The notes below the pieces were generated by a model that made no database searches, was not told where the DNA came from, and was given only the letters and a program-made list of their open reading frames with translations. Both the position numbers and the translations under genes were made by a program. A DNA stretch of 64,000 nucleotides, from positions 1 to 64,000 of the IMG/VR virus record IMGVR_UViG_3300032893_000763, one strand, 5' to 3'. Every line of letters begins with the position of its first letter. Within the stretch, counting starts at the first letter, position 1. The stretch is from a virus. This document shows positions 1-64,000 of the stretch, in pieces.

Positions 1-793
1 TGATCGCGGCGAGTTCGTTGGCGAGCGCCTCGAACTCGCTGTGGCCCGTGACGACACCCTTGAGCGCCTTCACGGCGAGGTCGATCCGCTCCTTGTAGTT
101 CTTCGTGTGCTTGAAGGAGAAGATCACGCCCTGCCGCTTGGCCTGGCCCTCGGCCTGGCCCCGCGTGTTGGCGCAGACGATGCGCACGTCGGTGCCGCCG
201 AAGTTGAGAGCGCCGCCGCCGTCGTGCCGCCAGGTGGCGAAGATGTACGGGTAGACGAAGGAGTCATCGCCCGGCACCTGGAACGGGAAGTCGAGCCGCG
301 CGGTGACGAAGCACGAGGCTCCGTCTTCGAGCGTGCCGCCCGTCTCGTAGTTGATCCGCATGGTGCGGTTGAGGTTCTCGTCCGAGAGGATCTGATCGAG
401 GATGTCCCACGGGACTTCGTTCGGGATCGGCTCGTACGACGCGAGCACGTGGCGGATGGACTTGCCGTGGAGCGGGCCGGGCACGCCGTTGCGAAGCTGC
501 GTGATGACGAGGCCCTTGTCCTTCTCGGAGCGACGGTACGAGCGCCACTCGTAGAGGCCGGTGGGCTTGCCCTCCGACGTGAGCCGCTCGACGCGAACCA
601 TCGGGCCGACGTAGCTCTCGGGGTTGTCGATGATCCGGCCCTCGTCGCCCACGCACGTCTGCACGAGGCCGAAGTCGTGACCGGCGGCGACGAACGCGAC
701 CTCGCGGCCGGGGTACTCCTGGAAGATGTCGTTCTCCAGCCGGTGCCACGAGGGCGTCCGGTAGGTGAACAGCGAGTTGACGAGTGCGCTCAT
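1..793 (-). CDS. DUF932-family phage protein (3' end runs off the window)
   Basis: Not in the ORF track because it is open at the edge. Manual translation MSALVNSLFTYRTPSWHRL...YETGGTLEDGASCFV...HDGGGAL...VRIVCANT...FKHT matches DUF932 motifs. RBS GGAGG upstream. Confidence 0.8.
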   Translation of the reverse strand, partial: MSALVNSLFTYRTPSWHRLENDIFQEYPGREVAFVAAGHDFGLVQTCVGDEGRIIDNPESYVGPMVRVERLTSEGKPTGLYEWRSYRRSEKDKGLVITQLRNGVPGPLHGKSIRHVLASYEPIPNEVPWDILDQILSDENLNRTMRINYETGGTLEDGASCFVTARLDFPFQVPGDDSFVYPYIFATWRHDGGGALNFGGTDVRIVCANTRGQAEGQAKRQGVIFSFKHTKNYKERIDLAVKALKGVVTGHSEFEALANELAAI

Positions 794-809
794 GCCTTCC
801 TCCTTCTTC

Positions 810-821
810 GGTTTTAGATCC
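810..821 (-). promoter_or_regulatory. Asymmetric operator-like 12-mer GGATCTAAAACC (copy 1)
   Basis: Exact copies at 9179-9190 and 13182-13193, all at leftward promoters. Confidence 0.6.
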
Positions 822-831
822 TGATGGCCGT

Positions 832-860
832 ATCGTAGCCACGGTTTAGAATCCTGTCAA
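832..860 (-). promoter_or_regulatory. sigma70-type promoter TTGACA-N17-TACGAT for the DUF932 gene
   Basis: Near-consensus hexamers with 17-nt spacing, upstream of the RBS. Confidence 0.75.
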
Positions 861-920
861 GAGGGAGCCACGATAGAGCTTCGGAGCCCGCATGGTTCCT
901 GCTATAGTGTCGCGCGACAG

Positions 921-1373
921 TTGACCGAATCTCCACAAAATGCGACGACGCTCCACGACCCGAACCGGCCCGTCGAAGGCCCGGCGGTCGTGTACGGGCT
1001 CGTCACCACCTTCGCGCCCGAGCGCATCGTGTACGTCGGTGCGACTGTGCAGCACCCCGCCGCCCGCATCGCCACCGGCACCTACCCCGTGAAGCGGGCC
1101 GAGATCCGGTACACCGTGCTGTGGGCCGGTGATCCCGAGGAGATGTTCGAGGCCGAGCGTGCGTGGATCGAGCGCCTCAGCCCGCCGTGGAACAGGAACG
1201 GCGGTGGAGGCGGGCGCGGCCACACGATAGACGTGGATCGCGCCGTCGCCCTCTACGAGGAGGGCTTGAGCGTGCGCCAGGTGGCGAAGCGTCTCGGGTG
1301 CCACCATGCCACAGTGGCCCGCGCCATCCCCGAGGCGCTGCGGCGCTCGGTAGGCGCGGGCCGGACTCGCTAG
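921..1373 (+). CDS. GIY-YIG-like endonuclease with C-terminal HTH (free-standing homing-endonuclease-like)
   Basis: VVYGL...VYVGAT...R...EAERAWI...PPWN, then an HTH (LYEEGLSVRQVAKRLGCHHATV). Oriented opposite to its neighbours. Confidence 0.65.
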   Translation: MTESPQNATTLHDPNRPVEGPAVVYGLVTTFAPERIVYVGATVQHPAARIATGTYPVKRAEIRYTVLWAGDPEEMFEAERAWIERLSPPWNRNGGGGGRGHTIDVDRAVALYEEGLSVRQVAKRLGCHHATVARAIPEALRRSVGAGRTR

Positions 1374-1625
1374 CGCGAGAAGATCGGCACGCAGACGTAG
1401 GCGTAGTCGCCCTCGTCGGGGCTCTCGCGCTCCGCGAGCCACTGCGCGAGCGTGGCCTCGGCGGCGAGCATCGCGCTCTCCTCCGAGTCGAACGGGCCCG
1501 ACGGCGTGCACGAGACGGTCGAACGCCTCGGCCTGGAGGTCGATCCACACGTAGACCCACCCGTCCGCTGCCTGGCCCCGAGCGCGGTCGAGCCGCGCGA
1601 GGAGGTCAACCACGTTGGAGGGCAA
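1370..1625 (-). pseudogene. Small hypothetical gene with a single-base frameshift near 1495
   Basis: LPSNVVDLL...RLVHAVG in one frame continues as PFDSEESAMLAAEATLAQWL in another across GGGCCCG. Confidence 0.45.
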
Positions 1626-2087
1626 GCCCCCGCCGCCAGGGGCTTCCCCCATCACGCTACGCATCGTCGCCACGGTCGCGCCGCTCATCGGCCTCGTGCG
1701 TCTGCTCCAGGAGTGCGACGACGATGCCACCCCGCTCTCTGACGCACAGAAGCGGAAGCTCTACGCCGCGTTCGACGCACAGGTGCACGACTTCCGGGTG
1801 GCGCTCGGAGTCCCTGACGCCGCCGTGCCGGTAGCGCGGGAGCAGGTGGTGTTGCTTGTGCAGCGTCTCACGCATCTCCCTCTGCTTGCGCACGAGGTAG
1901 ACGAGCAGCATGAGGTTCATGACGACCACCACGAAGGTGATCCCCGAACGCACGACCTCGTACCAATCCAGCGCCGTCCACGTGTTAGTTGAAATGACCA
2001 TCCGTGACTCCTCTCGTTGGTTGATCCCGGCCCGCCTCCGATCACGAGGAGGGGAGGAGGATGAAGGCGGGCCGGAACCGTGCGAGG

Positions 2088-2867
2088 TCAGGCAGCGACC
2101 TCGGTCGCGCTCTCCATCACGTGCGAGAACCACGCGGCGGAGAACTCCATGATGTCGATGCCCGCGAGATGCGCGGCGTCGAGCGAGAGGCCGAGTACCT
2201 GCTCGACCGCCTGCGTGAGCGCCTTGCCGGGCAGCTTGTTGCGCACGGCGTCGTCGCGGAGCGCGGCGACCACCGGGCCGAGTTCCCGTCCGATGGACTG
2301 GACGGCCATGACGACGCCGAGCGACTCGTCCGCGACGTGCTGCTCGACCACACGCTCCGCCTGGACGAGCACCTGCGACGGGGAGAGTTCCTTCCCCTCC
2401 GCGATGACGCCGGTCGGCGTGGCAGTCGCGGGCGTTGCGGCGCGGCGCGGCTCCCTCGGCTCGGTGGGCGCGGGCGCGGGCCTCTCCTGCATGAGCCCGG
2501 CCTCCTGGAGCGCCTCCTTGGTGATCTTGGAGCGCCCATCCTCGACGCGGGCCGCGAACTCCTTGGCGACCCAATAGCGGATGGACACCTTGAACGACTC
2601 GCGCTCGTCGGGGTCGGGGATCGCGTTCTCGTACAGCGTGGCGATGGCCCCACGGTACTGCGGCGTCTCGCCCCGGTAGTCCGGCCTGCCGTCCTTCTCG
2701 AACGTGAGCCGGAGGTTGACGATGGCCTTGGCGATCTTCGCCATCGCCTTCTTCACATCGCCATACGAGGCGAACGCACGTGCAGCGTTGGCGACCGCCT
2801 GCTTCTGATGAGGGGTCAGGGACTCCTCGACGGTGGCCTCGGCTGCGGCTGCGGCTTCGGTTGTCAT
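2088..2867 (-). CDS. Hypothetical protein, 259 aa
   Basis: Strong codon bias, GGAGG RBS, upstream TTGACA-N18-TAGCCT promoter. Confidence 0.8.
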   Translation of the reverse strand: MTTEAAAAAEATVEESLTPHQKQAVANAARAFASYGDVKKAMAKIAKAIVNLRLTFEKDGRPDYRGETPQYRGAIATLYENAIPDPDERESFKVSIRYWVAKEFAARVEDGRSKITKEALQEAGLMQERPAPAPTEPREPRRAATPATATPTGVIAEGKELSPSQVLVQAERVVEQHVADESLGVVMAVQSIGRELGPVVAALRDDAVRNKLPGKALTQAVEQVLGLSLDAAHLAGIDIMEFSAAWFSHVMESATEVAA

Positions 2868-2977
2868 GCTGTGCCTCCTTCGTTCCGGTAGCGTGAACTT
2901 TTCACGCTGCCTGGTTACTTGAAGGCTAAGCGACGACCGAAGGATCTGTCAAGTGCGAGTTAGCTCGCTGCGAGGGA

Positions 2978-3268
2978 TTAGCAGGGAGTGGAGTAGCCCT
3001 CGCGGAGCCATGCCTCTGCGATGAGTTCCTCGCAGCGGTCGGCCGCACGTTGACGCTCCTTGCGCGAGTGCGAGTGCGCCCGGAGCGAGTGGACACAGAC
3101 AACGGCCGGATCGTCCGGCTGCTCGACTGCGAAGATGGAGAGCCCGCCAACTTGGAGACGGTTGGCCTCGGCCTTGAGCATGTCGCCCACAAGATCGTCG
3201 CCGTGCTCGTACTCGACTGCCGCAAGGTCGTTGATGTGGTGCACGACCCGATCCACTGTTCCGCTCAA
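2978..3268 (-). CDS. Hypothetical protein
   Basis: GAGGAGG RBS and upstream TTGACA-N18-TAACTT promoter. Confidence 0.6.
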   Translation of the reverse strand: MSGTVDRVVHHINDLAAVEYEHGDDLVGDMLKAEANRLQVGGLSIFAVEQPDDPAVVCVHSLRAHSHSRKERQRAADRCEELIAEAWLREGYSTPC

Positions 3269-3918
3269 GACCCCGTACCTCCTCTGTTGTTGACCGCTGT
3301 CTTACAAGTTACAAGTTATGTGACTTGCAGAGGTTCTGTCAAGCTCTCAGTCCGAATATGACCCGTGCGAGTCATACGTCCAGGCGTCGGAGCCCGCGTC
3401 GAGGCGGGTACCGGCCACGGTGTCGATGAAGGCGTAGCCCTCCTCCAGCGGCCACGCGGCAGCCTCGGCCTCAGCCCACTCGTCCCACGACGTGCAGTAG
3501 GCTTCCTCGTCGCCCACGACACGCACGAGCGCGAAGCGCCCGGTCTTGAAGGTATCTGCCCCGACCGCCCCGGTGGCCTGCGGCGTTCCCTCCGCCTCCT
3601 GCTCGGGTACCTCTAGCGACGGGGCAGTCTCGTGGTCATCCGTGATGCAGCACGTCGGCGTGCAGTCCGCGCCACCGCAGATGAGGCAGCCGTACCGCTC
3701 GTGCTCCTCCGCGATGGTGCCGCCGAACTTCGGATCGAGCGCCTCCTCGGGCTCGGGGATCTCCAGTCCGGCAGCGCGGAGCACGCCCTTCGGCCGCACG
3801 CTGAGTGCGCCGTCGCGCTCGCGCTCGATGTCGGCGTAGGAGTCGGTGCACACGGTGCTCGTGCCGACGATCCGCCAGGAGTCGCCCGCGCCGTCGGTGA
3901 ACGTGAACGGGCCGGTCT

Positions 3919-4308
3919 TCACGGCTTGAACGGCTCGATGTGGATATGGACGGGGTAGTCCTGATGCGCGGAGCGGAGCATGTTCGCCATGTTGATCGCT
4001 CCTTGCGGATTCCATGAGTGGATCGTGACCTTCGGCGGGACAAGCCGGAGCGCGACCATCGCCCGCACGAGGTCGAGGCCCGTCTCCTCCGAGCGCCCGG
4101 CGAGGAAGATCGCGTGCGCTTGGTTGGGGTCGGCCTTCTGCATCTCGGCGTACGTCTCGGGCATCTCGATGTGGTCGAGGCCGAGGTCGTGGTCGAGCGA
4201 GCACTCCTCGATCTCCGTATGGAGCAGAAGCCGAACCGCCTCCTGGTTGGTGCGAGCCCACAGCCACCCCTCAGGAGCCGGGCGAATGTCGTCGTGCCAC
4301 AGCTTCAC
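3919..4308 (-). CDS. Cyclic-phosphate-processing receiver-like domain protein (cREC_REC-type)
   Basis: KLWHDDIRPAP...WART...SLDHDLG...TGLD...IHSWNP motif set. GTG start at 4308. Confidence 0.75.
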   Translation of the reverse strand: MKLWHDDIRPAPEGWLWARTNQEAVRLLLHTEIEECSLDHDLGLDHIEMPETYAEMQKADPNQAHAIFLAGRSEETGLDLVRAMVALRLVPPKVTIHSWNPQGAINMANMLRSAHQDYPVHIHIEPFKP

Positions 4309-5916
4309 GAACGCCTCTTGAGCCTGCGCATCTCGCGGTTGCTCGGTGTGATGTTCGCGCCCTGCTTGCGCCCGCACCGGCAGGTGATGACGGAGACACG
4401 CTTGCCGTCGATCACGGCCGTGTAGAGCGTCTTCGGGTGCCGCCGTGCAGCGCAGTAGATCGCGTACAAGAAGTTCGGGAGCAGCTTCTCAACCACGGCG
4501 GACATCGCGGATTGTGGGTCTGTCACGGCTTGAGCACCTCCGCGCGGTTGATCTCGACCATGAACAGGTCGGGCGCACCTTCGGTGCCGATGACTAGCCA
4601 GCGATGGTCGCCCAACCAGATGAGCAAGTCACCTTCGCCAATCTCCTTGCGCAGCGCGCCCTCGATCCACTCGGCGTAGCCGTCGAGAACGGCATCCGCG
4701 CCCCACTCCGGCTTTTTTGCGGCCGACGGTTCGCGCTTCACTTCGCCACCACCTTGCCGCAGCGGCGGCACGTCTTGAGGATGCCCTTCGCGCCGATGTC
4801 CCATAGCGGAGGGGACACTCGGCGGATCTGCCAGTCATGCCGGAACGGCAGACATCTTTTCGCGGCCTCTGATGTGCGAGACGGGTCAGGCATAGATCGT
4901 CACCGCCATCCGCGTCGGCTCCGTCGCCGTGTATCGACCCGGTTCCGCGTACAGCGCCGCAGTCGCGCGGGCAGGCTGCGCGGCGAGATCAGCCTTGGTC
5001 GGCTTCCGCTTCCTCGCGGCCGAGCGGTCGGGTGCGTTCAACGTCCCCACCGTCGATCCACACGACGCCCCTGGACTGCGACGATGCCTACCGCGACGAG
5101 CGCGACGATGAGCACGACAGCGCAGACGATGTAGTCGAGCATCACGCACGACCCTTCGCGGCCTTGGAATGGTCTGAATCAGCCGACACGCTCGACCTCC
5201 TGCCCGATGTTGCCGTTGTCGAGCCGGACGAGCTTGTGCGTCTCACGGTGGACGCGGTAGCCGTCGTTCCACAGCCGCTCGTAGAGATCGGCAGCGTGGG
5301 ACTCATCGTTCGCGTCGATGACGACCTTGTGCGTGGTCATCATCACGCGCTTGTTTGCGGCCTTATCTATGGGTTCGCTGCCCGAAGTCGGCGGAGGCAA
5401 AGGGGGAGCCTTACGACCGTTCGCGGCCTTGGAGGGGCCGCGATCACAACTCTGTCCGCTTTCAATCATGCGCTTACTGTAGCCGAGCCGCTCCGAGTTT
5501 GCAAGTGCCGCCGCCCGCGCCCGGCACGGCGATCCACGCACGTACCGCACGCCTCGGTGTAGTTCGACTGCTCGGTGCCGCACTCGGAGCAGCGGGGCTC
5601 AACCTCGTGGATGCGCGACGGCATGAGGAAGTGTCCCTGCGTCCGAAGCTCGTGCAGGCGGCGGGACGTGCGCCGCGCGATGCGCTGCTTCGACTTGTTC
5701 GTCTCCACAGGCACCGCGCGGAATGAGTCCTTGGTGACGAACCTATGCACGCTTGATGGTGCGAGTGATCGCGGGCTCGGTGACGACGCCCTCCGTGCAG
5801 ATGCGGGCGAACCTCGGCCAGTTGAGCCGGAGCGTGCCGGGCCGACGAAGGCGTGCGAGCCGGACGTGCTTGACGCCGTGCTCCTTGCGGATGCTGCGAG
5901 CCTTGGTGGCGTTCAT
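4305..5916 (-). other. Array of small translationally coupled hypothetical genes, some with CxxC pairs
   Basis: Overlapping start/stop ORFs such as 4305-4526, 4886-5149 and 5466-5750. Confidence 0.55.
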
Positions 5917-6266
5917 CAGAACTTCTTACCTCCCTCTGCCCTGCGGGCTTCGTGCGTGTGGTCGGCGCGGATCGCGTTGTACGCCCGCTTCTCTTGGTAC
6001 GCCCCTTCGAGGTCGTAGCCGTAGGCGTCGGCGTAGTCGAAGATGCGGATGAGCGCATCGGCAAGCTCGACCTCCGCCATGAGGCGGTGCGGCAGCTTGT
6101 CGTCCATCAGGCCCTTGCGCTCGCCCTCCATCGCCTCTGCGATCTCCGAGACGATGAGCATGAGAAGCTCGCCCCGGTTGCGCTGGATGGGCTCGCCCGT
6201 GACGACATCGACCCACCACTTGATGTTGTCGGCGTGCGACTGCGCCGCGTAGTCGTTGAGGTTCAC
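5916..6266 (-). CDS. MazG-like all-alpha NTP pyrophosphohydrolase
   Basis: LMLIVSEIAEAMEG...EVELADALIRIFD carries the ExxE...ExxD metal motif. Confidence 0.8.
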   Translation of the reverse strand: MNLNDYAAQSHADNIKWWVDVVTGEPIQRNRGELLMLIVSEIAEAMEGERKGLMDDKLPHRLMAEVELADALIRIFDYADAYGYDLEGAYQEKRAYNAIRADHTHEARRAEGGKKF

Positions 6267-6550
6267 CTGCGGTTGTTGAGGTCGAGGTTCTCCTCGGCCA
6301 CGTCTTCGAGCGAGACGCCGAGTTCCGTGGCGCAGGCGGACACGTACCACAGCGCCTTGCCGATCTCGCGCTTGATCGTGGCCTGTGCGTCGGGCGTCAC
6401 GCCATCCTTCAAGAGTCCGAGCAGCGCCTCCGAGACGCTACCGGACGCGGCCGAGAGCCCCGCGACGGCGAACATGAAGCCGGGGTTGTCGCCCTGGCCG
6501 GGGTAGGTGGCCTGCTTGTCCTGCTCGTGCTGGTAGTCCTTGAACTCCAT
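6263..6550 (-). CDS. MazG-like protein with degenerate catalytic motif
   Basis: MEFKDYQ...ATYP...GLSAASGSVSE...EIGKALWY...SLEDVAEENL follows the family pattern, but acidic residues are replaced. Confidence 0.65.
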   Translation of the reverse strand: MEFKDYQHEQDKQATYPGQGDNPGFMFAVAGLSAASGSVSEALLGLLKDGVTPDAQATIKREIGKALWYVSACATELGVSLEDVAEENLDLNNRR

Positions 6551-6560
6551 ACGTTCCTCC

Positions 6561-9137
6561 TCAGACGATGTTGAGCGGTTCCTGGATGTGCAGCCCGTGG
6601 ATCAGTGCCGCGTGCAGCGGTGTGACCGAGCCCGGCCCCACCACGCCGTCGTGCGAAGTGATCTCCGGGTAACGCTCGCGGAAGTAGGCGAGCATCGCAC
6701 GGCTGCGGCCCGGAAGCTGGATGTCCACCTTCCGAGTCTCGATCAAGCCGACGAGTTCCTTGGCCCGCACCCACGTGCCGCGCCCCTCGCCGTCGGCCCA
6801 CACGGTCGGGTTGCCGTTGGCGTCCCGGATGCTGAGCCCCGCCTTGAGCGCCGACTCGTACACGTTCTCGGCGTTGTCGCCCGAGAGACTGCGCTCGCGG
6901 TAGCTGAGATCCATCTCCACCGGCAGGTCGGGAGCCGACTCCTCGCCGTGCAAGAGAGCGTCCGTGCAGAAGGCGCGGAGTGTGGCCCACCCGGCTTTGA
7001 GCACCTGTGCGTTGTAGATGGGCCGGTCTTCCGCCGGGGCGTAGTCGAGCGGCGGGAGTTCCGGGTTGGTGAGCAGGAAGGCGTGGAGCGCCCGCGCGAA
7101 GCCTTCGAGCGGCTTGTGCTTGATCGTGTTGAGCGCCGTCTTGTTCTGCCACGCCCGGCTCGGCGTGATGACTACGGTGCGGTCGCGCTCGCGGTCAAGC
7201 TCGAACGTGTCCTCGCCCGCCACGATGCACGGTGCCGTGACGCGGTACGTCTGGATCGTGAGGTCGGCCTGCCCGCGCTCCATCAGTCCGCCCGCGTACA
7301 GGTTCGGAATCGCGCCCTGGAACGTCTCGCGCGAGTCGCGGCGCGAGAGCCTCGTCCACTCGTCCACGAAGATCGGGATGGTGGTCGTGGACGCGAGCGT
7401 CTTGGCGAGCGCGAACGGGGTGATGGCCCCGAGGTCGCACGTGATGTTCGAGCCCATCAGACGCATCGCCCGATCCGCGAGCGTGGACTTGCCGACGCCG
7501 GACGAGCCGCCGATGAACAGGAGCGGGAAGTTCTGTACCTCGTGCCGCCGTGCACTGGCGACGAGCCACGCGAGCAGCGGGTGCATGACGCTGGAGTCGC
7601 TGAGGTTGAGGAAGGCGTCGAGCCACTCCCACTGGAACGGCTCGGTGCCGTGCGGGATCGGGAGCAGCACGCGGTCGGACACGTCCGTCGCGGACTTCCC
7701 GGTCGGTGCGTAGCGCCACGGAAGATCGCCCGCGTATTCTCCCTTCGGGTACACGACGGTCGGCCCGGCGAAGTGGTACTCCTCCGGCGGGAGATGCACG
7801 CCCACCTGCTCCGTCTGGAAGACCTCCGGCACGATGGCACCCTCGGCCTCGATGTACTCCGCGAGCAGCTTGCGGTCAGAGTCCGAGCCGGTGAAGATCA
7901 TCTCGTGCTTGTTCGCCCACTTGTTGAGCGCCTGCACGGTGGCGAGATCCGAGAGCCGGATGACAGTGCGCTCGCTCGTCGCACGCGAGTGCACGATGGC
8001 GTCGTAGCCGGGGTCTTCCCCGCCGACGAGCCGGGCGAGCGGCTCGACCCACCACGTCGTGACCGAGCGCAGTCCGCCGTTCTGTGTCGGGCGGATGTAG
8101 CCGCCGGGGGCCTGCGTCAGGTCGGCGGGCCGTTCGAGCGGGAGCTTCGCGTGCGTGAGCAGCGTCTTGATGCTCGGCCGAGCGGCGCGGAGGTCGCGGA
8201 GATGCGGCAGGGAGCAGACGCGAATGTCCGAGTGGCCGAAGCCGACGAGCGCCTCGATCCACCGCCGCGTGGCAGCTACGCCCGCGCGGTCAGGGTCGAA
8301 CGCGAGGTAGATCGTGCCGCCGCGTCCGAGGAAGTCGAGTTGCTCCTGCGTCGGCGGCTTCTGTGCGCCGGACGGAAGCGCGAACACGTCGAGCGGGATG
8401 CCTTCCTTGGCAGCCATGAAGCCCGCGAACACGCCGTCGGACTCGCCCTCGGTGAGCAGGCAGTCGCGGTAGCGGCGACCGAGCCAAGCGCCGTAGAGCG
8501 CCGTGTACTTGGAGCCCGGCAGGGACTCCTTGTGCTCGCCCGTGCGCACCTTGCAGCCGGTGATGTTCCCGGCTGCGTCCCAATGCGGCATGAGGATCGC
8601 GTTCGTGTCGGGGTCGAGGCCCCACCCCCACGTCGAGCGCAGGTACAAGTCCCACTCGTGCGCGAGCGTGGCCGAGTCCTCATTCGAGACGAACCCGAGG
8701 CGCAGCGCGAGCAGCCCGTCCTTCTCGACGGCGCGGTTCCGCGCGACGTTGACGCGGTTGATCCAATCGTCCGGCTGCGGGCGCTTCTCGCGCGGGATCG
8801 CAGCGGGCGCGACATAGCCCGGAGGCATCGACGCGAGGATGACCTGTGCGAACTCGACCGCCTGCGGGAACGTCATCCCCTTGGTGCGCCGGATGAGGTC
8901 GAAGATGTCGCCACCGAATCCGCACGGCTGGCACCACCACCGGACGATACCGTCGTCGCCGTCCCACAGGTAGAAGCTCTCGTGTTGATCGTCGTGGAAC
9001 GGGCAGTACGCTTCGCCGTTGGCGTCCAAGAACGGGCCGGGTGCGCCCTCGTCCGTGAGGTACTTCGCCACCGTGGTGATCGGCAGGCGAGCCCGCAGTT
9101 CGTCCTTGTCCGGGCCGAACAGGTCGGTGTCGCTCAA
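6561..9137 (-). CDS. DNA primase-helicase (CHC2 zinc finger, TOPRIM, P-loop NTPase)
   Basis: CPFHDD...WWCQPCGFGGD; LTEGESD...FDPDRAG; GSSGVGKST Walker A; FVDE Walker B. Confidence 0.9.
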   Translation of the reverse strand: MSDTDLFGPDKDELRARLPITTVAKYLTDEGAPGPFLDANGEAYCPFHDDQHESFYLWDGDDGIVRWWCQPCGFGGDIFDLIRRTKGMTFPQAVEFAQVILASMPPGYVAPAAIPREKRPQPDDWINRVNVARNRAVEKDGLLALRLGFVSNEDSATLAHEWDLYLRSTWGWGLDPDTNAILMPHWDAAGNITGCKVRTGEHKESLPGSKYTALYGAWLGRRYRDCLLTEGESDGVFAGFMAAKEGIPLDVFALPSGAQKPPTQEQLDFLGRGGTIYLAFDPDRAGVAATRRWIEALVGFGHSDIRVCSLPHLRDLRAARPSIKTLLTHAKLPLERPADLTQAPGGYIRPTQNGGLRSVTTWWVEPLARLVGGEDPGYDAIVHSRATSERTVIRLSDLATVQALNKWANKHEMIFTGSDSDRKLLAEYIEAEGAIVPEVFQTEQVGVHLPPEEYHFAGPTVVYPKGEYAGDLPWRYAPTGKSATDVSDRVLLPIPHGTEPFQWEWLDAFLNLSDSSVMHPLLAWLVASARRHEVQNFPLLFIGGSSGVGKSTLADRAMRLMGSNITCDLGAITPFALAKTLASTTTIPIFVDEWTRLSRRDSRETFQGAIPNLYAGGLMERGQADLTIQTYRVTAPCIVAGEDTFELDRERDRTVVITPSRAWQNKTALNTIKHKPLEGFARALHAFLLTNPELPPLDYAPAEDRPIYNAQVLKAGWATLRAFCTDALLHGEESAPDLPVEMDLSYRERSLSGDNAENVYESALKAGLSIRDANGNPTVWADGEGRGTWVRAKELVGLIETRKVDIQLPGRSRAMLAYFRERYPEITSHDGVVGPGSVTPLHAALIHGLHIQEPLNIV

Positions 9138-9178
9138 GTCTTCTCCTCCTCGCTGGTAGTGAGGTTCGAGTGTAGCAG

Positions 9179-9190
9179 GGTTTTAGATCC
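9179..9190 (-). promoter_or_regulatory. GGATCTAAAACC copy 2, directly upstream of the TGC-TACACT -10 of the primase-helicase gene
   Basis: Exact repeat adjacent to an extended -10. Confidence 0.6.
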
Positions 9191-9354
9191 GGGGCCTCGT
9201 CAGCCCCGGATCACGTCGATGAAGAAGACCTTGCCGTCGGCCTTCAACCTTGCAGCCTCGGCCTCCGCAGCCTTGGCGATGGCCGCTGCGAGCGCCTCGA
9301 CGCTCGCGGCCGACTCGGCCGCGAGCGCGATGGTGATGGTGACGCCGTACGTGC

Positions 9355-12300
9355 TCATGACTCGGGGTAGTGGTAGACGGTCGTGCTCTCGTCCGAGTCG
9401 CGGAACAGTGAATCCGCAGTGCGCCGGTCGATCTCCCGCTGGAGTTCGCGGCGTCCCTTCTCGGCAGCGTCCTCAAACGTGCGGCACTCGCCAGTGGCAA
9501 GGTACCGCTCGAAGCTCACGCGAGCACTCCACACGTCGAAGGTGAACTCGCCGTAAGCCTGGACGGCCCACTGCCACTTCTTCTTGATGAAGCGGAGGCG
9601 GAGCCGCAGGTCACCCTTGCACGGGCCGGGGTCGTACGAGCACGCCTGCGAGCCGTGGAGGAACTCCTCCGTCATCGCGGCGTCGATCTCGGTGGCGATG
9701 CTTTCGAGCGTCTGGACGTACGCCTTCTTCTTGCGCTTCTTCTTGCTCATGCCTTCCTCCTTGATCGCTTGACCCTGGCCCGGTCGGGCCGCATGTAGAT
9801 GCCGCGAGAGAGTAGCTCATCTTGGATCTCGCAGACGGTGATGGCAAGGTTCCACGTGTCGTCGGACTCGACCTCGAACGTGATGTGCGTTTCCGTCTCC
9901 GCACGCTTCGTCTCCTTGACGAAGCCGTAGCCGGTGAGCATCTCCTGCACGTCCTCGACGGCCTCGTTCGCGTCGTGGTAGAGATGGTGCTGGACGGTGA
10001 TCTCGTCCGTGTACTTCACGGTCGTGCGTCTCGATGGATGGACTTCTTGATGTCCGAGCGCAGGTTCTTGATCTCGCGCCAGTCGGACGGACTCGATGAG
10101 ACGACGGCCGCGAGCCCGCCGCGCTTGTTCAGGAGCTTGATGTGTCCGCCCTTCGTGTGAACGAGATCCAACTCAAACTCGGCAGCGAGTGCGCCGATCT
10201 CGCGGAGCCATTTCCGCTTAGCGGCCACGTTGTCTCCGCATCACAGCGTCGAGCGCGAGGCGGGCGTTCTCCATCTCCCGCTCGGCTTCGCGGTGCGCAC
10301 GTTGTGCAGCGCAGCGAGCGGCGTGCGCGACGTAGAGCTTGCGCTGCGCCTTGGAATACCGCTCGTGTGCCTTGCGGCTCTCAATGCTCATCTCCAGAGT
10401 CTCGGTCATCCGAAGTCCCTCTGCGTCATCGGCACGACCTCGCGGTGGTGGCGGCGATGCACCTTCACGTCCGAGCGCGGGCGGCTCGTGATGCCTCCGG
10501 GATTCTGCTCGTGGACGTGGCGTTGCATCTCGCGCATCGCGTCCTCCAGCTTCGCACACCGTTGCACTAGCGAGTAGATCAGGTTGGCGGCGGCGATGGT
10601 ACCTCCGCCGTCGAGCGCCTTGAGGATGAGGTCGTAGTGGCTCGGCTCGCGGCTCTCGGTGACCGGGCGGCTCATCGGGCAGGATGCGTCGTGCATCCCC
10701 GGCAGCGAGTCCGGCCGCAGGGAGCACGTGCAGAAGACGGGCTCGCTCATGACGAGGCCCTCGTGCCGATCTCGTACATCGCGCGAGCGACGGCGTTGGT
10801 GGCGAGGTCGTACTCGTTCGGCACGGCAAGGATCGCCTCGGTGACCTCGCGTGCGATCCGCAGGCCGACCGCCATGCCCTGAGCGTAGTTGTCTGCGTCG
10901 TTGAGGCTCGCACAGTTCCGGCAGAACTTGCCGTCGCGGAAGACCACGTACTCGATGTAGTCGTGGCACGCGAGCGTACGACTCACACGAGCCTCCATCG
11001 TCACGCCTTGCCCGTACTCGCGGATCACCTTCGCATCTCCAACACGAGTTGCCCCGCCACGAGGCCGATGATGATGGCGAACGTCACGCCGAAGCCCCAA
11101 TCGAATCCGAGCAGGAGCGCCGGGCCGATCACGATAGCCATGACCACCGGCACACCCACGACGCACGCAGCGAGGATCACCGCGCACATCACGATGAACT
11201 CCTTGAGGAACTCGATCATGACGTGGCCTCCACGAGCAGCACGGCCGAGAGCTTGACGGCCTCGTCCTTGGTGAGTGTGATCCCACACACCACGTCCTCC
11301 TCGCCGTAGAGCCCGGCATCCACACGGGACACCTGGAGAAGGAGCAGCCCGTCATCGGTGCGCTTGAGCGTGAGGCCCACGCCGTACATGTGCTCGATCT
11401 TGAACATCAGCGCACCTTCCGCCAGAACGGGTGTGTGATCCGCCACGCGACGTTCAACACCCTGAACCGGGTGGCCTCGAAGAAGGAGACGTGCCCGAGC
11501 CGCTCGCGCAACGCCTCGGCGGAGAGGCTCCGTCCGAGCCCTTCCTCCTCCAGCATCCGCAGTGCGTTCCATGCATGGTGGCGGCTCATCGACTCGATGA
11601 GCAGAATCCGTCCTTCCGCTGTGATCCACGTCTCCATCTTCATGAGAGCCTCGTCCACAGGCATGAGGAACGGTCAGCGTCCTTGCATGTGGAGGTCGGG
11701 GGCTCGTCCTGGATCACGACGTTGCCGTGCGGCGAGCACACCCACCGCGTCGGCTTCGGTGTGCCGAGGATGTCCTCCGAGAGCGCAGCGCCCGTGTTCT
11801 CGGGAGCGTAGCCCGAGAAGCGTGCCACGACCGTCGGGACTTCGTAGCCCTGCTCGGCCTGGAGCGCCATCTCCTCGATCTCTGCGTCCGTCAGGATGCG
11901 CCCGGACTTGGTGCGGTACACGACGTGCATCGGAGCCTGGAGCCGGTCGCGGAGCCCGTGGCCGAACTCGGGGATCGGGCGTGCGTCCTCGATCTCGGGA
12001 GCGGTGCGAACGGTCGGAGCGGTGCGGATGAAAACCCGCTCGGGCTCGATGCGCTCGACCGTCCAGATGATCTCCTGGACGCGGGTCGCGCGGACTCGAA
12101 CGTAGCCCTCTCCGAAGGCTTCGGCGTCGGCCGTTGCGTCCTGGAGCGCCCGGATCGCGGCCTGCGCGAGCGCCATCTCGTAGGTGCTCATCGCATCCTC
12201 TGCGAGATCATGGTGTAGACGGCCTCGGAGAGTTCCTCGCCCGTGTAGGCGTGGGGGCCGCGCACGAGCCGGTCGATGTCGCGGAGCAGTGCCCGGTTCG

Positions 12301-13122
12301 GGTCTTCCGCCTTCTCGGTCGGGCCACACGTGCGCTCGACCTCCTTGACAAAGCGGTCGAGTGCCGCGTGCGCCTCGTCCTCCGAACCCGTCTTGATGTC
12401 GAGGGTGATCCGGCCGGAGAGGTAGCTCTCCTCCGTCTGGATCGTGAGCCCCGACGGGAGCGTGAGGGCGATGGAGCCCGTGACTGTGGTCTTGAGCGGA
12501 GGCATCAGATTGCCGCCTTGATGACCTGGAGCGCCTCGTAGAGGAACGCGAGAGCGCACATCAGGAGGAACGTGACCACTGCGAACGTCGCTGCGTACGC
12601 GATCACGTCGATGGGACGCGGGAGTCTCACGGCTTGCTCCTTTCGGGTGTGTTGATGATGATGTTCGTGTTCTTGACCCACTGGCCGCTGCTCGTCTGCG
12701 CGAGGCAGGTGCCGGTGTCGAAGACGTAGAGCCGGACGTACTTCGTCCGGTAGCCGGTGTCGCGGCCCCAAGTGTTGCAGATGCCGTGGCCGACCGGGTA
12801 CGAGATGGCGAGCACGAGCCCGAGCACGATGGCTGCGATCCCGAGCACCGCTGCGATGATGAGGGCGATCACCCACACGCCTCGCAGGTCGCCCCGCCAG
12901 TCGAGGAAGATGCGCCGGAGCATCAGAAGTCGTACACCCTCTCGCGCTCGACCTCGACGTAGATGACGCGAGCGCCGGGGATGATGGTCGTGGCTCCGTA
13001 GCGGTCGAGCACGACCGTCTCGTTCGTCCCGTCGTAGTCCTGCACGAGCTTGCCCATGAGGGTGTGCTGCCCGGTGCGTCCACCTTCCGCCACGACGGTG
13101 ACTCTCGTTCCTGCCTCGATCA
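9355..13122 (-). other. Leftward array of roughly 15 small hypothetical genes, several membrane-spanning
   Basis: Coupled ORFs such as 9355-9750, 9747-10019, 11407-11664 and 12188-12506. Confidence 0.65.
10016..10228 (-). CDS. HicA-like dsRBD-fold protein
   Basis: TKGGHIKL...VVSSSPSDWREIKNLRSDIKK. No adjacent HicB seen. Confidence 0.55.
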   Translation of the reverse strand: MAAKRKWLREIGALAAEFELDLVHTKGGHIKLLNKRGGLAAVVSSSPSDWREIKNLRSDIKKSIHRDARP

Positions 13123-13181
13123 TGTGGTGCCTCCTTCTCGTTGGTGCGCGGAGCGTAGCACGGGCTCGGAGCGCCGTCCAG

Positions 13182-13460
13182 GGTTTTAGATCCGATCCCT
13201 CGAACGAGTGAAACCCGAAACCGAGGCGAAACCGAGGCGAAACCGAGAGCCCGATGTGACTCAACCATGCCTCTTTCCTCCTCTCTACCATGATTTCAGG
13301 GTTTCATTGTAGATATACCTCTACGTGCGTGCGTGCGAGCGGCGATTTTCTAGGGCTTCCCGGTCGGTAGTACCCATTCTGAAACCGATGATCCTGAAAC
13401 ACCTGATTTCCCTGCAAACGGGCACTTTCCGGGCCTCTACGAAACCCGATCTAAAATCCG
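13182..13460. repeat. Iteron-like GAAACC repeat region at the strand switch (putative origin or control region)
   Basis: GAAACCC-GAAACCGAGGC-GAAACCGAGGC-GAAACCGAG at ~13210-13247, more GAAAC(C) at 13381, 13396 and 13441, lower-GC core, flanked by inverted GATCTAAAA motifs. Confidence 0.5.
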
Positions 13461-13583
13461 GGCCGGATCGGCGGTGGGCTCCTACCGGGCCGCGCTCGCC
13501 CCTCCGTGACGCCTCACCGTCCCTCCGCCACGGCGTCTCCCGCCCGCGCTCGTGACATCGCGCAACCGCATGGTTGCGCTTTG

Positions 13584-13597
13584 CGAACGTCTGTTCG
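13584..13597. promoter_or_regulatory. LexA/SOS-box-like palindrome CGAAC-GTCT-GTTCG
   Basis: Matches the Gram-positive CGAAC-N4-GTTCG box, in the intergenic region. Confidence 0.55.
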
Positions 13598-13631
13598 TAA
13601 CACGTCAGCGTACGGCGTCTGCTCGCGCGGT

Positions 13632-13684
13632 TCCCCCTTCCGGGGGATGTCGTGCGCCGGGCTCGGGCCGATACTGAGCACATG
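13632..13684 (+). promoter_or_regulatory. Tripartite leaderless promoter, copy 1
   Basis: TCCCCC-TTCC-GGGGGA, 19 nt, GCCGATACT, ATG at 13682. Confidence 0.8.
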
Positions 13685-13877
13685 ACTACTGGAACCTGGA
13701 GAGTCGCCCGAGTGTCCAACAAGACGGGTCGCACGCTCAAGGTCATCGACGGCGGCTTCCGCGAGCGGTGGATGGCCGAGGCGCTGGCAGCGGGCTTCGG
13801 CCCGGACAAGTCCACCCGCACGCGGATCGAAGTGCAGGCCGTCGGCTTCGTCAAGGCCGAGGCCGAGCGCCGCCGGA

Positions 13878-13930
13878 TCACCCGCTCGGGGGATGCAGGC
13901 TAGCTCGCCTGCGCCGATACTGAGCACATG
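13878..13930 (+). promoter_or_regulatory. Tripartite leaderless promoter, copy 2
   Basis: TCACCC-GCTC-GGGGGA, 19 nt, GCCGATACT, ATG at 13928. Confidence 0.8.
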
Positions 13931-15609
13931 GCTTACACGCACATCATCCGAGGTCAGAAGATCCGGCAGGCCAGTCAACGGCGCTACATCGTCGTCGCGT
14001 GCAGGCCCGTCGCGGTCGAGGCTCGGCGTTGGGATCATCGCGCGGTCACCGTTGTGACCAGGGACGACGGCACCACGTACGAGCAGACCGGTGCGTACGT
14101 CCCCGAGACGTTGCAGCCGATCCCGGCGTACGTCGTCGGGCGCAGCGACAACGCCGAGACGGCGCGGAAGCGTGCAGCCCGGACGCGCATCACGGCCGGT
14201 TGGGTCGTGGTGTGGGACACCGTGACCGAGAGCGAGGTCTGAGCATGAAGTCCACAAAGTCCACACCGGCCACCACCCCCGTGCAGACTTGGCACTGCCT
14301 CGGGCGCGGTGAGCACTTCAACGCGGATCGTACCCTCTACGTCTCGCGCACGCGGGACGGGTGGGAGTACGGCGTCATCCTCGACGGCGTGCGCTACCGC
14401 GAGGGCGAGACGACGAGGCCCATCGGCCGCGCGAAGGTTCTGGCCGAAGCTGCCGACTGTCAGATGGTTCCGTGAGCGGCAAGTACGTCACCCCCGAGGT
14501 CGGCAGCACGTTCACCCTCGCGGGATGGACGTGGACGGTGACCGAGGTCGTGCGCGGTGGCCGGTCGTACTTCGCCTCGACGCCGCTGCCCGACGGGCGC
14601 GAGATGGTGCGCAAGTTCTCGGCGTGGGTCGGAGACGTGTACTACGGCGAGCCCGATCCCGAGGAGGACGAATCGTGAACGGCACGGGCACCTACTACCG
14701 GCTGCGCATCTTCCCGGACGGGCGCATCGACCGTCCCGGCATCTACACACCGCGCGAGACGCGGGTAGTCGAGCGGACGAGCATGACCATCACCTTCAAG
14801 ATCCCCGGCCACACCTACTGGCGCGGCATCGGCCAGGCTCGCGGCTATGCGCCGGTCGAGTACGTCGTCTGTCGGATCATCGAGCACAGCGAGACGAGCC
14901 CGCGTGTTGAGGTCACAGGGCGCTATAGCGCGAACGAGTGGAGGGCTCGCGCATGAAGCGTAAGCCTCCCGAGCAGCCCTTCGGCTCCAAGGGGCCGACG
15001 TTCCACGACCTGCGCCCTGGCGACCGCGTGCGTGTCGTCGGCACCGAGCGCACGGGCGTCGTCGTCTCGCGGTGCAAGCCTCGGCGCGACGGCTGGATCG
15101 TTCGATGGGACGAGCCGCTGTTCGGCGTCGAGCAGGGCCGCGTGGCTTGGGCTAACCTGGAGCCCGTATGAAGCGGACGTACTTCCTCTCCTGCTTGGTG
15201 TGGGTCGATGGGCGCAACGTCCCTCGCTGCCACAGCTTCCACGCGGCCACGGACGCCGAGGCGCGGGTGCAGGCGCATCGCTTCCTCGCGTCGATACCCA
15301 AGCGCCCCTCGGCGGACGGGCTCAAGCCGGACACCGGCACGACCTCGCACGAGCGGATGACCTGCGTCTCCGAGCGGAAAGTTGGTCTGTGGGCGTGAGC
15401 AAGACCGCAGCCGAAGCCTTCGGGCCGGAGATCGCAGACGAGCTAGCGCGGTGGGCCATTGATGCGCTGTGCATGGTGCCGGTCAGCATCACCACAGCCA
15501 CGACCCGCCTCTCAGCACGACACGTGCGCGAGGGCCGCGAGATCCTCGACCGCGCTGGCGTCGATTGGCCCGCGCTCACCAAGGCGCACTTCGCATCTCG
15601 GCGGGCGTC

Positions 15610-16008
15610 ATGAGGCAGTGGTGGGAGCAGCCCGACCGGACGCGAATCTGCGGTCAGATCGCGCTCGCGGTCATCACCGGCTTGAGCGTCGAGCAGGCGA
15701 TTCGCCAGGTCGGCCACGAGCACGGCACTACCACACGGGTGCTCGCGCGGCACCTGCGAGCGTTCGGCTACGAGTGCGGCGACCGCTGCCGACGACGGGC
15801 TCGCAGTGAGATGCCCGACCTCGCGCTCGCACAGTTGCACTCGCCCAACTGGCGCGGTTGGCACTGGATCGTCGTAGACGACGGCGTGGTCTTCGATGGG
15901 CGCGAACGTCGGCGGCGGGCCGTCGGCCTGCGGGCGTACGAGTTCGATGCGTGGCGCTTCGACGGTGCGCGGATCACGAGCTACCTGGCGATCACTCCGC
16001 CCGCATGA
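15610..16008 (+). CDS. Peptidase C39-like (papain-fold) protein
   Basis: Q...CGQIALA...HWIVV...VFD provides a Cys/His/Asp triad. Confidence 0.55.
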   Translation: MRQWWEQPDRTRICGQIALAVITGLSVEQAIRQVGHEHGTTTRVLARHLRAFGYECGDRCRRRARSEMPDLALAQLHSPNWRGWHWIVVDDGVVFDGRERRRRAVGLRAYEFDAWRFDGARITSYLAITPPA

Positions 16009-16343
16009 GCGGCTGCGTCGGCCTGTGCTGCGTCGGCTTCGTGCTCTCGCCCACGCCGGAGAAGTTGGCCGCTGAGCCGGAGCGATTCGGGCCGGACGGG
16101 GCGTACATCCTGGACATGCTCATCGAGGTCGAGTCTCACGACGAGAACCGCCGCTTCAACTGCCGACACTTCGACTTCGCCACCTTCAAGTGCACGGCGT
16201 ACGAGTCGAGGCCGAAGATGTGCCGTGACCATCCGAGCTACGACCGAGGCTCGCGCTGCGATCACCACTGCGGCCTCCGCTACCGCAAGCCGCTTACGGT
16301 GCGATCGAGGATCGCGCCCGCTCTCTGGCGGGTCAACTGCTAG
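16005..16343 (+). CDS. YkgJ/CxxCxxCC-like cysteine-cluster protein
   Basis: CVGLCC...CRHFD...CTAYESRPKMCR. Confidence 0.7.
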   Translation: MSGCVGLCCVGFVLSPTPEKLAAEPERFGPDGAYILDMLIEVESHDENRRFNCRHFDFATFKCTAYESRPKMCRDHPSYDRGSRCDHHCGLRYRKPLTVRSRIAPALWRVNC

Positions 16344-16351
16344 GCTGCGCG

Positions 16352-16499
16352 GCAGGGAACACGAGCACGGGTGCCCGCTGCCAAGCGGGGGAGAGCGAGG
16401 AGTGTGGCAGACTCCCGGCCCGAGCGAGTGGCGACGTAGTACGCCGCGACCAGGCCGGTGAGAATCCGGGGTCGAGAGGGGCGGCTCGTCTGCCCCTGC
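16352..16499 (+). ncRNA. Candidate structured ncRNA with kissing loops and a T-loop
   Basis: Follows TGC-TAGGCT. Outer stems GCAGGG/CCCTGC and ACGAGC/GCTCGT, complementary loops TGCCA/TGGCA, CCGG-TGAGAAT-CCGG hairpin. Confidence 0.5.
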
Positions 16500-16511
16500 T
16501 ACACTGCGTCG

Positions 16512-16603
16512 GCGTACCGGGTAAACCGCAAGCCCCCGTTAGGCGCTCAAGCCGGTGCGGATGGGTGAAGGCCGGTTGGCAGGTAGCGGCTACCCCCGAG
16601 CAC
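16512..16603 (+). ncRNA. Candidate small ncRNA
   Basis: Follows TGC-TACACT (16500-16505). GGGTA..CCGC/GCGG.TACCC closing stem. Ends at a strong hairpin. Confidence 0.4.
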
Positions 16604-16633
16604 GAGAGCCCCGGTGTGGTCATCGGGGCTCTC
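16604..16633 (+). terminator. GC hairpin terminator-like
   Basis: GAGAGCCCCG...CGGGGCTCTC. Confidence 0.55.
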
Positions 16634-17503
16634 CACTTGCAGAGTCGGCGCAGCGTGTGTATGGTGCGCTCGACCACACAAACTTGGAGGTACGCATGAG
16701 CGACTTGAAATACACCGGCACCTACGCTCCCGGAGATCGCGTCGTCTGCACGTCGGACGACCTCGACGGCAGCTACGAGGGCGAGGAGGGCACGGTCATC
16801 AAGGTCTACCGGCAGGCGGGCGGCATCTTCGCGCCGGAGCGCAACGTCGAGATCGTCGTGTGGGACTGCGACGATTCGGACGACCACGCATCGACCGAGG
16901 CCGGGCGTGAGCTTCTCGCCAAGGCGTACGAGGCGGGCGATGTCTACGCCTCCTCGTCCGACGAGTTCTCCTTCGATGCGCTCTAGGGCGTACTGGAAGT
17001 TCGTCGCGGGCTTCGGCGCTTCGGCGTTCGTCGCGCTCATGCTCTACCTCGCGTTCCTCGCGGTGGTCGCGTACGTGGCGATCCACTTCATCAGGAAGGA
17101 GTGGTAGCCGTGAGCGAGCGCCTCGACTTCAAGGCCGAGCGGACGGCACACGCCTACGAGGCCAAGGCGAACGAGATGATGGAGTGCGCCGAGGCCGGAA
17201 CGGCAGAGGCCGGATGGACGCCCATCTACATCGCGGCGGCACAGGTCTACGCCACGCTCGCGCTCGGGCAGCGTGTGCGCGAGAAGAACGTCAAGTCGTG
17301 GTTGGGCCGCGAATGAACATCGACCGGCTCACCGTTCTGTGGAACACCGCTGCGCTCGCACGGATCACGCACGACATCCGCGTCAAGGAACTCCGCGATG
17401 CCGAGCCTCGGCTCGCACAGGCGAAGGCCGAGTGCATCGACTCGATGCGGGCCATCGAGGAGGAGAACAAGCGGATCGTCTTGGAGAAGCACGAGGCGTA
17501 CCG

Positions 17504-17550
17504 GCGGGAGTTCGCATGAAGCGGGAGTTCGCATGAAGCGCGAGGTCGCA
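17504..17550 (+). repeat. 17-bp tandem duplication creating minigene MKREFA* (17516-17536)
   Basis: GCGGGAGTTCGCATGAA twice, plus a degenerate third copy. Confidence 0.8.
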
Positions 17551-20543
17551 CTCTCCGTGCTCGCGGCCGTCGGTGCCTGCGTCGGCTTCTACAAGCTCAC
17601 GGCGTGGTTGGTGGATCGGTGAGCCTGCCTCGCTATGAGGTCGAAGTGCAACTGCGCGGTGAGGGCTACTCTCGCCGCACCATCGTCGTCCACGCTCGCA
17701 GCGAGTCCGAGGCGAGGCGCAAGGCGCTGCTCGTCTATCAGTCGCGCCTCACGTCCCGCATCTTGTCCGAGGAGAAGGCAGCGTGAGCCGGACACGTCTG
17801 GAGTTGATCGAGGCGAACATGGTGCCTCACTGCCCGTGCTGCGGTGCGGAGCCGGGCTCACCGTTCACGGGCAAGCGCACCGTGCTGTACGACACCGTGA
17901 AGCACGCTCTCACCTGTCCCGTCTTGCGGTTCGAGTCGGCACACGCTCTCTGGAAGGAGGCCGATCCGGCATGAAGCTCAACGACTACGCCAAGCTCATG
18001 CAGATTCGCGGCTCGGAGATCGCGCACATCGACTCGCATCCTTCGCACGAGGCGCGGTTCAAGGCCGTCATCCAGGCGATCATCGACGCCGGTATCCACC
18101 CCGGCCCGCTCGCCATCGGCTACGCCCTGCCGAACAAGATCGGCAACGTGCGCAACCTCAATGGGCGCGAGTCCAAGTGGCGGCGCGAAGTGCTGGAGGC
18201 CAACGGCTTCGTGCAAGGTGAGTCCACAGGCGGACACGCCGGGTACTGGAGGAAGGTCGCATGAAGCACGGCTCCCGCGAGTACATCCTCGACTCGGCGC
18301 TCGTGGCCGTCTCGAACGGCCTGCATCTCGACCTCGACCGCGTGAAGGCTCGGCGCGAGAAGCTCGCCAAGAAGGTGCAGCGTCTTCTTGAGCAGGAGCT
18401 TGCCATCGAGCGCAGCATCGCGGCGATCCACACCGTGCGCGGCGAGATCGTGCGCGGCAAGATCCTGCCCATCAAGCAGTGCGTCTCCGAGCGGTGCGAG
18501 TGCGACCCGCACGTCTGGACGGTGGATCGGGTGCACTTCTTCTGCGAGGGCCGCGAGGGCCGCACCGATCCGTTCGGCGGCGACTACGAGTCCACGCGAT
18601 GACGACGCTCGGGTGGATCATCACGTGCGCCCTCATCGGGTTGGTCGTGGCCGGGCTCGTGGAGGGCTTCCGCTACCGCGACGAGGTTCTCGTGCTCGCG
18701 TCCGTCGTGCTCGGGGTGATCGTGACCATCCTCGTGACGCACGCATGAACGCCTACGGCGAGTTCCCGGTCAGCGTGAAAATCTCACGCTGCGCCAACGG
18801 CGAGACGCGGGAGGCCACGCTGCGCATCGGGGACGACGTGTACGGCGCGGCGTCGATCTTCCGCACACCCGAGGAGGGCGAGAGCGAGGCGGGCTTCCGG
18901 GCTCGCTGCTTCCGCGACCTCATCAAGGCCCTTGACGGGCCGAAGCGTGCCGACTAGGCTGCGGCCATGAAGAACATCCTCTCAGACATCTTCGTGGTCG
19001 TGTTCCTCATCGCCATCGCGGCGCTCGGGATCGCGTGCACGTACTTCGGCGGCATCTTCGGCTTCGTCGCGTTCGTCCTTCTGCTCGCGGCGGTCAGCGG
19101 CAGGTGACGCACCAACAGCTTCTCGACGGGTACACCGAGGCCCGCCTCGCGGTCATCTACGAACGAAGCGGCGACTTTAGCCGCGACACGTGGCTGCTCT
19201 CGGACAAAGTGCGGGCGTATGCGCTCGCCAACGGACTGAGCGTGCCGATTGCGCTCATCGAGGCCGAGGCCGACAACCCGCGCGAGGTCGAGGAGTGAGG
19301 CTGAGAAAGCGGGACTGGCTCGGGGCCGGAATCGTGGCTGCCCTCTCCGTCTTCATCGACGTGACCGTCTGGACGGTATCGTGGCCGTTCGGGCTTCTGC
19401 TTGGAGCCCTTCTGCTCAGCGTGGGCGTAGGCTTCGTGCGAGTCGAGCTTCCCGAGCGGCGGCAGAAGGAGGTCAAGCAGCATCATGCACGGGTGGCCGA
19501 GCTTGAGGAGTGGCACCGGCAGTTCGACCTCCACTACGAGTTCCTGGAGGAGAACTACCCCGAGGCCGTGGCGTACGCCGATGCGCACACCGGCCGTGCG
19601 CACAGGGCCGGTCGCCACAGGGCCGGTAGGGCCAGTCGGCCCGGTCGCCCTATCGAAGCGCCGCTCGCGCGGAACCACTCGCCCGTCCTTGAGTTGCACC
19701 ATCTCCGGCGCGGGATCGCCTCGGCTGTGAATGACCCGTACCTGCGCTGGATGTCGAGCCTCATCGCGCCGGAGCCGTTGACGGATGCCGAGTTCCGCGA
19801 GGCGCAGAAGGCGCTTGAGGCGGCGATCATCGACGGCTTCGCTACGCCCCCTCTCGTGCTCGGCAAGGGAGCGACCGTGGAGTTCATCGAGCCGCGTGGC
19901 GTCGTCAAGGCGTCGTACCTGGACGACGGCTTCCCGCCTGTGCCGAAGCTGCCCGAGCCGACGCTCCTTCCTGAGTGGCTCGCATGACGACCGTCGTGCA
20001 CGTTCGCATCCTGGACGGCTTCCAGGAGGGCCGCATCGGAGTGGTCGTGCCGAAGGAGGAACTCCCCGAGGCGATCCGCGAGAAGTGGGAGGTCGCGGTG
20101 GCGGTCGAGCACTACGCTATCCCCGGCATCCAGGTCGGCGTCTACGGCTACAACGGCGACGAGCTTGAGCTTATGCGGGCGGAGCAGGTGTGAGCGCACT
20201 GCGCGATTGGGCGTGCGAGTGCACGTCGAGGCGCTGCCGGGAGCGGATCTACCTGACGACCCGCGAGTACGGTAGGCTCTCGGCGCTCGGGCGAGTGGTG
20301 ACGCCGGAGCACAAGGACGGCGAGGTCGTTGCCCGCGTGCGCACGGCGGTCGTGGTACGCTGAGGCCGTGTCCGACCATCCTCTCGCGGGCGGGCCTCTG
20401 CGGCCCGATCAGGTTCGCTGCCCCGACGTGATCCCTCCGTGGATGACGCTCGCGGCCGACAACACCTTCCGCCTCTGCGGCATGTGCGGCGAGCGCATCC
20501 AGGACTGCGACTGCGCCGACGACTCCTAGCCGGAGCATGAGGA

Positions 20544-20622
20544 AGGGAGAGACTCGACCTCCGGGGTGTGGCGGGTGAGCCACAGAAACTTGCTCTTGCT
20601 CCCGGTGGGAATCTCTCCCTAT
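20544..20622 (-). ncRNA. Candidate ~80-nt rod-like small RNA driven by tripartite promoter copy 3
   Basis: The +1 position reads ATA rather than ATG. 5' AGGGAGAGAUUC pairs with 3' GAGUCUCUCCCU over 12 bp. Confidence 0.55.
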
Positions 20623-20673
20623 GCCCCAAGTATCGGCGGCTAGCCCGGACGGGGCAATCCCCCGTTCGAGTGG
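20622..20673 (-). promoter_or_regulatory. Tripartite promoter, copy 3
   Basis: CCACTC-GAAC-GGGGGA, 20 nt, GCCGATACT. Confidence 0.7.
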
Positions 20674-20694
20674 TTGCGCGATAGACTCGGAGAC

Positions 20695-23445
20695 GTGAGC
20701 AACGAGTACGATCTCCCGCCGATCCCCGGCGGCGGCATCTCCGGCGAGGAGGGCAACGTCCCCGGCTATACGTGGGGCGGCTCCGACGCGGGCCAGGCCG
20801 AACTCGAAGCCGCGAAGGCCGCGCTCGTCCACACGCCGCTCGGCGGCAAGCGCATCGACGGCCGTCCGCAGGCGCAAGGCTTCGCGGGCATCGGCAAGCA
20901 GGTCGAGGCCCCGGCACCGCCCGGTCAGCCCCCGACAAGCTCTCCCTTCGTGGAGAGCCATCTCATGCTTCCGCAGTCCGGCACCGACGCGGTGAACAGC
21001 GCGATCTCGACGCTCTACGACACCTACGGCGGCACGGTGCCCGCAGGCGCGGTCATCATGCTGAGCTACGTCGTCACCGACGGCAACGACGACCTCGTGG
21101 CCGACCCCGGCTACCAGGCGTTCCCTCCGCCGGAGGTCAGCCCGGTGGGCCGCTACGACCGTGCGATCCAGGACGCCTACGTCACGGGCGATCTCGGATG
21201 GGTGGACGGTCATGCCGTCGGATACGCCGCGTACAACTACACGGCGGATCAGATCGTGTACGTGGGTACAGTCTCCGTCGCCAACGAGGACGGCACCGTC
21301 ACGCTCGTGCCGGTCTACTCGACCGAGCCCGGCCTCGGCGCTTCGGGCGCGACCGGCGAGCCCATCGCAGGCCCCGGCCTGGAGTTCCCGCCTCCGGCGA
21401 CCACCGATCCGGCCACAGGCGAGAGCATCGCGGTGCAGGGCAGCCCGGTCTACGCGATGGGCACGCTCGCGGCGGACGCCCCGTACCTCTACAACGTCAT
21501 CGGGGATCTCCTCCCGAGCCAGGCGGGGCCGACCTACCCCGCGAGCGAGGCAGTCCTCATCGGTTGGATCTCCTCGTCCAACGCCGATGGCTTCACCGCA
21601 GGCACCTACTCCATGCTCGCGGCGGGCGACTCCGGCAACTACAGCTTCGGCAACTGCGCCATCGACTACGCGAACAACATCATCGCCTGGACGAAGCCGT
21701 CGCAGGCGGACGCCGTTGCTCCGTACGCCGGGTACGTCTCGATGATCTCCGTCCTCAACCCGGACGAGTCGATCACGAAAATCTACATCTTCGTCACGGA
21801 GCCGGGCATCGGCGTCGATGTGGCGGGCGACGGCACGGCGACCCCGGTGCACTACATCGACCAGGGCTTCACGGTGCATCCCGGCAACCCGATCACGGGT
21901 GCTCCGGCGACCACGACCACCGACTACTCGACGCTCACCATCAACGGGCCGGAGCCGTGGACGAACAACGTGCCCGACCCGCCCGACCCCACCAACCCGG
22001 ACAACACGCCGACGACACCTACCCCGGACAACGCCTACACGGACACCTTCACGTTCTCGTTCGATGACGGCGACAAGGTGCTGCCGTCGGCGCTGTGGTG
22101 GGCGGTCGAGTTGATCGTGGAGAAGATCCAGGGCGGCACGTCCGGTGTTCCGGGCGCGGCCCACATCGGCGTTGCGATCCCGTACATCCCCGACCCCACG
22201 GGCATCGCGGATCTCACGTGGCCGGACTTCGACCTCGCGGATGCCTGGGTCACGGATACGCCGTGGCTCTACGACAACGAGTTCATCTTCCCGACACAGG
22301 ACGACGCGAACGCCGACCCGAACGTGATGGCGACCAACTGGCCGACGGACACGAACATCGGGCCGCTCACGAGTAACCTGTGGGGCTATCTCGGCACGGT
22401 CAACAGCATCGCGTTCTTCTCGACGCTGCCGGGTGAGGCGGTCGTGCTCGACACGAGCGACCCTGCGAACCCCGTCCTGGAGCCCGACCCCAACTACACG
22501 ACCAACGACAACCAGGAGCAGGTCATCTATCAGACCGGCCTCTGGACGCCGACGGCGATCACAGGCGCAGGCGGGCCGTGGGCGGACTTCACGCTCGGGG
22601 CGCTCGCGGAGAACGGCAGCCTTCCGCACAGCACACTCGTGGTCAACCAGGGCGGCGGCTTGTTTGCCGACCTCACGCTCGACGGCTCGACCTCGAACAC
22701 CGTGCTCATCTCCCGGTGGGATACGAACGACGATCCGGGCGATGCGGTCATCGCAGACATCGGGGCCACCCCCAACGCCTTCGTGTGGACGCTCACCGAT
22801 GAGATCACGGCATCGGAGGCGGACACCTTCACGTTCTCGGACTGGCACAAGGTCTACTGGATTCCTGACGATCCGAACACGCCGGACGGCTCGGGCACGC
22901 TTTCCGCGTCGGGCACGAGCGATCAGTGGGTCGGCATGTCCGCCATCTTCACGGCGTCGGGCTCGAACGGCGACTCGACCCTCGGAGACAACCTGTTCCT
23001 GACGCACGCCGACCCGAACGCGAACCTTCCGTCGAACTGGACGTACGACCCGAGCACGGCGATGAGCGATCCGGGCAACGGCAAGATCCGCTTCTCCATC
23101 GCGGAGGACGCTCTCGCTGACAACGCCAACAACCTCGTGACGATTCAGATTGCGATTTCGGTGCACGACGTGGACGGCAACGATCAGACGGCGAACCTGC
23201 TCGGGAACATCAACTACGGCGAGACAGACCCCGGGCACGGCGAGGGCATGTCCGGCAACGATGGGATATGGGCGTGGGGGCCGGTGCACGGCACGAACGA
23301 CACGTCCGGTGTCGGCGTGACCTCGACCTACGTCTACGAGGATCACGGCTCGTGGCTCCTGTTCCAGATGGCCGACTACAGTCTTGCGGGCAGCATCGAC
23401 CACTCAGCGGGCGGCGTCGAAGTCGTAGCGGTGCCGGGAGCGTAG
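20695..23445 (+). CDS. Large, very acidic probable virion or surface protein (~916 aa)
   Basis: D/T/G/P-rich and K/R-poor. Leaderless TAGACT-N7-GTG start. Confidence 0.7.
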   Translation: MSNEYDLPPIPGGGISGEEGNVPGYTWGGSDAGQAELEAAKAALVHTPLGGKRIDGRPQAQGFAGIGKQVEAPAPPGQPPTSSPFVESHLMLPQSGTDAVNSAISTLYDTYGGTVPAGAVIMLSYVVTDGNDDLVADPGYQAFPPPEVSPVGRYDRAIQDAYVTGDLGWVDGHAVGYAAYNYTADQIVYVGTVSVANEDGTVTLVPVYSTEPGLGASGATGEPIAGPGLEFPPPATTDPATGESIAVQGSPVYAMGTLAADAPYLYNVIGDLLPSQAGPTYPASEAVLIGWISSSNADGFTAGTYSMLAAGDSGNYSFGNCAIDYANNIIAWTKPSQADAVAPYAGYVSMISVLNPDESITKIYIFVTEPGIGVDVAGDGTATPVHYIDQGFTVHPGNPITGAPATTTTDYSTLTINGPEPWTNNVPDPPDPTNPDNTPTTPTPDNAYTDTFTFSFDDGDKVLPSALWWAVELIVEKIQGGTSGVPGAAHIGVAIPYIPDPTGIADLTWPDFDLADAWVTDTPWLYDNEFIFPTQDDANADPNVMATNWPTDTNIGPLTSNLWGYLGTVNSIAFFSTLPGEAVVLDTSDPANPVLEPDPNYTTNDNQEQVIYQTGLWTPTAITGAGGPWADFTLGALAENGSLPHSTLVVNQGGGLFADLTLDGSTSNTVLISRWDTNDDPGDAVIADIGATPNAFVWTLTDEITASEADTFTFSDWHKVYWIPDDPNTPDGSGTLSASGTSDQWVGMSAIFTASGSNGDSTLGDNLFLTHADPNANLPSNWTYDPSTAMSDPGNGKIRFSIAEDALADNANNLVTIQIAISVHDVDGNDQTANLLGNINYGETDPGHGEGMSGNDGIWAWGPVHGTNDTSGVGVTSTYVYEDHGSWLLFQMADYSLAGSIDHSAGGVEVVAVPGA

Positions 23446-23448
23446 ATC

Positions 23449-24390
23449 ATGGCCTTCGCGGATCGCAGACAGACGGGCCACATCGGCAACCCGAAGCGCA
23501 CGCTCACGTCGCGCAGCGCAGGCTCGGTGCCGGAGCGGTGGACGCTCGCCAACGCGGCGATGAAGCTCACCGCGCTCGGCAACAACTACTACGGCGACTG
23601 TGTGGTGGCCGCGTGGCTCCATCAGGCGCAGGCGCAGGCGTTCTACACCTACGGCGTCCACTACGATCCGGCCTCGCTGCCTGCGGGCCTCGATCAGCAC
23701 GGGCCGCGCAGCTTCACGGTCACCGGCTCCGGCGGCGCACACGTTCCGCTCCAGTCGGACATCTCCTCGTGGATCTCTCAGTACAGCCTCGGCGGCGAGG
23801 GCGACACAATCGTCACGTGGTGGGCGGCGAACTTCCCGAACATCATCAACACGCAGTGGAGCCCGGCCTACGCCGACGCCATGCGGATCTACCGGAACAC
23901 CCCGAACTACAAGATCGGGCCGAAGGAGGGCCGCTTCAACTCGGACGTGGCCTCGTACATCTCGACCAACGGCATCGGCACGCAGGGCTACCACCGGATC
24001 TACGCCGACGCCATCTCGACCACCCCGGATTCGGTCAAGCAGGCCATCTACTTCCTCGGCGGCGCGGTCATGGCGCTCAACCTGCCGGACTCGATCACGA
24101 AGCAGCGGTCGTGGCGGCTCGTCTCCGGCGCAGACGCCAAGCCGGGCGGCTTCGGCTCCCACGACGTGTACGCCATCGGCTACAGCCCGCAGGCGCTCTA
24201 CGTCGTCTCGTGGGGCAAGGTCATCCCGATCACGTGGGCGTTCTACTCGAAGTACATCGAGCAGGTGTGGGGCGCGGCCTCGATTGATTGGGTGAACTCG
24301 GTCACAGGTCAGACCCCCATCGGGGACACGTGGGCGCAGTTGCAGGCCCGCTTCAACGGCCAGTTCACCCACGTAGCGCAGGCGAGCTAA
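23449..24390 (+). CDS. Papain-like (C1-related) cysteine peptidase
   Basis: LGNNYYGDCVVA...SHDVYAIGY...VVSWG. Confidence 0.65.
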   Translation: MAFADRRQTGHIGNPKRTLTSRSAGSVPERWTLANAAMKLTALGNNYYGDCVVAAWLHQAQAQAFYTYGVHYDPASLPAGLDQHGPRSFTVTGSGGAHVPLQSDISSWISQYSLGGEGDTIVTWWAANFPNIINTQWSPAYADAMRIYRNTPNYKIGPKEGRFNSDVASYISTNGIGTQGYHRIYADAISTTPDSVKQAIYFLGGAVMALNLPDSITKQRSWRLVSGADAKPGGFGSHDVYAIGYSPQALYVVSWGKVIPITWAFYSKYIEQVWGAASIDWVNSVTGQTPIGDTWAQLQARFNGQFTHVAQAS

Positions 24391-24513
24391 ATGAGCGCCG
24401 ACCTCGACCTCGGAGGCGCTCTCTCGAACGCGTCGGGCCTCGGCTCGGGCTTCGCAGGCGGTTCGTGGACGACCTCGGCGCTCGAACTCGGCTAGTCCTG
24501 CTACACTCCTCGG

Positions 24514-24626
24514 GTCAGGGCGCGCGGCCCCTTTATCCGGGGGCCATCGACGCGGAGAGGGATCTCCGTAGGGCGAGGCTGGATTGTCCGAGGACGCTCG
24601 GGCCGAGGCTTGACTGAGCACCTGAC
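24514..24626 (+). ncRNA. Candidate multibranch ncRNA (~115 nt)
   Basis: TACACT at 24502-24507. GTCAGG/CCTGAC closing stem around three hairpins, one capped by GGGA. Terminator follows. Confidence 0.5.
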
Positions 24627-24631
24627 ACCGG

Positions 24632-24664
24632 AGGCCGGGCCTAGTGCGGCCCGGCCTTTCCTTT
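24632..24664 (+). terminator. Intrinsic terminator
   Basis: AGGCCGGGCC-loop-GGCCCGGCCT followed by TTCCTTT. Confidence 0.75.
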
Positions 24665-24788
24665 CCAACTTGCAAGCTCGCGCGGCCGGTGCTACTGTGC
24701 GTTCGCAGCCCGCCGGTCACGGGTTGCATCGGGTGAAGGCAGCGCGGGCTCTCTGTCCAGGGGGAGCCCGCTGCGCCTTCTTCTGATG

Positions 24789-24802
24789 CGAACGGGTGTT
24801 CG
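24789..24802. promoter_or_regulatory. LexA box CGAAC-GGGT-GTTCG beside the terS -10 (TAGACT 24808-24813)
   Basis: Perfect match to CGAACRNRYGTTCG. Confidence 0.7.
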
Positions 24803-24819
24803 CCTGCTAGACTCTGGAC

Positions 24820-25308
24820 ATGCCTCCGGCGAACACACGCCACGTCAAGGGCAGCCCCCTCACGCCGCACGTCAAGACGCGGGTGGCCGAGTTGATCGGC
24901 ATGGGGCTCTCGCATGTCGAAGCGGGCGGCGCTTGCAACGTCTCCGAGAAGTCCGTCGAGCGGATCTTGGTGGAGCCCGAGTACCGCAAGCTCGCGGACG
25001 ACATCAAGCAGCGGCACCGCACGTCGATGGGCGTCGAGGCGGCGCAGGCTGTGCGCGATCTCCTCACGGCGGTGGACAAGGACGGCAACCCCGACCTCGC
25101 CAAGCGGGCCAAGGGCGCGGAGTTGTACGCACGCAACCCCGAGAGGCTCGACGCTGTGGACGACGACGACGACGACACCGGGATGCTGCCGGGCGTAGTC
25201 TTACGCTTCCCGCACCCGAGCATCCCCGACGAAGCCGCGCCGGTCATCTTCACCGAGGACGATCTCGTCTCCGCCGAGGTCACGCTCACCTTCCGCACCG
25301 AGGGCTAA
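24820..25308 (+). CDS. terS: Terminase small subunit (HTH)
   Basis: N-terminal HTH, coupled to terL. Confidence 0.65.
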   Translation: MPPANTRHVKGSPLTPHVKTRVAELIGMGLSHVEAGGACNVSEKSVERILVEPEYRKLADDIKQRHRTSMGVEAAQAVRDLLTAVDKDGNPDLAKRAKGAELYARNPERLDAVDDDDDDTGMLPGVVLRFPHPSIPDEAAPVIFTEDDLVSAEVTLTFRTEG

Positions 25309-27047
25309 TGCTCGCGCACCTGTACGTGCGGTACGACGGGCTCGTGCTCGGCGCTTACGAGGGGCTTCCGCAGTCCCGCATCCACATCGCCTGGACGGAC
25401 GAGCAGGCGTACGAGTGGTGGGTTGATCTCGACCACGCGAGGCTGCCGGACGATCCGACCGAGGGACACGCGATCTCGGACGCCGGGCTCCGCACCCTCG
25501 CAGGCTCGTGCAGGCCCGGCGACATGGGCGAGGCCGAGGCGATGATGCGGCCGGGCGACGAGGACGGCGTGGAGCCCCCGCTCGGCTACAAGCTCGGGGA
25601 GAAGGGCCTGCGCTTCATCCGGTGCGCACACCCCGTCTACGGCTTCCGCGAGTTTCTCCGGGTGTGGCACTTCCTCGACCAAGACAACGGCAAGATCAAG
25701 CTGCTCGGGGAGAACCTCTGGCGGGGCCAGGAGCACTTCGTGCTCATGTGCCGGGAGAGCGACTGGATCTACTTCCTCAAGGCCCGTCAGCTTGGCGAGA
25801 CGACCATCGCCATCGCCTACGACGGGTGGGTCATGCGCTTCCGCACCGTGAACGCTCGCGTGCATCTCGTGGCTCGTACCGGCGACGACTCCAAGAACGA
25901 CCTCCTCAAGCCGCTCAAGGCAGGGCTCAAGGCGCTGCCGGAGGAGATGCTGCTCCCGGAGTTCGAGGACACGGCGCTCGCGTACACGCTCGACGGCGGC
26001 GAGGGCGACCGGCGCACAGCGCACGCCTACGCAGCGAAGGAGCCGGGGCGCGGCAAGACGTGCTCGCACCTGCATCTTGAGGAGTGGGCCGCGATGATGA
26101 AGACCTCGCCCGAGCTTCCGAAGAACGTGTGGGCCGCTGCCGAGCCGACCATCTCGAAGCACGGCGGCACGTGCCACATCCTCACGACCGGCGTCGGCCC
26201 CAACGGCTTCTACGCGGACACCTGGCGCAACTGCGAGGCTGGCACCGGCCAGTTGCTCGCGGCGTTCATCGGCGCGAAGGGCTCACGGCCCGAGTACACC
26301 GAGGAGTTCCTCGCCAAGAAGCGGGCTGAGCTTGCCGACGACGCCCGGTTCCGTCACGAGTACCCCGAGACATCCAAGGATGCGCTCGCGGGCGCGGGCG
26401 ACACGTTCTTCACGAGCTACGAGATCGACCACGCGAGCGAGTACGCTCGCGGGCTCGCGCAGCTTGGCTGCCCGCGCGAGAAGGGCGTGGCGATGTACCT
26501 CGACAAGCGCACCGGGCGGCTGCGCAAGCGCAAGTACGTCAAGGCGTGGGACATCGCAGGCCCGAAAGACGCGGCGACGAAGGGCCGCAAGCCGGATAAG
26601 GTCGTGGGCACCGTGCTCGACGTGACCGAGGAAGTGTGGGACGTGGTGGAGCAGGTTGTCTTCCAGGGCGAGGGCTACCCCATCACGGCCAAGCGGATCG
26701 AGTGGCTGGACGAGAAGTACACCGGACTCAACGTGATCGAGGACAACTCCGCAGGCGCGGCGGTACGCTCGTTCGTTCAGATCCCCGAGGAGCGGCTCAT
26801 CGGCTTCACGACCACCAATCAGTCCAAGCCCAAGATCATCAGCGAGTTGAAGTTCGGCGTCTCGGCGGGCACGATCAAGTGGAACGCCGACGAGTGCGCC
26901 GAACTCGACGCCGAGATGCGCTACTACAAGCTGGCGGACGAGGGCATCGCGCAGGACTGCGTGATGTCCCTCGCCATCGCCGTCCATCACGGCACCGAGG
27001 CAGCGGCCGAGAGCGGTGGCCGCGTGCTCGGCGTCGTACGGGTCTAG
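25308..27047 (+). CDS. terL: Terminase large subunit
   Basis: LKARQLGETT Walker A, LHLEE Walker B, AWDIA...D...DCVMSLAIA nuclease domain. ATG at 25308. Confidence 0.9.
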   Translation: MLAHLYVRYDGLVLGAYEGLPQSRIHIAWTDEQAYEWWVDLDHARLPDDPTEGHAISDAGLRTLAGSCRPGDMGEAEAMMRPGDEDGVEPPLGYKLGEKGLRFIRCAHPVYGFREFLRVWHFLDQDNGKIKLLGENLWRGQEHFVLMCRESDWIYFLKARQLGETTIAIAYDGWVMRFRTVNARVHLVARTGDDSKNDLLKPLKAGLKALPEEMLLPEFEDTALAYTLDGGEGDRRTAHAYAAKEPGRGKTCSHLHLEEWAAMMKTSPELPKNVWAAAEPTISKHGGTCHILTTGVGPNGFYADTWRNCEAGTGQLLAAFIGAKGSRPEYTEEFLAKKRAELADDARFRHEYPETSKDALAGAGDTFFTSYEIDHASEYARGLAQLGCPREKGVAMYLDKRTGRLRKRKYVKAWDIAGPKDAATKGRKPDKVVGTVLDVTEEVWDVVEQVVFQGEGYPITAKRIEWLDEKYTGLNVIEDNSAGAAVRSFVQIPEERLIGFTTTNQSKPKIISELKFGVSAGTIKWNADECAELDAEMRYYKLADEGIAQDCVMSLAIAVHHGTEAAAESGGRVLGVVRV

Positions 27048-27304
27048 TACACCCGCACCTGCAAGCGCCGGGCTCCCCACTGCCGGGCTCTCCAGCACGA
27101 GGACATCCACAGGTCGATGTGGAGCCCCTTCACGGCGGAGCCGGTGTCGAGGGCCGTCCCACGGCCGTAGCCGGGGATGCGTAGGTGCGAGCGCATGGGC
27201 ACGACACGCGGATCGACCGCGACCGTGCCGTGCTTCACGTGCGTACCGAGGGCCGTCGTGCCTGCGAGGCAGTAGGCCGTCACGAGCATTGTGAGTGTGT
27301 GCAT
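27044..27304 (-). CDS. Stand-alone 3D-domain (MltA-like) cell-wall protein
   Basis: VTAYC...VAVDP...ALDTG...IDLW. Leaderless TTGACG-N18-TAGCAT promoter. Confidence 0.8.
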   Translation of the reverse strand: MHTLTMLVTAYCLAGTTALGTHVKHGTVAVDPRVVPMRSHLRIPGYGRGTALDTGSAVKGLHIDLWMSSCWRARQWGARRLQVRVY

Positions 27305-27365
27305 CGGGCCATGCTAACGGACATACCAACTTTCCGTCAAGAGGGTTCCTGCTAGACTCTCAGGC

Positions 27366-27857
27366 ATGAGCCTCCGCCTCCCCGCCCACCTGAGTACGAA
27401 GGGCGCGGAGTTCATCGGTGCGTTCGAGGGGTACCGGCAGTTCCCCTACAACGACGCGGTGAACAACGCGACCATCGGGTACGGGCACCTGCTCCACATC
27501 GGGCCGGTCACGGCGGCGGATAGGGCAAAGTACCCGAACGGGCTCTCGCGTGCGCAGGCTCTCAAGCTGCTCCAGGCAGACGCGGAGCACTGCGCAGCGT
27601 ACATCCGTACGATCACGCCCCGGATCAAGAACCAGGCCCGCTTCGACGCTCTCGTGAGCATCGCGTTCAACTGCGGCACGGGCGTCCTCTACCCCAACTC
27701 GACGCTCGGCTACGACCTGCGGCGTCCGGGGCGCGAGGGCGCGGCCGAAGCCTTCCTGCTCTATTGCCACGCCGGGGGCCAGGTGCTCCCCGGCCTCCTG
27801 CGCCGTCGGCAGGCCGAGAAGCGCATGTGGCTCTCGGGCGACTACTCCACCACGTAG
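27366..27857 (+). CDS. Endolysin, GH24 phage lysozyme
   Basis: FEG...YND...TIGYGH...FDALVS.AFN.G...GLLRRRQAE. Confidence 0.9.
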   Translation: MSLRLPAHLSTKGAEFIGAFEGYRQFPYNDAVNNATIGYGHLLHIGPVTAADRAKYPNGLSRAQALKLLQADAEHCAAYIRTITPRIKNQARFDALVSIAFNCGTGVLYPNSTLGYDLRRPGREGAAEAFLLYCHAGGQVLPGLLRRRQAEKRMWLSGDYSTT

Positions 27858-27860
27858 GCC

Positions 27861-28130
27861 ATGCTCGCGGCCATGTGCCACTTCCCGCACCTGGCGTGGT
27901 GGGCGCAGTACCTCCACCCCGGTCAGCTTCGCACGCCGTGCGGCGGCTATTGGGCGTGGTCGGGCATCCTCTCCGACATCGGGGAGATCACGCTGCTCGG
28001 CTGCGTCATCGCGGCGTACCGGCACAAGAACTGCTACGTCAAGGGGTGCCCGTGGCTCGGCCACATCGACCCCGAGCACCACCACCCCGCCTGCCGCAAG
28101 CACCACTCGCACCGGCACAAGTTGTCCTGA
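27861..28130 (+). CDS. Small membrane protein with His/Cys-rich tail (holin-like position)
   Basis: One hydrophobic segment, immediately after the lysin. Confidence 0.45.
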   Translation: MLAAMCHFPHLAWWAQYLHPGQLRTPCGGYWAWSGILSDIGEITLLGCVIAAYRHKNCYVKGCPWLGHIDPEHHHPACRKHHSHRHKLS

Positions 28131-28189
28131 AAACCGGACATCGAAGGCGGCGGCGGGTGCCCCCGCCTGGATTGTCCTGAAAACCGGAC
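28122..28189. repeat. 18-bp direct repeat TTGTCCTGAAAACCGGAC x2 (tandem operator-like)
   Basis: Copies at 28122-28139 and 28172-28189, each GTCC-N8-GGAC. Confidence 0.7.
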
Positions 28190-28677
28190 GCTGGACGGCT
28201 AGCTCCGCGCCTGCTAAGGTGCGGCTCGTGGCATACTTCAAGTTGGAACTCACAGGAGAGTCGGAGTCTCTCGACCGGATCGCCTCAGCGGCGCTCAGCG
28301 AGGCGGCGGAGATCCTGCGTGAGCAGGACGGCGACGAGCTTCGGGCGGGCATCGACGCGACCACGCTCTACTTCCGACCGCTCGCCCGCTTCAAGGGTGA
28401 GTTCACCTGGACGCCGGACGCCCCGCTGTGACGTACGACGCACGCCCCGGCGACCCGAAGGAGTGGCACATCCGCGACCTGGAGACGGGGTGGTTCGAGG
28501 TCAGCTACCGCGAGCCGCTCGACAACGGGCGCATGTCCACGAGGCTCGTCATCGCCAAGGTGTACTCGCTCGGGCGGGCGGAGATCGTCCGGGACGCCCT
28601 CATCGCCGCGTACGGCGGCAAGGTCTACGAGGCCCCGCGCAAGTCCGTGGGCGCACTCCGGCTCGTGGCGGATCTCG

Positions 28678-29472
28678 ATGCGTGAGATCACGCTCAAGAA
28701 CGGCCTGCGCTTCTGGACGCGGCCCGGCACGTCCGACCACAACTCCGCCATCGCGTGCGCACAGGAGGACGAGTACGGGCTCCAGGGCTACGGGCTCAAG
28801 GGCAAGCTCGTCTTCGACATCGGGGCGCACATCGGCGGCGTGGCGATCCTGGCGACCTACCTCGGTGCGTACGCCGTGGCCGTCGAGCCGGTGCCCGAGA
28901 ACGTCGAGATCATCCGCGCGAACGCGATGCTCAACGGCTTCGGAGTCCAGGTGCTCGCCGGGGCCGTCGGCACCGACATGATCTCCTACGGCTGGACGGG
29001 CGAGGGCCTGTGGGGCGAGGAGACGGGCGCGGTGCACTCGTTCATCGGGAACACCGGGCTCGGCCTGGAGCGCGAGGGCTACGTCCCGAGCAGGACGCTC
29101 GCAGTCAAGCGGTACACGCTCGAAGACATCGCGCGGCTCGTCGGCGTGACTCCCTACCTCGTCAAGCTCGACTGCGAGGGCGGCGAGTGGTCGGCGCTGG
29201 CCGAGCCCATCGCCAAGGAGATTCCCGTCCTCGTGGGCGAGTATCACGGGTGGGACGGAGCCTCCGTCGGCGCGGAGGAGTTCTTCGGCGCGACCGAGCG
29301 CATCCTCGACCTCATCGGGGACACGCACGAGGTCAACTTCCCGGACGATCAGGTCGGCAACGCGGCCGGGCACTTCGTCGCGCTAAGCGTTAGCGCGAGA
29401 AGTGCCTCGTCGCGGCGTGCTGCGCGACTGCCAGGCCGGTGTACCGGCGACCGTCCTCCGGGCCACCGATGA
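28678..29472 (+). CDS. FkbM-family SAM-dependent methyltransferase (true stop may be near 29393)
   Basis: VFDIGAHIG...AVEPVPEN...LVKLDCEGGEW...GEYH. Confidence 0.85.
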   Translation: MREITLKNGLRFWTRPGTSDHNSAIACAQEDEYGLQGYGLKGKLVFDIGAHIGGVAILATYLGAYAVAVEPVPENVEIIRANAMLNGFGVQVLAGAVGTDMISYGWTGEGLWGEETGAVHSFIGNTGLGLEREGYVPSRTLAVKRYTLEDIARLVGVTPYLVKLDCEGGEWSALAEPIAKEIPVLVGEYHGWDGASVGAEEFFGATERILDLIGDTHEVNFPDDQVGNAAGHFVALSVSARSASSRRAARLPGRCTGDRPPGHR

Positions 29473-29610
29473 TCTCCCACGCCCAAGCGTTGCAGCGGTA
29501 GATGACCTCGATGCCGGAGATGTGCTGGTAGTGCTTCCGAGCGATGCGCTCCCACACGCCAGTGGTGACGGGGGAGAGGCGTCCGTAGCGGTCAGTGTTC
29601 ACGGTGGCTC

Positions 29611-29772
29611 CTAGAAGATGTGGACGTTGGTGGTGATCCAGGTGACGGCGGCGACGACATCCGCGACGTGGCCGTGGCCGAAGCCCGGCGTCGGCGTGGT
29701 GATCGTCTCCAAGACTGCCTCGGCGCACGCGGTGAGGGCGGCTGCGAGGGAGAGGAGGAGTGCCTTGGTCAT
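29611..29772 (-). CDS. 53-aa secreted or lipoprotein-like peptide
   Basis: MTKALLLSLAAALTAC contains a lipobox-like LTAC. First gene of a tripartite-promoter cassette. Confidence 0.5.
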   Translation of the reverse strand: MTKALLLSLAAALTACAEAVLETITTPTPGFGHGHVADVVAAVTWITTNVHIF

Positions 29773-29822
29773 GTCCTAAGTATCGGCCTCCCAGGGTAAG
29801 AGGGCATCCCTCGGAAGGGTGA
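29770..29822 (-). promoter_or_regulatory. Tripartite leaderless promoter, copy 4
   Basis: TCACCC-TTCC-GAGGGA, 19 nt, GCCGATACT, ATG at 29772. Confidence 0.8.
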
Positions 29823-29876
29823 AATGCTACTCTTGATGGGTCACAACTTGGACTGAGGAAGGGAGGGACAAACTAC

Positions 29877-30092
29877 ATGGCGAAGGCGAAGAAGACGCAG
29901 GCGGAGATCGTGCTCACGACCCTGGCTCGTCGCAAGACGGGCTTCACGGACGCGGAGTTGATCGAGGCCACCGGGATCACGTTCGCGGACACGATCCGCT
30001 CGACGCTCAAGCGTGCGGGCAAGGTCGTCGCGGTCGGCACCAAGACCGACAAGACGACGGGCCGCACCGTCAAGACGTGGGGCGTGGCGTAG
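29877..30092 (+). CDS. Small basic winged-helix-like DNA-binding protein
   Basis: GFTDAELIEA...RSTLKRAGKV...TTGRTVKTW. Confidence 0.5.
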   Translation: MAKAKKTQAEIVLTTLARRKTGFTDAELIEATGITFADTIRSTLKRAGKVVAVGTKTDKTTGRTVKTWGVA

Positions 30093-30520
30093 GCCCGCCC
30101 CCCCGCGCACGCACGGCTAGGCGATACGACCGTGTGGGAGTCAACAGGCCGATCTCCCCGGCCACCGAGAAGGGCTCCCCGGCGGGAGCCCTTCGCTATT
30201 CGGGCTCGTGGACGGCGGCAGCGAAGGCGAAGAAGTCGTCCATGATGCCCTCGATGGTGGGGTCGAGGAACTGCGCGAGCAGCTTCCCGTCCCGCGACCG
30301 GCGCACCTGCGAGGAGACGATCCTGCCTCCGACAAGCTCCTGCGCGAGGACGACGGCACCACGGTAGCTCGGGAGGCCCGTCACCGTCTTGCACGTCATG
30401 TCGTCGCGGAGGAACCGCACTGTGTAGTTGTCTGTCATGCCAGGGAGTCTCTCCGCGAGCGCCTCCTTCTTACGCCGGTTGCAGTCGGGGCAGTTGATCG
30501 GAAGGCGGATGTCCACAATA

Positions 30521-30573
30521 TCACCCTATCGGGTGATGCACTCTTGGCGCAGACGGCCGATACTTGGGACATG
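30521..30573 (+). promoter_or_regulatory. Tripartite leaderless promoter, copy 5
   Basis: Perfect TCACCC-TATC-GGGTGA, 19 nt, GCCGATACT, ATG at 30571. Confidence 0.85.
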
Positions 30574-31965
30574 AGCTACACACCGATCAACACAATCCGC
30601 GTCAACGGCACCCTGTTCGTCATGAGCGAGCGCACGTTCAACGACGTGTGCGAGGGTGCGCGGCTGGCGCAGGCGGAGGCCACCGCGAAGGACGTGCGGA
30701 ACTCCGTCGAGGCCCCGACCATGTGGGGCGAGGAGATCGACCCTCGCCTCGGGAGGATCTAATGGCACCGACCGTGAACAACCTCGGCGGCAAGATGTAC
30801 GGCGACGGCGAGTACGTGTGCGAGTTCGAGAACGCCTCGTCCGACCTCTGCCCGACCACCGCTCTCCTGCTCTCCCCCTCGGGGCAGTGCTACACGACGC
30901 CCCTCCAGTCGGACGAGCAGGCCAACATCGCCACCGCCCGCAAGCTCATCCTCATCGTGCGGGCGAAGGAAGGAGCACTCTCGTGAACGACGAGACGACA
31001 CACGCAGTCTTCGCCACCACGCACCAACACGAGCGAGTCCGCGTGTCGGACGCCCTCGGCTGGCGCGAGGCACAGCGAGAGTGGCAGCGGCTCGACCTGC
31101 TTCGGCTCGCCGGGCTCATGCCGCACGTCAAGCACCTGGAGGTTCGCTCGACGGACGATCCCGGCTACATCTCGGCCCGGCTCTCGTTCCTGCACCGCAG
31201 GCCCGTGCTCAAGGGCTCGCGCGGCTACGCCGACTCCAAGGGGTCGGGGTGGGGCAACGAGTACACCGGCAAGGAGAAGGCGGCTCGCAAGGCGTGGAGC
31301 CTGTTCGCGCCGACGTTCCGCGCATCGTGGGACAAGGATCGGGACAAGTTCCGCCGGTCGCAGGGCAAGGCCCCGCTCATGGAGCGCACGGGCGTGCAGG
31401 GCTCGGGCGGCTGGTACTACTGGCCGAACGGCACCACGGCAGCACAGGGCCTCTCCTCGCTCGCCACGCTGTGCGAGCGGCGCGGGCTCATCGTCCAGGG
31501 CCTCAACGACAAGTGGTTCGCTCTCGACTTGAGCGAGCCGGAAGGAGTCTGACATGAAGCGCAGCCGGTTCCAAGCGTTGTTCAACGACTGCCCCGGTGC
31601 AGTGCTCGGCTCCGGGCCGGAGATGTCCAACCCTGGCCGCATCATCGTGGAGTCCGAGGACTCCGTGCGGGCCATCGAGTACATGCGCACCAAGACCAAG
31701 ATGCTCCGCATCGAGCCGCACACGCGGTGGTGCGAGGGCATCGTCATCGTCTTCGACTGGAAGGAGAACTGAGATGGGCGACGAACTTCCGATCTACGTC
31801 CACGTCCGCACCGGCTCGCGTGAGTGGCAGTACCGCTTCACGCAGGGCGTCGGCATCGAGCGCCGGTACTACCGGCAGGCGACCCTCAAGTGGAGCAAGT
31901 GGGAGCCCGAGCCGAACTCCAGCGTCTCGGACGCGGTGCTCACGCTCATGGTCGAGATGCGCTAG
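30571..31965 (+). other. Cassette of about 5 small hypothetical genes
   Basis: Coupled ORFs including 30571-30762, 30983-31552 and 31554-31772. Confidence 0.6.
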
Positions 31966-32620
31966 CCGAACAGGCGCTTCCAGAAGCCGGGGCTCTCTAC
32001 GGGCTCCGGCTTCTGTGCGGGCTCTACGATGTAGCGCGGGAAGTCGAGGCGCTCGAAGCCCTGGCCCATGTGCTCCGCGAGCACCACGAGCCCGCGTGCG
32101 AGCCCGTCGAGCCGCTCCAGGACTTCGGCGTGCTGCTCGTGCATGTCCCGAGCCACGGCCGCGATCAGGGCCTCCAGGGCCTCGGTGTCGAGCCCCTCGA
32201 CCACGGAGGGGTCGAACGTCTCAAGCTTCGGGCCGTAGTCCTTCTCGACCAACTCCTCCCCGAGGTCGAACTCGTCCTCGGCCTCTGCCTCGGCCTCATC
32301 ACCGACCTCGAAGGGCTCGTCGGCGTCGGCGGCTTCGCGGGTGCCCGGCTGCGTGCCGGTGTAGTCCGTGTAGTCCATCTCGACCACCACGCCCGCCGCC
32401 TCGGCCGATCCCCGGAAGGAGCGACGGCCGCGAGCTTCGGCAGCTTGTGCCGACCGGCCCACACCGACGCCTTCGAGATTGTCGGCCGCGCCCGGCTGCC
32501 TGCCGTGGATCACACGCTCTCCGGGCTTGTGCGGGTCTACCTCGCCCGCAAGCACGAGTGCCCTGCGCTTGGCCTGGATACGGGCCGTGAGGTCTTGACT
32601 CTCTGCGTCCAGTCCCATGC
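31962..32620 (-). CDS. Acidic hypothetical protein
   Basis: Leaderless TACACT-N6-ATG start. Confidence 0.6.
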
Positions 32621-32670
32621 CGGAAGTGTACCAGGCGTTCAACTCGGCCCGCTTCGGCTAGAATCGGGGC

Positions 32671-33774
32671 ATGAAGGTGATGATGCTCCTCAACGAGGAC
32701 GGGCAGCCCTGCGCCTACCACTTCGGCCCGGAAGGCACCGTCTTCCGCTTCTCCGCAGACGACGCCGACGCACAGGCAATCGCGTTCACCAAGGCTGTGA
32801 ACGACGGCATCGAGCGCGGAGAGGAGATCGAGGGCGAGGCTGCGCTCCAGGTGGCCGAGGTCATCAAGGAGGCTGCGGCTGGCACCGTCGTCTGGAACGG
32901 CGAGGACGGCCTCAACGACTGGCGCGACGACATCCAGGCTTCGCTTCCGCGCGACTCGTCCGGCTCCGGCCCCTACGCCGAGATCGGCGGCACCTACAGC
33001 TTCTACGTCGAGGACATCTCGCGCGACGGCACCAAGGCCCTCGTCTGCGGATGGGGCAGCGGCCAGTCCGAACACTACGTCGTCCCGATCACGGTCAACG
33101 CCGAGGGCGAGCCCTGCGCCGCGCCGAAGGACAAGTGGGTCAAGGTCGAGGAGCAGTACGTCGCCACGCTCAAGGCCGGGCGCAAGTTCTCCTCGAAGCA
33201 CCTGGAGGCGATGAAGACGGCGCATGAGGCGCTCGGCAAGCTCATCGCCGTCGGGGACGCCGAGCGCGAGGCTCCGGCCAACGAGAAGGGTGACGAGCCC
33301 ACCGAGAAGTCCGCGCTCGCGTACACGGTCGAGAAGGCGAACAGCGCGATGCGCTACACGCTCGGCCCGTTGTACGCTCCGATGCGCGAGGACGCCCACA
33401 AGGAGTGGATCGAGGCGGACGAGTTGCAGAAGTCCGTCCACGACTTCGTGCGCGACTCGGCCGAAAATGGTCGGCGCATCAACCTCCAGCACGGCGACCT
33501 CGGAGACATCCAGTGCGGCGAGTGGGTCGAGTGCCTGGCGTGGCCGTACGAGCACACGATCAAGGTGCGCAACGCCGCAGGCGAGGAGCACGAGGTCGAG
33601 ATGCCTGCGGGCACCGTCTACCTCGGGGTCGTGTGGGACGAGGAGTATTGGGACGTGGAGAAGTCCCGCCCGAAGGGCATCGACGGCTACTCCCTCGGCG
33701 GTCGCGCGATGAAGGTGCGCGGGACGAGCGAGGCGCTCAAGTCGATGGGCTACAAGGTTCAGAAGACCGCCTAG
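32671..33774 (+). CDS. XkdF-like prohead serine protease
   Basis: YTLGPLYAP..EDAH.EW...INLQHG...GEWVE...GTVYLGV.W...GYSLGG. Confidence 0.8.
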   Translation: MKVMMLLNEDGQPCAYHFGPEGTVFRFSADDADAQAIAFTKAVNDGIERGEEIEGEAALQVAEVIKEAAAGTVVWNGEDGLNDWRDDIQASLPRDSSGSGPYAEIGGTYSFYVEDISRDGTKALVCGWGSGQSEHYVVPITVNAEGEPCAAPKDKWVKVEEQYVATLKAGRKFSSKHLEAMKTAHEALGKLIAVGDAEREAPANEKGDEPTEKSALAYTVEKANSAMRYTLGPLYAPMREDAHKEWIEADELQKSVHDFVRDSAENGRRINLQHGDLGDIQCGEWVECLAWPYEHTIKVRNAAGEEHEVEMPAGTVYLGVVWDEEYWDVEKSRPKGIDGYSLGGRAMKVRGTSEALKSMGYKVQKTA

Positions 33775-33778
33775 TGGC

Positions 33779-36120
33779 ATGGCTCCGGGAGACGAGAACC
33801 TCACAGTGAGTCTTCTCCGCGCGGAGATCCGCGCGGCCCGCGCTGAGGATCGCAACGAGTTCTTCATGGAACTCGACAAGAGACTCAAGCCGGTGCACGA
33901 CCACATCGCCGCGATCAATCGGGGCGAGTTCACGGACGGCTTCAAGGCCGGAATCCTCCGCGTCGTCGGAGAGCAGGTCGTCAGCCGGTGGACGATGAAG
34001 GCGAACAAGGCCGTCGTCTACACCGCCATCGTGGCGCTCGCTACGCTCGCCACCAACATCGCTCTCATCGTCCACTAGGCTCCCGCCATGTCGGCCAGGG
34101 TGTGCGACCGCTGCTCCGTCCGGTGGCCGAAGGGCGAGGAGTTCAAGAAGTGCCCCGGCTGCGGGCGCAACACGCAGTTCCGCGTGCACATCGAGGCGGA
34201 GGACGGGTGGGAGGATCGCTACCTCGACGCTCAGCGGGCGAATAGCGCCATGCCTGCCGTCGAGTCCCGCACCGACGCCGACCGGCTCGACCGCTTCCAG
34301 AAGGCCGGGCTCGACCTCGCGCGGGCGCTGGAGTTCGCCGGGAACCGGCACGTGGATCTCTCGCTGTTCGAGCGCCTCCGGGGGCAGGGGTGCCCGCTGG
34401 AGACTGCCGTCGAGATCGTCGGCCCGATAGACTCCTAGACGTGAGCCGGACTGAGATCCCCGTCTACGCGGTCAACCGCGTAGCCTACGAGCCGTACGAC
34501 GCCGTGAACGGCGATCCGACCAACGGCATGTACTTCGCGGACAACGGCGGCTACACGTGGCTGGAGATCGACAACCCCGGCTCGCTGCCGATCACCGTCG
34601 GCGCGGTCGTCTCGGTGGACGCGGTGGACGACATCGTGATCCCGGACAAGGAGATCGAGGTCGATCCCGGCTCGGCCGTGCACTTCGGCCCGTTCCCGAA
34701 GAAGTGGTACTCGCAGCCCGACCTCTCGGTCTACTTCGAGGTCGATCCCGACGGGGTGTACGGCGATGAAGGCACGTGCCTCACGTTCTCCGCCTACGAA
34801 CTCTCCAGCGTGATCTAATGGGCTACGCTCCGGTCACGCTCATCAAGACTCCGCCTGCCGATCCGGTCGCTGGCACGTCGCTCACCGTCCTGGACGACAC
34901 GGGCGACCGCTACCCGGCGACTCCGTTCACCGGCCTCGTCTTCCCGCTCCAGACCATCCCCACCATCGGCGTGAACGCCGAGGAGGTCACGGTCACGGAG
35001 GTCGAGGGCGACACGCTCACCATCGTGCGTGGTGACTCGCCCATCGCCATCACGTCGGGCCTCCAGTTGTGGGCGACTCGCACGCAGACGAACTACGACA
35101 ACGGCGCAACCGTGACGCTCTCGCAGGACTTCCCGGACACCGACACGACCGTCTACCTCATGCTGCGCACACCGCAGGGCGAGGTCGGCCGCTACGGGAC
35201 GGCGCTCTCCTCCGTGGACGGCGAGGGTGTGACGACGTACAGCTTCGAGTTCGTCGTCAACGAGTCCGGCCAGTGGTACTACGGGTGGGCGAGCGATCAG
35301 CGTGTCGAGCCCGAGCAGGACTTCTACGTCCGGTTCTCCGAGGTTCTGTAGTGCCGCTCCCGCCCGGAGCAGACGAGTTCTCCCCGCCGGTCGGCGCTCC
35401 CTTCCCCGAAGGGATCGTGGTGCTCGGCGTGCCGGGGCCTGCCGGTGAAGGCGGCGGCGGATCGCTCAACGGCATCTCCAACCCGTCTGCCGGAATCCTG
35501 GAGGGTGTCCACGGAGGCGAGCTTCGGTTCTCGGACGAGAATGGTGCCGTGACGCTCCAGTCCGCCGGAGGCAGCGGTGTCGCCCTCGTTGACCCGAGCG
35601 GTGGAGAGATCCAGGTCAAGGGAGACGGCACCGTCTGGATTCACGCCACGGACGAGGACATCGTGGTCGAGGTCGGCGGCGGTGGCGAGTTCATCGTCGG
35701 CGGCACGGCAGGAGACAACCCCGCCAACATGAAGCTCCGCGTCAACGGGCGCGGCGTCGGCTTCTACGGCAACGACGCCATCGACCAACCGACCGTATCG
35801 GCCACCCCGAACGCACAGGACGTGGTTGACGCCCTCGTGGCGCTCGGGCTCGTGACGCAGGCGTCGTAGGGCGCTAGAATCCTGACATGGCCGCGTACAC
35901 GATCATCAACGGCACGGACTCGCAGTTGTCGAACGTGGACGGCTCCTCGACCAACGTGGACGCCCACACGTACAAGGATGGCGTGACGCTCGACTCGTCG
36001 CACCTGACGACGCTGCTCACCACGGCCGGGGTCGCAGTCGTGAAGGATCTCACCGGGGTCGCGGACGCCACGCAGAAGAAGCGCATCATCGCGGTCGCGT
36101 CCCTCTACGCCTCGACGTAG
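33779..36120 (+). other. Late-type cluster: membrane protein 33779-34078, Zn-ribbon 34088-34438, acidic probable virion proteins 34441-34818, 34818-35351, 35351-35869, 35887-36120
   Basis: Composition, translational coupling and leaderless TAGA(C/A)T promoters. Confidence 0.6.
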
Positions 36121-36430
36121 CGCATGTTCTACGCCATCACAGGAGCCGTGCTCGGCACCTACGAGGCGGTGGCAGTTACGACCAAGCGGGTGCCCACCGT
36201 GAGCGCCTGGAGCGCCCGGCGTCGGCACACGAGAGTGCTGGCCGTGGCGTGGGCTCTCGGGCTCGCGGTGCACCTGGCGAGGCACAAGCCGTGAGCGACA
36301 AGCACAAGCACGAGCACAAGCCCGAGCTTGAAAAGGACGAGGAGGAAGTCAAGCCCGAGCTTGAACTCAACGACGCCGAGAAGGCGTTGGAGGAGCTTCT
36401 CGTGGAGGGCGACTTCTCCTAAGAACCACT

Positions 36431-36462
36431 ACGGCCCCCGGACTCGATGCACCGGGGGCCGT
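36431..36462. terminator. Hairpin between convergent units
   Basis: ACGGCCCCCGG...CCGGGGGCCGT. Confidence 0.65.
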
Positions 36463-36496
36463 CTTGGCGGGGGAGGGGGCTACCGGCCCCGCAAGC

Positions 36497-36876
36497 TCAT
36501 CGGTAGTTGGAGAGCGTCTCGCGCTCCCACGCTGCGACCTCCAGGCATCCGCCGGGGTCGTCGTGGATCGCGCAGCGGCGGCAGTAGCCGCACGGCTTCG
36601 GGGGGTGGCGCTTGACGAAGCCGACGCTCATGCACTGGAAGGTGTCCGAGCCGATCACGAGCAGGTCACCGACGCTCATGCTCGGGAGCCGGTAGCCGAT
36701 GGCCTCAAGCCGGTCGGCGTCGGCCTCGGTCACGCGGTTGAAGAACCGGAAGGCGTCCTCGGGGCTCATCGCCGGGAGGGAGCCGCTCCACTCGGTCGCC
36801 CGCGTGGGGCGGCCTCCTGGATGCGCGAGGCAATCGCGGAGACGACAGTGATGTGGGTGTTCTGTGAAGTGGTCAT
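36497..36876 (-). pseudogene. YodL-like hypothetical gene with apparent frameshift near 36815
   Basis: Promoter-defined MTTSQNTHITVVSAIASRIQE continues in the -1 frame as GRPTRATEW...SMSVGDLLVI. Confidence 0.5.
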
Positions 36877-36928
36877 GTTCACAGTATCGGCCATATTCAC
36901 AGGTGTTGTGAATCACCCGAAAGAGTGA
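36874..36928 (-). promoter_or_regulatory. Tripartite leaderless promoter, copy 6
   Basis: TCACTC-TTTC-GGGTGA, 21 nt, GCCGATACT, ATG at 36876. Confidence 0.75.
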
Positions 36929-36931
36929 AGA

Positions 36932-37009
36932 TGCGGCGGCGCGGAGCGGGCCTCGAACCCGCAACCTCCGATGCCTCGGGCTCTACCTCTTGAGCTACCC
37001 GCCCGCCGC
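36932..37009 (-). ncRNA. tRNA-like RNA lacking an anticodon loop
   Basis: TA-GCTC-AAGAGGTA-GAGC D arm, GCGGG-TTCGAGG-CCCGC T arm, CCGA-GGCA-TCGG mini-arm, 12-bp bulged acceptor stem. Confidence 0.7.
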
Positions 37010-37059
37010 GTGCCGGTTGCACCCCGGCGGCGTCAGCCGGGAAGGAACCGGAAACCCTA

Positions 37060-37385
37060 TGGAGCCGGTGGGAATCGAACCCACGTCCGAACAGGTGGTG
37101 CGCTGGAAGTTGATAGCAGCTTCTTGGGGGCATGTGCCCTCCACCAGGGCAGCCGTCTCTCCGGCTCCGTAGTCCGCTCGTCTCTCCGAGCCGTCCTTCG
37201 CGTGGTGCCCTACGCGAACGAGGGAGCGAAGGCCGGGGACGCAGGCACGAGGCCCTTGATCCACGACTTCGCCGCGACGATCAGCTTGGTGATCGCACTT
37301 GACGTTGCCCTCCGGGCCGGTGCGGTAGGCCGCAACCCGCTGCCTTCTCACGTCCGTTCCTATCCGTCGAAGCCAGGTCGGCCCC
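37060..37385 (-). ncRNA. ssrA: tmRNA
   Basis: 5' GGGGCCGACCTGGCTTCGAC, 3' GGACGTGGGTTCGATTCCCACCGGCTCCA, G3:U70 pair, tag ORF 37210-37296, own TACACT promoter. CCA not encoded. Confidence 0.92.
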
Positions 37386-37409
37386 GCGAGAGAGTGTAGC
37401 ACCCTCACG

Positions 37410-38185
37410 GGAGCCCCCGGCTCGATCTCAAGCGCATCTCCCTCTGTGCTGTGGTAGGTGCGGGCGTCGTGTGCGGCAGACTTGAAGCGAGTGGACTAGA
37501 GAGTCCGATGCTCCGTCGTCTCTACCACTCTACGGTTTTAGTCGAGGGCTCGCCGTACGCCCCCTTCCTCCCGCGTTACTCCGCCACACCGTCTAGGCGA
37601 TGCGCCATTCCGCGCCTACCATCGAGGTCTAAAGCGATGCACCAAGCGGGAGCGCAGCACCACGGCTCGCGTGCGCCGCGACTAGTGACACGTCGAAGGG
37701 AACTCTGCAAGCCCTGAGTGGCTCGCTTCCAATCGGTGTGCGACCTCGTACGTCCGTGCTGGCCGGGCTCCCGCTTGATTCCTACGAGACTTCCTCAAGT
37801 GTCCGCCACGCCGTCCTCTCTCGCCTACCCTACCCGTTCGTGCGCACTCCCGGTTACTCTCGGCTTGAGACTCTGACGCTTTACTGTTTCACTCGCCCGT
37901 ACGCCTCATCCTCGTACACCCTTCGTTCAGGGGTCGCCCTCGGTCTTCGCTGCTAGCCGGGGTCGTGGTCGTTAGCCGTCAGGGGTGTAGTCAACGGTGT
38001 GCTGGACGGTACCTCGCAGTGGCGGGCACTGGAGGAAGTCTCGTGAGTCTTCATCCGCGCGACCGTAGTCTGCTCCTTCGCGGTGGAGACAAGTGATAGA
38101 GGGGAGTTCCGCCTTCCGGCCAGTTTCCCGTATCCGCTTGCAAGCACATCATCGGGCCGAAGCCCCAAGCCTGCAATCCCTCGTA
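37410..38185 (-). ncRNA. Candidate giant structured ncRNA (~780 nt)
   Basis: TTGACG-N18-TAGGAT promoter (38192-38221), no credible ORF, long-range stems (37784-37809 with 38019-38044; ~37641-37653 with ~37767-37779). 3' end approximate. Confidence 0.7.
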
Positions 38186-38217
38186 CGAGTGATCCTACTG
38201 GATTCGGGAAGGTTCCG

Positions 38218-38781
38218 TCAAGAGAGCGGGCAGACGTTGCCGACCTGCACGGGCTTGTAGTCCGTGATCTCCACGCAGACGTTGATGTACGTCTTGCCGG
38301 GGATGAGATGGCCGTCGTGCTCGGTCGGGTCGTTCGAGGGCCGCATGATGTTCTGATGCGTGTGGCCGTGGATGTTCGTGTGCCACCACTCGACGCCGAT
38401 GCCGGTCGAGCCGCGAGACGGGCCGGGGAACTCGACGGAGATCGGCCGGTGCGTGAAGGCCACGCCCTTGCGGATGAACTCGGGGATGATGGTGAAGCCC
38501 GCCTTGGCGTAGAGGTCGCTCTCGGGCTTGTCATGGTTGCCGAGGATCAGGTACTTGCGGCCGGGCAGGCGCGAGACGACGGCAGCCCACCGCTCGGGGT
38601 TGCCCTGCTTGCCCATGAACACGTCTCCGAGATGGAGGATGTCGTCCTCCTCGCCCACGTACTTGATCCAGTTCGAGAGCATGATGACCTCGTGGCTCTC
38701 GGGCCGCGCCTGGAACTTGATGATGTTCTTGTGGCCGAAGTGCGTGTCCGAGATGAGCCACGTGCGGTTGGCGATCTTCAC
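38218..38781 (-). CDS. Calcineurin-like metallophosphoesterase
   Basis: SDTHFGH, LGDV, GNHD, THRP, HGHTH. Confidence 0.9.
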   Translation of the reverse strand: MKIANRTWLISDTHFGHKNIIKFQARPESHEVIMLSNWIKYVGEEDDILHLGDVFMGKQGNPERWAAVVSRLPGRKYLILGNHDKPESDLYAKAGFTIIPEFIRKGVAFTHRPISVEFPGPSRGSTGIGVEWWHTNIHGHTHQNIMRPSNDPTEHDGHLIPGKTYINVCVEITDYKPVQVGNVCPLS

Positions 38782-38790
38782 ACCCCTAGC

Positions 38791-39231
38791 CTAGCGCATA
38801 GGCTGCGCGAAGACCACGAGGCGGTACGTCGCCGTGAACGGCGGGGTGCAGGTCGTGAGCACGAGACGTTCGTGCCCGACATCTTGAAGGGGCGCTGCGT
38901 CCGTCGGCGCGATGACTTCGCTGCCTGTGACGGAGTACGCCGTGGTACGTCCGGCGACTCGCAGGAAGATGCGAGCGCCTCGACGCAGGCGGTCGAGGAA
39001 GCGGAAGGGGCCATGTCCGCCGAATCCAGGCACAGGCGTCACCCGGTGTCCAGCGATGGCGATGGTGCAAGCGCATCCGGGCCGTCCCGATCCGGGGTAG
39101 AAGCCGGGGCCGTGCGCGAGCACGGACTCCCCCACACCCTCCCGCACAACGGTGCGGATGCCGAGCGCCGGAATCGTGAGCACCGGAGCCGGTGCAACGA
39201 TGGCGGGAGGGGTGGGAGGAGTCGCGTGCAT
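38791..39231 (-). CDS. Sortase (class E-like) without N-terminal membrane anchor
   Basis: LTIPALG...EG...L..GPG.Y...AGHRVT...PFR.LD.L..G...LVLTTCTP...RLVV supplies the His/Cys/Arg triad. Confidence 0.85.
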   Translation of the reverse strand: MHATPPTPPAIVAPAPVLTIPALGIRTVVREGVGESVLAHGPGFYPGSGRPGCACTIAIAGHRVTPVPGFGGHGPFRFLDRLRRGARIFLRVAGRTTAYSVTGSEVIAPTDAAPLQDVGHERLVLTTCTPPFTATYRLVVFAQPMR

Positions 39232-39235
39232 CGAG

Positions 39236-40414
39236 CTACTTGGTGTAGGCCAGCTTCTTCGGCTTCTTCGCCTTCGGCTTGGCCTTGGCCTTCGCAGCCG
39301 TCACCGGCTTCTGCGCGACCGGGTGCCACGCCTGTGCCGTCTCGGGCTTGACGCAGACGAGCGCCCCCGCGAGGTTGAGCGTGAACACGTAGCCGACCGG
39401 CGGCGCAGACTGCACGCCGTCGATGTTGACGCAGATGTCCGGCGTCGTGCCGTCAGCACCGGCAGGCCCGGCAGGCCCCTGCGGCCCGGCAGGCCCGGCA
39501 GGCCCGGCAGGCCCGGCAGGCCCCTGCGGGCCAGTTGCGCCCGTAGCGCCCGTCGCGCCGTTGGAGCCGTTGGCACCCGGAGCGCCGTCCTGGCCGTTCT
39601 GGCCGGGGCAGACGACCGTCGGATCACCGATGTTCTCGTCACCGTTGACGACCTGGATCACGGCACAGCCGCTCTCATCGGTCGAGACGACGACGCTGTT
39701 CCCGTTCTGGCCGGGAGCGCCCTGCGGGCCGGTGTCACCGGGCACGCCCTGCGCACCGTCCTGTCCGTTCGCGCCGTTGGAGCCGTTGCAAACGAACTGT
39801 TGATCGACCCGCTCACCCGAGGCGTCGTACACCTGGATCGCAACTCCGCCCGTCGTGGCGCAGACATCGCCACCCTCACCGGGGCCGAACGTCACGGTGG
39901 TCACCGTGTCGCCGTTCGTCCCGTTGGTGCCGTTCGTCCCGTTGGTGCCGTTGGTGCCCGGTGCGCCCTGCGGCCCGGCAGGCCCCTGCGGCCCGGCAGG
40001 CCCCTGCGGCCCCTGCGGCCCCTGCGGCCCCTGCGGCCCCTGTGCCCCGCACGAGGTCATCGTGGTCGTGCCGTACGAGGCCGACCCCGAGTTACCGTCG
40101 CGTGTGGAACCGGAAGTCCACGAAGCCGAGGCCGCGAGCTTGTCCCCGTTCACGAGCGTCAGCGAGATGGTGTCCGTCGCGCTTGAACCCGTGAAGGAGA
40201 ACTGCTTGGTCACGGCGGAGCCGCCGTTGACCGTGTAGGACTCGGTGATCGTGTTCTTGCCGCCGTTGCCCGACCCATGCGAATCGAACGCAGCGTACGA
40301 GTAGGTCAGGGTCGTACAGTCGTACGTGATCGTGCCGTTGTGCGCCGAAGCCACAGCGGCGAACACGCCAAACGCAGCGATGACCGCTGCGATGGTACCC
40401 ATCAACTTCTTCAT
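39236..40414 (-). CDS. Secreted collagen-like protein, probable sortase substrate
   Basis: Signal peptide ending ASA-H, three Gly-X-Y tracts separated by Cys-pair modules, Lys-rich linker, C-terminal LAYTK. Confidence 0.85.
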
Positions 40415-40504
40415 ATCCGTACCTCCTTCATCGGTTAGCGTGAGATTTTCACGCTCCGCACTTACAAGTTTAGAAGACTCGGGTAGGTCTTGTCCAGAGG
40501 GTTC

Positions 40505-42383
40505 CTAGACGAGAGCCTCCCGGTACTTCTCTGAGTACAGCGTGGGGTGCTCGATGGCATCGAGCGCCTTCTCGCGCGGGACATCGAACTCGTCCAGCAC
40601 GACCTTGCCGTCACCTGCGATGACCGCGAGGCGAACGGTAGCAGTCGAGGACGCCACGATGTCGATGTGGAAACCGACACCGCGCGGGCTCACGAAGATT
40701 CTGTCTTCGGCGTTCAACTCCTTCCTCATGCACTCCTCCTCCTCTCGGCTGCGAGGCGAGCCTCGTAGCGGGCCACCATGTCACGGTAGTCGTCCTCGCA
40801 GATGGTGCCGATGTGGCGAGTGAGGAGATCCTTGGCCTGCTCCAGCGAGCAGGTGAGAAGCGCGATCCGGTTGCGGGTGCGATCCGTCATGACTGCCACC
40901 GCCGCGATGATCGTGCTCGGGCGCATCGGGTGGATGCGGCCATCGTGAAGCTCGACATCCCACAGCGTGCCGACGGCGCGGGGGCCGATGACGGTGCAGG
41001 TGCCGTAGGAGTTCTGGAACGTCATGCCGGGATACACGCGGCTCGCGTTCGGGTCTTGGACATAATGTGAAGTGGTCATGGCCTCATCATCGTCTACGCC
41101 GAGGAGAACGTCCACCCCTCGTTCGAGTGAACTGGCGCAGACGCAGGGGCTCCGCTACACTCCTGCGCATGAGACTCGTCCGCTACTTCCAGAACCGCCG
41201 GGCCGTGAAGCGGCAGCTTCGGCTCCTCGCCCGGACGCTCGAAGTCGCCCTCGCGCGGCCCTCCGATCCGAGGGGCTCGTGATGGCCGTCTTCTCCGTGA
41301 AGGATCTCAAGGTCGTCAGCATCTTCCAGGTCGGCCAGAAGAAGGGCGGCAAGAAGAAGTGAGCATCTCCGTCTCCGAGCGCAGCGAGCCGAAGCCGCCG
41401 TCGAGCGTGCGTGACGGTGCCGAGGCGCGGAAGAAGCGGCAGCGCGAGGCAGCCGACGTGCTGCGCGAGCGCAAGGACAACCCGGTCGAGCGCCGCGTGC
41501 GTGTGGCGCAGTCGCGCATCACCTTCTCCAAGGTGAGCCCGGCGACACTGCGCGAGTGCACCGAGTGCGGGCGTGAGAACTGGCGGTGGCTCACCGAGTG
41601 CCCCGGCTGCGGCACGCCCGTAGATGTCTGACGACACGCAGGTGTGGGACGGCGTTCCCCGTCTCTACCTCTCGCGGGATCAACTGTTCTGGCTCTACTC
41701 GTTCGTCCCGCAGTGGCGCGGTCGTGCAGTCGGCCCGCTCGTCCCGTTCGCACACGGAGAGCGTGTGCACTTCTCCGTCGAGGCGATCTTCCGGCCGACC
41801 AAGGAGGAGGCCGAGGAGGCGATGTGGTACCACGTCGAGAACGCTTGCAAGCACGAAGGCATGGCGTACGATCAGGAGCAGTGGACGCTCTATGATCTCC
41901 GTCTTGTCGGAGGGTGCTAGACTTGTACTGTTCCCCCGGCGGAGCGGAGCGCGACAACGGCAGATGCCATACGGCCCGCCCGCCGGGGGACTCTACGGAG
42001 GAGGAGGAGACTTGATCGAGGAGCCGAGCATCGTTCTGCACGACACGGCCAAGCTGCTCATGCGTGGCCGCTGCGTCGAGGCCGACGCCCGCGACTCGCA
42101 GGGCCGTCCCGTCTTCCCGACCGAGAAGTCCGCAGTCGCATGGAGCGTGACCGGGGCGCTGCTCAAGGCGGCACGCGAGGCGACCGGCCGCTGCTTCCTC
42201 GACGCCCTGCGCGGGCTCGCGCTCGCGGTCGGAGCCGAGGTCGCATCTCCGCGTGACTGGCCGGAGTCCGAGACGCCCGTGATCGCGCGGCGTCTGTGCG
42301 AGCAGGTGTGGGAGTTCGAGGACGGCGCGAGTAACGCAGCGGTCTTCGAGATGATCGAGCGTGCGCTCGAACACGTGAACTGA
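40505..42383. other. Small hypothetical genes (40505-40729 -, 40726-41079 -, Zn-ribbon 41359-41631 +, 41624-41920 +, ~42012-42383 +)
   Basis: Codon bias and coupling. Confidence 0.55.
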
Positions 42384-42386
42384 GAA

Positions 42387-42439
42387 TCACCCTTCCGGGG
42401 GATGGCCCCCTCTGCGCCAAGGCCGATACTTGGGGCATG
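42387..42439 (+). promoter_or_regulatory. Tripartite leaderless promoter, copy 7
   Basis: TCACCC-TTCC-GGGGGA, 19 nt, GCCGATACT, ATG at 42437. Confidence 0.85.
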
Positions 42440-42793
42440 AAGACTTCCCCCGATACGAAGGAGAGCGCAGTGCTCACCATCACGCATCCGGTGGATCTCC
42501 GCGAGATCCAGAAGTGCATGACCGAGTTCATCGGCTACGGCGGAATCCGCGTCGTGACGCAGCACGTCTCGTTCGGCAAGGTTGCGACCGAGGATGTGCT
42601 CTCGGGCAAGGCGACCGCCATCGAGGTCACCGCGACCTCCGACGGGCGCGGCTACATCGCTGCCTGGCACAACGAGGCCACCGACGGCCCGTTCTCGGAC
42701 GAGTCCGTGTACGTCGAGCGGTACTCGGCTCGGGGCCGCGAGTTCCACGGCTTCATCGACTCCGTGAGCCGGAAGATCGTGCAGACGGGCTAG
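42437..42793 (+). CDS. Hypothetical protein
   Basis: Promoter-defined start and codon bias. Confidence 0.7.
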   Translation: MKTSPDTKESAVLTITHPVDLREIQKCMTEFIGYGGIRVVTQHVSFGKVATEDVLSGKATAIEVTATSDGRGYIAAWHNEATDGPFSDESVYVERYSARGREFHGFIDSVSRKIVQTG

Positions 42794-42819
42794 TGCAAGT
42801 CTGGATGAACGGAGTAGCG

Positions 42820-43395
42820 ATGCAGGTCAAGGATGCAGACGTGCGGATCAAGGAGACGTACAGCATCGCGGACGCGGCGGAGGTCATGGGCCTCCGCCTT
42901 CCCGTGCGGGTCGAGCTACACACCGAACTTCCCGGCGGCTCGAAGGCCGGGTACATCGGGGTCGTCGGAGGCACACACCGCATCCGTATTCGCGTCGGCA
43001 AGCAGAAGCTCCCGAAGGTCGGTACGTGGGTCGCCCTCGGCGGTACCGGCTCCGAGTCCCTCTGGCACGAGCTTACGCACGCCTGGCAGTGCGAGCGCGA
43101 CTTCGGCGGCTCCTCCAAGGCAGCGTTCGAGTTCTACGCCGAGGACATCAAGAAGCGGCTCAAGGAAGTCGGCGTCGAGCTTCGGCCCGAGGACTTCGGA
43201 CATCTCGGCATGAGGATCACCGAGGAGCGCGAAGTGAGCAAGCGGATGTTCGGGCGTAGCATCTCCCCGACGTGGGATGCGTACGAGGCAAGCCCGTGGG
43301 AGGTCGAGGCCCGCTCGATGGCCGCGAGTCTCGGGAGCATCACGCTCAAGTTCCCGGTCAGCGCCAAGACCCGCCGGGACGCGAACATCACGTAG
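42820..43395 (+). CDS. HExxH zincin-like metallopeptidase
   Basis: LWHELTHAWQ...Y..SPWEVEAR. Confidence 0.65.
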   Translation: MQVKDADVRIKETYSIADAAEVMGLRLPVRVELHTELPGGSKAGYIGVVGGTHRIRIRVGKQKLPKVGTWVALGGTGSESLWHELTHAWQCERDFGGSSKAAFEFYAEDIKKRLKEVGVELRPEDFGHLGMRITEEREVSKRMFGRSISPTWDAYEASPWEVEARSMAASLGSITLKFPVSAKTRRDANIT

Positions 43396-43396
43396 A

Positions 43397-43448
43397 TCCC
43401 CCGGAAGGGGGATGCCCCGAGACGAGCCTGGCCGATACTTAGGACATG
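43397..43448 (+). promoter_or_regulatory. Tripartite leaderless promoter, copy 8
   Basis: TCCCCC-GGAA-GGGGGA, 18 nt, GCCGATACT, ATG at 43446. Confidence 0.8.
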
Positions 43449-44303
43449 ACCACGAAGCCCAACGCATACGAGTCCGAGATCGACACGCAGCTTGCCGACC
43501 TCTACGGGCAGGCGCAGAAGGCCGCGAGCTACATCCGCTCGTCGGCCAGTTCGCTCGCGTCGGCGCTCGGCTACAAGCGGGGCGACAAGATCCCGTTGAC
43601 CTCCGAGCTTCTCATCGAGGCCGAAGCCAACGACCACCCGAACGTGCGCACCACCGTTCGCAGCATCGAGCGCCTCAGCGCCGAACTCGCTGCGATCCGC
43701 GAGCAGGAGAAGCCGCTTGAGGCCAAGTACAACGAGCGGCGCTGGAGCCGGTTCTTCCTCTGCACCGCGCACGGCGGGCACATCCACTCCACGATGTCGT
43801 GCTCGACCACGTACGCGAGCACCGAGTTCTCCTGGCTCCCCGAGTTGTCCGGCCTCACCGAGGCCGAGGCAGTCGAGGAGTACGGCGCGATCCTCTGCAC
43901 CGTCTGCTACCCCACGGCTCCGGTCGAGTGGACGGCGGGCGTGAACAAGAAGGTCGCAGCCGAGAAGGCCGCACGCGACGAGGCCAAGGCAGCCCGCGCA
44001 GCCGAGAAAGCCGCGAAGGCGATCACCGCCCCGGACGGATCGCGGCTCGTCATCGACGGGTGGAATCACATCGCCACCCTCGTCACCGCACAGCGCGAAC
44101 TCGTCAACGCCCTCACCGAGGTCAAGGTGTGGGACACGATGTACGCCGACCACGCCAACTACCAGGACGTGCGCGGCAAGTACAGCGCCAACGCCATGCT
44201 CCTCGCGGAGGCCATCGCAGCGAAGACCGGCACGCCGGTCGAGCAGGTCACCGCCGAGGCGCAGGCGAAGGCGGACAAGAAGTTCAAGAAGGACTACTCG
44301 TAA
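43446..44303 (+). CDS. Hypothetical protein with putative Zn site
   Basis: HIHSTMSC...CTVCYPTAP. Confidence 0.75.
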   Translation: MTTKPNAYESEIDTQLADLYGQAQKAASYIRSSASSLASALGYKRGDKIPLTSELLIEAEANDHPNVRTTVRSIERLSAELAAIREQEKPLEAKYNERRWSRFFLCTAHGGHIHSTMSCSTTYASTEFSWLPELSGLTEAEAVEEYGAILCTVCYPTAPVEWTAGVNKKVAAEKAARDEAKAARAAEKAAKAITAPDGSRLVIDGWNHIATLVTAQRELVNALTEVKVWDTMYADHANYQDVRGKYSANAMLLAEAIAAKTGTPVEQVTAEAQAKADKKFKKDYS

Positions 44304-44313
44304 AGGAGGCAGC

Positions 44314-45846
44314 ATGAAGATCGGAGACGTTGAGATCGGCAAGGAGTACGGGGCGCTCGACGCTCCGCGCTCGGGGCGCTACGGACGCACGATCCCGCGC
44401 CAGGTCAAGGCGCTGGAGATCGTCACCGTGGAGGAGACGCGGTACCACGGGTACACGAGCGGCAGCACCAAGGTGAACAAGCGCAGGGTCAAGGTCGAGT
44501 TCCTCGACGGCACCGAGGAGGAGTTGCGCGGGTACCGCTACGACGCCATCAAGAAGGCCGCTCGTGGTGCCACACTCGTGATCGAGGCCCGGCAGCTTGT
44601 CGCTCCGTGGTCGGAGCTTCGCGGCGACATCCTCGCTCGGCAGCGCGAGGAGGAGAAGCGCATCGCCATCGAGGAGGCGCTCTCGGCTCGGCTCAAGGCG
44701 CTCGGCTTCAAGATCGAGTGGGGTGTGTGCTCCATCCGGGTGCGGGGTCAGCGCATGGAGGTCGAGTTCTCGGACAAGGCCGTCGAGAAGATCCTCACCC
44801 TGGCCGAGGCCGGGAAGGAGGCGCTCGGTGGCTAAGGGCAACCCCGATTCGGTCGAGCAGTGGGCTCCGATGTTCCTCCGCTACTACAAGGAGGAGCAGA
44901 TTCTCAACCCTACGTTCGCCATCACCTTCGACCACTGCAAGCTGTGCGACGACGGCCCGATCCACAACACCGTCGAGCACCTGCGGGAGCACAAGAAGGA
45001 ACTCCGCTCGTACCAGGCGCGGCGTGCCTCCGAGGCCCGCAAGAAGTCTCTCGCCGGGCTCGCCGCTGCCCGGAAGGAGAAGCAGATGGCGAAGTCGGCC
45101 ACCGACGCGGCGGACGTGATCGCCAACCTCGACAACTACCCGAAGGAGGACGAAGATGCGTAAGACTCACAAGGACGTGCGCGACATCTCGCAGGGCGGG
45201 ACGGGCGTACCCGTGCCGACCTACCTCCTCACCTTCAAGGGCGAGACGCTCCGCGTCGTCACCCGGATGATCGAGGCGCTGGAGTGGTTGCGCCACCCCT
45301 ACCGGCAGTCGCCTCAGTACGCCTGCTACGTGCTCATCGACGGCGAGCAGCGCGAGGTCTGCCGAAACCGCTAACCTGCGAGGACAAGGAGAAGCCCATG
45401 CCGAGATACAACATCGAGATCGAGGCCGTCATCGACGCCGACAACGAGCAGCACGCGGACGCTCTCGCCACCCTCATCACGGGGATGGCCGAGGCCAAGT
45501 ACGGCCCGTTCGCAGGCCCCCCGGCAGGCATCAACGCCGTCGTGGCCCGCTGCGATGTCGCCGTCGTCATCGAGAAGACACCCACGGAGGCGCTGTGAGC
45601 GAGCACGAAGTGGAGGCGGGTCACGTGCCCGACCTCCTTCCGGCGGTCGTCCACCACTACTTCCCCGTCAAGGGCGGGGTCGAGGCGAACGGGGATGGCA
45701 CCGTCACGTTCCACTTCTTCACGAAGCACCTGGAGATCGTGGACATCACGATCCCCGGCGAAGCTGCGGCGGCGCTGCGCGAGGAGATCCCGGCGTCAAG
45801 CGGGATTCTGACACCGCCCGCACCCCGCATCATCGTCCCGAGCTAA
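44314..45846 (+). other. Five small hypothetical genes (44314-44835, 44828-45163, 45156-45374, ~45398-45598, 45595-45846)
   Basis: RBS and coupling. Confidence 0.65.
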
Positions 45847-45938
45847 CGCTTCCCGCGCCGAGGGGCTATACTCCCCTCGGCGTCAGCGTGCCCGCGTTTT
45901 GATGGATTTCGCGCGACGGCGATAGAGTCTCGGGTGAA

Positions 45939-46805
45939 ATGGAGCAGACGAAGCTCGACTCCCTCCTCATCTCCGAGGTCAGTGGCGTGGACGATCCCGC
46001 GAACCAACTGCCCGGATGGATGGTCACCAAGGCGGCAGGCGGAAACGCTGCCGACCTTCTGCTCGTTCTTGCGAACGAGATGGAGGCGCTCACGAAGGCG
46101 AGCACCACCAAGGAGCCGTACGGCAACGTGGAGTACGCCGACCCCGGCTATCAGAAGGACGGCAAGAAGCGGTACCCGCTCGACACCGAGGAGCACATCC
46201 GTGCGGCTTGGTCGTACATCAACGCCGAGGACAACGCCGCTCTCTACACCGCTGAGCAGCTTGCCGAGGTCAAGGGCAAGATCAAGGCCGCGATGAAGAA
46301 GATCGGTGCGGAGGTCGAGGAGGACACGTCGAAGGCTGCGTCGGACTCCGAATCCATAGTGGCGCGGATCAAGGGGATTCTCTCCTTGGGCTCGCCCATC
46401 GAGAAGGGAATCGAGATGGAGAAGGACGAACTTCTCGCGGTTCTCGCGGATCGTGACGAGGCGCTTGCCAAGTCGATCAGCGAGGCCGTCGCAGAGGCCG
46501 TCTCCAAGTCGGTTGCCCCCGCCGAGGGCGAGGGCACCGGAGAGGAGACTCCTGCGGCAGAGGCGGCTCCGGCCGTCGATGTCGAGGGCGTGACCAAGGC
46601 TGCGGTCGAGGCCGCAGTTGCCGAGGTCGAGTCCAAGTACAACGAGATCCTGGAGAAGGCTCTCGACCGCATCGAGACGCTGGAGCAGCGCCTCGGCGTG
46701 GCGGCACGCAAGTCGCTCGACGGACAGGAGTCCGGCGAGGGCGAGCCCGTCACCAAGTCCACCCCCGACCTCGGTGATGCCATCGCTGCCGCGTTCACGC
46801 GGTAG
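45939..46805 (+). CDS. Capsid scaffolding protein with N-terminal protease-like strand and DUF6582-like domain
   Basis: LLISEVSGVDDPAN; YADPGYQKDGKKRYPLDTEEHIRAAWSYIN; acidic helical C-terminus; directly upstream of the capsid gene. Confidence 0.75.
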   Translation: MEQTKLDSLLISEVSGVDDPANQLPGWMVTKAAGGNAADLLLVLANEMEALTKASTTKEPYGNVEYADPGYQKDGKKRYPLDTEEHIRAAWSYINAEDNAALYTAEQLAEVKGKIKAAMKKIGAEVEEDTSKAASDSESIVARIKGILSLGSPIEKGIEMEKDELLAVLADRDEALAKSISEAVAEAVSKSVAPAEGEGTGEETPAAEAAPAVDVEGVTKAAVEAAVAEVESKYNEILEKALDRIETLEQRLGVAARKSLDGQESGEGEPVTKSTPDLGDAIAAAFTR

Positions 46806-46852
46806 TAGGGCGGAACAGAGAGTCACGAGAGAGAAAGGCAAGGCGAAGCAAC

Positions 46853-47866
46853 ATGCTTAGCACAGAGGAACTGCTCCGCAAGGCCGTCCTCTCCGCGACC
46901 GATGGCACCGCTGGCGCTCCGGCGAACAGCAACGGTGACTTCGGGGGTAGCGGCGAGGCGGCTCTCAGCATCGAGCAGGTCACGCAGTTCATCGAACTGA
47001 TGGCTGCGCAGCAGGTCATGCTCTCCGAGGCGCAGACGAAGACGAGTTCCGCTGCAAAGTGGAACGAGTCGATCCTCGACATGAACGGCCGCATCATGAA
47101 GCCGGGCATCGAGGCCACTCGTCTCACGGAGGGTCAGCGGCGCAAGCCGAACACGGGCATCGTGGAGATCAGCACCGTCCTCGGACGTGCGGAGATCCCG
47201 GTGTCCGACGAGACGCTGGAGGACAACGTGGCGGGCGCGAGCATCGTCGCGTCGATCCAGCGCCTCATCGCGGATCAGGCGGGCTTCGACATCGAGGATC
47301 TGTTCGTCAACGGCGACACCCTCTCTGCCGATCCCTGGCTGGCCCTCGCGGACGGCTGGCTCAAGCAGGCCGTGGTTGGCAAGGTCGGCGCAGGTCGCGC
47401 GACCCCCAACACGTTCTCGGCCGCTTCCTTCGGCAAGGACTACCAGGCCATCTTCAAGAAGATGCTCCAGTCCATGCCGAAGCGGTACCTCCGCAACCTC
47501 AAGGTGAACGGGCGCTTCTACGTGCCGGTGACCCTGGAGCAGGCGTGGCGGGACATCCTGGCGAGCCGTGTCGGCCCGCTCGGTGACCTCTCGCTCACGC
47601 AGTCGCAGGATCTCACGTACCAGGGTGTCAAGGTCGTCCCGGCCCCGTCGTTCGACGCGGGCATCGCGGAGGACGACACCTGCACGATCCTGCTCTCGGC
47701 CAACTCGAACCTCTACGCCGGTTACCACCGCGCCATGAAGTTCGAGACGTTCCGCGATCCCCGCGAGGGGGCCACGTCGTTCATCATCACGTGCCGTGTC
47801 GATCCGCAGGTCGCGGTCATCGACGCCACCGTGACGGCGACCGCCGTGGACGTGAGCATCGACTAG
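46853..47866 (+). CDS. Major capsid protein (HK97 fold, XkdG-like)
   Basis: Size, position and motifs LS.EQ..QFI, IPVSDETLEDN, DIEDLFVNGD. Confidence 0.85.
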   Translation: MLSTEELLRKAVLSATDGTAGAPANSNGDFGGSGEAALSIEQVTQFIELMAAQQVMLSEAQTKTSSAAKWNESILDMNGRIMKPGIEATRLTEGQRRKPNTGIVEISTVLGRAEIPVSDETLEDNVAGASIVASIQRLIADQAGFDIEDLFVNGDTLSADPWLALADGWLKQAVVGKVGAGRATPNTFSAASFGKDYQAIFKKMLQSMPKRYLRNLKVNGRFYVPVTLEQAWRDILASRVGPLGDLSLTQSQDLTYQGVKVVPAPSFDAGIAEDDTCTILLSANSNLYAGYHRAMKFETFRDPREGATSFIITCRVDPQVAVIDATVTATAVDVSID

Positions 47867-47883
47867 GAACGGAGGAGACGGCG

Positions 47884-48129
47884 ATGGCACACAACGTGAC
47901 ACGCACGTATCAGGTGGCGGCGCAGCCGTGGGTGGTCTGGACGACGAACAATGACCTCCACGCCTTCCTCGCTTCCCTGAACGGTGCCGGAGCCTCCGAT
48001 CTCGGTTCGGTCGAGGAGACGCTCGCGCTTTGGGCAGTGCAGGTACCGGATTCGACGGAGACGGATGCAGGCACCGCCTACATCGTCTCGTCGGAGACGT
48101 ACAAGCGTGTCCAGGCGGGTCGCTACTAG
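47884..48129 (+). CDS. Small probable virion protein
   Basis: GGAGGAG RBS, lies between capsid gene and terminator. Confidence 0.6.
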   Translation: MAHNVTRTYQVAAQPWVVWTTNNDLHAFLASLNGAGASDLGSVEETLALWAVQVPDSTETDAGTAYIVSSETYKRVQAGRY

Positions 48130-48157
48130 GCCACCCGGTCACCACGTGCAACGTCTG

Positions 48158-48183
48158 GAGAGGCCCCCGCAAGGGGGCCTCTC
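48158..48183 (+). terminator. Terminator after the capsid operon
   Basis: GAGAGGCCCCC-GCAA-GGGGGCCTCTC. Confidence 0.75.
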
Positions 48184-48207
48184 TCGTTCTTGTGCTATCT
48201 TCCTCGA

Positions 48208-48282
48208 AGCGGGATGGAGCAGCCCGGAGTGCTCGCCGGTTTCATACGCCGGAGGTCGTGGGTTCAAGTCCCACTCCCGCCA
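48208..48282 (+). tRNA. tRNA-Met(CAT), initiator-like
   Basis: Cloverleaf with 1:72 A-C mismatch, GAGC/GCTC D stem, CCGGT-TTCATAC-GCCGG anticodon arm, TTCAAGT T loop. Confidence 0.85.
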
Positions 48283-48402
48283 TCAAGGACAATGGATGAC
48301 CAGGCTCACACGCAGACAGATGAAGTGCCCGGAGTGTCAGAAGCCGGTGCTAGTGCTGGCCCCGGCGGAGACGCCGCTGCCGGAGCTTCTCTTGTCCGCG
48401 AC

Positions 48403-49683
48403 ATGCTCGCCGGGGCATCACGCAGCCCCGAAGACGGAGCACAAGCGCAACCCGTTGAAGGCGAGCAAGAAGAAGTAGAGGATGTCCTGTGGCACTCCAA
48501 CGCTCCGTGGGTTGGAACCGGCTACGGGATGCAGACTGCCTTGTTCGCTCCGCGCATCCAGCGCGACCTCGGGCATAAGGTAGGCTTCTCGGCGTTCTTC
48601 GGGCTCCGGGGCAAGACGCTCGGGTGGGTCGATCCCTCGACCAACCTCCCGTTCCAGGTCTACCCCGCCGGGCGCGACAACCACGGCAACGACGTGCTCG
48701 TGGCGCACTACCGGCACTTCACGCAGGGCCGTCCGGGCTTCTGCGTCTTCCTCTCCGACCCGTGGGTGCTTCGCGCGGAGATCGCTGCGCAGCTTCCCAT
48801 GCTCGCGTGGTGCCCGGTCGATCACGACCCCGTGATCCCGCAGACGGTCGAGTGGTTCGCTCGCGGTGGTGCGCTGCCTGTGGCGATGTCGCGCTTCGGC
48901 CAGGAGCAGATGCAGGCCGCAGGGCTCAAGCAGGTGCAGTACGTCCCGCACGGCTTCGACCCCAACGTCTTCAAGCCCGCCGACCGCAAGGAGACTCGCA
49001 AGGTGCTGAGCCTCCCGCGCGATGCGTTCCTCGTCGGCATGGTCGCGGCCAACCTCGGGCAGCCGAGCCGCAAGGCGTTCTCGCAGGCGCTCATGGCGTA
49101 CTCGATCTTCCACAAGCGCCACCCCGACTCGGCGCTCTACCTGCACACGATGATGGAGCACCCCATCGGGGAAGACCTCCCGGCCATGTGCGATGCGCTC
49201 GACATCCGCCCCTACGCGGCCGATCCGTACGGCTTCGTGATCGGTGCTCCGGCCGCTCTCGTGAACGCCGTCCACAACTCGCTGGATGTGCTTCTCGCTC
49301 CGTCGTGCGGTGAAGGTTTCGGCGTCCCCCTGCTCGAAGCCCAGGCGTGCGGCACGCCGGTCATCACCACCAACTTCTCCGCGAGCCCCGAGGTCGCCCC
49401 CGCGAGCGTCGGGAACTGGAACGTCGAGGGCCAGTTGCAGTGGACGAACTTCAAGTCGTGGCAGATGACCCCGAACATCGAGGCCATCGTCGCGGCGCTG
49501 GAGGAGGCGTACGCCGAGTCGGCCGAGGAGCGGCAGGCGCGGCGTGTGTCCGTCTATCAGCACGCACAGGGCTATCGCGCCGACGACATCGTGCAGACGT
49601 ACTGGAAGCCGACCTTCGAGGCGGCTCGCGCGGAGTTCGCGTGGCGCAAGAAGCGGATGCGCCGGTTCGTGCCGAATGGCTAA
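48403..49683 (+). CDS. GT4-like (GT-B) glycosyltransferase; start uncertain
   Basis: LWHSNAPW..TGYG...VPHGFD...EGFGVPLLEAQACGTPVI. Confidence 0.85.
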   Translation: MLAGASRSPEDGAQAQPVEGEQEEVEDVLWHSNAPWVGTGYGMQTALFAPRIQRDLGHKVGFSAFFGLRGKTLGWVDPSTNLPFQVYPAGRDNHGNDVLVAHYRHFTQGRPGFCVFLSDPWVLRAEIAAQLPMLAWCPVDHDPVIPQTVEWFARGGALPVAMSRFGQEQMQAAGLKQVQYVPHGFDPNVFKPADRKETRKVLSLPRDAFLVGMVAANLGQPSRKAFSQALMAYSIFHKRHPDSALYLHTMMEHPIGEDLPAMCDALDIRPYAADPYGFVIGAPAALVNAVHNSLDVLLAPSCGEGFGVPLLEAQACGTPVITTNFSASPEVAPASVGNWNVEGQLQWTNFKSWQMTPNIEAIVAALEEAYAESAEERQARRVSVYQHAQGYRADDIVQTYWKPTFEAARAEFAWRKKRMRRFVPNG

Positions 49684-50707
49684 GCGTGTCCTCCTCTGCC
49701 TCTCGCACTCCATCGAGGAGTTCGATCAGCTTCGGCTCCTGACGTGGAAGGGCTACGAGGTCGCATCCATCGGCGGCTACATCGACCCCGCCCACCCGCA
49801 CGACGACAAGCGCCCGGCCCTGGCGACCGTGCCGTGCGTCCCCGAGGTCAAGGAGGCCGTGGATGCGCTCGGCACCGACGACAACCTCGGGGCGGCGCAG
49901 GAGTGCATCCCCGAGGGCGTGCTGGAGTGGCTCGGCTCCGACGGCATCATCATCTACCACCACTACCTCCGTCGGCTGTTCGGGCAGTGGGATCACCTGC
50001 GCGACTGGCGCTCCGCCGGAGGCCGCGTCGTGTGGCGCACCGTCGGCCAGTCCACCGAGGCGAATGAGCGCGAGGCGGCACAGTACCGCGCCGACGGCCT
50101 GGAGGTCGTGCGCTACTCCCCGAAGGAGCGCAACATCCCCGGATTCGCGGGCGAGGACGCCCTCATCCGCTTCTACAAGGACGCCGCAGAGTGGCACGGC
50201 TGGACGGGCGAGGACGCCGTGGTCATCAACATCACGCAGCACTTGCTCCGACGCGGAGCCTTCTGCGGCTACGACTTCTGGAGCGAGGCGACCGCCGGAC
50301 TTCCCGCTACGCCGCTCGGCCCCGGCTCCGAGGAGATCGGCGGGCCTGGCGCGATGCCGCTCGACACGATGAAGCTGTGGCTCCAGCGGGCGCGGGCGTA
50401 CCTCTACACAGGCACGCAGCCCGCGAGCTACACGCTCGGGTTCATCGAGGCCATGCTCACCGGCACGCCGGTCGTCAGCATCGGCCCCTCGCACATGCGC
50501 AACTTCCCGTACGGGCCGCTCCTGTTCGAGGGCCATGAGCTTGCCGAGGTCTGGAGCGACGATCCGGCCAAGGCCCGTGACATGCTCGCGGCGCTGCTCG
50601 CGGACGCCGACCTCGCTCGCCAGGTGTCCGAGCACCAACAGGCGAAGGCTCGCAGTCTGTTCAGCGCCGAGGCCGTGGGCGAGGCTTGGGCCTCGTTCCT
50701 CGGATGA
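49676..50707 (+). CDS. GT-B glycosyltransferase-like protein
   Basis: SYTLGFIEAMLTGTPVVS donor-binding motif. Confidence 0.7.
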   Translation: MAKRVLLCLSHSIEEFDQLRLLTWKGYEVASIGGYIDPAHPHDDKRPALATVPCVPEVKEAVDALGTDDNLGAAQECIPEGVLEWLGSDGIIIYHHYLRRLFGQWDHLRDWRSAGGRVVWRTVGQSTEANEREAAQYRADGLEVVRYSPKERNIPGFAGEDALIRFYKDAAEWHGWTGEDAVVINITQHLLRRGAFCGYDFWSEATAGLPATPLGPGSEEIGGPGAMPLDTMKLWLQRARAYLYTGTQPASYTLGFIEAMLTGTPVVSIGPSHMRNFPYGPLLFEGHELAEVWSDDPAKARDMLAALLADADLARQVSEHQQAKARSLFSAEAVGEAWASFLG

Positions 50708-51294
50708 AGGCCCTCGTCCTCGTAGCGCACCCGGACGACGAGACGATCTTCGCCGGGGGAGCGATGCTCTCTAGTCCCGAGATGGAGTGGTCGATCCAGT
50801 GCGTGACGTACTCGGCCGAGAGCGAGCGCGGTAGAGAGTTCTACGCTGCGGTGGATGGCTTCCGCAAGGCGGGCGTCAACATCGGCTTGACGGAGATGCT
50901 CCGGCAGCGCGATCCCGAGGGCGGCGTCATCCCGGCGAGTGTCTACCTCCAGTGGGAGAAGGCCATCCGCGCACACCGCGTGGACGCCGACATCGTGTTC
51001 ACGCACAACCGCCTCGGGGACTACGGCCACCCGCACCACATGGCGGTCAACTCCATCGCGCGGTCGATCTACGGGGGCCGCGTCCCGATGTGCGAGTTCT
51101 TCTACCCCGGCCTCACCGGGGTGGGGTTCCAGCACGGTGGGCACTCGCGGCTGCGTTGTCAGGACACCCGGAAGCTGGACATCTTCAAGGCCGCGTACGG
51201 GCACCGCCTGGACGGGCTCATGTACCATCTCCCTGAGATGATGAACTTCCTGCTCATCGAGTGCGACGAGAGGCACGCTTGCGTATCCTCGTAG
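50704..51294 (+). CDS. PIG-L/LmbE-family GlcNAc deacetylase
   Basis: VAHPDDET...THN..GDYGHPHH. Confidence 0.85.
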   Translation: MKALVLVAHPDDETIFAGGAMLSSPEMEWSIQCVTYSAESERGREFYAAVDGFRKAGVNIGLTEMLRQRDPEGGVIPASVYLQWEKAIRAHRVDADIVFTHNRLGDYGHPHHMAVNSIARSIYGGRVPMCEFFYPGLTGVGFQHGGHSRLRCQDTRKLDIFKAAYGHRLDGLMYHLPEMMNFLLIECDERHACVSS

Positions 51295-52292
51295 ACCGAC
51301 ACCACGCCGACCTCCTCTACTCGCTCCAACGGCTGTTCGAGGATCGGCTCAGGATGAATCTCTACATCCCCATCGGGCACGAGTGGTGGGCCGAGGGCTA
51401 CTGGCAGTTCGGCAGGGTGTTCGGAGACAACCGGCTCGCACAACAGTACCTCGCCCTCCGCGAGGGAGAGTTCCAGGACGCGGGCTCGCATTACGTCACC
51501 TTCGACTCGTCGCACCCGGACAAGCGCATCCGCGCCGTGACCCGCGAGCAGTTCCGCGCGATGGAGTGGGACTTCGTGATGCCGTCCGTGCAGGAGAACC
51601 AGCGCGGCTACCATCGGCTCGCGCAGGAGGTCGGCGCACGCTACCTCTACCAAGTCGGGAACACGGGGCAACACATCGACTGGACGCTCGACCCCCTCGT
51701 GCTCAACACGAGCGAGGCCAAGATCCCCGAGGGCAAGGGTGTGACGATCCATCAGGAGATCGACTCGACGGTGGGGGCGTTCCGCTACCGGCCCGCGATC
51801 CTCGGCAACCCGCGCATCGTCCGCTCGTTCGTCAACGCCTTCGACCGGCTCCCCGGCTACACCGGATTCCTCCAGACGGAGCAGGCGCTCCCGGACTGGC
51901 GCTTCACGGTGCACGGGCACTTCGGCAGGGACGGCAACATCAACCCCGTCGCAGCGATGGGTGAGATGATGTCGAGCGCCGGATGGGGGTGGCACGACAA
52001 GCCGGTGGGTGATGGCTTCGGGCACGTCATCCACTCGTGGGCAGCCGTCGGCCGTCCGCTCATCGGGAGGGCGTGCTTCTACAAGGGCAAGCTGGCCGAG
52101 CCCTTCTGGACGCCCGAGACGAGCATCGACACGACGGGCCGCTCCTTGTCTGATGTCGTCCGGCTCATGGACGAGATCGCCTGCGACACCGGCAGGCACG
52201 CCGCGATGTGCGCCGCGATTCGCGCGACGTTCGACCGGCTCGTGGACTACCCGGCCGAGGCCGAGGCCGTCCGCACTCTCCTCGGAATCTAA
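51279..52292 (+). CDS. Glycosyltransferase-like protein
   Basis: HDKPVGDGFGHVIHSWAAVGRPLI resembles the GT-B EGFG motif. Confidence 0.6.
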   Translation: MRILVDRHHADLLYSLQRLFEDRLRMNLYIPIGHEWWAEGYWQFGRVFGDNRLAQQYLALREGEFQDAGSHYVTFDSSHPDKRIRAVTREQFRAMEWDFVMPSVQENQRGYHRLAQEVGARYLYQVGNTGQHIDWTLDPLVLNTSEAKIPEGKGVTIHQEIDSTVGAFRYRPAILGNPRIVRSFVNAFDRLPGYTGFLQTEQALPDWRFTVHGHFGRDGNINPVAAMGEMMSSAGWGWHDKPVGDGFGHVIHSWAAVGRPLIGRACFYKGKLAEPFWTPETSIDTTGRSLSDVVRLMDEIACDTGRHAAMCAAIRATFDRLVDYPAEAEAVRTLLGI

Positions 52293-52324
52293 CGATTCAC
52301 GCTCCTTTCGTTAGAAAGTAAAGC

Positions 52325-52378
52325 TCACCCTTTCGGGGGATTCCGTTAGCTTGTGCTCGGGTCGATACTTGGGACATG
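52325..52378 (+). promoter_or_regulatory. Tripartite leaderless promoter, copy 9
   Basis: TCACCC-TTTC-GGGGGA, 20 nt, GTCGATACT, ATG at 52376. Confidence 0.75.
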
Positions 52379-53517
52379 ACCAAGACACAAGCCACATACA
52401 CCGACGGCATGGGCTTCACCGATGACGAGTGGGAGCGCATGTGGAACTCCGAGACGGCGACCTCGACCGTGCACCGCGCGAGCGACGACGACGAGGACGC
52501 TTGGCAGGAAGCGTACGACCGGCACTTCGCCGCGAATGGCGACGAGGACGCGGCCATCGACTACGCCGACGCGAAGGTCTACGGCTAGTCATGATCGAGG
52601 TCATCCTCTTTCAGAACGACCGCCAGGTGGCGAGCGCGGAAGCGGACACGGCGGAAGACGCCGTGTTCGCCGCTCGCACAATCTGGCGCGAGCACGAGCA
52701 GGCCAACCGCTACCAAGGCGTGACCCGCGCGATGCGTGCGGTCTTCTACGTGGACGGCACTCTCGTCCGCATGGTCGAAGGGAGACTCCCCTAATGCCCG
52801 TCCCCGGCTTCCCCTACCCCTACCTCATCGACTGCGGCGAGGACGACGAGCCCGAGTACGACTTCAACGCGGCCGACCTCTACGATGACTTCGAGCCGCT
52901 GGAGGACTACGATGCCGAGTAGCTTCCCGACGATCATCGTCCCCGGCCGCAAGCTCACGAGCGCCGAGTGCTTGGCGAAGGCCGAGGAGACGAAGGCGGA
53001 CATCGAACGCTGCTACGCGGGCGAGACACGCGACCATCTCGTCAAGGAGTACATCGGATGGCTCCGCCTTGCGAAGGAGCGAGCGTGAAGCCCCGGCCCG
53101 AGATCGGCTCCGAGAACTGGCTCCGCGAGCAACTCGCCAAGGGGCTCGGCCCCGACGAGCGCGACCGGCCGAATCCCCCTTCCGGGGGAGGCGGTCGAGG
53201 CGCGGGTGGCCGATACTAGGTACATGAGCAACTCACACACCCCCACCTTCCGCGTCGAGTTCTCCGGCGTCATCGTCCTCACCGGCACCGAGGCCAAGCG
53301 TGTCTCGTACACCCCGGCCGCGTGGGACTGCAAGCAGTCCGGCAAGCCTTCCGACGAGACGCTCGCCACGTACGTCCGTGGCGTCGAGGACTCCACCCTC
53401 CCCGGTGGCGTCAACGAGCATCTCGGCGTGACCCGCATCTCCCGCGCCAAGGTCGTCCGGCAGTCCACGGACGAGGTTGTCGCCACCTACGGCGCTCCCA
53501 CCTTCCAGGTCATCTAA
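52376..53517 (+). other. Two cassettes of small hypothetical genes (including 52376-52588, 52591-52794, 53224-53517)
   Basis: Promoter-defined starts, closed by hairpin 53551-53572. Confidence 0.65.
53174..53226 (+). promoter_or_regulatory. Tripartite leaderless promoter, copy 10
   Basis: TCCCCC-TTCC-GGGGGA, 19 nt, GCCGATACT, ATG at 53224. Confidence 0.8.
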
Positions 53518-53599
53518 CCCTCCTCCTCCTCCTCCTCAGATGACCGCTCCGAGGCCCGCTCCGGCGGGCCTCTCCGCGTCCGGGTGCTAGAATCAGGGC

Positions 53600-53830
53600 A
53601 TGGCACTCGTCACGAAGGTCGTGTCGCTGGACGACACCGGCAAGGGAGACATCACCGTCGCCCCGATGTTCTACGTCGGCTCCAAGGGCGCAGCGGGCGT
53701 CACCAACGACGGCGATGCGCTCGGCACGGCGCTCCTGACCCCGAGCACCGCTCGCTTCGTGGTCGGAGACATCCACGTCTACGGCGGTGCCGCAGACGGG
53801 GAGTGCTCCCTGTACTTCATCCAGGACTAG
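53600..53830 (+). CDS. Small probable virion protein
   Basis: Leaderless TAGAAT-N6-ATG start. Confidence 0.6.
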   Translation: MALVTKVVSLDDTGKGDITVAPMFYVGSKGAAGVTNDGDALGTALLTPSTARFVVGDIHVYGGAADGECSLYFIQD

Positions 53831-53833
53831 CCC

Positions 53834-54397
53834 TTGCCTTGGTTGGTCGTCCTCGGGACGGGCTCGTGGTGTGACCCTGCCGTCTCCCGGCAGACGTTCC
53901 GCGCCTCCTACTGCAAGAAGAAGGGCACCGGCTACAAGGTCGAGGAGGACATCGCGGAGGCGGCTCGGGCCACCGGCTATTGGTGGCTCCAGGTCTACCC
54001 CGACGAGATGGAGCCCGAGCTTGACGTGAGCGATCCCTCCGGCCCGCTCACGCTCGAAGACGTGAAGACCGGGCTCGCCCCCGGCGTCCGGCTCCAGGTG
54101 ATCGAGGGAGGCGGAGAGCCCGAGGAGGAGTACCAAGACCCCGAGGCCCCGCCGCTGGAGCACGCCTGCCAGTGGTGCCCGCGCCGCTTCCCCTCGTCCG
54201 GCGCTCTCGGGCGGCACGTCGAGTTCGAGCACACCCTCGCGCACGAGGCCGACATCGCCGCGAGCATCGAGCACCACCGCAAGCGCATGGCGGAGAAGAC
54301 CGCGCTCCGGCGGCTGGAGGACTACGACGAGCCTCTGCCTCCGTGGGAGCGCGAGGCCGTCGAGCAGGGGCCGACGATCCCGCCGGAGGTAGAATAG
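53834..54397 (+). CDS. Hypothetical protein with C2H2 zinc-finger-like motif
   Basis: CQWCPRRFPSSGALGRHVEFEH. Confidence 0.6.
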   Translation: MPWLVVLGTGSWCDPAVSRQTFRASYCKKKGTGYKVEEDIAEAARATGYWWLQVYPDEMEPELDVSDPSGPLTLEDVKTGLAPGVRLQVIEGGGEPEEEYQDPEAPPLEHACQWCPRRFPSSGALGRHVEFEHTLAHEADIAASIEHHRKRMAEKTALRRLEDYDEPLPPWEREAVEQGPTIPPEVE

Positions 54398-54401
54398 GGT
54401 C

Positions 54402-55058
54402 ATGCCTCAGAAGCTCGCCTCTCTGGAGGATGTCAACCGCATCCTCGGCTACAACACCGGGGACGACACCGGCCGGGACGCGAAGATCCGCGCCGAGCTT
54501 GCGGCCGTTGAGTCGTGGGCCGACACGGCCCTCTGGAACATCAGCGCCGAGGGGCCGAACGTCGAGTCGTACTTCGACGTGTACGAGGACGGCACTCTCT
54601 ACCTGCCTGCGGGCGACCTCACCGTCACCAAGGTGAAGATCATCCCGTACGCCGCAGGTGATGACTCGTTCTACTACATCTACGTCAACTCGGAGGCCGG
54701 GAGCCTCGGGGGCTACGACCTCGATGACCAGGGCCGTCTCTATCTCCGGCCGATGCGCACCGTCACCCCGTTCGAGGGCGCTCGGGCCGACCGGCTCATG
54801 AAGGTCTACGCTCGCGTGGACGTGCACTACATCGGCACGGGCGTCGTGCCTCGTGCCGTCACCGAGGGCATCGCCTTCCTCGCAGCGGGCTACCACGCCT
54901 ACGGGCCGAAGGCGCTGGAGGCCATCAAGTCCGAGAAGATCGGGGACTACAGCTACACGCTCGCGGGCGTGTCCGGCGACGAGGAGCTTCCGTACATCCG
55001 CCAGGCGTACTTCTTCCTGAACAGGTACATGCGGACGATGCGTGTTCGGATGTGCTAA
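54402..55058 (+). CDS. Head-to-tail adaptor
   Basis: LASLEDV...VPRAV...IKSEKIGDYSY. Confidence 0.75.
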   Translation: MPQKLASLEDVNRILGYNTGDDTGRDAKIRAELAAVESWADTALWNISAEGPNVESYFDVYEDGTLYLPAGDLTVTKVKIIPYAAGDDSFYYIYVNSEAGSLGGYDLDDQGRLYLRPMRTVTPFEGARADRLMKVYARVDVHYIGTGVVPRAVTEGIAFLAAGYHAYGPKALEAIKSEKIGDYSYTLAGVSGDEELPYIRQAYFFLNRYMRTMRVRMC

Positions 55059-55478
55059 GTGAGCTTCTCGCGGCTCCTCATTCACAAGCTGGAGGTCTAC
55101 CGGCGGGAGAAGGACGGCGATGGCAACCCGCTCGTGGATCGGTTCGGGCAGGAGTTGTCGATCAACCCGCGCGATCATCAGGTGGACGGCGAGACGCTCG
55201 TCCACACCTACCCCTGCCGTGCGTACATGAAGTCCGGGGGCCTGCTCATGAATGAGCGGATGGTGGACACATTCGAGCGGTACTTCGTCGTCTACACCGA
55301 CGTGGACGTGGACATCCGCGAGGACGACGCCCTCCGGTGCATGGGCGTGGACGGCCACATCATCTTCGGGCTCCTCAAGATCAAGGACTCTGAGACGAAG
55401 TACGACTCACGCGGCCCGCACCACTGCGAGTTCACCGTGTGGGAGCAGGCCGGGCCGGGCCTGGCCGCAGGAGTCTAG
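55059..55478 (+). CDS. Head closure (stopper) protein
   Basis: Synteny; D.DIREDD...HHCE. Confidence 0.6.
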   Translation: MSFSRLLIHKLEVYRREKDGDGNPLVDRFGQELSINPRDHQVDGETLVHTYPCRAYMKSGGLLMNERMVDTFERYFVVYTDVDVDIREDDALRCMGVDGHIIFGLLKIKDSETKYDSRGPHHCEFTVWEQAGPGLAAGV

Positions 55479-55480
55479 GC

Positions 55481-55894
55481 GTGGCGATGGTAGCCCGCTC
55501 ATGGGAGGGCCTCGGGATCGCGCAGAAGATCGACCGCGCAGGAGGCCGTGCCATCGTCGGCATCGGGCTCGCGGCAGCGGTCGAGACGAAGCGGGTCACA
55601 CACCGGCTCACCGGCACGCTCATGCGCTCGGTGCACGTGGCCCCGATTGGGGAGTACCACGACAGCGACGAGGACGAGGCTCACACCGCCGACCTCATGC
55701 TCACCGCCGAGAACCTCCACGCCACGCAGACGCCTATCGGCCAGGTGGTCGAGGTCGGCTCGTGGATCTCCTACGCCTGCGTCGAGTGGGTCGGCCGGAT
55801 GCACCCCGGCGTGACGCAGGGCATCGAGATGGTGCGTGGCGGGCGCTCGGATGCTATCGTGGCTCAAGCGTTCCGCGAGGAAGGACTCCTGTAG
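55481..55894 (+). CDS. Neck protein (HK97 gp10-like)
   Basis: TGTLMRSV...VGS.ISYA.VE. Confidence 0.6.
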   Translation: MAMVARSWEGLGIAQKIDRAGGRAIVGIGLAAAVETKRVTHRLTGTLMRSVHVAPIGEYHDSDEDEAHTADLMLTAENLHATQTPIGQVVEVGSWISYACVEWVGRMHPGVTQGIEMVRGGRSDAIVAQAFREEGLL

Positions 55895-56374
55895 ATGCCG
55901 TCCGGCTTGCCCCCCATCTCACCCGCCGAGCTTACCCGCGACCTCATCACGCGGTACGGCGAGGTCATCGTCAACGAGGGCTACACCGTCAAGGTCGGCC
56001 CGGCGAACGACACCGAGCAACAGGCGGGCGTCATCTCGCTCATGTCGGCGGGCCTGCCGATGATCGAGAAGTACGCCCCGCTCCAGTGGTACCGGGCGCA
56101 GGCGCGGTGTCTCGCGGGCGACCTCGCCACCGCCGACCTGCTCGCGCAGGCAGTGCAACGCGACGTGCACGGGCGCGGACGCAGCCTGTGCTTCCAGACG
56201 GCGAACCCGGCGTACCCGGACGACACCGGCCAGTGGTTCCTCATCCACATGGCGAACATCACCGTCGGCCCGTCGATGCACTACGACTCGCCCGAGACGT
56301 GGGAGACGCTCATGTTCGCGGAGTTGATGATCGGGAACGTGCCGGTGGCGACCGGCCCCGAATACCCCTTCTAG
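55895..56374 (+). CDS. Tail terminator
   Basis: Synteny and size. Confidence 0.55.
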   Translation: MPSGLPPISPAELTRDLITRYGEVIVNEGYTVKVGPANDTEQQAGVISLMSAGLPMIEKYAPLQWYRAQARCLAGDLATADLLAQAVQRDVHGRGRSLCFQTANPAYPDDTGQWFLIHMANITVGPSMHYDSPETWETLMFAELMIGNVPVATGPEYPF

Positions 56375-56415
56375 GGGATGCGCCCGGCGTATCGAGTACC
56401 GATACTCGATACATG
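56363..56415 (+). promoter_or_regulatory. Tripartite leaderless promoter, copy 11 (degenerate)
   Basis: TACCCC-TTCT-AGGGGA, 19 nt, ACCGATACT, ATG at 56413. Confidence 0.65.
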
Positions 56416-56661
56416 AAGGCAATCACCCCGAAGGAGACGAACTCGATGGCACGCATGATGGACTTGCTCCCCTCCGGCGCAGGCAACTCGCTCGCGCTCG
56501 TTGACCTGATTCAGCGCCGCGTCCGCGAGTCGGACGCCCCCAACGCCGACACCGCGCTCAACGACCGGCTCGTGGGTTGCGCCCGGTACCTCGGCATCTC
56601 CGACGAGGACATCAAGGACGCACTTCTCTCCGATCAGATGCTCGTCATCTACGAGCCCTAG
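56413..56661 (+). CDS. Hypothetical moron protein
   Basis: Promoter-defined start; hairpin 56731-56752 follows. Confidence 0.6.
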   Translation: MKAITPKETNSMARMMDLLPSGAGNSLALVDLIQRRVRESDAPNADTALNDRLVGCARYLGISDEDIKDALLSDQMLVIYEP

Positions 56662-56815
56662 ACCGCGCGGGCCGACAGTCCGCTAAGGACGGGAGAGGCA
56701 GGGGACTCGATAGTCCATCCCGTCGCCCGAGAGCCCCGCGAGAGCGGGGCTCGTCGCGTCTTCCGGGGAACCTCGTGTGTTGCGTACACCCTTTTCCGGG
56801 GAACCCCGTCGCGTT

Positions 56816-56992
56816 CTATGCAGAAGACGACGGACGCCCCGGCCGACGCATCTCAACTCCGGCGGCGTGCAGATGCTTGAGCACCGTCGTGCGTGAGCAG
56901 CGCAGATGTCGAGCCGTCCGGCGTGTCGAGCCATAGAACGTGTACCACTTGATGATGAGCTTCGTGTGCTCGGGATCGAGGCTGCGCGGCAT
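56816..56992 (-). CDS. 58-aa HTH DNA-binding protein
   Basis: GSTRRTARHLRCSRTTVLKHL..AGVEMRRPGRP; leaderless TACCAT-N6-ATG. Confidence 0.65.
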   Translation of the reverse strand: MPRSLDPEHTKLIIKWYTFYGSTRRTARHLRCSRTTVLKHLHAAGVEMRRPGRPSSSA

Positions 56993-57049
56993 GAGGAAAT
57001 GGTACAGGAATGTCAGGCGGACGGGAGAGGGGGCTACCCTCTGTGTGAC

Positions 57050-57427
57050 ATGGCGACTCCGTACCCCACGCAGCCCGACGACGCGGGCACCGCGCTTCTG
57101 TTCCCGCCGCACGACGGCGTGTACGCGGGCGATGTCTCGGCCCCGGATCTCTCGAAGGCCGCGTCGGCGCTGTACTTCGGTGACGAGTCCCGCTGGCCCG
57201 CGACGGACGGCGGCTCCATCGTGCCGCTCCCGACGCACATGGTGGACTCGCCGGACGCTGCGGCGCTCGCCAACTACATCGCGCAGAACCTCCCGCTCGG
57301 CGCGGCCGACACGTGGGGCCATCAGGCTGCCCCGGTCACGGAGCACGCTCCGTACGTGAACCCGGCCAACTGCGTCGAGCCGGACGCCGTGTACGCACTC
57401 AACTGGCTGTACGACCACGCTCTCTAG
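57050..57427 (+). CDS. Probable virion protein
   Basis: Acidic, immediately before the tail tube gene. Confidence 0.55.
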   Translation: MATPYPTQPDDAGTALLFPPHDGVYAGDVSAPDLSKAASALYFGDESRWPATDGGSIVPLPTHMVDSPDAAALANYIAQNLPLGAADTWGHQAAPVTEHAPYVNPANCVEPDAVYALNWLYDHAL

Positions 57428-57431
57428 GCCG

Positions 57432-58022
57432 ATGGCGAACACCGCCCCTTACGAGATCCTGGCCGGGCCGCTCGACGTGTACTTCTCGGCAACCGGCACC
57501 GCCTTCCCTGGCATCGGCGTCACGGACGAAGCGATCAAGGAGGGTGGTACCTGGACGTACGTCGGCTACACCGAAGGGGGCGTGAAGGTGGCCCATCCCC
57601 AAACGATTGTCGAGTTGAGGGCGGATCAAGTCACAGGGCCTATCAAGGCCGTCCGCTCCGAGGAGGGCCTGGAGATCACCTTCGACCTGGCGAGTCTTAC
57701 GCTCGAAAACTACGCTCTTGCGCTGAACCAGGCCATCGCAGGCCCGGACATCAGCACCCCCGGCGAGAAGTCGCTGCCGCTCTATCGCGGTGGCTTCCAG
57801 GTCGAGACGCTCTCGCTCCTCTGCCGCCAGGGCCATCTCTCGCCGTACGGCGACGAGGCGCTCCAGTTCGAGGTTCCGGTTTGCTTCAACGAGGGCAGCC
57901 CGGAGGACACCTTCACGAAGGACAACAAGGCCGTTTTGTCTGTGAGTTTTCACGCCTTGGTCGATCCGAACCGTTCGAGCGACACCGAGGCGTTCGGTCG
58001 CGTCCGCGCGGCCACCCCGTAA
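57432..58022 (+). CDS. Major tail (tube) protein
   Basis: ILAGP.DVY...VGYTEGGV...DQ...ASLTLENY.LAL. Confidence 0.8.
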   Translation: MANTAPYEILAGPLDVYFSATGTAFPGIGVTDEAIKEGGTWTYVGYTEGGVKVAHPQTIVELRADQVTGPIKAVRSEEGLEITFDLASLTLENYALALNQAIAGPDISTPGEKSLPLYRGGFQVETLSLLCRQGHLSPYGDEALQFEVPVCFNEGSPEDTFTKDNKAVLSVSFHALVDPNRSSDTEAFGRVRAATP

Positions 58023-58243
58023 CCACCCACCCCTAGCCCGCGAGGGCAACGACGGAGGCACGGCCACTTGGCGCAGCCCGACCACATCGAGATCAACGCC
58101 ACTCCGGCACGGAGACTCGTCAAGCGGGCGATGCGCGACCTGGACGAGGCCAACAAGGAACTCGCCCGGCTCGAAGCTCGGGTGCAGGAGTTGGAGGCTC
58201 GGCTCGCAGCCGAGTACGGCATCTCGATCATCAAGGAGAAGAC

Positions 58244-58603
58244 ATGACGGACTACGCACTCAGCTTCACCACTTCCCTCTCGCCCACCAAGAAGTTCCTC
58301 GTGGACGGCGAGGAGTTCGACCTGCTCGGGCTCGACCATCTCTCCGACGAGGAGGAGGCCGAGGTCATGGCGCTGTTCGCGCGGTTCAACCTGCTCCAGG
58401 AGGAACTCGCCATGACGGCGAACGTCGAGAAGGGCAAGGGCGTGGCCGCGAAGATCCAGACGGCGCGGCTCGCCATCGTCTGCAAGCTCACGTCCCTCAC
58501 GCCCGAGGTCGCCGCGAAGCTCTCGCTGCCGCAGGTGACGAAGCTCATGGAAACCATCGAGGCAGAGATCGAGGCGAAGGTCGAGTCCGAGGGTGGCGAG
58601 TAA
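58244..58603 (+). CDS. Tail assembly chaperone
   Basis: Synteny between tube and tape measure genes. Confidence 0.65.
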   Translation: MTDYALSFTTSLSPTKKFLVDGEEFDLLGLDHLSDEEEAEVMALFARFNLLQEELAMTANVEKGKGVAAKIQTARLAIVCKLTSLTPEVAAKLSLPQVTKLMETIEAEIEAKVESEGGE

Positions 58604-58919
58604 GCGAGTCACCCTCCGGGACTACCCGCGTCTGACGCGGTTCTACGGCATCCCGCCGAAGGACTTGGCGCGGATGCCCAAGGCGCTCGTACGCATCTAC
58701 GCCGAGGAGCTTCCGATCCTCCAGGCCGAGGAGATGCTGCTCGCCTTCCTGGCGTCCGAGATGCCCTACCTCGACACGAAGGAGCACCACCGGATCAAGG
58801 CCCGGTTCATGTTCCTCGCAGGGATCGAGGAGGAGGTCGAGCGTCTCGATCCGAACAGCGACGAGGGCAAGGCCAAGGCGGCGGCTCTCGGTATCGGCGT
58901 CAACACCGACCGGGGATAG
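58593..58919 (+). CDS. Second tail assembly chaperone (gpT-like)
   Basis: Overlaps the first chaperone; FYGIPP.DL.RMP. Confidence 0.6.
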   Translation: MASKRVTLRDYPRLTRFYGIPPKDLARMPKALVRIYAEELPILQAEEMLLAFLASEMPYLDTKEHHRIKARFMFLAGIEEEVERLDPNSDEGKAKAAALGIGVNTDRG

Positions 58920-58931
58920 AGTCCTAGTACG

Positions 58932-61307
58932 ATGCCCGAACTCGGCAAGGCCACATACGAACTCATCTTCAACACGTCGCAGGTGGCGAAGATGGCACAG
59001 GCCGAGGCCGTCGTGGTGGACACGACGGACTCGATGGCGTCTGCGACCGCCGAGGCCGACGCCACGTTCGCGCGGCTCGGCGCTCAGACGGGCGTCATGG
59101 CCCGCGACCTGGAGGCGAGTCTCGGCGCGGCTGCCGAGGCGTCCAACGCCTTCGCCGCTGCCACCGAGCGAGCGGCTGCTCGCGCGGGCATGGCCGTGAA
59201 GACGGCGACGGCAGAGTCAGAGGGTGCCATCGCTCGCTTCGGGAAGATCGGCGGCGGCATGGGGCAGATGCTCGGGCTCGGCGCGGCGTACTTCTTCGTC
59301 AAGGGCGGGCTCGACTGGATGAAGTCCGCACAGCAAGGGTGGCTCGGGATCAAGAACGCGATCCAGGCGACCGGCGGGGTGGCGGGCGTCACCGCGCAGG
59401 ATGCCTCGAAGCTCTCCGATCAGATCACCAACCTGACCGGCAACACCCGTGGGGCGAACTTGCAGATGGAGCAGATGCTCCTCCGCTTCGACAACCTGCG
59501 CAACATGGGCACGTCCAAGACCAACATCTTCGACCGGGCCGGAATGATGGTCGAGAACATCGCCACGGTCACGCAGCGCAGCACGCGGATGATCGCGCTC
59601 GCGCTCGGCAAGACCCTGCAAGACCCGGCCAACAACCTGAACTCGCTCGGCCGTGCGGGCATCCGCTTCAACAAGACGCAACAGGACATGGTGAAGAACA
59701 TCCAGGCGGGCACGCAGTCCTTCCAGGGGTACACCGGAGTCCTCGGTGCGCAGCTTTACGTCCTCCAACAGCTTCACCGCTACAACGGTGCGGCTGCCGC
59801 GCAGGAGGGCTCGCTCACGGTGCAGTGGAACAAGGCCAAGGACGCCATCGACAAGTCGGCGGCGTCGATCCTCAAGGGCTTCCTGCCGACGCTCATAAGT
59901 CTCGGCCGCAACCTGGCGAGCGTGGCGGGCCTGCTCGCGCACCACACAACGCTGCTCAAGGATCTCATCGAGGCGTACGTGCTGGCGAAGGGCGCGGCGT
60001 TCGCGTTCAACACCGCGATGAAGCTCGGCAACCTGCTCACCACGATCACGTCCCTCGGGAAGCTCAAGACGGCGCTGTTCGGTGTTCGTGCGGCGGAGAC
60101 GGCGACCGCTGGAGAGGCGGGCGCGATGGATGCGGCGATGCTCGCCAACCCCGTCGGCGCTATCCTCATCGGCCTCGCCGCCCTTGGCGCGGGCTTCTAC
60201 GAACTCTACAAGCACGTCAAGGCCGTGCGCGACATGGCGAACGCCACGTGGGACACGCTCAAGCATGGCGCGAAGATCGTCACGGGCGGCGGCATGAAGA
60301 ACCCGCTCAACTGGCTGCCGGGCCTCGGCAAGTACATCGGCAACGAGACGTACAACGCGGTCAACGGTAAGGACAACACCCCGAGCAGCGCAGGCACCGG
60401 CCTCTCCCCGAAGTTCATCGCACAGCTTCGTGCACGGTATCAGGCGTGGATCGCAGGAGGCGTCCCGACCAAGGACGCGATCCAGTCGCTCATGAACATG
60501 TACCCCGGACTCACCGAGACGGACGTGTCCGTCATCACTGGAGCGAAGCACGCCGAGATGCACAAGGGTGCGCGGAAGAAGCCGAAGCCCCCGCACACGC
60601 CGAGCAACAACCTGCTTACGAACACGAGTGGGAACTTCCTCTCCCCACAGTTGCAGCTTGCCGAGGCCAAGGCAGGATTCACCAAGTCCACCAAGGACGA
60701 CATCGCGGTGTGGAAGCAGGAGGAGACGTATCTGTTCAACCTGCTCAAGACGAAGAAGCTGAGCATGGCGACCAAGACGGCACTCTGGACGCAGTTGGAT
60801 TCGATCCAGGCGAACATCGAGAACGCACAGAAGGCGCTTGCGAAGAAGCTCGGCAAGTACACCGGGCTCGTCCCGCTGCCGATGGCCGAGGCGTATCAGA
60901 AGGCGCTCCAGGACAACAACCTCAAGAAGCAGATCGCCGTGCTCAAGCAGGAGGAGACGTACCTCCAGAAGCTCGTCAACGCCCACAAGCTCCACGGGGC
61001 CAAGCAGCTTGCGGCGATGAAGGAACTCACCAAGGTGAAGAAGGATCTCGCGGCGGCGATCAAGAAGGAGGCCAACGCTCAGGACGCGACCAAGAATGAG
61101 TTGCAGGCGTTCATGGACACCCGTGGGTCGTTCTTCTCCGAGTTCGCGTCGAGTGTCTTCCACGCAGGCCCGAACGGGATGGAGACGGGCTCGGCGTCCA
61201 CTGCGGCGATCACGAAGAACATCAGTCAGACCAACCACTTCAACGAGATGCCCAAGGATCGCTTCGCGCTCGGGCGCGAGATGGCCCGTGCGGCGGCGGC
61301 GGTGTAA
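58932..61307 (+). CDS. Tape measure protein
   Basis: Ala-rich helical; LGKTLQDP...L.RAGI.F; ANPVGAIL. Confidence 0.88.
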   Translation: MPELGKATYELIFNTSQVAKMAQAEAVVVDTTDSMASATAEADATFARLGAQTGVMARDLEASLGAAAEASNAFAAATERAAARAGMAVKTATAESEGAIARFGKIGGGMGQMLGLGAAYFFVKGGLDWMKSAQQGWLGIKNAIQATGGVAGVTAQDASKLSDQITNLTGNTRGANLQMEQMLLRFDNLRNMGTSKTNIFDRAGMMVENIATVTQRSTRMIALALGKTLQDPANNLNSLGRAGIRFNKTQQDMVKNIQAGTQSFQGYTGVLGAQLYVLQQLHRYNGAAAAQEGSLTVQWNKAKDAIDKSAASILKGFLPTLISLGRNLASVAGLLAHHTTLLKDLIEAYVLAKGAAFAFNTAMKLGNLLTTITSLGKLKTALFGVRAAETATAGEAGAMDAAMLANPVGAILIGLAALGAGFYELYKHVKAVRDMANATWDTLKHGAKIVTGGGMKNPLNWLPGLGKYIGNETYNAVNGKDNTPSSAGTGLSPKFIAQLRARYQAWIAGGVPTKDAIQSLMNMYPGLTETDVSVITGAKHAEMHKGARKKPKPPHTPSNNLLTNTSGNFLSPQLQLAEAKAGFTKSTKDDIAVWKQEETYLFNLLKTKKLSMATKTALWTQLDSIQANIENAQKALAKKLGKYTGLVPLPMAEAYQKALQDNNLKKQIAVLKQEETYLQKLVNAHKLHGAKQLAAMKELTKVKKDLAAAIKKEANAQDATKNELQAFMDTRGSFFSEFASSVFHAGPNGMETGSASTAAITKNISQTNHFNEMPKDRFALGREMARAAAAV

Positions 61308-61310
61308 AGC

Positions 61311-62264
61311 GTGGACATCGGAATCCCCATGAGCCTCTACACTCCCCTCGGGGAGATCGTGTTCAACGACCTCTCGGGTGACGCGACGAGCGCGAGCCTC
61401 GCTGGCCTCGGCGGCAATATCTGGCCCGGCCCCGGCGTCGTGCCCGCGTCCGTCTCGGCGGGGTGGAACGCCACCGGACTCCCGGCGGGCAACGGCTACC
61501 TCATGCAGTTCGCGTCCGGGATGCACGGCGGCGCGGTGCGCAACCCGGTGGACAACCGGCCGCACAAGCACGGCGGCATCATTCACAAGTTCTACTCCGG
61601 CCCCAAGTATTTCACCCTCCAGGGCCTCGTGGTCGGGGACACGCCGGAGATCCGCCAGGTGCTCTACGACTACCTGGCCGGGTGGGTCTTCTCCGCGATG
61701 CAGACGGACTGCCGCTTCTTCTTCAAGCCTCCGGGCCAGGCCACTCGCTTCAAGACGGTGCGCAACTACGATGCCACCGAGATCGTCGGCCCGCAGGGTA
61801 CGGCGGGCGCATCGCCGGACAACATCGCAGCGCCGAAGGAGTACACCGCGCAGTTCGTCTCGGTCAACCCGTTCTCGTACACGTACAGCGAGCGTGACAA
61901 CGGCGTCTACGAAGACGTGCCCACGATCTACGGCGGCGGCTCGGTGTTCATCCCGAACGAAGGCACCGCCGACACCTGGCCGGTCATCGAGGTCTACGCC
62001 CCGCCGTCGTCCAGCTTCCTCGCATCCTTCACGCTCGACAACGGCACGTACCAAGTCGAGTGGGCGGGCAACGTCGCCCACGGCCACTACGTCGAGGTTG
62101 ACATGTTCAACGAGACGATGTATATGGACGGGAACTCGACCAACGAACTCGGTGGGCTCAACGATCAGTCCGACTTCTGGAGCATCCCTCCGGGCGGGTG
62201 CACGGTGTCCGTCACCCCCGGTGCCCATCACATCGTGGTCAAGTCCAACGACGCTTGGGTCTAA
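61311..62264 (+). CDS. Distal tail (Dit-like) protein
   Basis: PFSY...NEGTADTWPVI...FWSIPPG; follows the tape measure gene. Confidence 0.7.
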   Translation: MDIGIPMSLYTPLGEIVFNDLSGDATSASLAGLGGNIWPGPGVVPASVSAGWNATGLPAGNGYLMQFASGMHGGAVRNPVDNRPHKHGGIIHKFYSGPKYFTLQGLVVGDTPEIRQVLYDYLAGWVFSAMQTDCRFFFKPPGQATRFKTVRNYDATEIVGPQGTAGASPDNIAAPKEYTAQFVSVNPFSYTYSERDNGVYEDVPTIYGGGSVFIPNEGTADTWPVIEVYAPPSSSFLASFTLDNGTYQVEWAGNVAHGHYVEVDMFNETMYMDGNSTNELGGLNDQSDFWSIPPGGCTVSVTPGAHHIVVKSNDAWV

Positions 62265-62267
62265 GCC

Positions 62268-63476
62268 GTGGGCTCCCCGATCTACGCACCCGTAGAGTGG
62301 CGGTTCACGATCATGGCCCCGGTCGGCGCGGGCTCGTGGAAGAAGGTGTCGATCCTCACCCATCTCGCGGACAACATCGAGCTTCTCTATCAGTTGAACC
62401 GGAGCGCCATGCTCACGTTCACCGTCCCGAGCGACCATCCGCAGGTGAACATCCCGCACACGGACGGGCTCCCGTACCTCGCGGCTGGCCCGCGTTGGGT
62501 GCTCGGGTGGCGCAAGTCTCCCTCCTCGCTCGCTCCGTCTCCGGGTGGGTGGGAGTTGAAGTACGCCGGACGTGTGTGGTCGGTGCAGGATCAGGGCGAC
62601 GGCGACACGTCGAAGACGATGGTCACGTGCTTCGACGCACTCAAGCACCTGGAGAAGCGCATCGTGCGCTCGGCCGACGGCGACTTCCGCAAGCAGGTGC
62701 GGTGGTGGGGCTCGCCGCGCGGAGATGCGACCTACGACTCCATCATCCTCGACATGATCGAGCGCACGCAGACGCTCGTCGGCACCTGCCGCATCGACAC
62801 GACGGGCGGGCATTGGGTCACGTGCGGCGAGTCCACCGTCGGCTTCGATCAGGCGTACGTTCTGCCGTCGATCATCCGGCTCACGGACACCGGCAACATC
62901 GACCTCGACCCGACGCCGCTCGACGGCTCCGACAACGACTTCCTCCGCCTCGGCGCACTCCCCCGCCTCGGGACGGACAAGCCGAGCATCATCCTCGGCT
63001 ACGCTGCGCCTCCGCGCCGCGCAGTCAACTTCGACCGGACGACGACGCTCGACAACCTGGCGAACTCCGTCTACCTGTTCGGCAAGTCGAACAAGGGGCA
63101 CTTGGTCAATCAGTTCGACGCGGACTCGCAGGCGATCTACGACATCTTCGAGGACGTAACGGTCGTGTCCAACGTGGAGCACGTTGACCTGCTCACGGCA
63201 CTGGCCGAGGAGGAGATTTTCCTGCGCAAGTCGCCGCACGATCTCGTGTCCATCACGCCGACCCCCGAGGACTCGCCGCGCTTCTTCAACGAGTACGGCA
63301 TCGGAGACTCGATCTACCTCAAGGCGTCCAAGCCCGCGACCGGCACGACGTTCCCCGACACCCGTGACACGCTCTCCGGGCTCCAGCGGGTCTACGGTGC
63401 GAAGCTCAGCGTGAGCACGGAGTACGGCGAGGCCGTCTCGGAGCTTGTCGCCTCTGCACAGGCGGAGTCGAGCTAA
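62268..63476 (+). CDS. Baseplate hub / minor tail protein
   Basis: Synteny; YAGRVWSV...EYGIGDSI. Confidence 0.7.
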   Translation: MGSPIYAPVEWRFTIMAPVGAGSWKKVSILTHLADNIELLYQLNRSAMLTFTVPSDHPQVNIPHTDGLPYLAAGPRWVLGWRKSPSSLAPSPGGWELKYAGRVWSVQDQGDGDTSKTMVTCFDALKHLEKRIVRSADGDFRKQVRWWGSPRGDATYDSIILDMIERTQTLVGTCRIDTTGGHWVTCGESTVGFDQAYVLPSIIRLTDTGNIDLDPTPLDGSDNDFLRLGALPRLGTDKPSIILGYAAPPRRAVNFDRTTTLDNLANSVYLFGKSNKGHLVNQFDADSQAIYDIFEDVTVVSNVEHVDLLTALAEEEIFLRKSPHDLVSITPTPEDSPRFFNEYGIGDSIYLKASKPATGTTFPDTRDTLSGLQRVYGAKLSVSTEYGEAVSELVASAQAESS

Positions 63477-64000
63477 TGGCGCAGAACCAGCGCAGGACGA
63501 CCGTCCACACGAAGGTGTGGGGCGAGCACGACACCCGTATTCGCGGTGTGGAGACTCGCGCCGACGGCGAGTGGATCTACGTCGGCACGTACCCCGGCGA
63601 CGACAACACGACGCCGGACTCTCCTCCGTTCGAGAACGGGTGGGCGAACATCGGCTCGGGCAACGTGCCGCTGCGCTTCCGCTGGCTCCTCTCGGGCACC
63701 ATCGAGATCGAGGGCGAGATCAGCGGCGGCTCCGTCGGCACGGTGGTCTTCACGCTCCCCATCGGCTTCCGCCCGGACTACAAGCAGCACCCCGTCGGCG
63801 GCGACGGCTTCGACAACTTCATCCTGTGGGAGGTCGATACCGACGGCTCCGTGTCCATCGTCGGCCACGGCTCGACCGGCCCCACAGGCCCCACCGGCTC
63901 GGTAGGCCCGGCCGGAGCCACAGGCCCGGCGGGCGCGACCGGCCCTACCGGCCCTACGGGGCCGAGCGGCCCGAGCGGCTCTCCGGGTGGCCCCACGGGG
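63476..64000 (+). CDS. Tail fibre-like protein with collagen repeats (partial)
   Basis: MAQNQRR...FENGWAN...VFTLPIGFRP...GPTGPTG...; open at the window edge. Confidence 0.75.
   Translation, partial: MAQNQRRTTVHTKVWGEHDTRIRGVETRADGEWIYVGTYPGDDNTTPDSPPFENGWANIGSGNVPLRFRWLLSGTIEIEGEISGGSVGTVVFTLPIGFRPDYKQHPVGGDGFDNFILWEVDTDGSVSIVGHGSTGPTGPTGSVGPAGATGPAGATGPTGPTGPSGPSGSPGGPTG

Follow-up and report, generated by a model that had tools for sequence, protein, structure and literature searches.

The window analysed here is a 64,000-nucleotide stretch of the 93.8-kb record of an uncultured actinobacterial phage. It carries dispersed copies of a composite element (Table 1), 12–13 of which occur over the whole record. 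The composite consists of the palindrome A-TCMCCC-N4-GGGKGA-T (18 bp, counting the flanking A and T), 19–22 nt, the sequence CGATACT, six further nucleotides and ATG. A pattern re-scan of the record recovered all eleven copies listed in a previous sequence-only reading of the window, at the same positions and with the same spacings; for the minus-strand copies, the starts given there correctly state the lower plus-strand coordinate of each 16-mer. Seven exact matches to TCMCCC-N4-GGGKGA were found against 0.04 expected, and the 16-mers at 29807–29822, 36913–36928, 56363–56378 and 20658–20673 contain one or two mismatches. The gap between the 16-mer and GCCGATACT, reported as 18–21 nt, was re-measured with the same result (19 nt in seven of the eleven copies; 18, 20, 20 and 21 nt in the others). 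GCCGATACT is exact in nine copies, and the two mismatched copies already pointed out carry GTCGATACT at 52361 and ACCGATACT at 56398. A fixed distance to the start, with the A of ATG 15 nt past the first base of the GCCGATACT element, holds for all ten copies ending in ATG, and the copy at 20637(-) has ATA in this place. Across the record, CGATACT occurs 12 times, always within the composite, and in 8 of the 12 copies 20 nt separate it from the palindrome. The combination of right arm, 19–23 nt, CGATACT, N6 and ATG was found nine times in the record and never in 200 Markov simulations.

Table 1. Coordinates of the class-B promoter copies; G456 is the sister phage.
Copy	Position	Strand	Features
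1	13631..13684	+	Palindrome 13631-13648, CGATACT 13669-13675, ATG 13682; head of a rightward small-gene block, gene upstream divergent
2	13877..13930	+	CGATACT 13915-13921, ATG 13928; palindrome in the 3'-terminal part of the 73-codon gene 13682-13903
3	20620..20674	-	Right arm intact, left arm degenerate, CGATACT 20635-20629, no start codon
4	29770..29823	-	Ahead of the 53-codon gene 29611-29772, which has a lipoprotein-like signal
5	30520..30573	+	Perfect TCACCC-N4-GGGTGA box; palindrome contains the TAGGGT -10 of leaderless gene 30196-30516(-), which is divergent
6	36874..36929	-	22-nt spacer with a second palindrome, TTCACA-N5-TGTGAA; a tRNA-like gene and a tmRNA gene lie just upstream; kept entire in G456
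13 (probable)	41077..41131	-	Box with 3 mismatches, GATGAT -10, N6, ATG at 41079; this degenerate copy also kept in G456, at 7813(-)
7	42386..42439	+	Palindrome begins 4 nt past the stop of the upstream gene; G456 orthologue at 9026
8	43396..43448	+	Ahead of a 285-codon gene (PHROG families of unknown function)
9	52324..52378	+	GTCGATACT; G456 orthologue at 19807
10	53173..53226	+	Palindrome and -10 within the 3' end of the 44-codon gene 53085-53219
11	56362..56415	+	ACCGATACT; 2 mismatches in the box; overlap with the 3' end of gene 55895-56374; G456 orthologue at 23234, with a GATAAT -10
12	75671 (record position)	-	Beyond the 64-kb window

The first genes behind the copies are mostly lineage-specific ORFans, which fits the previous description of the copies as heads of dispersed cassettes. 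One copy had been said to open an RNA hairpin, and a strongly folded RNA of about 259 nt (20622 to 20364; -128 kcal/mol, z = -3.0) is indeed predicted to open at the putative +1 of copy 3, at 20622.

The sister phage G456 is syntenic with the record and shares 65–80% nucleotide identity with it over 42% of the genome. In six orthologous promoters of G456, arms, spacing and -10 are retained, and the spacer sequences and often the downstream genes differ, supporting functional constraint on the promoters themselves. The composite is also present in the phages G002 and G003 and in about 10 further viral contigs of uncultured actinophages, which have few genes in common with this phage. In bacteria, a scan with one genome per species gave matches mostly in Actinomycetes. 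In about 35 Streptomyces and Kitasatospora genomes, the composite forms the leaderless start of a HisKA_3 kinase gene, which is followed by a gene for a Response_reg+GerE regulator. In these kinase/regulator operons, (C)GATACT comes about 20–23 nt after the box, ahead of a start that is leaderless or nearly so. The same arrangement was seen in DUF7134 kinase operons of MAGs, and in Mycobacterium-like MAGs the composite is flanked by a HAD hydrolase gene on one side and a divergent gene for a NarL-type regulator on the other. Unbiased orthologues retain the box and ATACT. The Streptomyces, Kitasatospora and Mycobacterium-like genomes have about one composite each, as compared with 12–13 in the phage. 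Judging from position only, the adjacent regulator presumably binds the composite of these uncharacterised HisKA_3 kinase/NarL-type operons, which may be auto-regulated.

In Streptomyces venezuelae, a dimer of the NarL-family regulator BldM binds the group I box, a 16-bp palindrome of the form TCACcCgnncGgGTGA (Al-Bassam et al. 2014, PMC4125116). The resemblance of the phage palindrome to this box, which had been suggested previously, was borne out against the published consensus, positions 3 and 14 often being C and G in the phage copies. An exact match to the BldM box at the conserved positions is seen for the copy at 30521 and for several of the G003 copies. The phage copies are mostly TCCCCC/GGGGGA; right arms of GGGGGA, unlike the GGGTGA of BldM, count against the BldM-like reading favoured below, and the host is not known to be a Streptomyces. 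Furthermore, BldM is an orphan regulator with a developmental regulon, for which phage targets, a fixed -42.5 position and coupling to leaderless starts have not been described. The broader proposal of a NarL/BldM-like activator is supported by the box match, by the composite in unrelated phages and by the adjoining HisKA_3/NarL-type genes in bacteria. No sigma, receiver or GerE gene was found in the 93.8-kb record, which extends the reported absence of sigma and NarL-family genes from the window to the record as a whole. It had been added that the factors are host-encoded or lie elsewhere in the phage genome, and the latter part may be partly right with respect to sigma. The record is cut at both ends, within a DUF932 gene and a dNMP-kinase gene, and between these two genes G456 encodes a 282-aa RpoS/SigB-like sigma with regions 1.2, 2, 3 and 4. 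The sigma gene falls exactly in the gap of the cut record, and therefore a phage sigma may be involved.

If the A of ATG is +1, the centre of the palindrome lies at -42.5 in 8 of the 12 copies, at -41.5 in one, at -43.5 in two and at -44.5 in one. The -42.5 position would then be the classic geometry of class II activators. The lux box of LuxR is centred at -42.5 in a class II activator-dependent promoter. As in such promoters, in which a LuxR/GerE-type palindrome centred at -41.5 or -42.5 overlaps the -35 region, the phage copies have no recognisable -35 hexamer; unlike in the lux promoter, the phage transcript is predicted to be leaderless, and the -10 is an invariant GATACT after C. An A at -11, a T at -7 and a start codon 6–7 nt past the hexamer (the copy at 20637(-) having ATA in that position) are common to all 12 copies. 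The base at -12 is G in all of them, in place of T (G or C in the host orthologues), which is consistent with a weak, activator-dependent -10. The register GATACT-N6-ATG is that of 11 TAGRVT-N6-start and four TACAVT-N6-start leaderless genes in the record, and all 11 TAGRVT hits lie at predicted gene starts. GATACT thus occupies the exact place of the TAGAAT-type -10 boxes in the other leaderless genes of the phage, which speaks against a sigma-28/WhiG -10. That the copies form one leaderless promoter class is supported.

The reading that we favour, and to which we would give about an even chance, is that the copies are activator-dependent leaderless promoters under a host NarL/LuxR-family regulator, with a non-canonical sigma-70-type -10. 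A dimer of this response regulator, most likely with BldM-like specificity, would bind the 18-bp palindrome overlapping the -35 region and, from about -42.5, recruit RNA polymerase to the weak -10, GATACT, which retains A-11 and T-7 and has G replacing T at -12. Transcription would begin at the A of ATG six bases downstream, yielding an mRNA without a leader or a ribosome-binding site. In this manner, the phage would bring roughly a dozen small genes, for the most part lineage-specific, together with one small RNA, under a host two-component signal. The joining of a host regulator-type box to a -10 and a leaderless start suggests that these small accessory genes are probably switched on by a host signalling protein, and we infer activation rather than repression. 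The sigma could be of the host principal type, or an RpoS/SigB-like sigma such as that encoded by the sister phage. The invariance of CGATACT in 12 copies is tighter than is usual for a -10 read by a housekeeping sigma, and counts against this explanation.

The choice of sigma was the point on which we departed from the sequence-only reading, which took the -10 to be that of sigma-28 (FliA/SigD/WhiG) and the promoters to need both a WhiG-type sigma and a NarL-type activator. GCCGATAC, present in nine of the 12 copies and with one mismatch in positions 1–2 in the other three, agrees with GCCGATAA at 7 of 8 positions; CGA, the central core of the sigma-28 -10, occurs in all 12 copies, the distance to the start would fit, and WhiG homologues are widespread in Actinomycetota. 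However, sigma-28/WhiG promoters have the form T(A/C)AA-N16-GCCGATAA, with T(A/C)AA or CTCA as the -35 (bioRxiv 10.64898/2026.01.14.699351). That the usual -35 is missing had already been remarked, and neither form was found in any of the 12 copies at 15, 16 or 17 nt upstream of GCCGA, the expected position being taken up by GATG/ATGC of the palindrome edge. The unbiased Streptomycetaceae kinase-operon orthologues (n = 5) have CGATACT, TCATACT, CCATACT or ACATACT; CGA is thus kept in two and replaced by TCA, CCA or ACA in three, whereas ATACT, and with it A-11...T-7, is conserved. In the phage G003 (147 kb), CGATAAT, CGATGAT and further A..T hexamers are found with the palindrome. The final T, invariant at -7 in the phage copies, is variable in sigma-28 targets. 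No FliA/WhiG over the cut-off was found in four of the five small MAGs with the composite, which is weak evidence because MAGs may be incomplete, and the sigma of G456 is RpoS/RpoD-like and not FliA-like. We consider the sigma-28 reading very unlikely, and a link to motility, pili or development would be speculation. It is less improbable, although still unlikely, that the -10 is read by a phage-encoded RpoS/SigB-like sigma, carried by G456 and probably lost here at the record break. The copies would then be a middle or late class timed by the phage, whether or not a protein sits on the palindrome. The location of the G456 gene between the two genes cut by the record ends and the invariance of CGATACT, which would fit a dedicated sigma, speak for this. 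On the other hand, the same box and -10 occur in G003 (95% complete), G002 and G001, in which no Sigma70_r2 was found, and the composite also precedes two-component operons on bacterial chromosomes, so the host polymerase must be able to use this -10.

Phages commonly scatter operators for their own regulators, and the palindrome might be bound, as an activator or repressor site, by a phage DNA-binding protein, with the bacterial look-alikes being unrelated. The candidate would be an unrecognised ORFan or the only HTH protein of the phage (921–1373), which is conserved in G456, has weak Sigma70_r4_2/GerE-like scores and could in principle bind the box. No homologue of this protein was found in G001–G004, however, and the box-bearing phages have very few genes in common. 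No GerE protein over the cut-off was found in the other phages carrying the composite (G003 has a sub-threshold GerE-like frame, 20.3 bits). These results support the absence of a phage factor common to the box-bearing phages, and the box, the spacing and the -10 recur beside NarL-type regulator genes in several bacterial lineages; we regard a phage regulator as improbable, to about the same degree as the phage sigma. The copies may instead serve chiefly as decoys, titrating a host response regulator off its single chromosomal target and blunting a host stress or defence response. The host regulon would be tiny, as five of the 401 Actinomycetota genomes sampled had the composite, with one copy apiece, and the 12 phage copies per 94 kb would be multiplied further by replication; yet the -10 and start codon at a fixed distance from each box would be superfluous for decoys, which makes this role highly improbable. 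Only the faintest chance is left for the palindrome as an RNA hairpin, namely a terminator or insulator closing the upstream unit, with the -10 alone as the promoter. The palindrome is G+C-rich with a 4-nt loop, a stop codon lies 1–4 nt ahead of some copies (42387, 43397), and the copy at 36913 comes after a tRNA-like gene. However, no T-run follows the palindrome, and a terminator scan of 13–32 kb called none of the class-B palindromes in that range. The distance to the -10 is fixed; four copies have a divergent gene opposite them, and three are embedded in the coding sequence upstream. In a set of 36 sites from four phage genomes, the arms show no covariation at positions 3/14 (Fisher p = 0.48) or 5/12 (p = 0.57), 15 of the sites being non-complementary at 3/14, and the sequence itself, beyond its pairing, is conserved in unrelated phages and bacteria. 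The independent variation of the arms supports a protein box and not a hairpin.

Returning to the host-regulator reading, a bolder version, which we consider rather doubtful, is that several unrelated soil actinophages each wired dispersed early or accessory genes to a single family of host intramembrane-sensing systems (VraS/LiaS-like HisKA_3 kinase with NarL-type regulator) by copying the auto-activated leaderless promoter of that system. The envelope perturbation of infection, or another host state, would be the trigger, and the many copies on replicating phage DNA could also draw the regulator away from the one target that it has in the host. Should a host response regulator bind the palindrome, the phage regulon would be plugged into an actinobacterial two-component signal, comparable to the CtrA boxes of alphaproteobacterial phages, in which several host response-regulator sites lie in promoter regions and a tie to the host state has been proposed (Mascolo et al. 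2022, PMC9437464). CtrA is, however, an OmpR-type regulator of another host phylum with another architecture, and no fixed -10 or leaderless start is joined to its boxes. In contrast to the CtrA case, the whole module of box, -10 and leaderless start appears to have been copied from the operon of the host system. The element may offer a testable handle on the timing of accessory genes in uncultured actinophages, and the phage sites may serve as a ready-made binding-site collection for an uncharacterised, widespread kinase/regulator pair of Streptomyces and relatives. Compact regulated leaderless promoters are also of possible use in actinobacterial engineering. Mycobacteriophage stoperators are asymmetric 13-bp sites for the phage repressor, and the start-associated sequences include a ribosome-binding site. 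Neither is known to have a palindrome joined to a -10 and a leaderless start, or bacterial counterparts, unlike the class-B element, which resembles them as a short conserved motif dispersed over many actinophage intergenic regions.

The composite element (a palindrome, A-TCMCCC-N4-GGGKGA-T, of 18 bp once the flanking A and T are counted, then a spacer, CGATACT, N6, and ATG as putative leaderless start; class-B promoter) recurs in the 93,768-bp record (67% G+C), whose first 64 kb form the window. The eleven copies listed in the sequence-only reading all align when anchored on GCCGATACT; pattern search and alignment bore out that number and extended it by a twelfth and a degenerate thirteenth copy (see table). 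Exact TCMCCC-N4-GGGKGA matches were found seven times, against 0.04 expected, and the arrangement of right arm, 19–23 nt, CGATACT, N6, and ATG occurs nine times in the record and not once in 200 simulated sequences. All 12 occurrences of the CGATACT heptamer in the whole record lie inside the composite, at 20 nt from the palindrome in eight copies and within a range of 19–22 nt overall. ATG follows after 6 nt in every copy except the one at 20637(-), where it is ATA. If +1 is the A of ATG, the palindrome is centred at −42.5 in eight copies and between −41.5 and −44.5 in the rest, a placement typical of class II activators.

The palindrome might instead be a selected RNA stem or a terminator. 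In an arm-covariation test of 36 sites from four phage genomes (Fisher test, two variable position pairs), positions 3/14 were A/G in 10 sites, C/T in 5, C/G in 15, and A/T in 6 (p = 0.48), and positions 5/12 gave p = 0.57. Because the arms vary independently at both pairs and the sequence itself is conserved across unrelated genomes, the palindrome fits a site for a dimeric DNA-binding protein rather than an RNA stem. Of the copies, four are located opposite divergent genes and three within the final part of the preceding coding sequence; none has a T-run after the palindrome. The terminator reading was rejected on a terminator scan of 13–32 kb, which called none of these sites, on the placement of the sites, and on the lack of both a T-run and arm covariation.

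Pattern scans of IMG/VR located the composite in some 14 further viral contigs. Among these, G002 (55 kb) contains 6–7 copies and has three genes in common with this phage, and G003 (147 kb) contains at least 13 boxes and has 13 genes in common. The phage's only HTH protein has no homologue in the four viral contigs compared (G001–G004). A closer relative, G456 (IMGVR_UViG_3300050011_000047; 92,362 bp with terminal repeats), is a syntenic sister phage, 65–80% identical at the nucleotide level across 42% of the genome. The two phages have six orthologous promoters, whose alignments preserve arms, −10, and spacing and show divergent spacers, except that the copy at 36889(-) also retains a second palindrome within its spacer. 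Homologues in G456 were found for two of the 12 first genes (behind copies 9 and 12) and for one second gene (B7b, behind promoter 7). Since the promoters are kept in G456 and so few first genes are, the promoter module is more stable than its cargo, which supports the earlier "cassette" picture. One 301-codon ORFan is conserved jointly with its class-B promoter and is the sole promoter-plus-gene unit common beyond the sister phage. Megablast of 24 kb against isolated phages gave no match, no terminase relatives were found in viral contigs, and no description of the motif was found in the literature on actinophages. Neither capsid tblastn (at most about 32% identity among the matches listed, from many hosts) nor tmRNA BLAST against five actinobacterial genomes (no match) led to a host call.

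With one genome per prokaryote species, the box plus CGATACT was found at more than 120 loci, mostly in Actinomycetes. It is rare in bacteria, occurring in five of 401 sampled Actinomycetota genomes, once in each. The hits in about 35 Streptomyces and Kitasatospora genomes represent one conserved site; 6–7 nt further on is the start codon (ATG) of a 413-aa HisKA_3 kinase, and a Response_reg+GerE regulator comes next. The other loci include DUF7134 kinase/regulator operons in MAGs, a LuxR-family gene in a Pseudarthrobacter MAG, the intergenic region from an HAD hydrolase gene to a divergent NarL-type regulator gene in Mycobacterium-like MAGs, and an MshEN-domain gene in about 15 Gaiellales-like MAGs. 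Judged by gene context, the link of the composite to predicted two-component operons in bacteria holds. In the Gaiellales-like MAGs (L031–L033, L036, L038, L057, and others), a perfect TCACCC-N4-GGGTGA with CGATACT lies upstream of the MshEN (c-di-GMP-binding) protein, making its gene a candidate conserved host target for a regulator of this type. The search pattern was also matched many times within one Oscillospiraceae (Firmicutes) MAG (L029, L037, L068, L081, L089, L091, and others), by a repeated element that seems to be a dispersed repeat unrelated to the class-B promoter.

Position, symmetry, conservation, and genomic association support a host regulator as the putative activator of class-B promoters, and thereby the activator half of the earlier promoter model. 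The palindrome had been likened to the Streptomyces BldM box, and the published BldM group I box, TCACcCgnncGgGTGA, agrees (PMC4125116). BldM would be only one candidate among related regulators. The homologue search returned only generic names for the Streptomyces-type regulators, and the PDB search returned ordinary VraR/DevR/NarL relatives. We infer the whole functional account of these promoters from sequence.

The other half of the model, a −10 read by sigma-28/WhiG, is not supported. The WhiG consensus requires a conserved −35, T(A/C)AA or CTCA, 16–17 nt upstream of GCCGA (bioRxiv 10.64898/2026.01.14.699351), and this −35 was found in none of the 12 copies. Streptomyces kinase orthologues, collected without reference to the motif, were present in five of 41 Streptomycetaceae genomes, all five with the box at the same distance, and their −10 elements are CGATACT, CGATACT, TCATACT, CCATACT, and ACATACT. 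Because CGA is lost before TACT in three of these five host orthologues, the sigma-28 core CGA is evidently dispensable and ATACT conserved. The same box in G003 precedes CGATAAT, CGATGAT, and other A..T hexamers. The sigma-28 reading was rejected on the missing −35 and the orthologue comparison, and with CGA dispensable, ATACT kept, and other hexamers in G003, the class-B −10 is read as a putative weak sigma-70-type hexamer. A phage-encoded sigma may play a role at these promoters. The earlier statement that the window has no sigma or NarL-family gene extends to the whole record, in which no Sigma70_r2, receiver, or GerE domains were found. Both ends of the record, however, are truncated, one within a DUF932 gene and the other within a dNMP-kinase gene, and in G456 the interval between these genes encodes a 282-aa sigma (regions 1.2, 2, 3, and 4) whose best-matching models are RpoS/RpoD/SigB, not FliA. 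Since the cut falls exactly there, this phage probably has a sigma gene too. However, the composite also occurs, and presumably works, in bacteria as well as in phages that yielded no sigma, so that a phage sigma is not required as an explanation. The record is labelled 100% complete despite its two cut terminal genes.

Leaderless genes are in wide use across the phage, according to a GC3-based gene map. All 11 matches to TAGRVT-N6-ATG/GTG in the whole record fall at predicted gene starts, and four further leaderless genes have TACACT or TACAGT as −10. GATACT of the class-B element stands in exactly the same register as these boxes, with A at −11 and T at −7 invariant and G at −12. The genes behind the copies are nearly all ORFans of 36–118 codons, two being larger (285 and 301 codons), and nearly all lacked a family match in Pfam and PHROGs. 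Small membrane proteins with lipoprotein-like signals, such as that at the start of the gene behind promoter 4, are often used to exclude other phages.

Features of the phage record and its relatives, with coordinates
Feature	Position	Strand	Remarks
12th composite copy	record 75671	minus	beyond window; CGATACT search of record
Degenerate 13th copy	41077-41131	minus	−10 = GATGAT; kept in G456
Cut DUF932 gene	window 2-793		lacks about 117 codons
Cut dNMP-kinase gene	record 93227-93768		lacks about 20 codons
G456 sigma gene	64587-65435 (L185:4587-5435)	minus	RpoS/SigB-like; 183-codon ORF in same gap
301-codon ORFan	record 74753-75658 (L155:10753-11658)	minus	51% identity to G456 protein
G002 relative of ORFan	40446-41321	minus	38% identity
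Second, larger leaderless class, TAGRVT/TACAVT-N6-ATG/GTG, example sites	window 18955, 24808, 32659, 34076, 35875, 38793(-), 53588, 54390		record-wide; −10 Streptomyces-like
Divergent pair	window 30516-30573		TAGGGT −10 of leftward leaderless gene 30196-30516 inside rightward class-B palindrome
53-codon gene behind promoter 4	29611-29772	minus	lipoprotein-like signal (…LTAC) at start
Candidate phage small RNA	20364-20622	minus	about 259 nt; fold −128 kcal/mol, z = −3.0; between two plus-strand genes
tRNA-like gene	36938-37004	minus	28.4 bits; just upstream of promoter 6
Phage tmRNA	37057-37385	minus	Rfam RF00023, 46.7 bits (gathering score 47), E = 5e-17; also called by ARAGORN
Region without coding signal	37400-38200		about 800 nt; follows tmRNA/tRNA-like region 36938-37385(-)
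Second palindrome, TTCACA-N5-TGTGAA	window 36890-36911		spacer of promoter 6; in G456 at about 88040

At the divergent pair, a single bound protein could switch direction. The copy with ATA in place of ATG has a strongly folded RNA, without an Rfam match, beginning at its predicted start. In G002, GTACCCGGGTAC is present in the spacer of five of six class-B promoters (L144–L146). Second operators within spacers, here and in promoter 6, suggest further regulation by a putative repressor.

Follow-up and report, generated by a model that had tools for sequence, protein, structure and literature searches.

The question raised by this locus is how much of a long non-coding stretch encodes a functional RNA, and of which kind. 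The window, i.e. the whole 64,000 nt of virus DNA that was analyzed, contains such a stretch at positions 37410-38221. A first-pass annotation had read it as a promoter-driven structured RNA of ~780 nt upstream of a tmRNA gene, either a divergent member of the giant RNA classes GOLLD and ROOL or possibly a new class.

Extent of the conserved element within the non-coding stretch

The noted absence of coding bias was confirmed by codon-position GC for the segment 37386-38217, within a region from ~36950 to 38217 that shows no frame bias. In the flanking metallophosphoesterase gene, GC3 reaches values up to 0.95. As a check for gene remnants, stop-to-stop ORFs of the non-coding stretch were compared to Pfam and yielded zero matches. 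Using the metallophosphoesterase and a 155-aa ORF as queries, no syntenic relative was found in IMG/VR, and tblastn of the metallophosphoesterase against phages returned distant matches only; its closest homologues are located on Logan contigs. The tmRNA gene is located directly downstream on the minus strand, as predicted (37060-37385; ARAGORN; Rfam 46.7 bits, E 8e-17), and has 78% identity to its counterpart in the related phage G001. It provides context and lies outside the RNA family described here. The sequence TTGACG-N18-TAGGAT is likewise present on the minus strand (38221-38192) and constitutes a putative sigma-70-like promoter with 9/12 matches. Two such sites occur in the 2.1 kb scanned versus 0.2 expected. 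This putative promoter overlaps the metallophosphoesterase stop codon and is situated 147 nt upstream of the closing stem P1 described below. The nearest consensus promoter in the window is more distant than in the relatives that were viewed by eye.

Neither the entire 805 nt (z = -1.3 on the minus strand) nor the conserved element by itself (z = -1.8) has a remarkable folding energy. Hence, the support for a structured RNA comes from homologues, while thermodynamics alone would not suffice. The element, including the full P1 stem of 26 bp, comprises 261 nt on the minus strand (37784-38044), and is supported by the match to the covariance model R1, by homology to phage G006 and by the family alignments A2-A4. 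R1, which was built from relatives and has the window sequence among its 24 training rows, matches positions 37797-38031 over model positions 1-233 (169.8 bits, E ~5e-45), while 45 sequences outside the R1 training set scored 65-188 bits. Family members range in size from 223 to 406 nt. The existence of a real structured RNA family is in our judgment close to certain, and the window segment 37784-38044 probably encodes, on its minus strand, a member of a phage non-coding RNA family that has not been filed before. Of the ~780-nt structured RNA proposed initially, the structured RNA on the minus strand therefore stands, but not its size, as only 261 nt are conserved.

The other ~550-570 nt of the flagged stretch probably represents lineage-specific spacer or leader outside the conserved RNA. 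Upstream lies an unconserved leader of 147 nt (38045-38191, minus strand), which may be part of the primary transcript. It has zero homologues among ~130 family loci and contains local hairpins, one of them UUCG-capped, in line with the many local hairpins that had been noted. Downstream, an unconserved structured spacer of 398 nt (37386-37783, minus strand) separates the element from the tmRNA. It folds with z = -2.75, none of 100 shuffles being equally stable, and it holds a further closed domain as well as the second stem of the earlier description, given there as 13 bp around ~115 nt. We find this stem at 37643-37658 / 37762-37777, with 16 nt at 88% complementarity enclosing 103 nt, and it is part of the minimum-free-energy fold.

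A single giant functional RNA of ~780-830 nt, spanning the interval between the 38221 promoter and the tmRNA with the 261 nt as its core domain, would agree with several of these observations. The site at 38221-38192 is the sole consensus promoter, no terminator-like site precedes the tmRNA, and the downstream 398 nt exceed 100/100 shuffles in stability and form two further domains with long-range closing stems. Moreover, in some relatives the element is followed by tandem copies or by further structured-looking RNA. However, the flanks 38045-38191 and 37386-37783 have zero homologues in ~130 family loci and give no R1 match even with filters off. In relatives, promoters and ORFs starting 15-40 nt after P1 delimit the element. 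Furthermore, G001 has merely ~336 nt between its sortase gene and the tmRNA, and in both the window phage and G001 a -10-like hexamer of its own precedes the 5′ end of the tmRNA by 6-7 nt. We consider one giant RNA quite improbable and continue with the element of 261 nt.

Architecture and covariation of the element

The previously noted stem of ~26 bp with two mismatches enclosing ~210 nt exists as described. An inverted-repeat search identified the 5′ arm of P1, ACGAGACUUCCUCCAGUGCCCGCCAC, at 38019-38044 and the 3′ arm, GUGGCGGACACUUGAGGAAGUCUCGU, at 37784-37809 (minus strand). The repeat has 26 nt with 92% complementarity and 209 nt between the arms, and its score is 19, whereas 300 dinucleotide shuffles averaged 9.4 and never exceeded 14. 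The minus strand has two mismatches (C-U, C-A), the plus strand one plus a G-U. A closing stem of 12-40 bp is found in most members, yet of unrelated sequence: 53 of the 75 evaluated distinct members reach a P1 score of at least 12, with a median arm of 25 nt and 46 different arm starts, and the exact P1-arm sequence of the window has zero matches in IMG/VR. In phage G006, which matches the stem interior with 76% identity (E 7e-18), the copy is closed by a 23-bp stem unrelated in sequence to that of the window. P1 begins with GA[GC]AAC[TC][GC] in 19/78 members versus 1.8% of the controls.

Covariation was computed on A3, a MAFFT alignment that was not fitted to any structure. Of the alignment cells in modelled pairs, 88.9% are paired, whereas shuffles gave 64.4% and slid partners 35-43%. 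The check by homologue collection and covariation thus supported the RNA, with double (compensatory) changes in 33 of the 41 modelled pairs, and 0/500 shuffles matched any of the measures. All following positions refer to the minus strand. The 5′ strand of P2 (38005-38020) consists of ACUGC (P2a), GAGG and UACCGUC (P2b) and pairs with 37883-37898, i.e. GGGCGAGUG, AA and ACAGU, as defined by covariation and R1 mapping; these are the covarying helices 2 and 3, with 95% and 93% of the cells paired. P3 (helix 5) joins UACACCC at 37983-37989 to GGGUGUA at 37915-37921, with double changes at 7/7 pairs and 95% paired cells. P4 (helix 6, 37935-37965) is a variable hairpin with the conserved base CG-A-C ... 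G-CG and a variable tip. Its pairs covary (e.g. CG:15 / UA:9) and its length differs from ~14 to ~110 nt among members. Between P3 and P4 lie the junction strands J3/4 (37966-37982, CUGACGGCUAACGACCA), invariant in A2 and A3, and J4/3 (37922-37934, ACCCCUGAACGAA), which is near-invariant with the consensus AUCCCUGAAYGAA (also AYCCCUGAAYGAA). Both are present in the window. The alignments support a predicted 5′ domain P2-P3-P4 in which these two essentially invariant single strands would face each other between P3 and P4.

In the 3′ domain, there is little covariation support outside the hairpin P6. P6, CCGGGAGUGCGCACGAACGGG, occupies 37833-37853 and carries the palindrome GUGCGCAC at 37840-37847. 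A perfect palindrome of at least 8 nt occurs at this place in 49 of the 63 distinct members, versus ~10% of shuffles. The palindromes covary at one aligned place, with GUGCGCAC (20), GUGGCCAC (11), GGUGCACC (5), GCGGCCGC (4), GCUGCAGC (2) and others, and the centre dinucleotide is GC in 28 members and CG in 20. Tandem copies in one phage have the same P6 palindrome, while the palindromes of related phages differ. This covariation, which includes the two adjacent centre bases, points to a symmetric loop-loop dimer or to the joining of tandem copies; dimerisation through P6 appears likely on these grounds.

The internal pairs also indicate the strand. G-U/U-G pairs number 178 and A-C/C-A pairs 76, and this excess implies that only one strand can fold. 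Sense-strand sigma-70-like sites within 130 nt upstream were found for 11/50 members versus 2.9% in controls. These data bear on the idea that the element works as DNA, by a cruciform or by pairing of single-stranded DNA; it would then be, for example, a miniature transposon, an origin, or a site of recombination or packaging. The 26-bp inverted repeat with its arms 209 bp apart resembles terminal inverted repeats, and close relatives differ in whether they carry the element. Yet fully different arms around a conserved interior are the opposite of transposon ends, the element occurs as a single copy in the genome, and no target duplication was seen. Together with the covarying internal helices, the G-U excess and the enriched sense-strand promoters, this makes a DNA-level element extremely improbable. 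We infer that the structured RNA would be present as a discrete transcript, with the promoter, the RNA ends and RNase III cutting all predicted from sequence. A literature search revealed no published transcriptome of a carrier phage.

Distribution and genomic neighbourhood

The invariant 19-mer CUGACGGCUAACGACCACG was found in 76 JGI metagenome contigs and 24 IMG/VR loci. The invariant block measures 19-21 nt and is shared by phages that range in GC from 49 to 71% and come from soil, freshwater and marine sources. Because the homologues were all gathered via one exact 17/19-mer, the search itself accounts for part of this block's invariance and captures too little of the family's diversity. 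A search with the block GGGAGTGCGCACGAACGG led to G006 only, plus one chance match within coding sequence (L023). Of the 16 matches to the 17-mer in the genome collection, 15 were rejected as chance because the other blocks are missing; the sole real one (L055) is located on a contig of an Acidimicrobiales MAG and is identical to IMG/VR copies. No cellular homologue was found in 151 sampled Actinomycetota genomes, a weak test with few candidates scored per genome.

With an 845-nt query, blastn against GenBank phages gave zero matches at E<=1e-5. Mycobacteriophages surfaced only with the core as query at E<=10, in 205 Mycobacterium phage records that likewise carry the 19-mer, e.g. that of Yucca (Bixzunavirus; KX721255), where the element lies near 21.3-21.8 kb and scores 100.7 bits with R1. 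In several GenBank Bixzunavirus records the region is annotated as 'hypothetical protein' or left blank, an annotation that is corrected by the finding of the RNA family. Literature searches found no description of such an RNA. The RNA is absent from the complete related phages G001 and G002, hence the element is an accessory module. There is no other copy within the genome of the window phage, while tandem copies exist in some relatives. Further structured-looking RNA after the element was also noticed in some relatives.

The neighbouring genes are diverse. Canonical tRNA or tmRNA genes within 2.5 kb were detected by ARAGORN at 4/101 loci, and we rejected such a neighbourhood as a family trait. 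A loose T-arm motif occurs downstream of 15/83 and upstream of 11/83 loci, i.e. it is not enriched. Also, no conserved neighbouring protein was found; the largest cluster, DUF932, accounts for 6/82 loci. Members often have their own promoter and unrelated ORFs as immediate neighbours, and in many an ORF with a ribosome-binding site begins 15-40 nt after P1.

This arrangement suggests the alternative of a cis-acting 5′ leader that controls, stabilises or anti-terminates the following transcript, e.g. gated by RNase III or similar to put/nut sites. Many members (L021, L027, L028, L034, L038, L043) have a promoter upstream and, right downstream, an ORF of the same orientation with a ribosome-binding site, the 5′ arm of P1 is rRNA-operon-leader-like in a quarter of the members, and in the window the element precedes the tmRNA. 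On the other hand, the downstream genes are mutually unrelated, some members have non-coding DNA or tRNA-like elements downstream, and tandem copies exist. Nor would a simple signal for processing or anti-termination be expected to have an invariant junction of 30 nt and a palindromic loop that covaries. We regard a cis-acting leader as unlikely and prefer an RNA that acts in trans.

Proposed function and relation to known RNAs

Transcription would start at a promoter of the RNA itself, or the RNA would form the 5′ part of a longer transcript; in the window, the transcript may start at the site 38221-38192 and possibly run on into the tmRNA. The RNA could then be excised at P1 in an rRNA-like manner, with RNase III or another RNase specific for double strands as the enzyme; we give excision of this type an even chance. 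The self-complementary loops of 6-8 nt at P6 would pair two RNA copies into a symmetric dimer or link tandem copies. The freed RNA might act in trans, its invariant junction binding a highly conserved host or phage macromolecule, and for such a trans-acting binder of a conserved partner we see a chance slightly below even. A new class of 'ornate' phage RNA that combines release from an rRNA-like stem, a homodimer or tandem link through P6 and a 30-nt junction capturing a host component of the translation, transcription or RNA-processing machinery that is conserved universally is a tentative proposal that we rate as less likely than not.

To our knowledge, few large and highly conserved bacterial or phage RNAs lack an assigned function, and those described (OLE, GOLLD, ROOL, raiA) have each led to new biology. 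The invariant block, the full compensatory variation seen in all main helices and the covarying palindrome, which predicts quaternary structure, are features of a functional RNA machine, and ~260 nt is small enough for structure determination. The RNA is carried by ~200 cultured Bixzunavirus mycobacteriophages; if it holds true, its function can be dissected genetically in M. smegmatis. As these carriers are engineerable cultured phages, expression, processing, dimerisation, partners and phenotype are directly testable. In the literature searched, no comparably tractable host-phage system was found for GOLLD or ROOL.

For the region 36500-38800, a permissively filtered cmscan with the 4227 Rfam 15 families at E<=10 matched nothing but the tmRNA and one tRNA-like element; the same two were the only matches in the whole window at gathering thresholds, and six other family members had none at E<=0.01. 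Consequently, the suggestion of a divergent GOLLD or ROOL member was not supported, while that of a possible new class stands, since the structured RNA falls outside every Rfam 15 family. The models of group I/II introns, RNase P RNA, 6S RNA, HEARO, OLE and raiA were each unmatched, as were those of GOLLD (RF01998; ~800 nt with a conserved 3′ region, P1-P27) and ROOL (RF03087; ~580 nt with multiple pseudoknots), both compared to a unit of 261 nt here. For tmRNA (RF00023, including permuted forms), ARAGORN and Rfam were silent on the element, which lacks a tRNA-like domain with a tag frame. By eye, the invariant block is complementary over 7+5 nt to the 3′ region of 16S rRNA and over 7 nt to the tmRNA of the phage; both were dismissed as within chance.

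A highly divergent member or fragment of GOLLD, ROOL, the mRNA-like domain of tmRNA, a 6S-type RNA, RNase P or a mimic of the 23S 5′ domain can nevertheless be argued for. The element is phage-borne and adjoins tmRNA and tRNA-like genes in the window, GOLLD too has a covarying symmetric kissing loop, and the block GCUAACGAC resembles a tmRNA tag start. Short resemblances to 23S domain I, seen by eye, count in the same direction. However, the frame after GCU in the supposed tag (GCU AAC GAC CAC GAC = ANDHD) is not conserved, a tag end is absent and a covarying hairpin comes next. With filters off, R1 gave at best 10.3 bits on the 5′ two-thirds of an Amycolatopsis 23S rRNA, at an internal position and not at the 5′ end. 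Adding the silence of Rfam 15 and the zero matches in the 151 Actinomycetota genomes, a relationship to one of these known RNAs is most improbable.

The likeness to known systems concerns single parts of the RNA. rRNAs are freed from processing stems via RNase III sites flanking 16S and 23S rRNA. As in P1, these stems are long duplexes in which the two flanks of a structured RNA pair, and the UUGACAACUGAA-like P1 start in a quarter of the members is similar to UUUGAGAACUGCACAG...GAGCAUC directly upstream of the Amycolatopsis 23S rRNA. In contrast to pre-rRNA stems, the interior of the element is not rRNA-like, the P1 of the window has no rRNA-leader-like motif, and RNase III cleavage is putative here. 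In the HIV-1 DIS, a 6-nt self-complementary core of the loop (GCGCGC or GUGCAC) with purine flanks mediates homodimerisation, comparable to the P6 loop of the window with GA-GUGCGCAC-GA. The DIS, however, serves retroviral genome packaging, while P6 mostly has an 8-nt palindrome and belongs to a small non-coding RNA of dsDNA phages.

An intergenic screen of IMG/VR for covarying motifs by Fremin and colleagues (Comput Struct Biotechnol J 2023) yielded 8,495 unnamed candidates of 29-151 nt (PMC10690425). As that screen mined IMG/VR, fragments of the new family may be among them; the literature searches turned up no description of an architecture of 220-400 nt like this one or of its palindromic loop. 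For OLE and GOLLD, covarying palindromes served as an argument for symmetric kissing loops that was confirmed by cryo-EM (PMC12286853). The GOLLD loop L21a and the OLE loop L9.3 show covarying palindromes with GC/CG swaps of adjacent bases (PMC12286853), a signature that P6 shares. GOLLD and ROOL are also phage- or prophage-encoded, protein-independent 'ornate' RNAs that are sometimes found near tRNA or tmRNA genes, a neighbourhood that is no family trait of the new RNA. They measure ~580 to over 800 nt and the new RNA ~260 nt, and unlike them it is closed by one long duplex and has a junction of two invariant strands and just one palindromic loop.

Genome setting and delimitation of the unit

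The phage record comprises 93.8 kb at 66.6% GC and is 100% complete according to CheckV; the window covers its first 64 kb. The flagged stretch sits within a minus-strand gene block, in which a collagen-like gene (39236-40414), a sortase gene (38791-39231; Pfam Sortase, E 2e-23) and a metallophosphoesterase gene (38218-38781; Pfam Metallophos) are followed by ~830 nt of non-coding sequence, the tmRNA gene (37060-37385) and, just downstream of it, a tRNA-like element (36938-37004). The collagen-repeat and sortase genes (38791-40414, minus strand) lie in a phage structural region. The tmRNA reaches 46.7 bits in Rfam, just below the cut-off of 47; its ARAGORN-predicted tag, of 28 aa, is odd. In the tRNA-like element, the acceptor, D and T arms are normal and the anticodon region is shortened (Rfam tRNA 28.4 bits, cut-off 29).

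The first-pass annotation had read the stretch as a ~780-nt promoter-driven structured non-coding RNA, either GOLLD/ROOL-like or of a new class. The features it was built on were recovered: lack of coding bias (no frame preference in codon-position GC over ~36950-38217; GC3 of 0.95 in the adjoining gene), a promoter-like site TTGACG-N18-TAGGAT (38221-38192, minus strand), a second stem (37643-37658/37762-37777) and a 26-nt inverted repeat (37784-37809/38019-38044; 24 of 26 positions complementary, spacing 209 nt). This repeat scored 19, far above the maximum of 14 among 300 dinucleotide shuffles. Because the folding energy of the whole stretch was not exceptional (z = -1.3), the case rests on comparison.

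The Rfam scan gave no family match for the stretch, and no relatives were obtained via neighbouring proteins. Starting from the capsid protein, two complete related phages were identified, G001 (capsid identity 92%) and G002 (62%); the RNA is absent from both entire genomes. G001 lacks the metallophosphoesterase gene and the flagged stretch (counterpart of window 37386-38781); it has kept the tmRNA, but only ~336 nt separate it from the sortase gene (L013:5311-5646). Both the collagen-repeat and the sortase gene are conserved in G001, where a hairpin (GAATCCCTC...GAGGGATTGCA) and then an unrelated spacer of ~300 nt come after the latter; in the window, a remnant of this hairpin sequence lies past the metallophosphoesterase gene, at 38171-38181. 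The G001 tmRNA (L013:4985-5310, minus strand) is 78% identical to that of the window and was missed by ARAGORN.

A tmRNA-derived pattern located the 146.6-kb phage G006, which contains a segment corresponding exactly to the interior of the 26-bp stem (76% identity, E 7e-18), 38 kb from its own tmRNA. The two phages share two identical blocks. The G006 segment is likewise enclosed by a stem (23 bp, 96% complementary), with a sequence completely different from that in the window; hence, the conserved entity is a stem-closed unit, in which the stem is kept by pairing and not by sequence. The distribution of the RNA among phages is accessory.

One giant 780-nt RNA is disfavoured, since neither the leader (38045-38191, 147 nt) nor the spacer between element and tmRNA (37386-37783, 398 nt) has a homologue among ~130 loci or a match to R1, the covariance model built from family relatives. 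The spacer itself folds stably on the minus strand (z = -2.75; 0 of 100 shuffles as stable) into two domains closed by long-range stems, and could represent either a structured RNA specific to this lineage or a portion of a long precursor. Of the earlier reading, a structured RNA outside Rfam 15 thus stands, whereas the conserved unit is confined to the stem-closed part.

Covarying structure and family members

R1 is based on A3, in which 24 trimmed non-redundant members were aligned with plain MAFFT. The helices derived from it are the closing duplex P1, the long-range P2a/P2b closing the 5′ domain, a short P2c, P3, the hairpin P4, whose base is conserved and whose tip varies, and P6. Standard pairs occupy 88.9% of cells, compared with 64.4% after column shuffling and 35-43% when the partner was slid by 1-3 columns. 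Both-side changes occur at 33 of 41 pairs, and none of 500 shuffles reached any of the measures; P3 (double changes at 7/7 pairs) and P2a (5/5) are best supported. G-U pairs outnumber A-C combinations (178 vs. 76), which assigns the structure to the given strand, the minus strand in the window. The structure is therefore conserved, strand-specific and covarying, and an element acting at the DNA level is disfavoured.

Two strands between P3 and P4 are invariant in all collected members, CUGACGGCUAACGACCA, whose invariance is partly by construction as it served as search key, and A(U/C)CCCUGAA(C/U)GAA, which did not. In the window phage, R1 finds exactly one copy (37797-38031, minus strand) at 169.8 bits, the window sequence being among the 24 training rows. 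Among 83 distinct copies, 75 had enough flank for a survey of closing stems; a strong stem was present in 53 of these, with a median arm of 25 nt (range 12-40) and 46 different arm starts. Total length varies from 223 to 406 nt.

One of the two blocks shared with G006, GACGGCTAACGACCACG, occurs in 24 IMG/VR loci; 76 JGI metagenome contigs of soil, freshwater or marine origin contain its 19-mer form. One of 16 matches in a species-representative genome collection was real; it is a MAG contig of Acidimicrobiales that is identical to IMG/VR copies. A weak test on 151 sampled Actinomycetota genomes, in which few candidates were scored per genome, gave no match. Blastn with the core at a permissive threshold returned 205 GenBank records, each from a Mycobacterium or Mycolicibacterium phage (153-157 kb among the matches listed). 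The Bixzunavirus Yucca (KX721255.1) scored 100.7 bits with R1. In Bixzunavirus records the RNA region (e.g. 21.3-21.8 kb in Yucca) is unannotated or overlaid by a ‘hypothetical protein’ CDS, probably a mis-call. The family thus comprises over 100 distinct copies from the environment and about 200 from cultured phages, more divergent members being missed because all homologues were collected via one exact word.

Seven loci (L068, L078, L084, L094, L098, L101, L139) match only R1 positions ~13-144, the 5′ domain; their 3′ domain is hence different or much expanded. The Yucca locus, tested directly (L140:2498-2713), likewise matches only ~13-144. The L028-type copy, 406 nt long, covers the full model, but with a score of only 92.9 bits.

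The RNA is absent from Rfam 15, and no description was found there or in the literature searched; a divergent GOLLD, ROOL, tmRNA or rRNA relative is disfavoured. The unnamed candidates of PMC10690425, 29-151 nt in length, may include fragments of it.

Expression signals, neighbours and the closing stem

Of 50 members, 11 have a stringent sigma-70-like site on the sense strand no more than 130 nt upstream (2.9% of control windows), and the RNA would be transcribed from such an upstream promoter. The tmRNA need not rely on it, as a -10-like TANNNT hexamer precedes the mature tmRNA 5′ end by 6-7 nt in both the window phage (TACACT) and G001 (TAGAGT). Canonical tRNA/tmRNA genes are near (within 2.5 kb) in only 4 of 101 loci. 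The most widespread neighbour protein family, DUF932, is present at 6 of 82 loci.

P1 starts with a UUGACAACUGAA-like sequence in a quarter of members (19/78 vs. 1.8% in controls), resembling UUUGAGAACUGCACAG...GAGCAUC directly upstream of Amycolatopsis 23S rRNA; the P1 of the window lacks this motif. The RNA might be excised at P1 by a double-strand-specific RNase, as suggested by this rrn-like motif and by the parallel with rRNA processing stems. An rRNA-like interior was rejected by comparing R1 with a fragment of an Amycolatopsis 23S rRNA.

At L046:10330-10510 (minus strand), the segment directly after the RNA starts with TTGACAACCGAAGAACGG, the motif opening many closing stems, and may be a second, different stem-closed RNA. 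At L025:3776-4150 (= L047, L055, L119), the same nucleotides form the P1 3′ arm and the 5′ half of a tRNA-like element, whose T arm GGGGTTCGAACCCCC lies ~50 nt downstream. The two folds thus exclude each other, pointing to a possible switch or processing signal.

Many members carry, starting 15-40 nt past P1, a co-oriented ORF that has a ribosome-binding site; these ORFs are mutually unrelated. The main rival on the mode of action, a leader acting in cis on the downstream transcript, would fit this arrangement as well. We favour an RNA that would act in trans, its invariant junction engaging a conserved partner.

The palindromic P6 loop

A perfect palindrome of at least 8 nt is present at one aligned place of the P6 loop in 49 of 63 distinct members, compared with ~10% of shuffled loops. 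Its sequence varies by member: GUGCGCAC (20), GUGGCCAC (11), GGUGCACC (5), GCGGCCGC (4), GCUGCAGC (2), GAUGCAUC, GUUGCAAC and others; the window loop is GA-GUGCGCAC-GA, with the palindrome at 37840-37847. The loop covaries, with UA (37), CG (8), GC (6) and AU (3) at positions 2/7, GC (36) and UA (13) at positions 3/6, and GC (28) and CG (20) at the two centre positions. As these adjacent bases are unable to pair within one chain, a symmetric intermolecular duplex is the simplest reading; the RNA would then homodimerise through a kissing P6 loop.

Some phages carry two diverged tandem copies ~40 nt apart; tandem copies were located at L083:4925-5158 and 5197-5422, L088:2144-2370 and 2412-2644, and L105:1-100 and 1485-1709. 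Both copies share one palindrome in L083 and in L088, and these two related phages differ from each other (GCGGCCGC vs. GUGCGCAC).

In its covarying palindrome, the P6 loop is like OLE L9.3 and GOLLD L21a, for which the same argument was made and agrees with the cryo-EM structures (PMC12286853).

Follow-up and report, generated by a model that had tools for sequence, protein, structure and literature searches.

A leaderless minimal sortase and a collagen-like protein with a tail-less sorting motif form a probable enzyme–substrate pair in a temperate soil phage

In the textbook view, a sortase and its substrate must both be held in the membrane. In class E sortases of actinobacterial origin (S. 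coelicolor SrtE1/SrtE2 with the chaplins, PDB 5CUW; S. avermitilis, 5GO5; T. fusca SrtE, 9IOK), which are paired with LAXTG signals, a tyrosine in the beta3/beta4 loop selects Ala at position P3 of the motif (PMC5148588). A different design occurs in oral streptococci, where AbpA ends in LPKTS-AVK, has no hydrophobic domain and is both anchored and laddered by the adjacent SrtB (Liang et al. 2016, PMC4974636). In phages, modules of SrtB with an upstream substrate have been reported from gut huge phages (>200 kb, Bacillota hosts), whose substrates bear complete signals consisting of PXTG, a hydrophobic segment and a charged tail (bioRxiv 10.64898/2026.10.24.761521). Among bacterial collagen-like proteins, Scl1/SclA, Scl2/SclB and Lcl combine a signal peptide, a globular head, a collagen stalk and a C-terminal sortase motif.

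Here we describe a two-gene sortase cassette in IMGVR_UViG_3300032893_000763, a 94 kb temperate, high-GC soil phage carrying a tyrosine integrase gene; the window analysed is the first 64,000 nucleotides of this record (67% GC). As in the gut huge-phage modules, a phage-encoded sortase with an intact triad has a presumed substrate gene immediately upstream, but those sortases belong to class B and their substrates are not tail-less. The arrangement also recalls AbpA–SrtB, in that a dedicated sortase adjoins one secreted partner whose near-terminal motif is conserved among homologues and whose signal (KAGKA-LPKTS-AVK in AbpA) has basic residues before the motif, a very short tail and neither a hydrophobic domain nor a charged tail. 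The AbpA tail, however, has three residues after Ser, as against one residue after Thr in the phage substrate, and the streptococcal system is from Firmicutes, is not on a phage, is not collagen-like and relies on a class-B-like, membrane-bound SrtB.

The cassette is flanked by head genes and lies on the minus strand, opposite to the neighbouring structural genes, with the collagen-like gene 5' and the sortase gene 3'. The promoter named in the original prediction is present: a sigma-70-like TGGACA-N18-TAAACT (40467..40496, minus strand) has 9/12 consensus matches, in a scan that returned two sites against 0.2 expected in shuffles. A related 92-kb phage (L002) has no promoter at the scan threshold, and by eye an 8/12 match, TACACA-N17-TACTAT, at a similar distance; the promoter is thus not clearly conserved, which we count against the explanation favoured below. 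The collagen-like gene has a strong Shine-Dalgarno, GGAGG (40422..40426), 7 nt ahead of its ATG, and AAGGAGG is conserved in L002. The four-nt spacer CTCG (39232..39235) separates the collagen-like stop from the sortase ATG with no separate Shine-Dalgarno, and the sortase start is predicted from this arrangement to be translationally coupled to the collagen-like stop codon. Searches of GenBank phages gave no megablast match to the region and, by tblastn of the sortase, only three distant records (29–33%) from Enterococcus or faecal phages. Amidase_2 and the L002 amidase were sought in the phage and not found, nor did the surroundings of the cassette yield a lysis gene.

The upstream gene (39236..40414, minus strand; GC3 = 0.86) encodes a secreted collagen-like protein of 392 aa, the presumed sortase substrate, with a syntenic homologue at the same genome position in L002. 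Its match to Pfam Collagen (PF01391; 1.2e-22 in three stretches, 79.8 bits against a cut-off of 27.2) and the Sec-type features of its N-terminus agree with the signal-peptide collagen-like protein originally predicted. The predicted leader (residues 1–24, 40343..40414) comprises an MKK n-region, a hydrophobic core and the junction ASA/HNG, with its hydropathy peak at residue 4 (Kyte-Doolittle mean 2.3 over 19 residues). Equivalent leaders occur in L002 and in cellular homologues, and the His at the mature N-terminus is nearly invariant across the family. Residues 25–122 (40049..40342) form a Cys-bracketed beta-sandwich head domain of an uncatalogued family, which matches no Pfam or NCBIfam model. 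An AF2 model of the head (pLDDT 88.5) has seven strands, and the fold search returned only a weak, generic FN3/CBM56 likeness. A word-based search with the head gave no matches, while an exhaustive profile search recovered 277 representatives at E<=1e-3. BLASTP of the head against proteins encoded upstream of other sortases gave 5e-8 for L028 and 1e-5 for L041, and the heads of phage and cellular partner proteins are homologues.

The head is followed by a stalk (residues 123–324, 39443..40048) in which a regular-expression count of triplets found three Gly-X-Y runs of 16, 10 and 18 triplets (residues 123–170, 211–240 and 271–324), separated by small two-Cys domains (Cys 185/209 and 250/269). 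A further pair (328/354) lies just past the stalk. In total the cysteines number eight and are paired, as is usual in exported proteins. The layout is that of Scl and Lcl proteins, except for an unrelated head and the lack of a membrane anchor; the Scl1 and Scl2 equivalogs (NF038330, NF038329) are matched weakly and through the repeats only, at about 53 bits against 400 and 325 (cut-offs of 325–500 across the Scl/Lcl models). Many PHROG tail-fibre families (819, 6320, 5073 and others) also match the protein and the cassette sits between head genes, which would suit a virion fibre stapled to the particle by the sortase. These matches, however, are confined to the collagen stalk and spacer domains (residues ~105–325), both phages encode a cleavable-type Sec leader, the cassette has a promoter to itself and lies on the other strand, and the cellular homologues are ordinary secreted proteins, all of which make a structural role in the virion highly improbable. 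The protein ends in a Lys-rich tail (39254..39310; 10 Lys in the last 30 residues), and Lys/basic-rich segments recur before the motif in L002, in other loci (L013, L028, L090, L092, L093 and L094) and in P0151, P0154 and P0167.

Directly after this tail stands the terminal sorting motif LAYTK (39239..39253), followed at once by the TAG stop (39236–39238). The L-[PA]-x-T core is present as LAYT at residues 388–391. In place of the canonical Gly at P1' there is Lys392 (K, R, L or P across the family), and no hydrophobic segment follows, the stop codon coming one residue past Thr; the replacement of Gly by Lys and the missing transmembrane segment of the substrate were read correctly in the original prediction. 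Neither of the anchor models TIGR01167 and PF00746 matches the collagen-like protein. The short terminus is shared by relatives. The collagen-like homologue of L002 ends in LAFTK, upstream genes at cellular loci end in APFTK, LPFTK, LPFTR, LAYTR, APFTL, AFTL or SPFTR, and those on three other viral contigs end in APYTL, VPYTP or PHTL plus four residues. A related motif was found within five residues of the C-terminus of the upstream gene at 14/14 minimal-sortase loci, counting cellular MAGs and viral contigs with the upstream region present. Among the 6,586 ORFs of the fetched loci, a strict pattern, [AP][FYW]T[KRL] at the ORF end, which was composed after the first matches had been seen, occurs 10 times, each time in the gene directly upstream of the sortase. 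The wider head-domain family (the 277 representatives) includes members with a canonical LP[FY]TG, helix and basic tail, which ties the terminal motif to true sorting signals; because the substrate head family contains these canonical tails, the tail-less form is a derived variant.

The downstream gene (38791..39231, minus strand) encodes a leaderless minimal sortase of 146 aa, class-E-like, which matches Pfam Sortase (PF04203, peptidase C60) at 2.2e-23 and 82.8 bits (cut-off 26.6) over profile positions 1–124 of 125. The catalytic residues His62 (codon 39046..39048), Cys128 in a TTC motif (38848..38850) and Arg137 (38821..38823) are each invariant in an alignment of 18 sequences. The AF2 model (pLDDT 85.5), which fits the eight-stranded barrel of the superfamily, aligns with solved sortases of classes C and E in Foldseek (E ~1e-12, TM ~0.8). 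Class E gives the best sequence matches in NCBIfam and the PDB; the NCBIfam class_E model (NF033747) scores 77.8 bits, below its cut-off of 160, and the cellular minimal relatives score 43–80 bits with it. No Pfam or NCBIfam class model for the minimal sortase family, nor a paper describing it, was found. Y45 (GPGFY) aligns with the GHY of the S. avermitilis sortase 5GO5. The pair shares with class E and LAXTG the loop Tyr, Ala at P3 of the motif and a probable actinobacterial origin; it is unlike them in having Lys for Gly with nothing after it and a sortase without transmembrane helix or cytoplasmic extension. Just before the catalytic Cys the phage sortase is gapped relative to 5GO5, which we read as a shorter beta6/beta7 loop.

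The N-terminal transmembrane anchor of class E is absent, as is a signal peptide, and no start codon lies further upstream. Two alignments place the Pro-rich segment MHATPPTPPAIVAPAP (39184..39231) where cellular homologues have their signal peptide; residues 1–10 have low confidence in the model. The sole hydrophobic stretch (residues 11–29, KD 1.69) contains four prolines and forms beta-strand 1 of the model. The sortase beginning four nt downstream with an intact H/C/R triad and a Pro-rich N-terminus is therefore as first described. That both proteins lack membrane anchors is true of this phage and does not hold elsewhere, since partner sortases in cells and on three other viral contigs carry a signal peptide or lipobox. 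The missing enzyme leader alone is special to the leaderless clade, with the tail-less substrate being family-wide.

The leaderless sortases (n = 6) group together as a single clade (100/100) within the leader-bearing minimal sortases; two are shown to be on phage contigs, and P0002, P0004, P0005 and P0006 come from short contigs of presumed viral origin. An invariant CxC pair marks the sortases of this phage clade and is missing from the exported homologues. Minimal secreted sortases of Thermoleophilia-type MAGs are 40–53% identical to the phage enzyme, and these MAG pairs are its direct family, with a homologous substrate head and the same terminal motif; they differ in an enzyme with signal peptide or lipobox and in Pro/Thr-rich rather than collagen stalks. 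A viral scan with the single sortase protein gave no matches, whereas alignment-based scans did. When 300 genomes from the class of one cellular locus were sampled, only the seed genome matched at E<=1e-20, hence either the family is sparse or this threshold is too strict.

Could the cassette be a decayed module, whose LAXTG-anchored substrate and membrane sortase were canonical at first but, after a phage had captured them, shed their hydrophobic parts and ceased to function? Both proteins do lack parts which textbook sortase systems require, and distant members of the substrate family have canonical tails. However, phages and many cellular lineages with exported sortases have kept the tail-less terminus, none of the six leaderless sequences has lost a residue of the triad, and GC3 and the reading frames are intact in the cassette. 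Comparison of the sortase with that of L002 gave dN/dS = 0.17, which shows purifying selection on the leaderless sortase. We reject decay as very unlikely, and the closest homologues, which keep the tail-less terminus, uphold the original prediction of a non-canonical sortase system.

The original prediction also proposed that a +1 frameshift, or a single assembly indel, would join the two genes into one secreted, self-processing collagen-LAYT-linker-sortase polypeptide. The sortase frame is indeed +1 and stays open past the collagen-like stop for 23 codons, the genes are just 4 nt apart, and a fusion would give the sortase a way out of the cell that it otherwise lacks. As evidence for fusion the open frame is at chance level, because in this window, with its 67% GC, an upstream stretch of at least 23 open codons is found at 66% of positions drawn at random. 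In L002 the sortase GTG overlaps the TGA stop (GTGA), placing it in frame -1 rather than +1, and the two phages encode unrelated peptides ahead of the start in that frame, so that a shared frame relation and a conserved trans-frame linker are both missing. There is no slippery codon at ACC-AAG-TAG/TGA, and the gene calls of five clade members and L002 have an ATG or GTG start at the homologous position. No fused homologue was found among longer proteins, and the cellular pairs are separate genes (spacers of 0, 2 or >20 nt) whose sortases have their own signal peptides. The homologous loci hence conserve the C-terminal motif, with neither a fused form nor, in the closest homologues, a normal LAXTG-TM tail, and the single-polypeptide proposal, which we reject, is improbable in the extreme.

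Gene structure, homology, conservation of the motif, the intact triad and purifying selection instead point to a dedicated sortase–substrate pair of an undescribed tail-less type, acquired by a temperate phage from high-GC Gram-positives (Thermoleophilia/Solirubrobacterales-like). We put the probability of this joint reading at roughly 0.6. For the cleavage site, acceptor, timing and biological role we infer the following. The substrate would be exported by Sec as a fibril with a beta-sandwich head, a collagen stalk with disulfide-type knots, the Lys-rich tail and LAYT-K. The sortase would recognise LAYT and cleave the Thr-Lys bond, with a single residue as the leaving group, form the usual thioacyl intermediate on Cys128 and then pass the fibre to an amine. 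The amine would probably be supplied by lipid II or a peptidoglycan cross-bridge, or else by lysines in adjacent tails, in which case ladders like those of streptococcal AbpA/SrtB would result. The basic tail may do the work of the missing membrane helix and charged tail, keeping the C-terminus close to the anionic envelope. Receptor masking, adhesion and post-lysis virion decoration, as put forward in the original prediction, are hypothetical roles of the pair. S. aureus SrtA is poor on motifs that terminate in a free carboxylate near the scissile bond; a leaving group of one residue would accordingly call for an adapted site.

Sortases hydrolyse when a nucleophile is absent, as established for SrtA, and a soluble enzyme with a soluble substrate has no obvious access to lipid II. 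The enzyme might then be a hydrolase or C-terminal trimming peptidase, with the last residue removed or the fibre released rather than anchored. Removal of a single residue is without evident use, though, nucleophiles are on offer in the Lys-rich tails, and the AbpA/SrtB precedent is one of anchoring and laddering from a tail-less signal; we regard trimming as unlikely.

A leaderless enzyme that is translationally coupled to the stop codon of its substrate might alternatively act inside the cell, on the C-terminus of the substrate before export or on a cytoplasmic phage protein, and the CxC pair gained in the phage clade would suit such a location. A second phage ORF, encoding a scaffold-like protein (45939–46805), bears a terminal motif, AAFTR, where about 0.02 such ends are estimated among real genes. 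Its homologue in L002 ends in AALTRKS, hence the motif is not conserved, and we judged this second candidate substrate to be coincidental. We know of no cytoplasmic sortase reaction, and the eight paired cysteines of the collagen-like protein are typical of export, making an intracellular reaction quite unlikely.

For the dedicated pair, the most likely reading of the leaderless sortase, though still a tentative one, is release timed to lysis. The enzyme would accumulate in the cytoplasm and meet the secreted substrate when the membrane is breached late in infection, in the manner of a canonical endolysin, so that stapling of the fibre would be timed to lysis. Such a device, in which a holin-released sortase uses a one-residue leaving group to staple pre-secreted fibres covalently to released virions, to nearby cells or to debris of the wall, is possible rather than probable. 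More broadly, the family would represent sortases that work in soluble form outside the cell, the sorting motif being presented by a poly-Lys tail instead of a membrane helix. A cytoplasmic enzyme expressed from the prophage as a 'moron' could do nothing for a secreted substrate, and this is at odds with a reading as lysogenic conversion. The topologies of the two proteins do not match, the substrate having an export signal and the enzyme none, and this too counts against our best explanation.

To our knowledge, viral sortases have so far been documented by only one preprint. The family described here lacks the substrate anchor throughout, and in one clade, found in phages, the enzyme is also without an export signal although selection maintains it. 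Should the enzyme act on LAYT-K, a four-residue motif plus one leaving residue would be the least that a class-E-type sortase needs for recognition, and a naturally soluble sortase of 146 aa with a very short tag would be of interest as a protein-ligation tool. The topological mismatch poses a testable question on lysis-timed enzyme release. For the biology of these phages and their hosts, the pair bears on host-surface remodelling by phages and is relevant to the envelope biology of poorly known soil actinobacteria.

The window covers the initial 64 kb of an IMG/VR record of 93.8 kb (67% GC) that CheckV rates as complete and whose tyrosine integrase gene lies at 80.5 kb. On the minus strand, a collagen-like gene of 392 aa (39236-40414) is followed after a spacer of 4 nt (CTCG) by a 146-aa sortase gene (38791-39231, Pfam Sortase matched over the whole profile at 2.2e-23). 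The collagen-like protein starts with a leader showing Sec-type features (MKK, a hydrophobic core and ASA/H), behind which come a Cys-bracketed head (98 residues) and three Gly-X-Y runs with 16, 10 and 18 triplets, small two-Cys domains lying between them; a Lys-rich tail then leads to the terminal LAYTK-TAG. The 90-nt intergenic region 5' of this gene holds a GGAGG ribosome-binding site and a sigma-70-like promoter, TGGACA-N18-TAAACT (40496-40467, minus strand), which is a consensus match without clear conservation in the related 92-kb phage L002; a 3.2-kb promoter scan gave 2 sites against 0.2 expected in shuffles. Leaders and helices were called from hydropathy, motifs, alignment and structure models. 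Every sequence detail of the original prediction (genes, termini, 4-nt spacer, catalytic triad and lack of a sortase leader) was re-derived and is correct.

L002 is syntenic with this phage, with 65-85% nucleotide identity in blocks, and carries the cassette in the same place, with a small conserved gene on one side and a tmRNA gene on the other. In the window, the stretch 36938-37385 (minus strand) holds a tmRNA gene, detected by ARAGORN with a 28-residue tag ending PSFA, whose Rfam score of 46.7 bits falls slightly short of the gathering score (47), and an adjoining tRNA-like element (36938-37004, 28.4 bits against 29). Between the tmRNA and a metallophosphoesterase gene (38218-38781, phrog_547) lie some 800 nt (37418-38217) with no Rfam match at E<=0.01; both this stretch and the phosphoesterase gene are absent from L002, where the tmRNA is found 336 nt after the sortase. 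L002 also encodes HNH-like and Amidase_2-like (PGRP-type) genes (L002:9108-10213, minus strand) about 0.7-1.8 kb downstream of its sortase, neither of which was found in this phage.

It had been proposed that a +1 frameshift or an assembly indel could join the two genes into a collagen-LAYT-linker-sortase fusion. The sortase does lie in frame +1, which stays open for 23 codons, and no start codon was found upstream in that frame; however, at least as many open upstream codons occur at 66% of random window positions. Further observations speak against the fusion itself: the sortase GTG of L002 overlaps the TGA stop (GTGA) and is therefore in frame -1, the peptides that the sortase frame would encode upstream show no relationship between the two phages while the zero-frame collagen tail is conserved, and a ribosome slipping by +1 at ACC-AAG-stop could not re-pair. 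Cellular pairs are separate genes with spacers of 0, 2 or >20 nt and sortases that have their own leaders. No fused collagen-sortase form turned up among proteins of 257-2000 aa, where the matches were all ordinary class E sortases with <=52% identity. The tight spacing, with no ribosome-binding site of the sortase's own, fits termination-reinitiation coupling.

The triad residues of the sortase, His62, Cys128 and Arg137, are all present. Its nearest NCBIfam model is class E, although the score of 77.8 bits is far under the class cut-off of 160 bits, and in fold it is no closer to class E than to class C structures (TM about 0.8). In the alignment to its best PDB sequence match, the S. avermitilis sortase 5GO5, Y45 aligns with the beta3/beta4-loop Tyr of class E, to which the selection of Ala at P3 is attributed (PMC5148588), and gaps in the query right before the catalytic Cys are read as a probably shorter beta6/beta7 loop. 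The sole hydrophobic segment of the enzyme is rich in Pro and, in a confident model (pLDDT 85.5), corresponds to beta-strand 1.

Relatives of this enzyme are a large set of 150-160-aa sortases from uncultured Actinomycetota, mostly Solirubrobacterales/Thermoleophilia MAGs, and the cellular ones possess a short signal peptide or lipobox (e.g. LVGC in the sortase P0062 and at locus L028); no copy above 53% identity to the phage sortase was found in GTDB representative genomes. The six closest sortases (this phage, L002 and four from short contigs) instead start with M-x-x-x-P-P-T-P-P-A-l-x-A-P-A-P-V. In a maximum-likelihood tree they group as a single clade (100/100) within leader-bearing enzymes, implying that the leader was lost once. 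Catalytic-domain dN/dS between this phage and L002 is 0.17 (dS 0.80, dN 0.135), hence the leaderless sortase is maintained by selection. A Cys-x-Cys (C53, C55; window 39067-39075, minus strand), a gain of this clade, is invariant in 6/6 leaderless sortases where exported cellular relatives have Q-G-T, and may be a metal or redox site tied to the change of compartment. No leaderless sortase clade has been described, as far as our literature search reached.

The tail-less terminus had been put forward as a real signal rather than the remnant of a decayed LAXTG tail, and this is borne out by close relatives, which likewise lack a normal tail. The L002 collagen-like protein ends KPKKLAFTK, and wherever the region upstream of a minimal sortase was readable, the gene directly upstream codes for a secreted product whose terminus bears a related motif: APFTK (L008, L009), LPFTK (L013), LPFTR (L041), APFTL (L028), AFTL (L071), LAYTR (L003/L006) and SPFTR (L090). 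Three further pairs, with a Lys-rich stretch before the motif, end APYTL (L092:60-1224, a 35-kb IMG/VR contig), PHTLGLGL, i.e. PHTL plus four residues (L093:2758-4384, 11.5 kb), and VPYTP (L094:3238-4267, 71 kb); the contigs have 49-65% GC, their sortases retain a signal peptide, and these pairs suggest that the module has been captured repeatedly by mobile elements. Of the 6,586 stop-to-stop ORFs (60 aa or longer) in the loci scanned, ten end in [AP][FYW]T[KRL], and each is the gene directly upstream of a minimal sortase; the pattern was written after the first matches were seen, yet the absence of such ends elsewhere is telling.

Within this phage, a scaffold-like protein encoded just before the major capsid gene (45939-46805, plus strand) ends AAFTR and matches the motif, however its L002 homologue ends AALTRKS, hence we treat it as a probable coincidence rather than a second substrate. 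A second and much commoner locus type occurs in Solirubrobacterales MAGs (L010-L087, e.g. L010:2849-4675 and L014:2100-4697), with a longer sortase (N-terminal region ...RIAYLARRE...) and an adjacent upstream protein of roughly 600-900 aa which ends ...YAGPGSLGGT[KE]SALRR-stop with no hydrophobic tail.

The phage head domain is homologous to the partner heads of L028, L041 and L013 (BLASTP 5e-8 and 1e-5). It has no Pfam or NCBIfam model, and its predicted structure, a beta-sandwich of seven strands (pLDDT 88.5), shows only generic likeness to FN3/CBM56. A four-head profile search of 1.8 billion proteins returned 277 cluster representatives at E<=1e-3. Among the best 150 of these, 10 carry a canonical LP[FY]TG/LAxTG signal with hydrophobic helix and Arg-rich tail, and 9 have [AP][FYWH]T-X ends. 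As this family holds both the textbook signal and shortened forms, LAYT-K is a derived sorting signal, not a chance resemblance. Of the same 150, 14 end exactly at the Gly of P-x-F-T-G (e.g. P0165, P0173, P0207, P0221, P0228, P0250, P0262 and P0265) and 22 end Cys-x(3-6)-G-x-G-COOH (e.g. P0142, P0144, P0146, P0159, P0171 and P0190), and both types of ending are additional candidate terminal tags.

Experimentally, the nearest precedent comes from streptococcal AbpA/SrtB, where the signal KAGKA-LPKTS-AVK is without hydrophobic and charged parts, yet the adjacent SrtB anchors the protein to the wall and builds ladders (PMC4974636). AbpA is the only tail-less sorting signal that our literature search reached, and no description was found of minimal class-E-like sortases with partners ending one residue after Thr. 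An October 2026 preprint on gut huge phages, whose authors state that sortases in viruses were undocumented before, reports class B sortases with fully canonical substrates (bioRxiv 10.64898/2026.10.24.761521), in contrast to the class-E-like enzyme and tail-less signal of this phage.

The cassette pairs an intact sortase with a secreted fibril protein; this pairing is conserved and under selection, and the terminal motif is strictly associated with the presence of the enzyme. By the established sortase mechanism, Cys128 would attack the Thr-Lys bond of LAYT-K, a single residue (Lys) would leave, and an amine would resolve the thioacyl intermediate; by analogy with AbpA, the acceptor may be peptidoglycan, lipid II or the lysines of neighbouring tails. 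Alternatively, the enzyme might act by hydrolysis only. In most partners the motif is preceded by Lys/basic-rich stretches, and these may either hold the C-terminus at the anionic envelope, replacing the membrane helix, or supply nucleophiles for transpeptidation. A leaderless sortase might also act on the pre-protein or on a cytoplasmic target. The reading we favour, tentatively and with a probability of about 0.3, is that the leaderless sortase would be released when the membrane is permeabilised late in infection, in the manner of leaderless endolysins.
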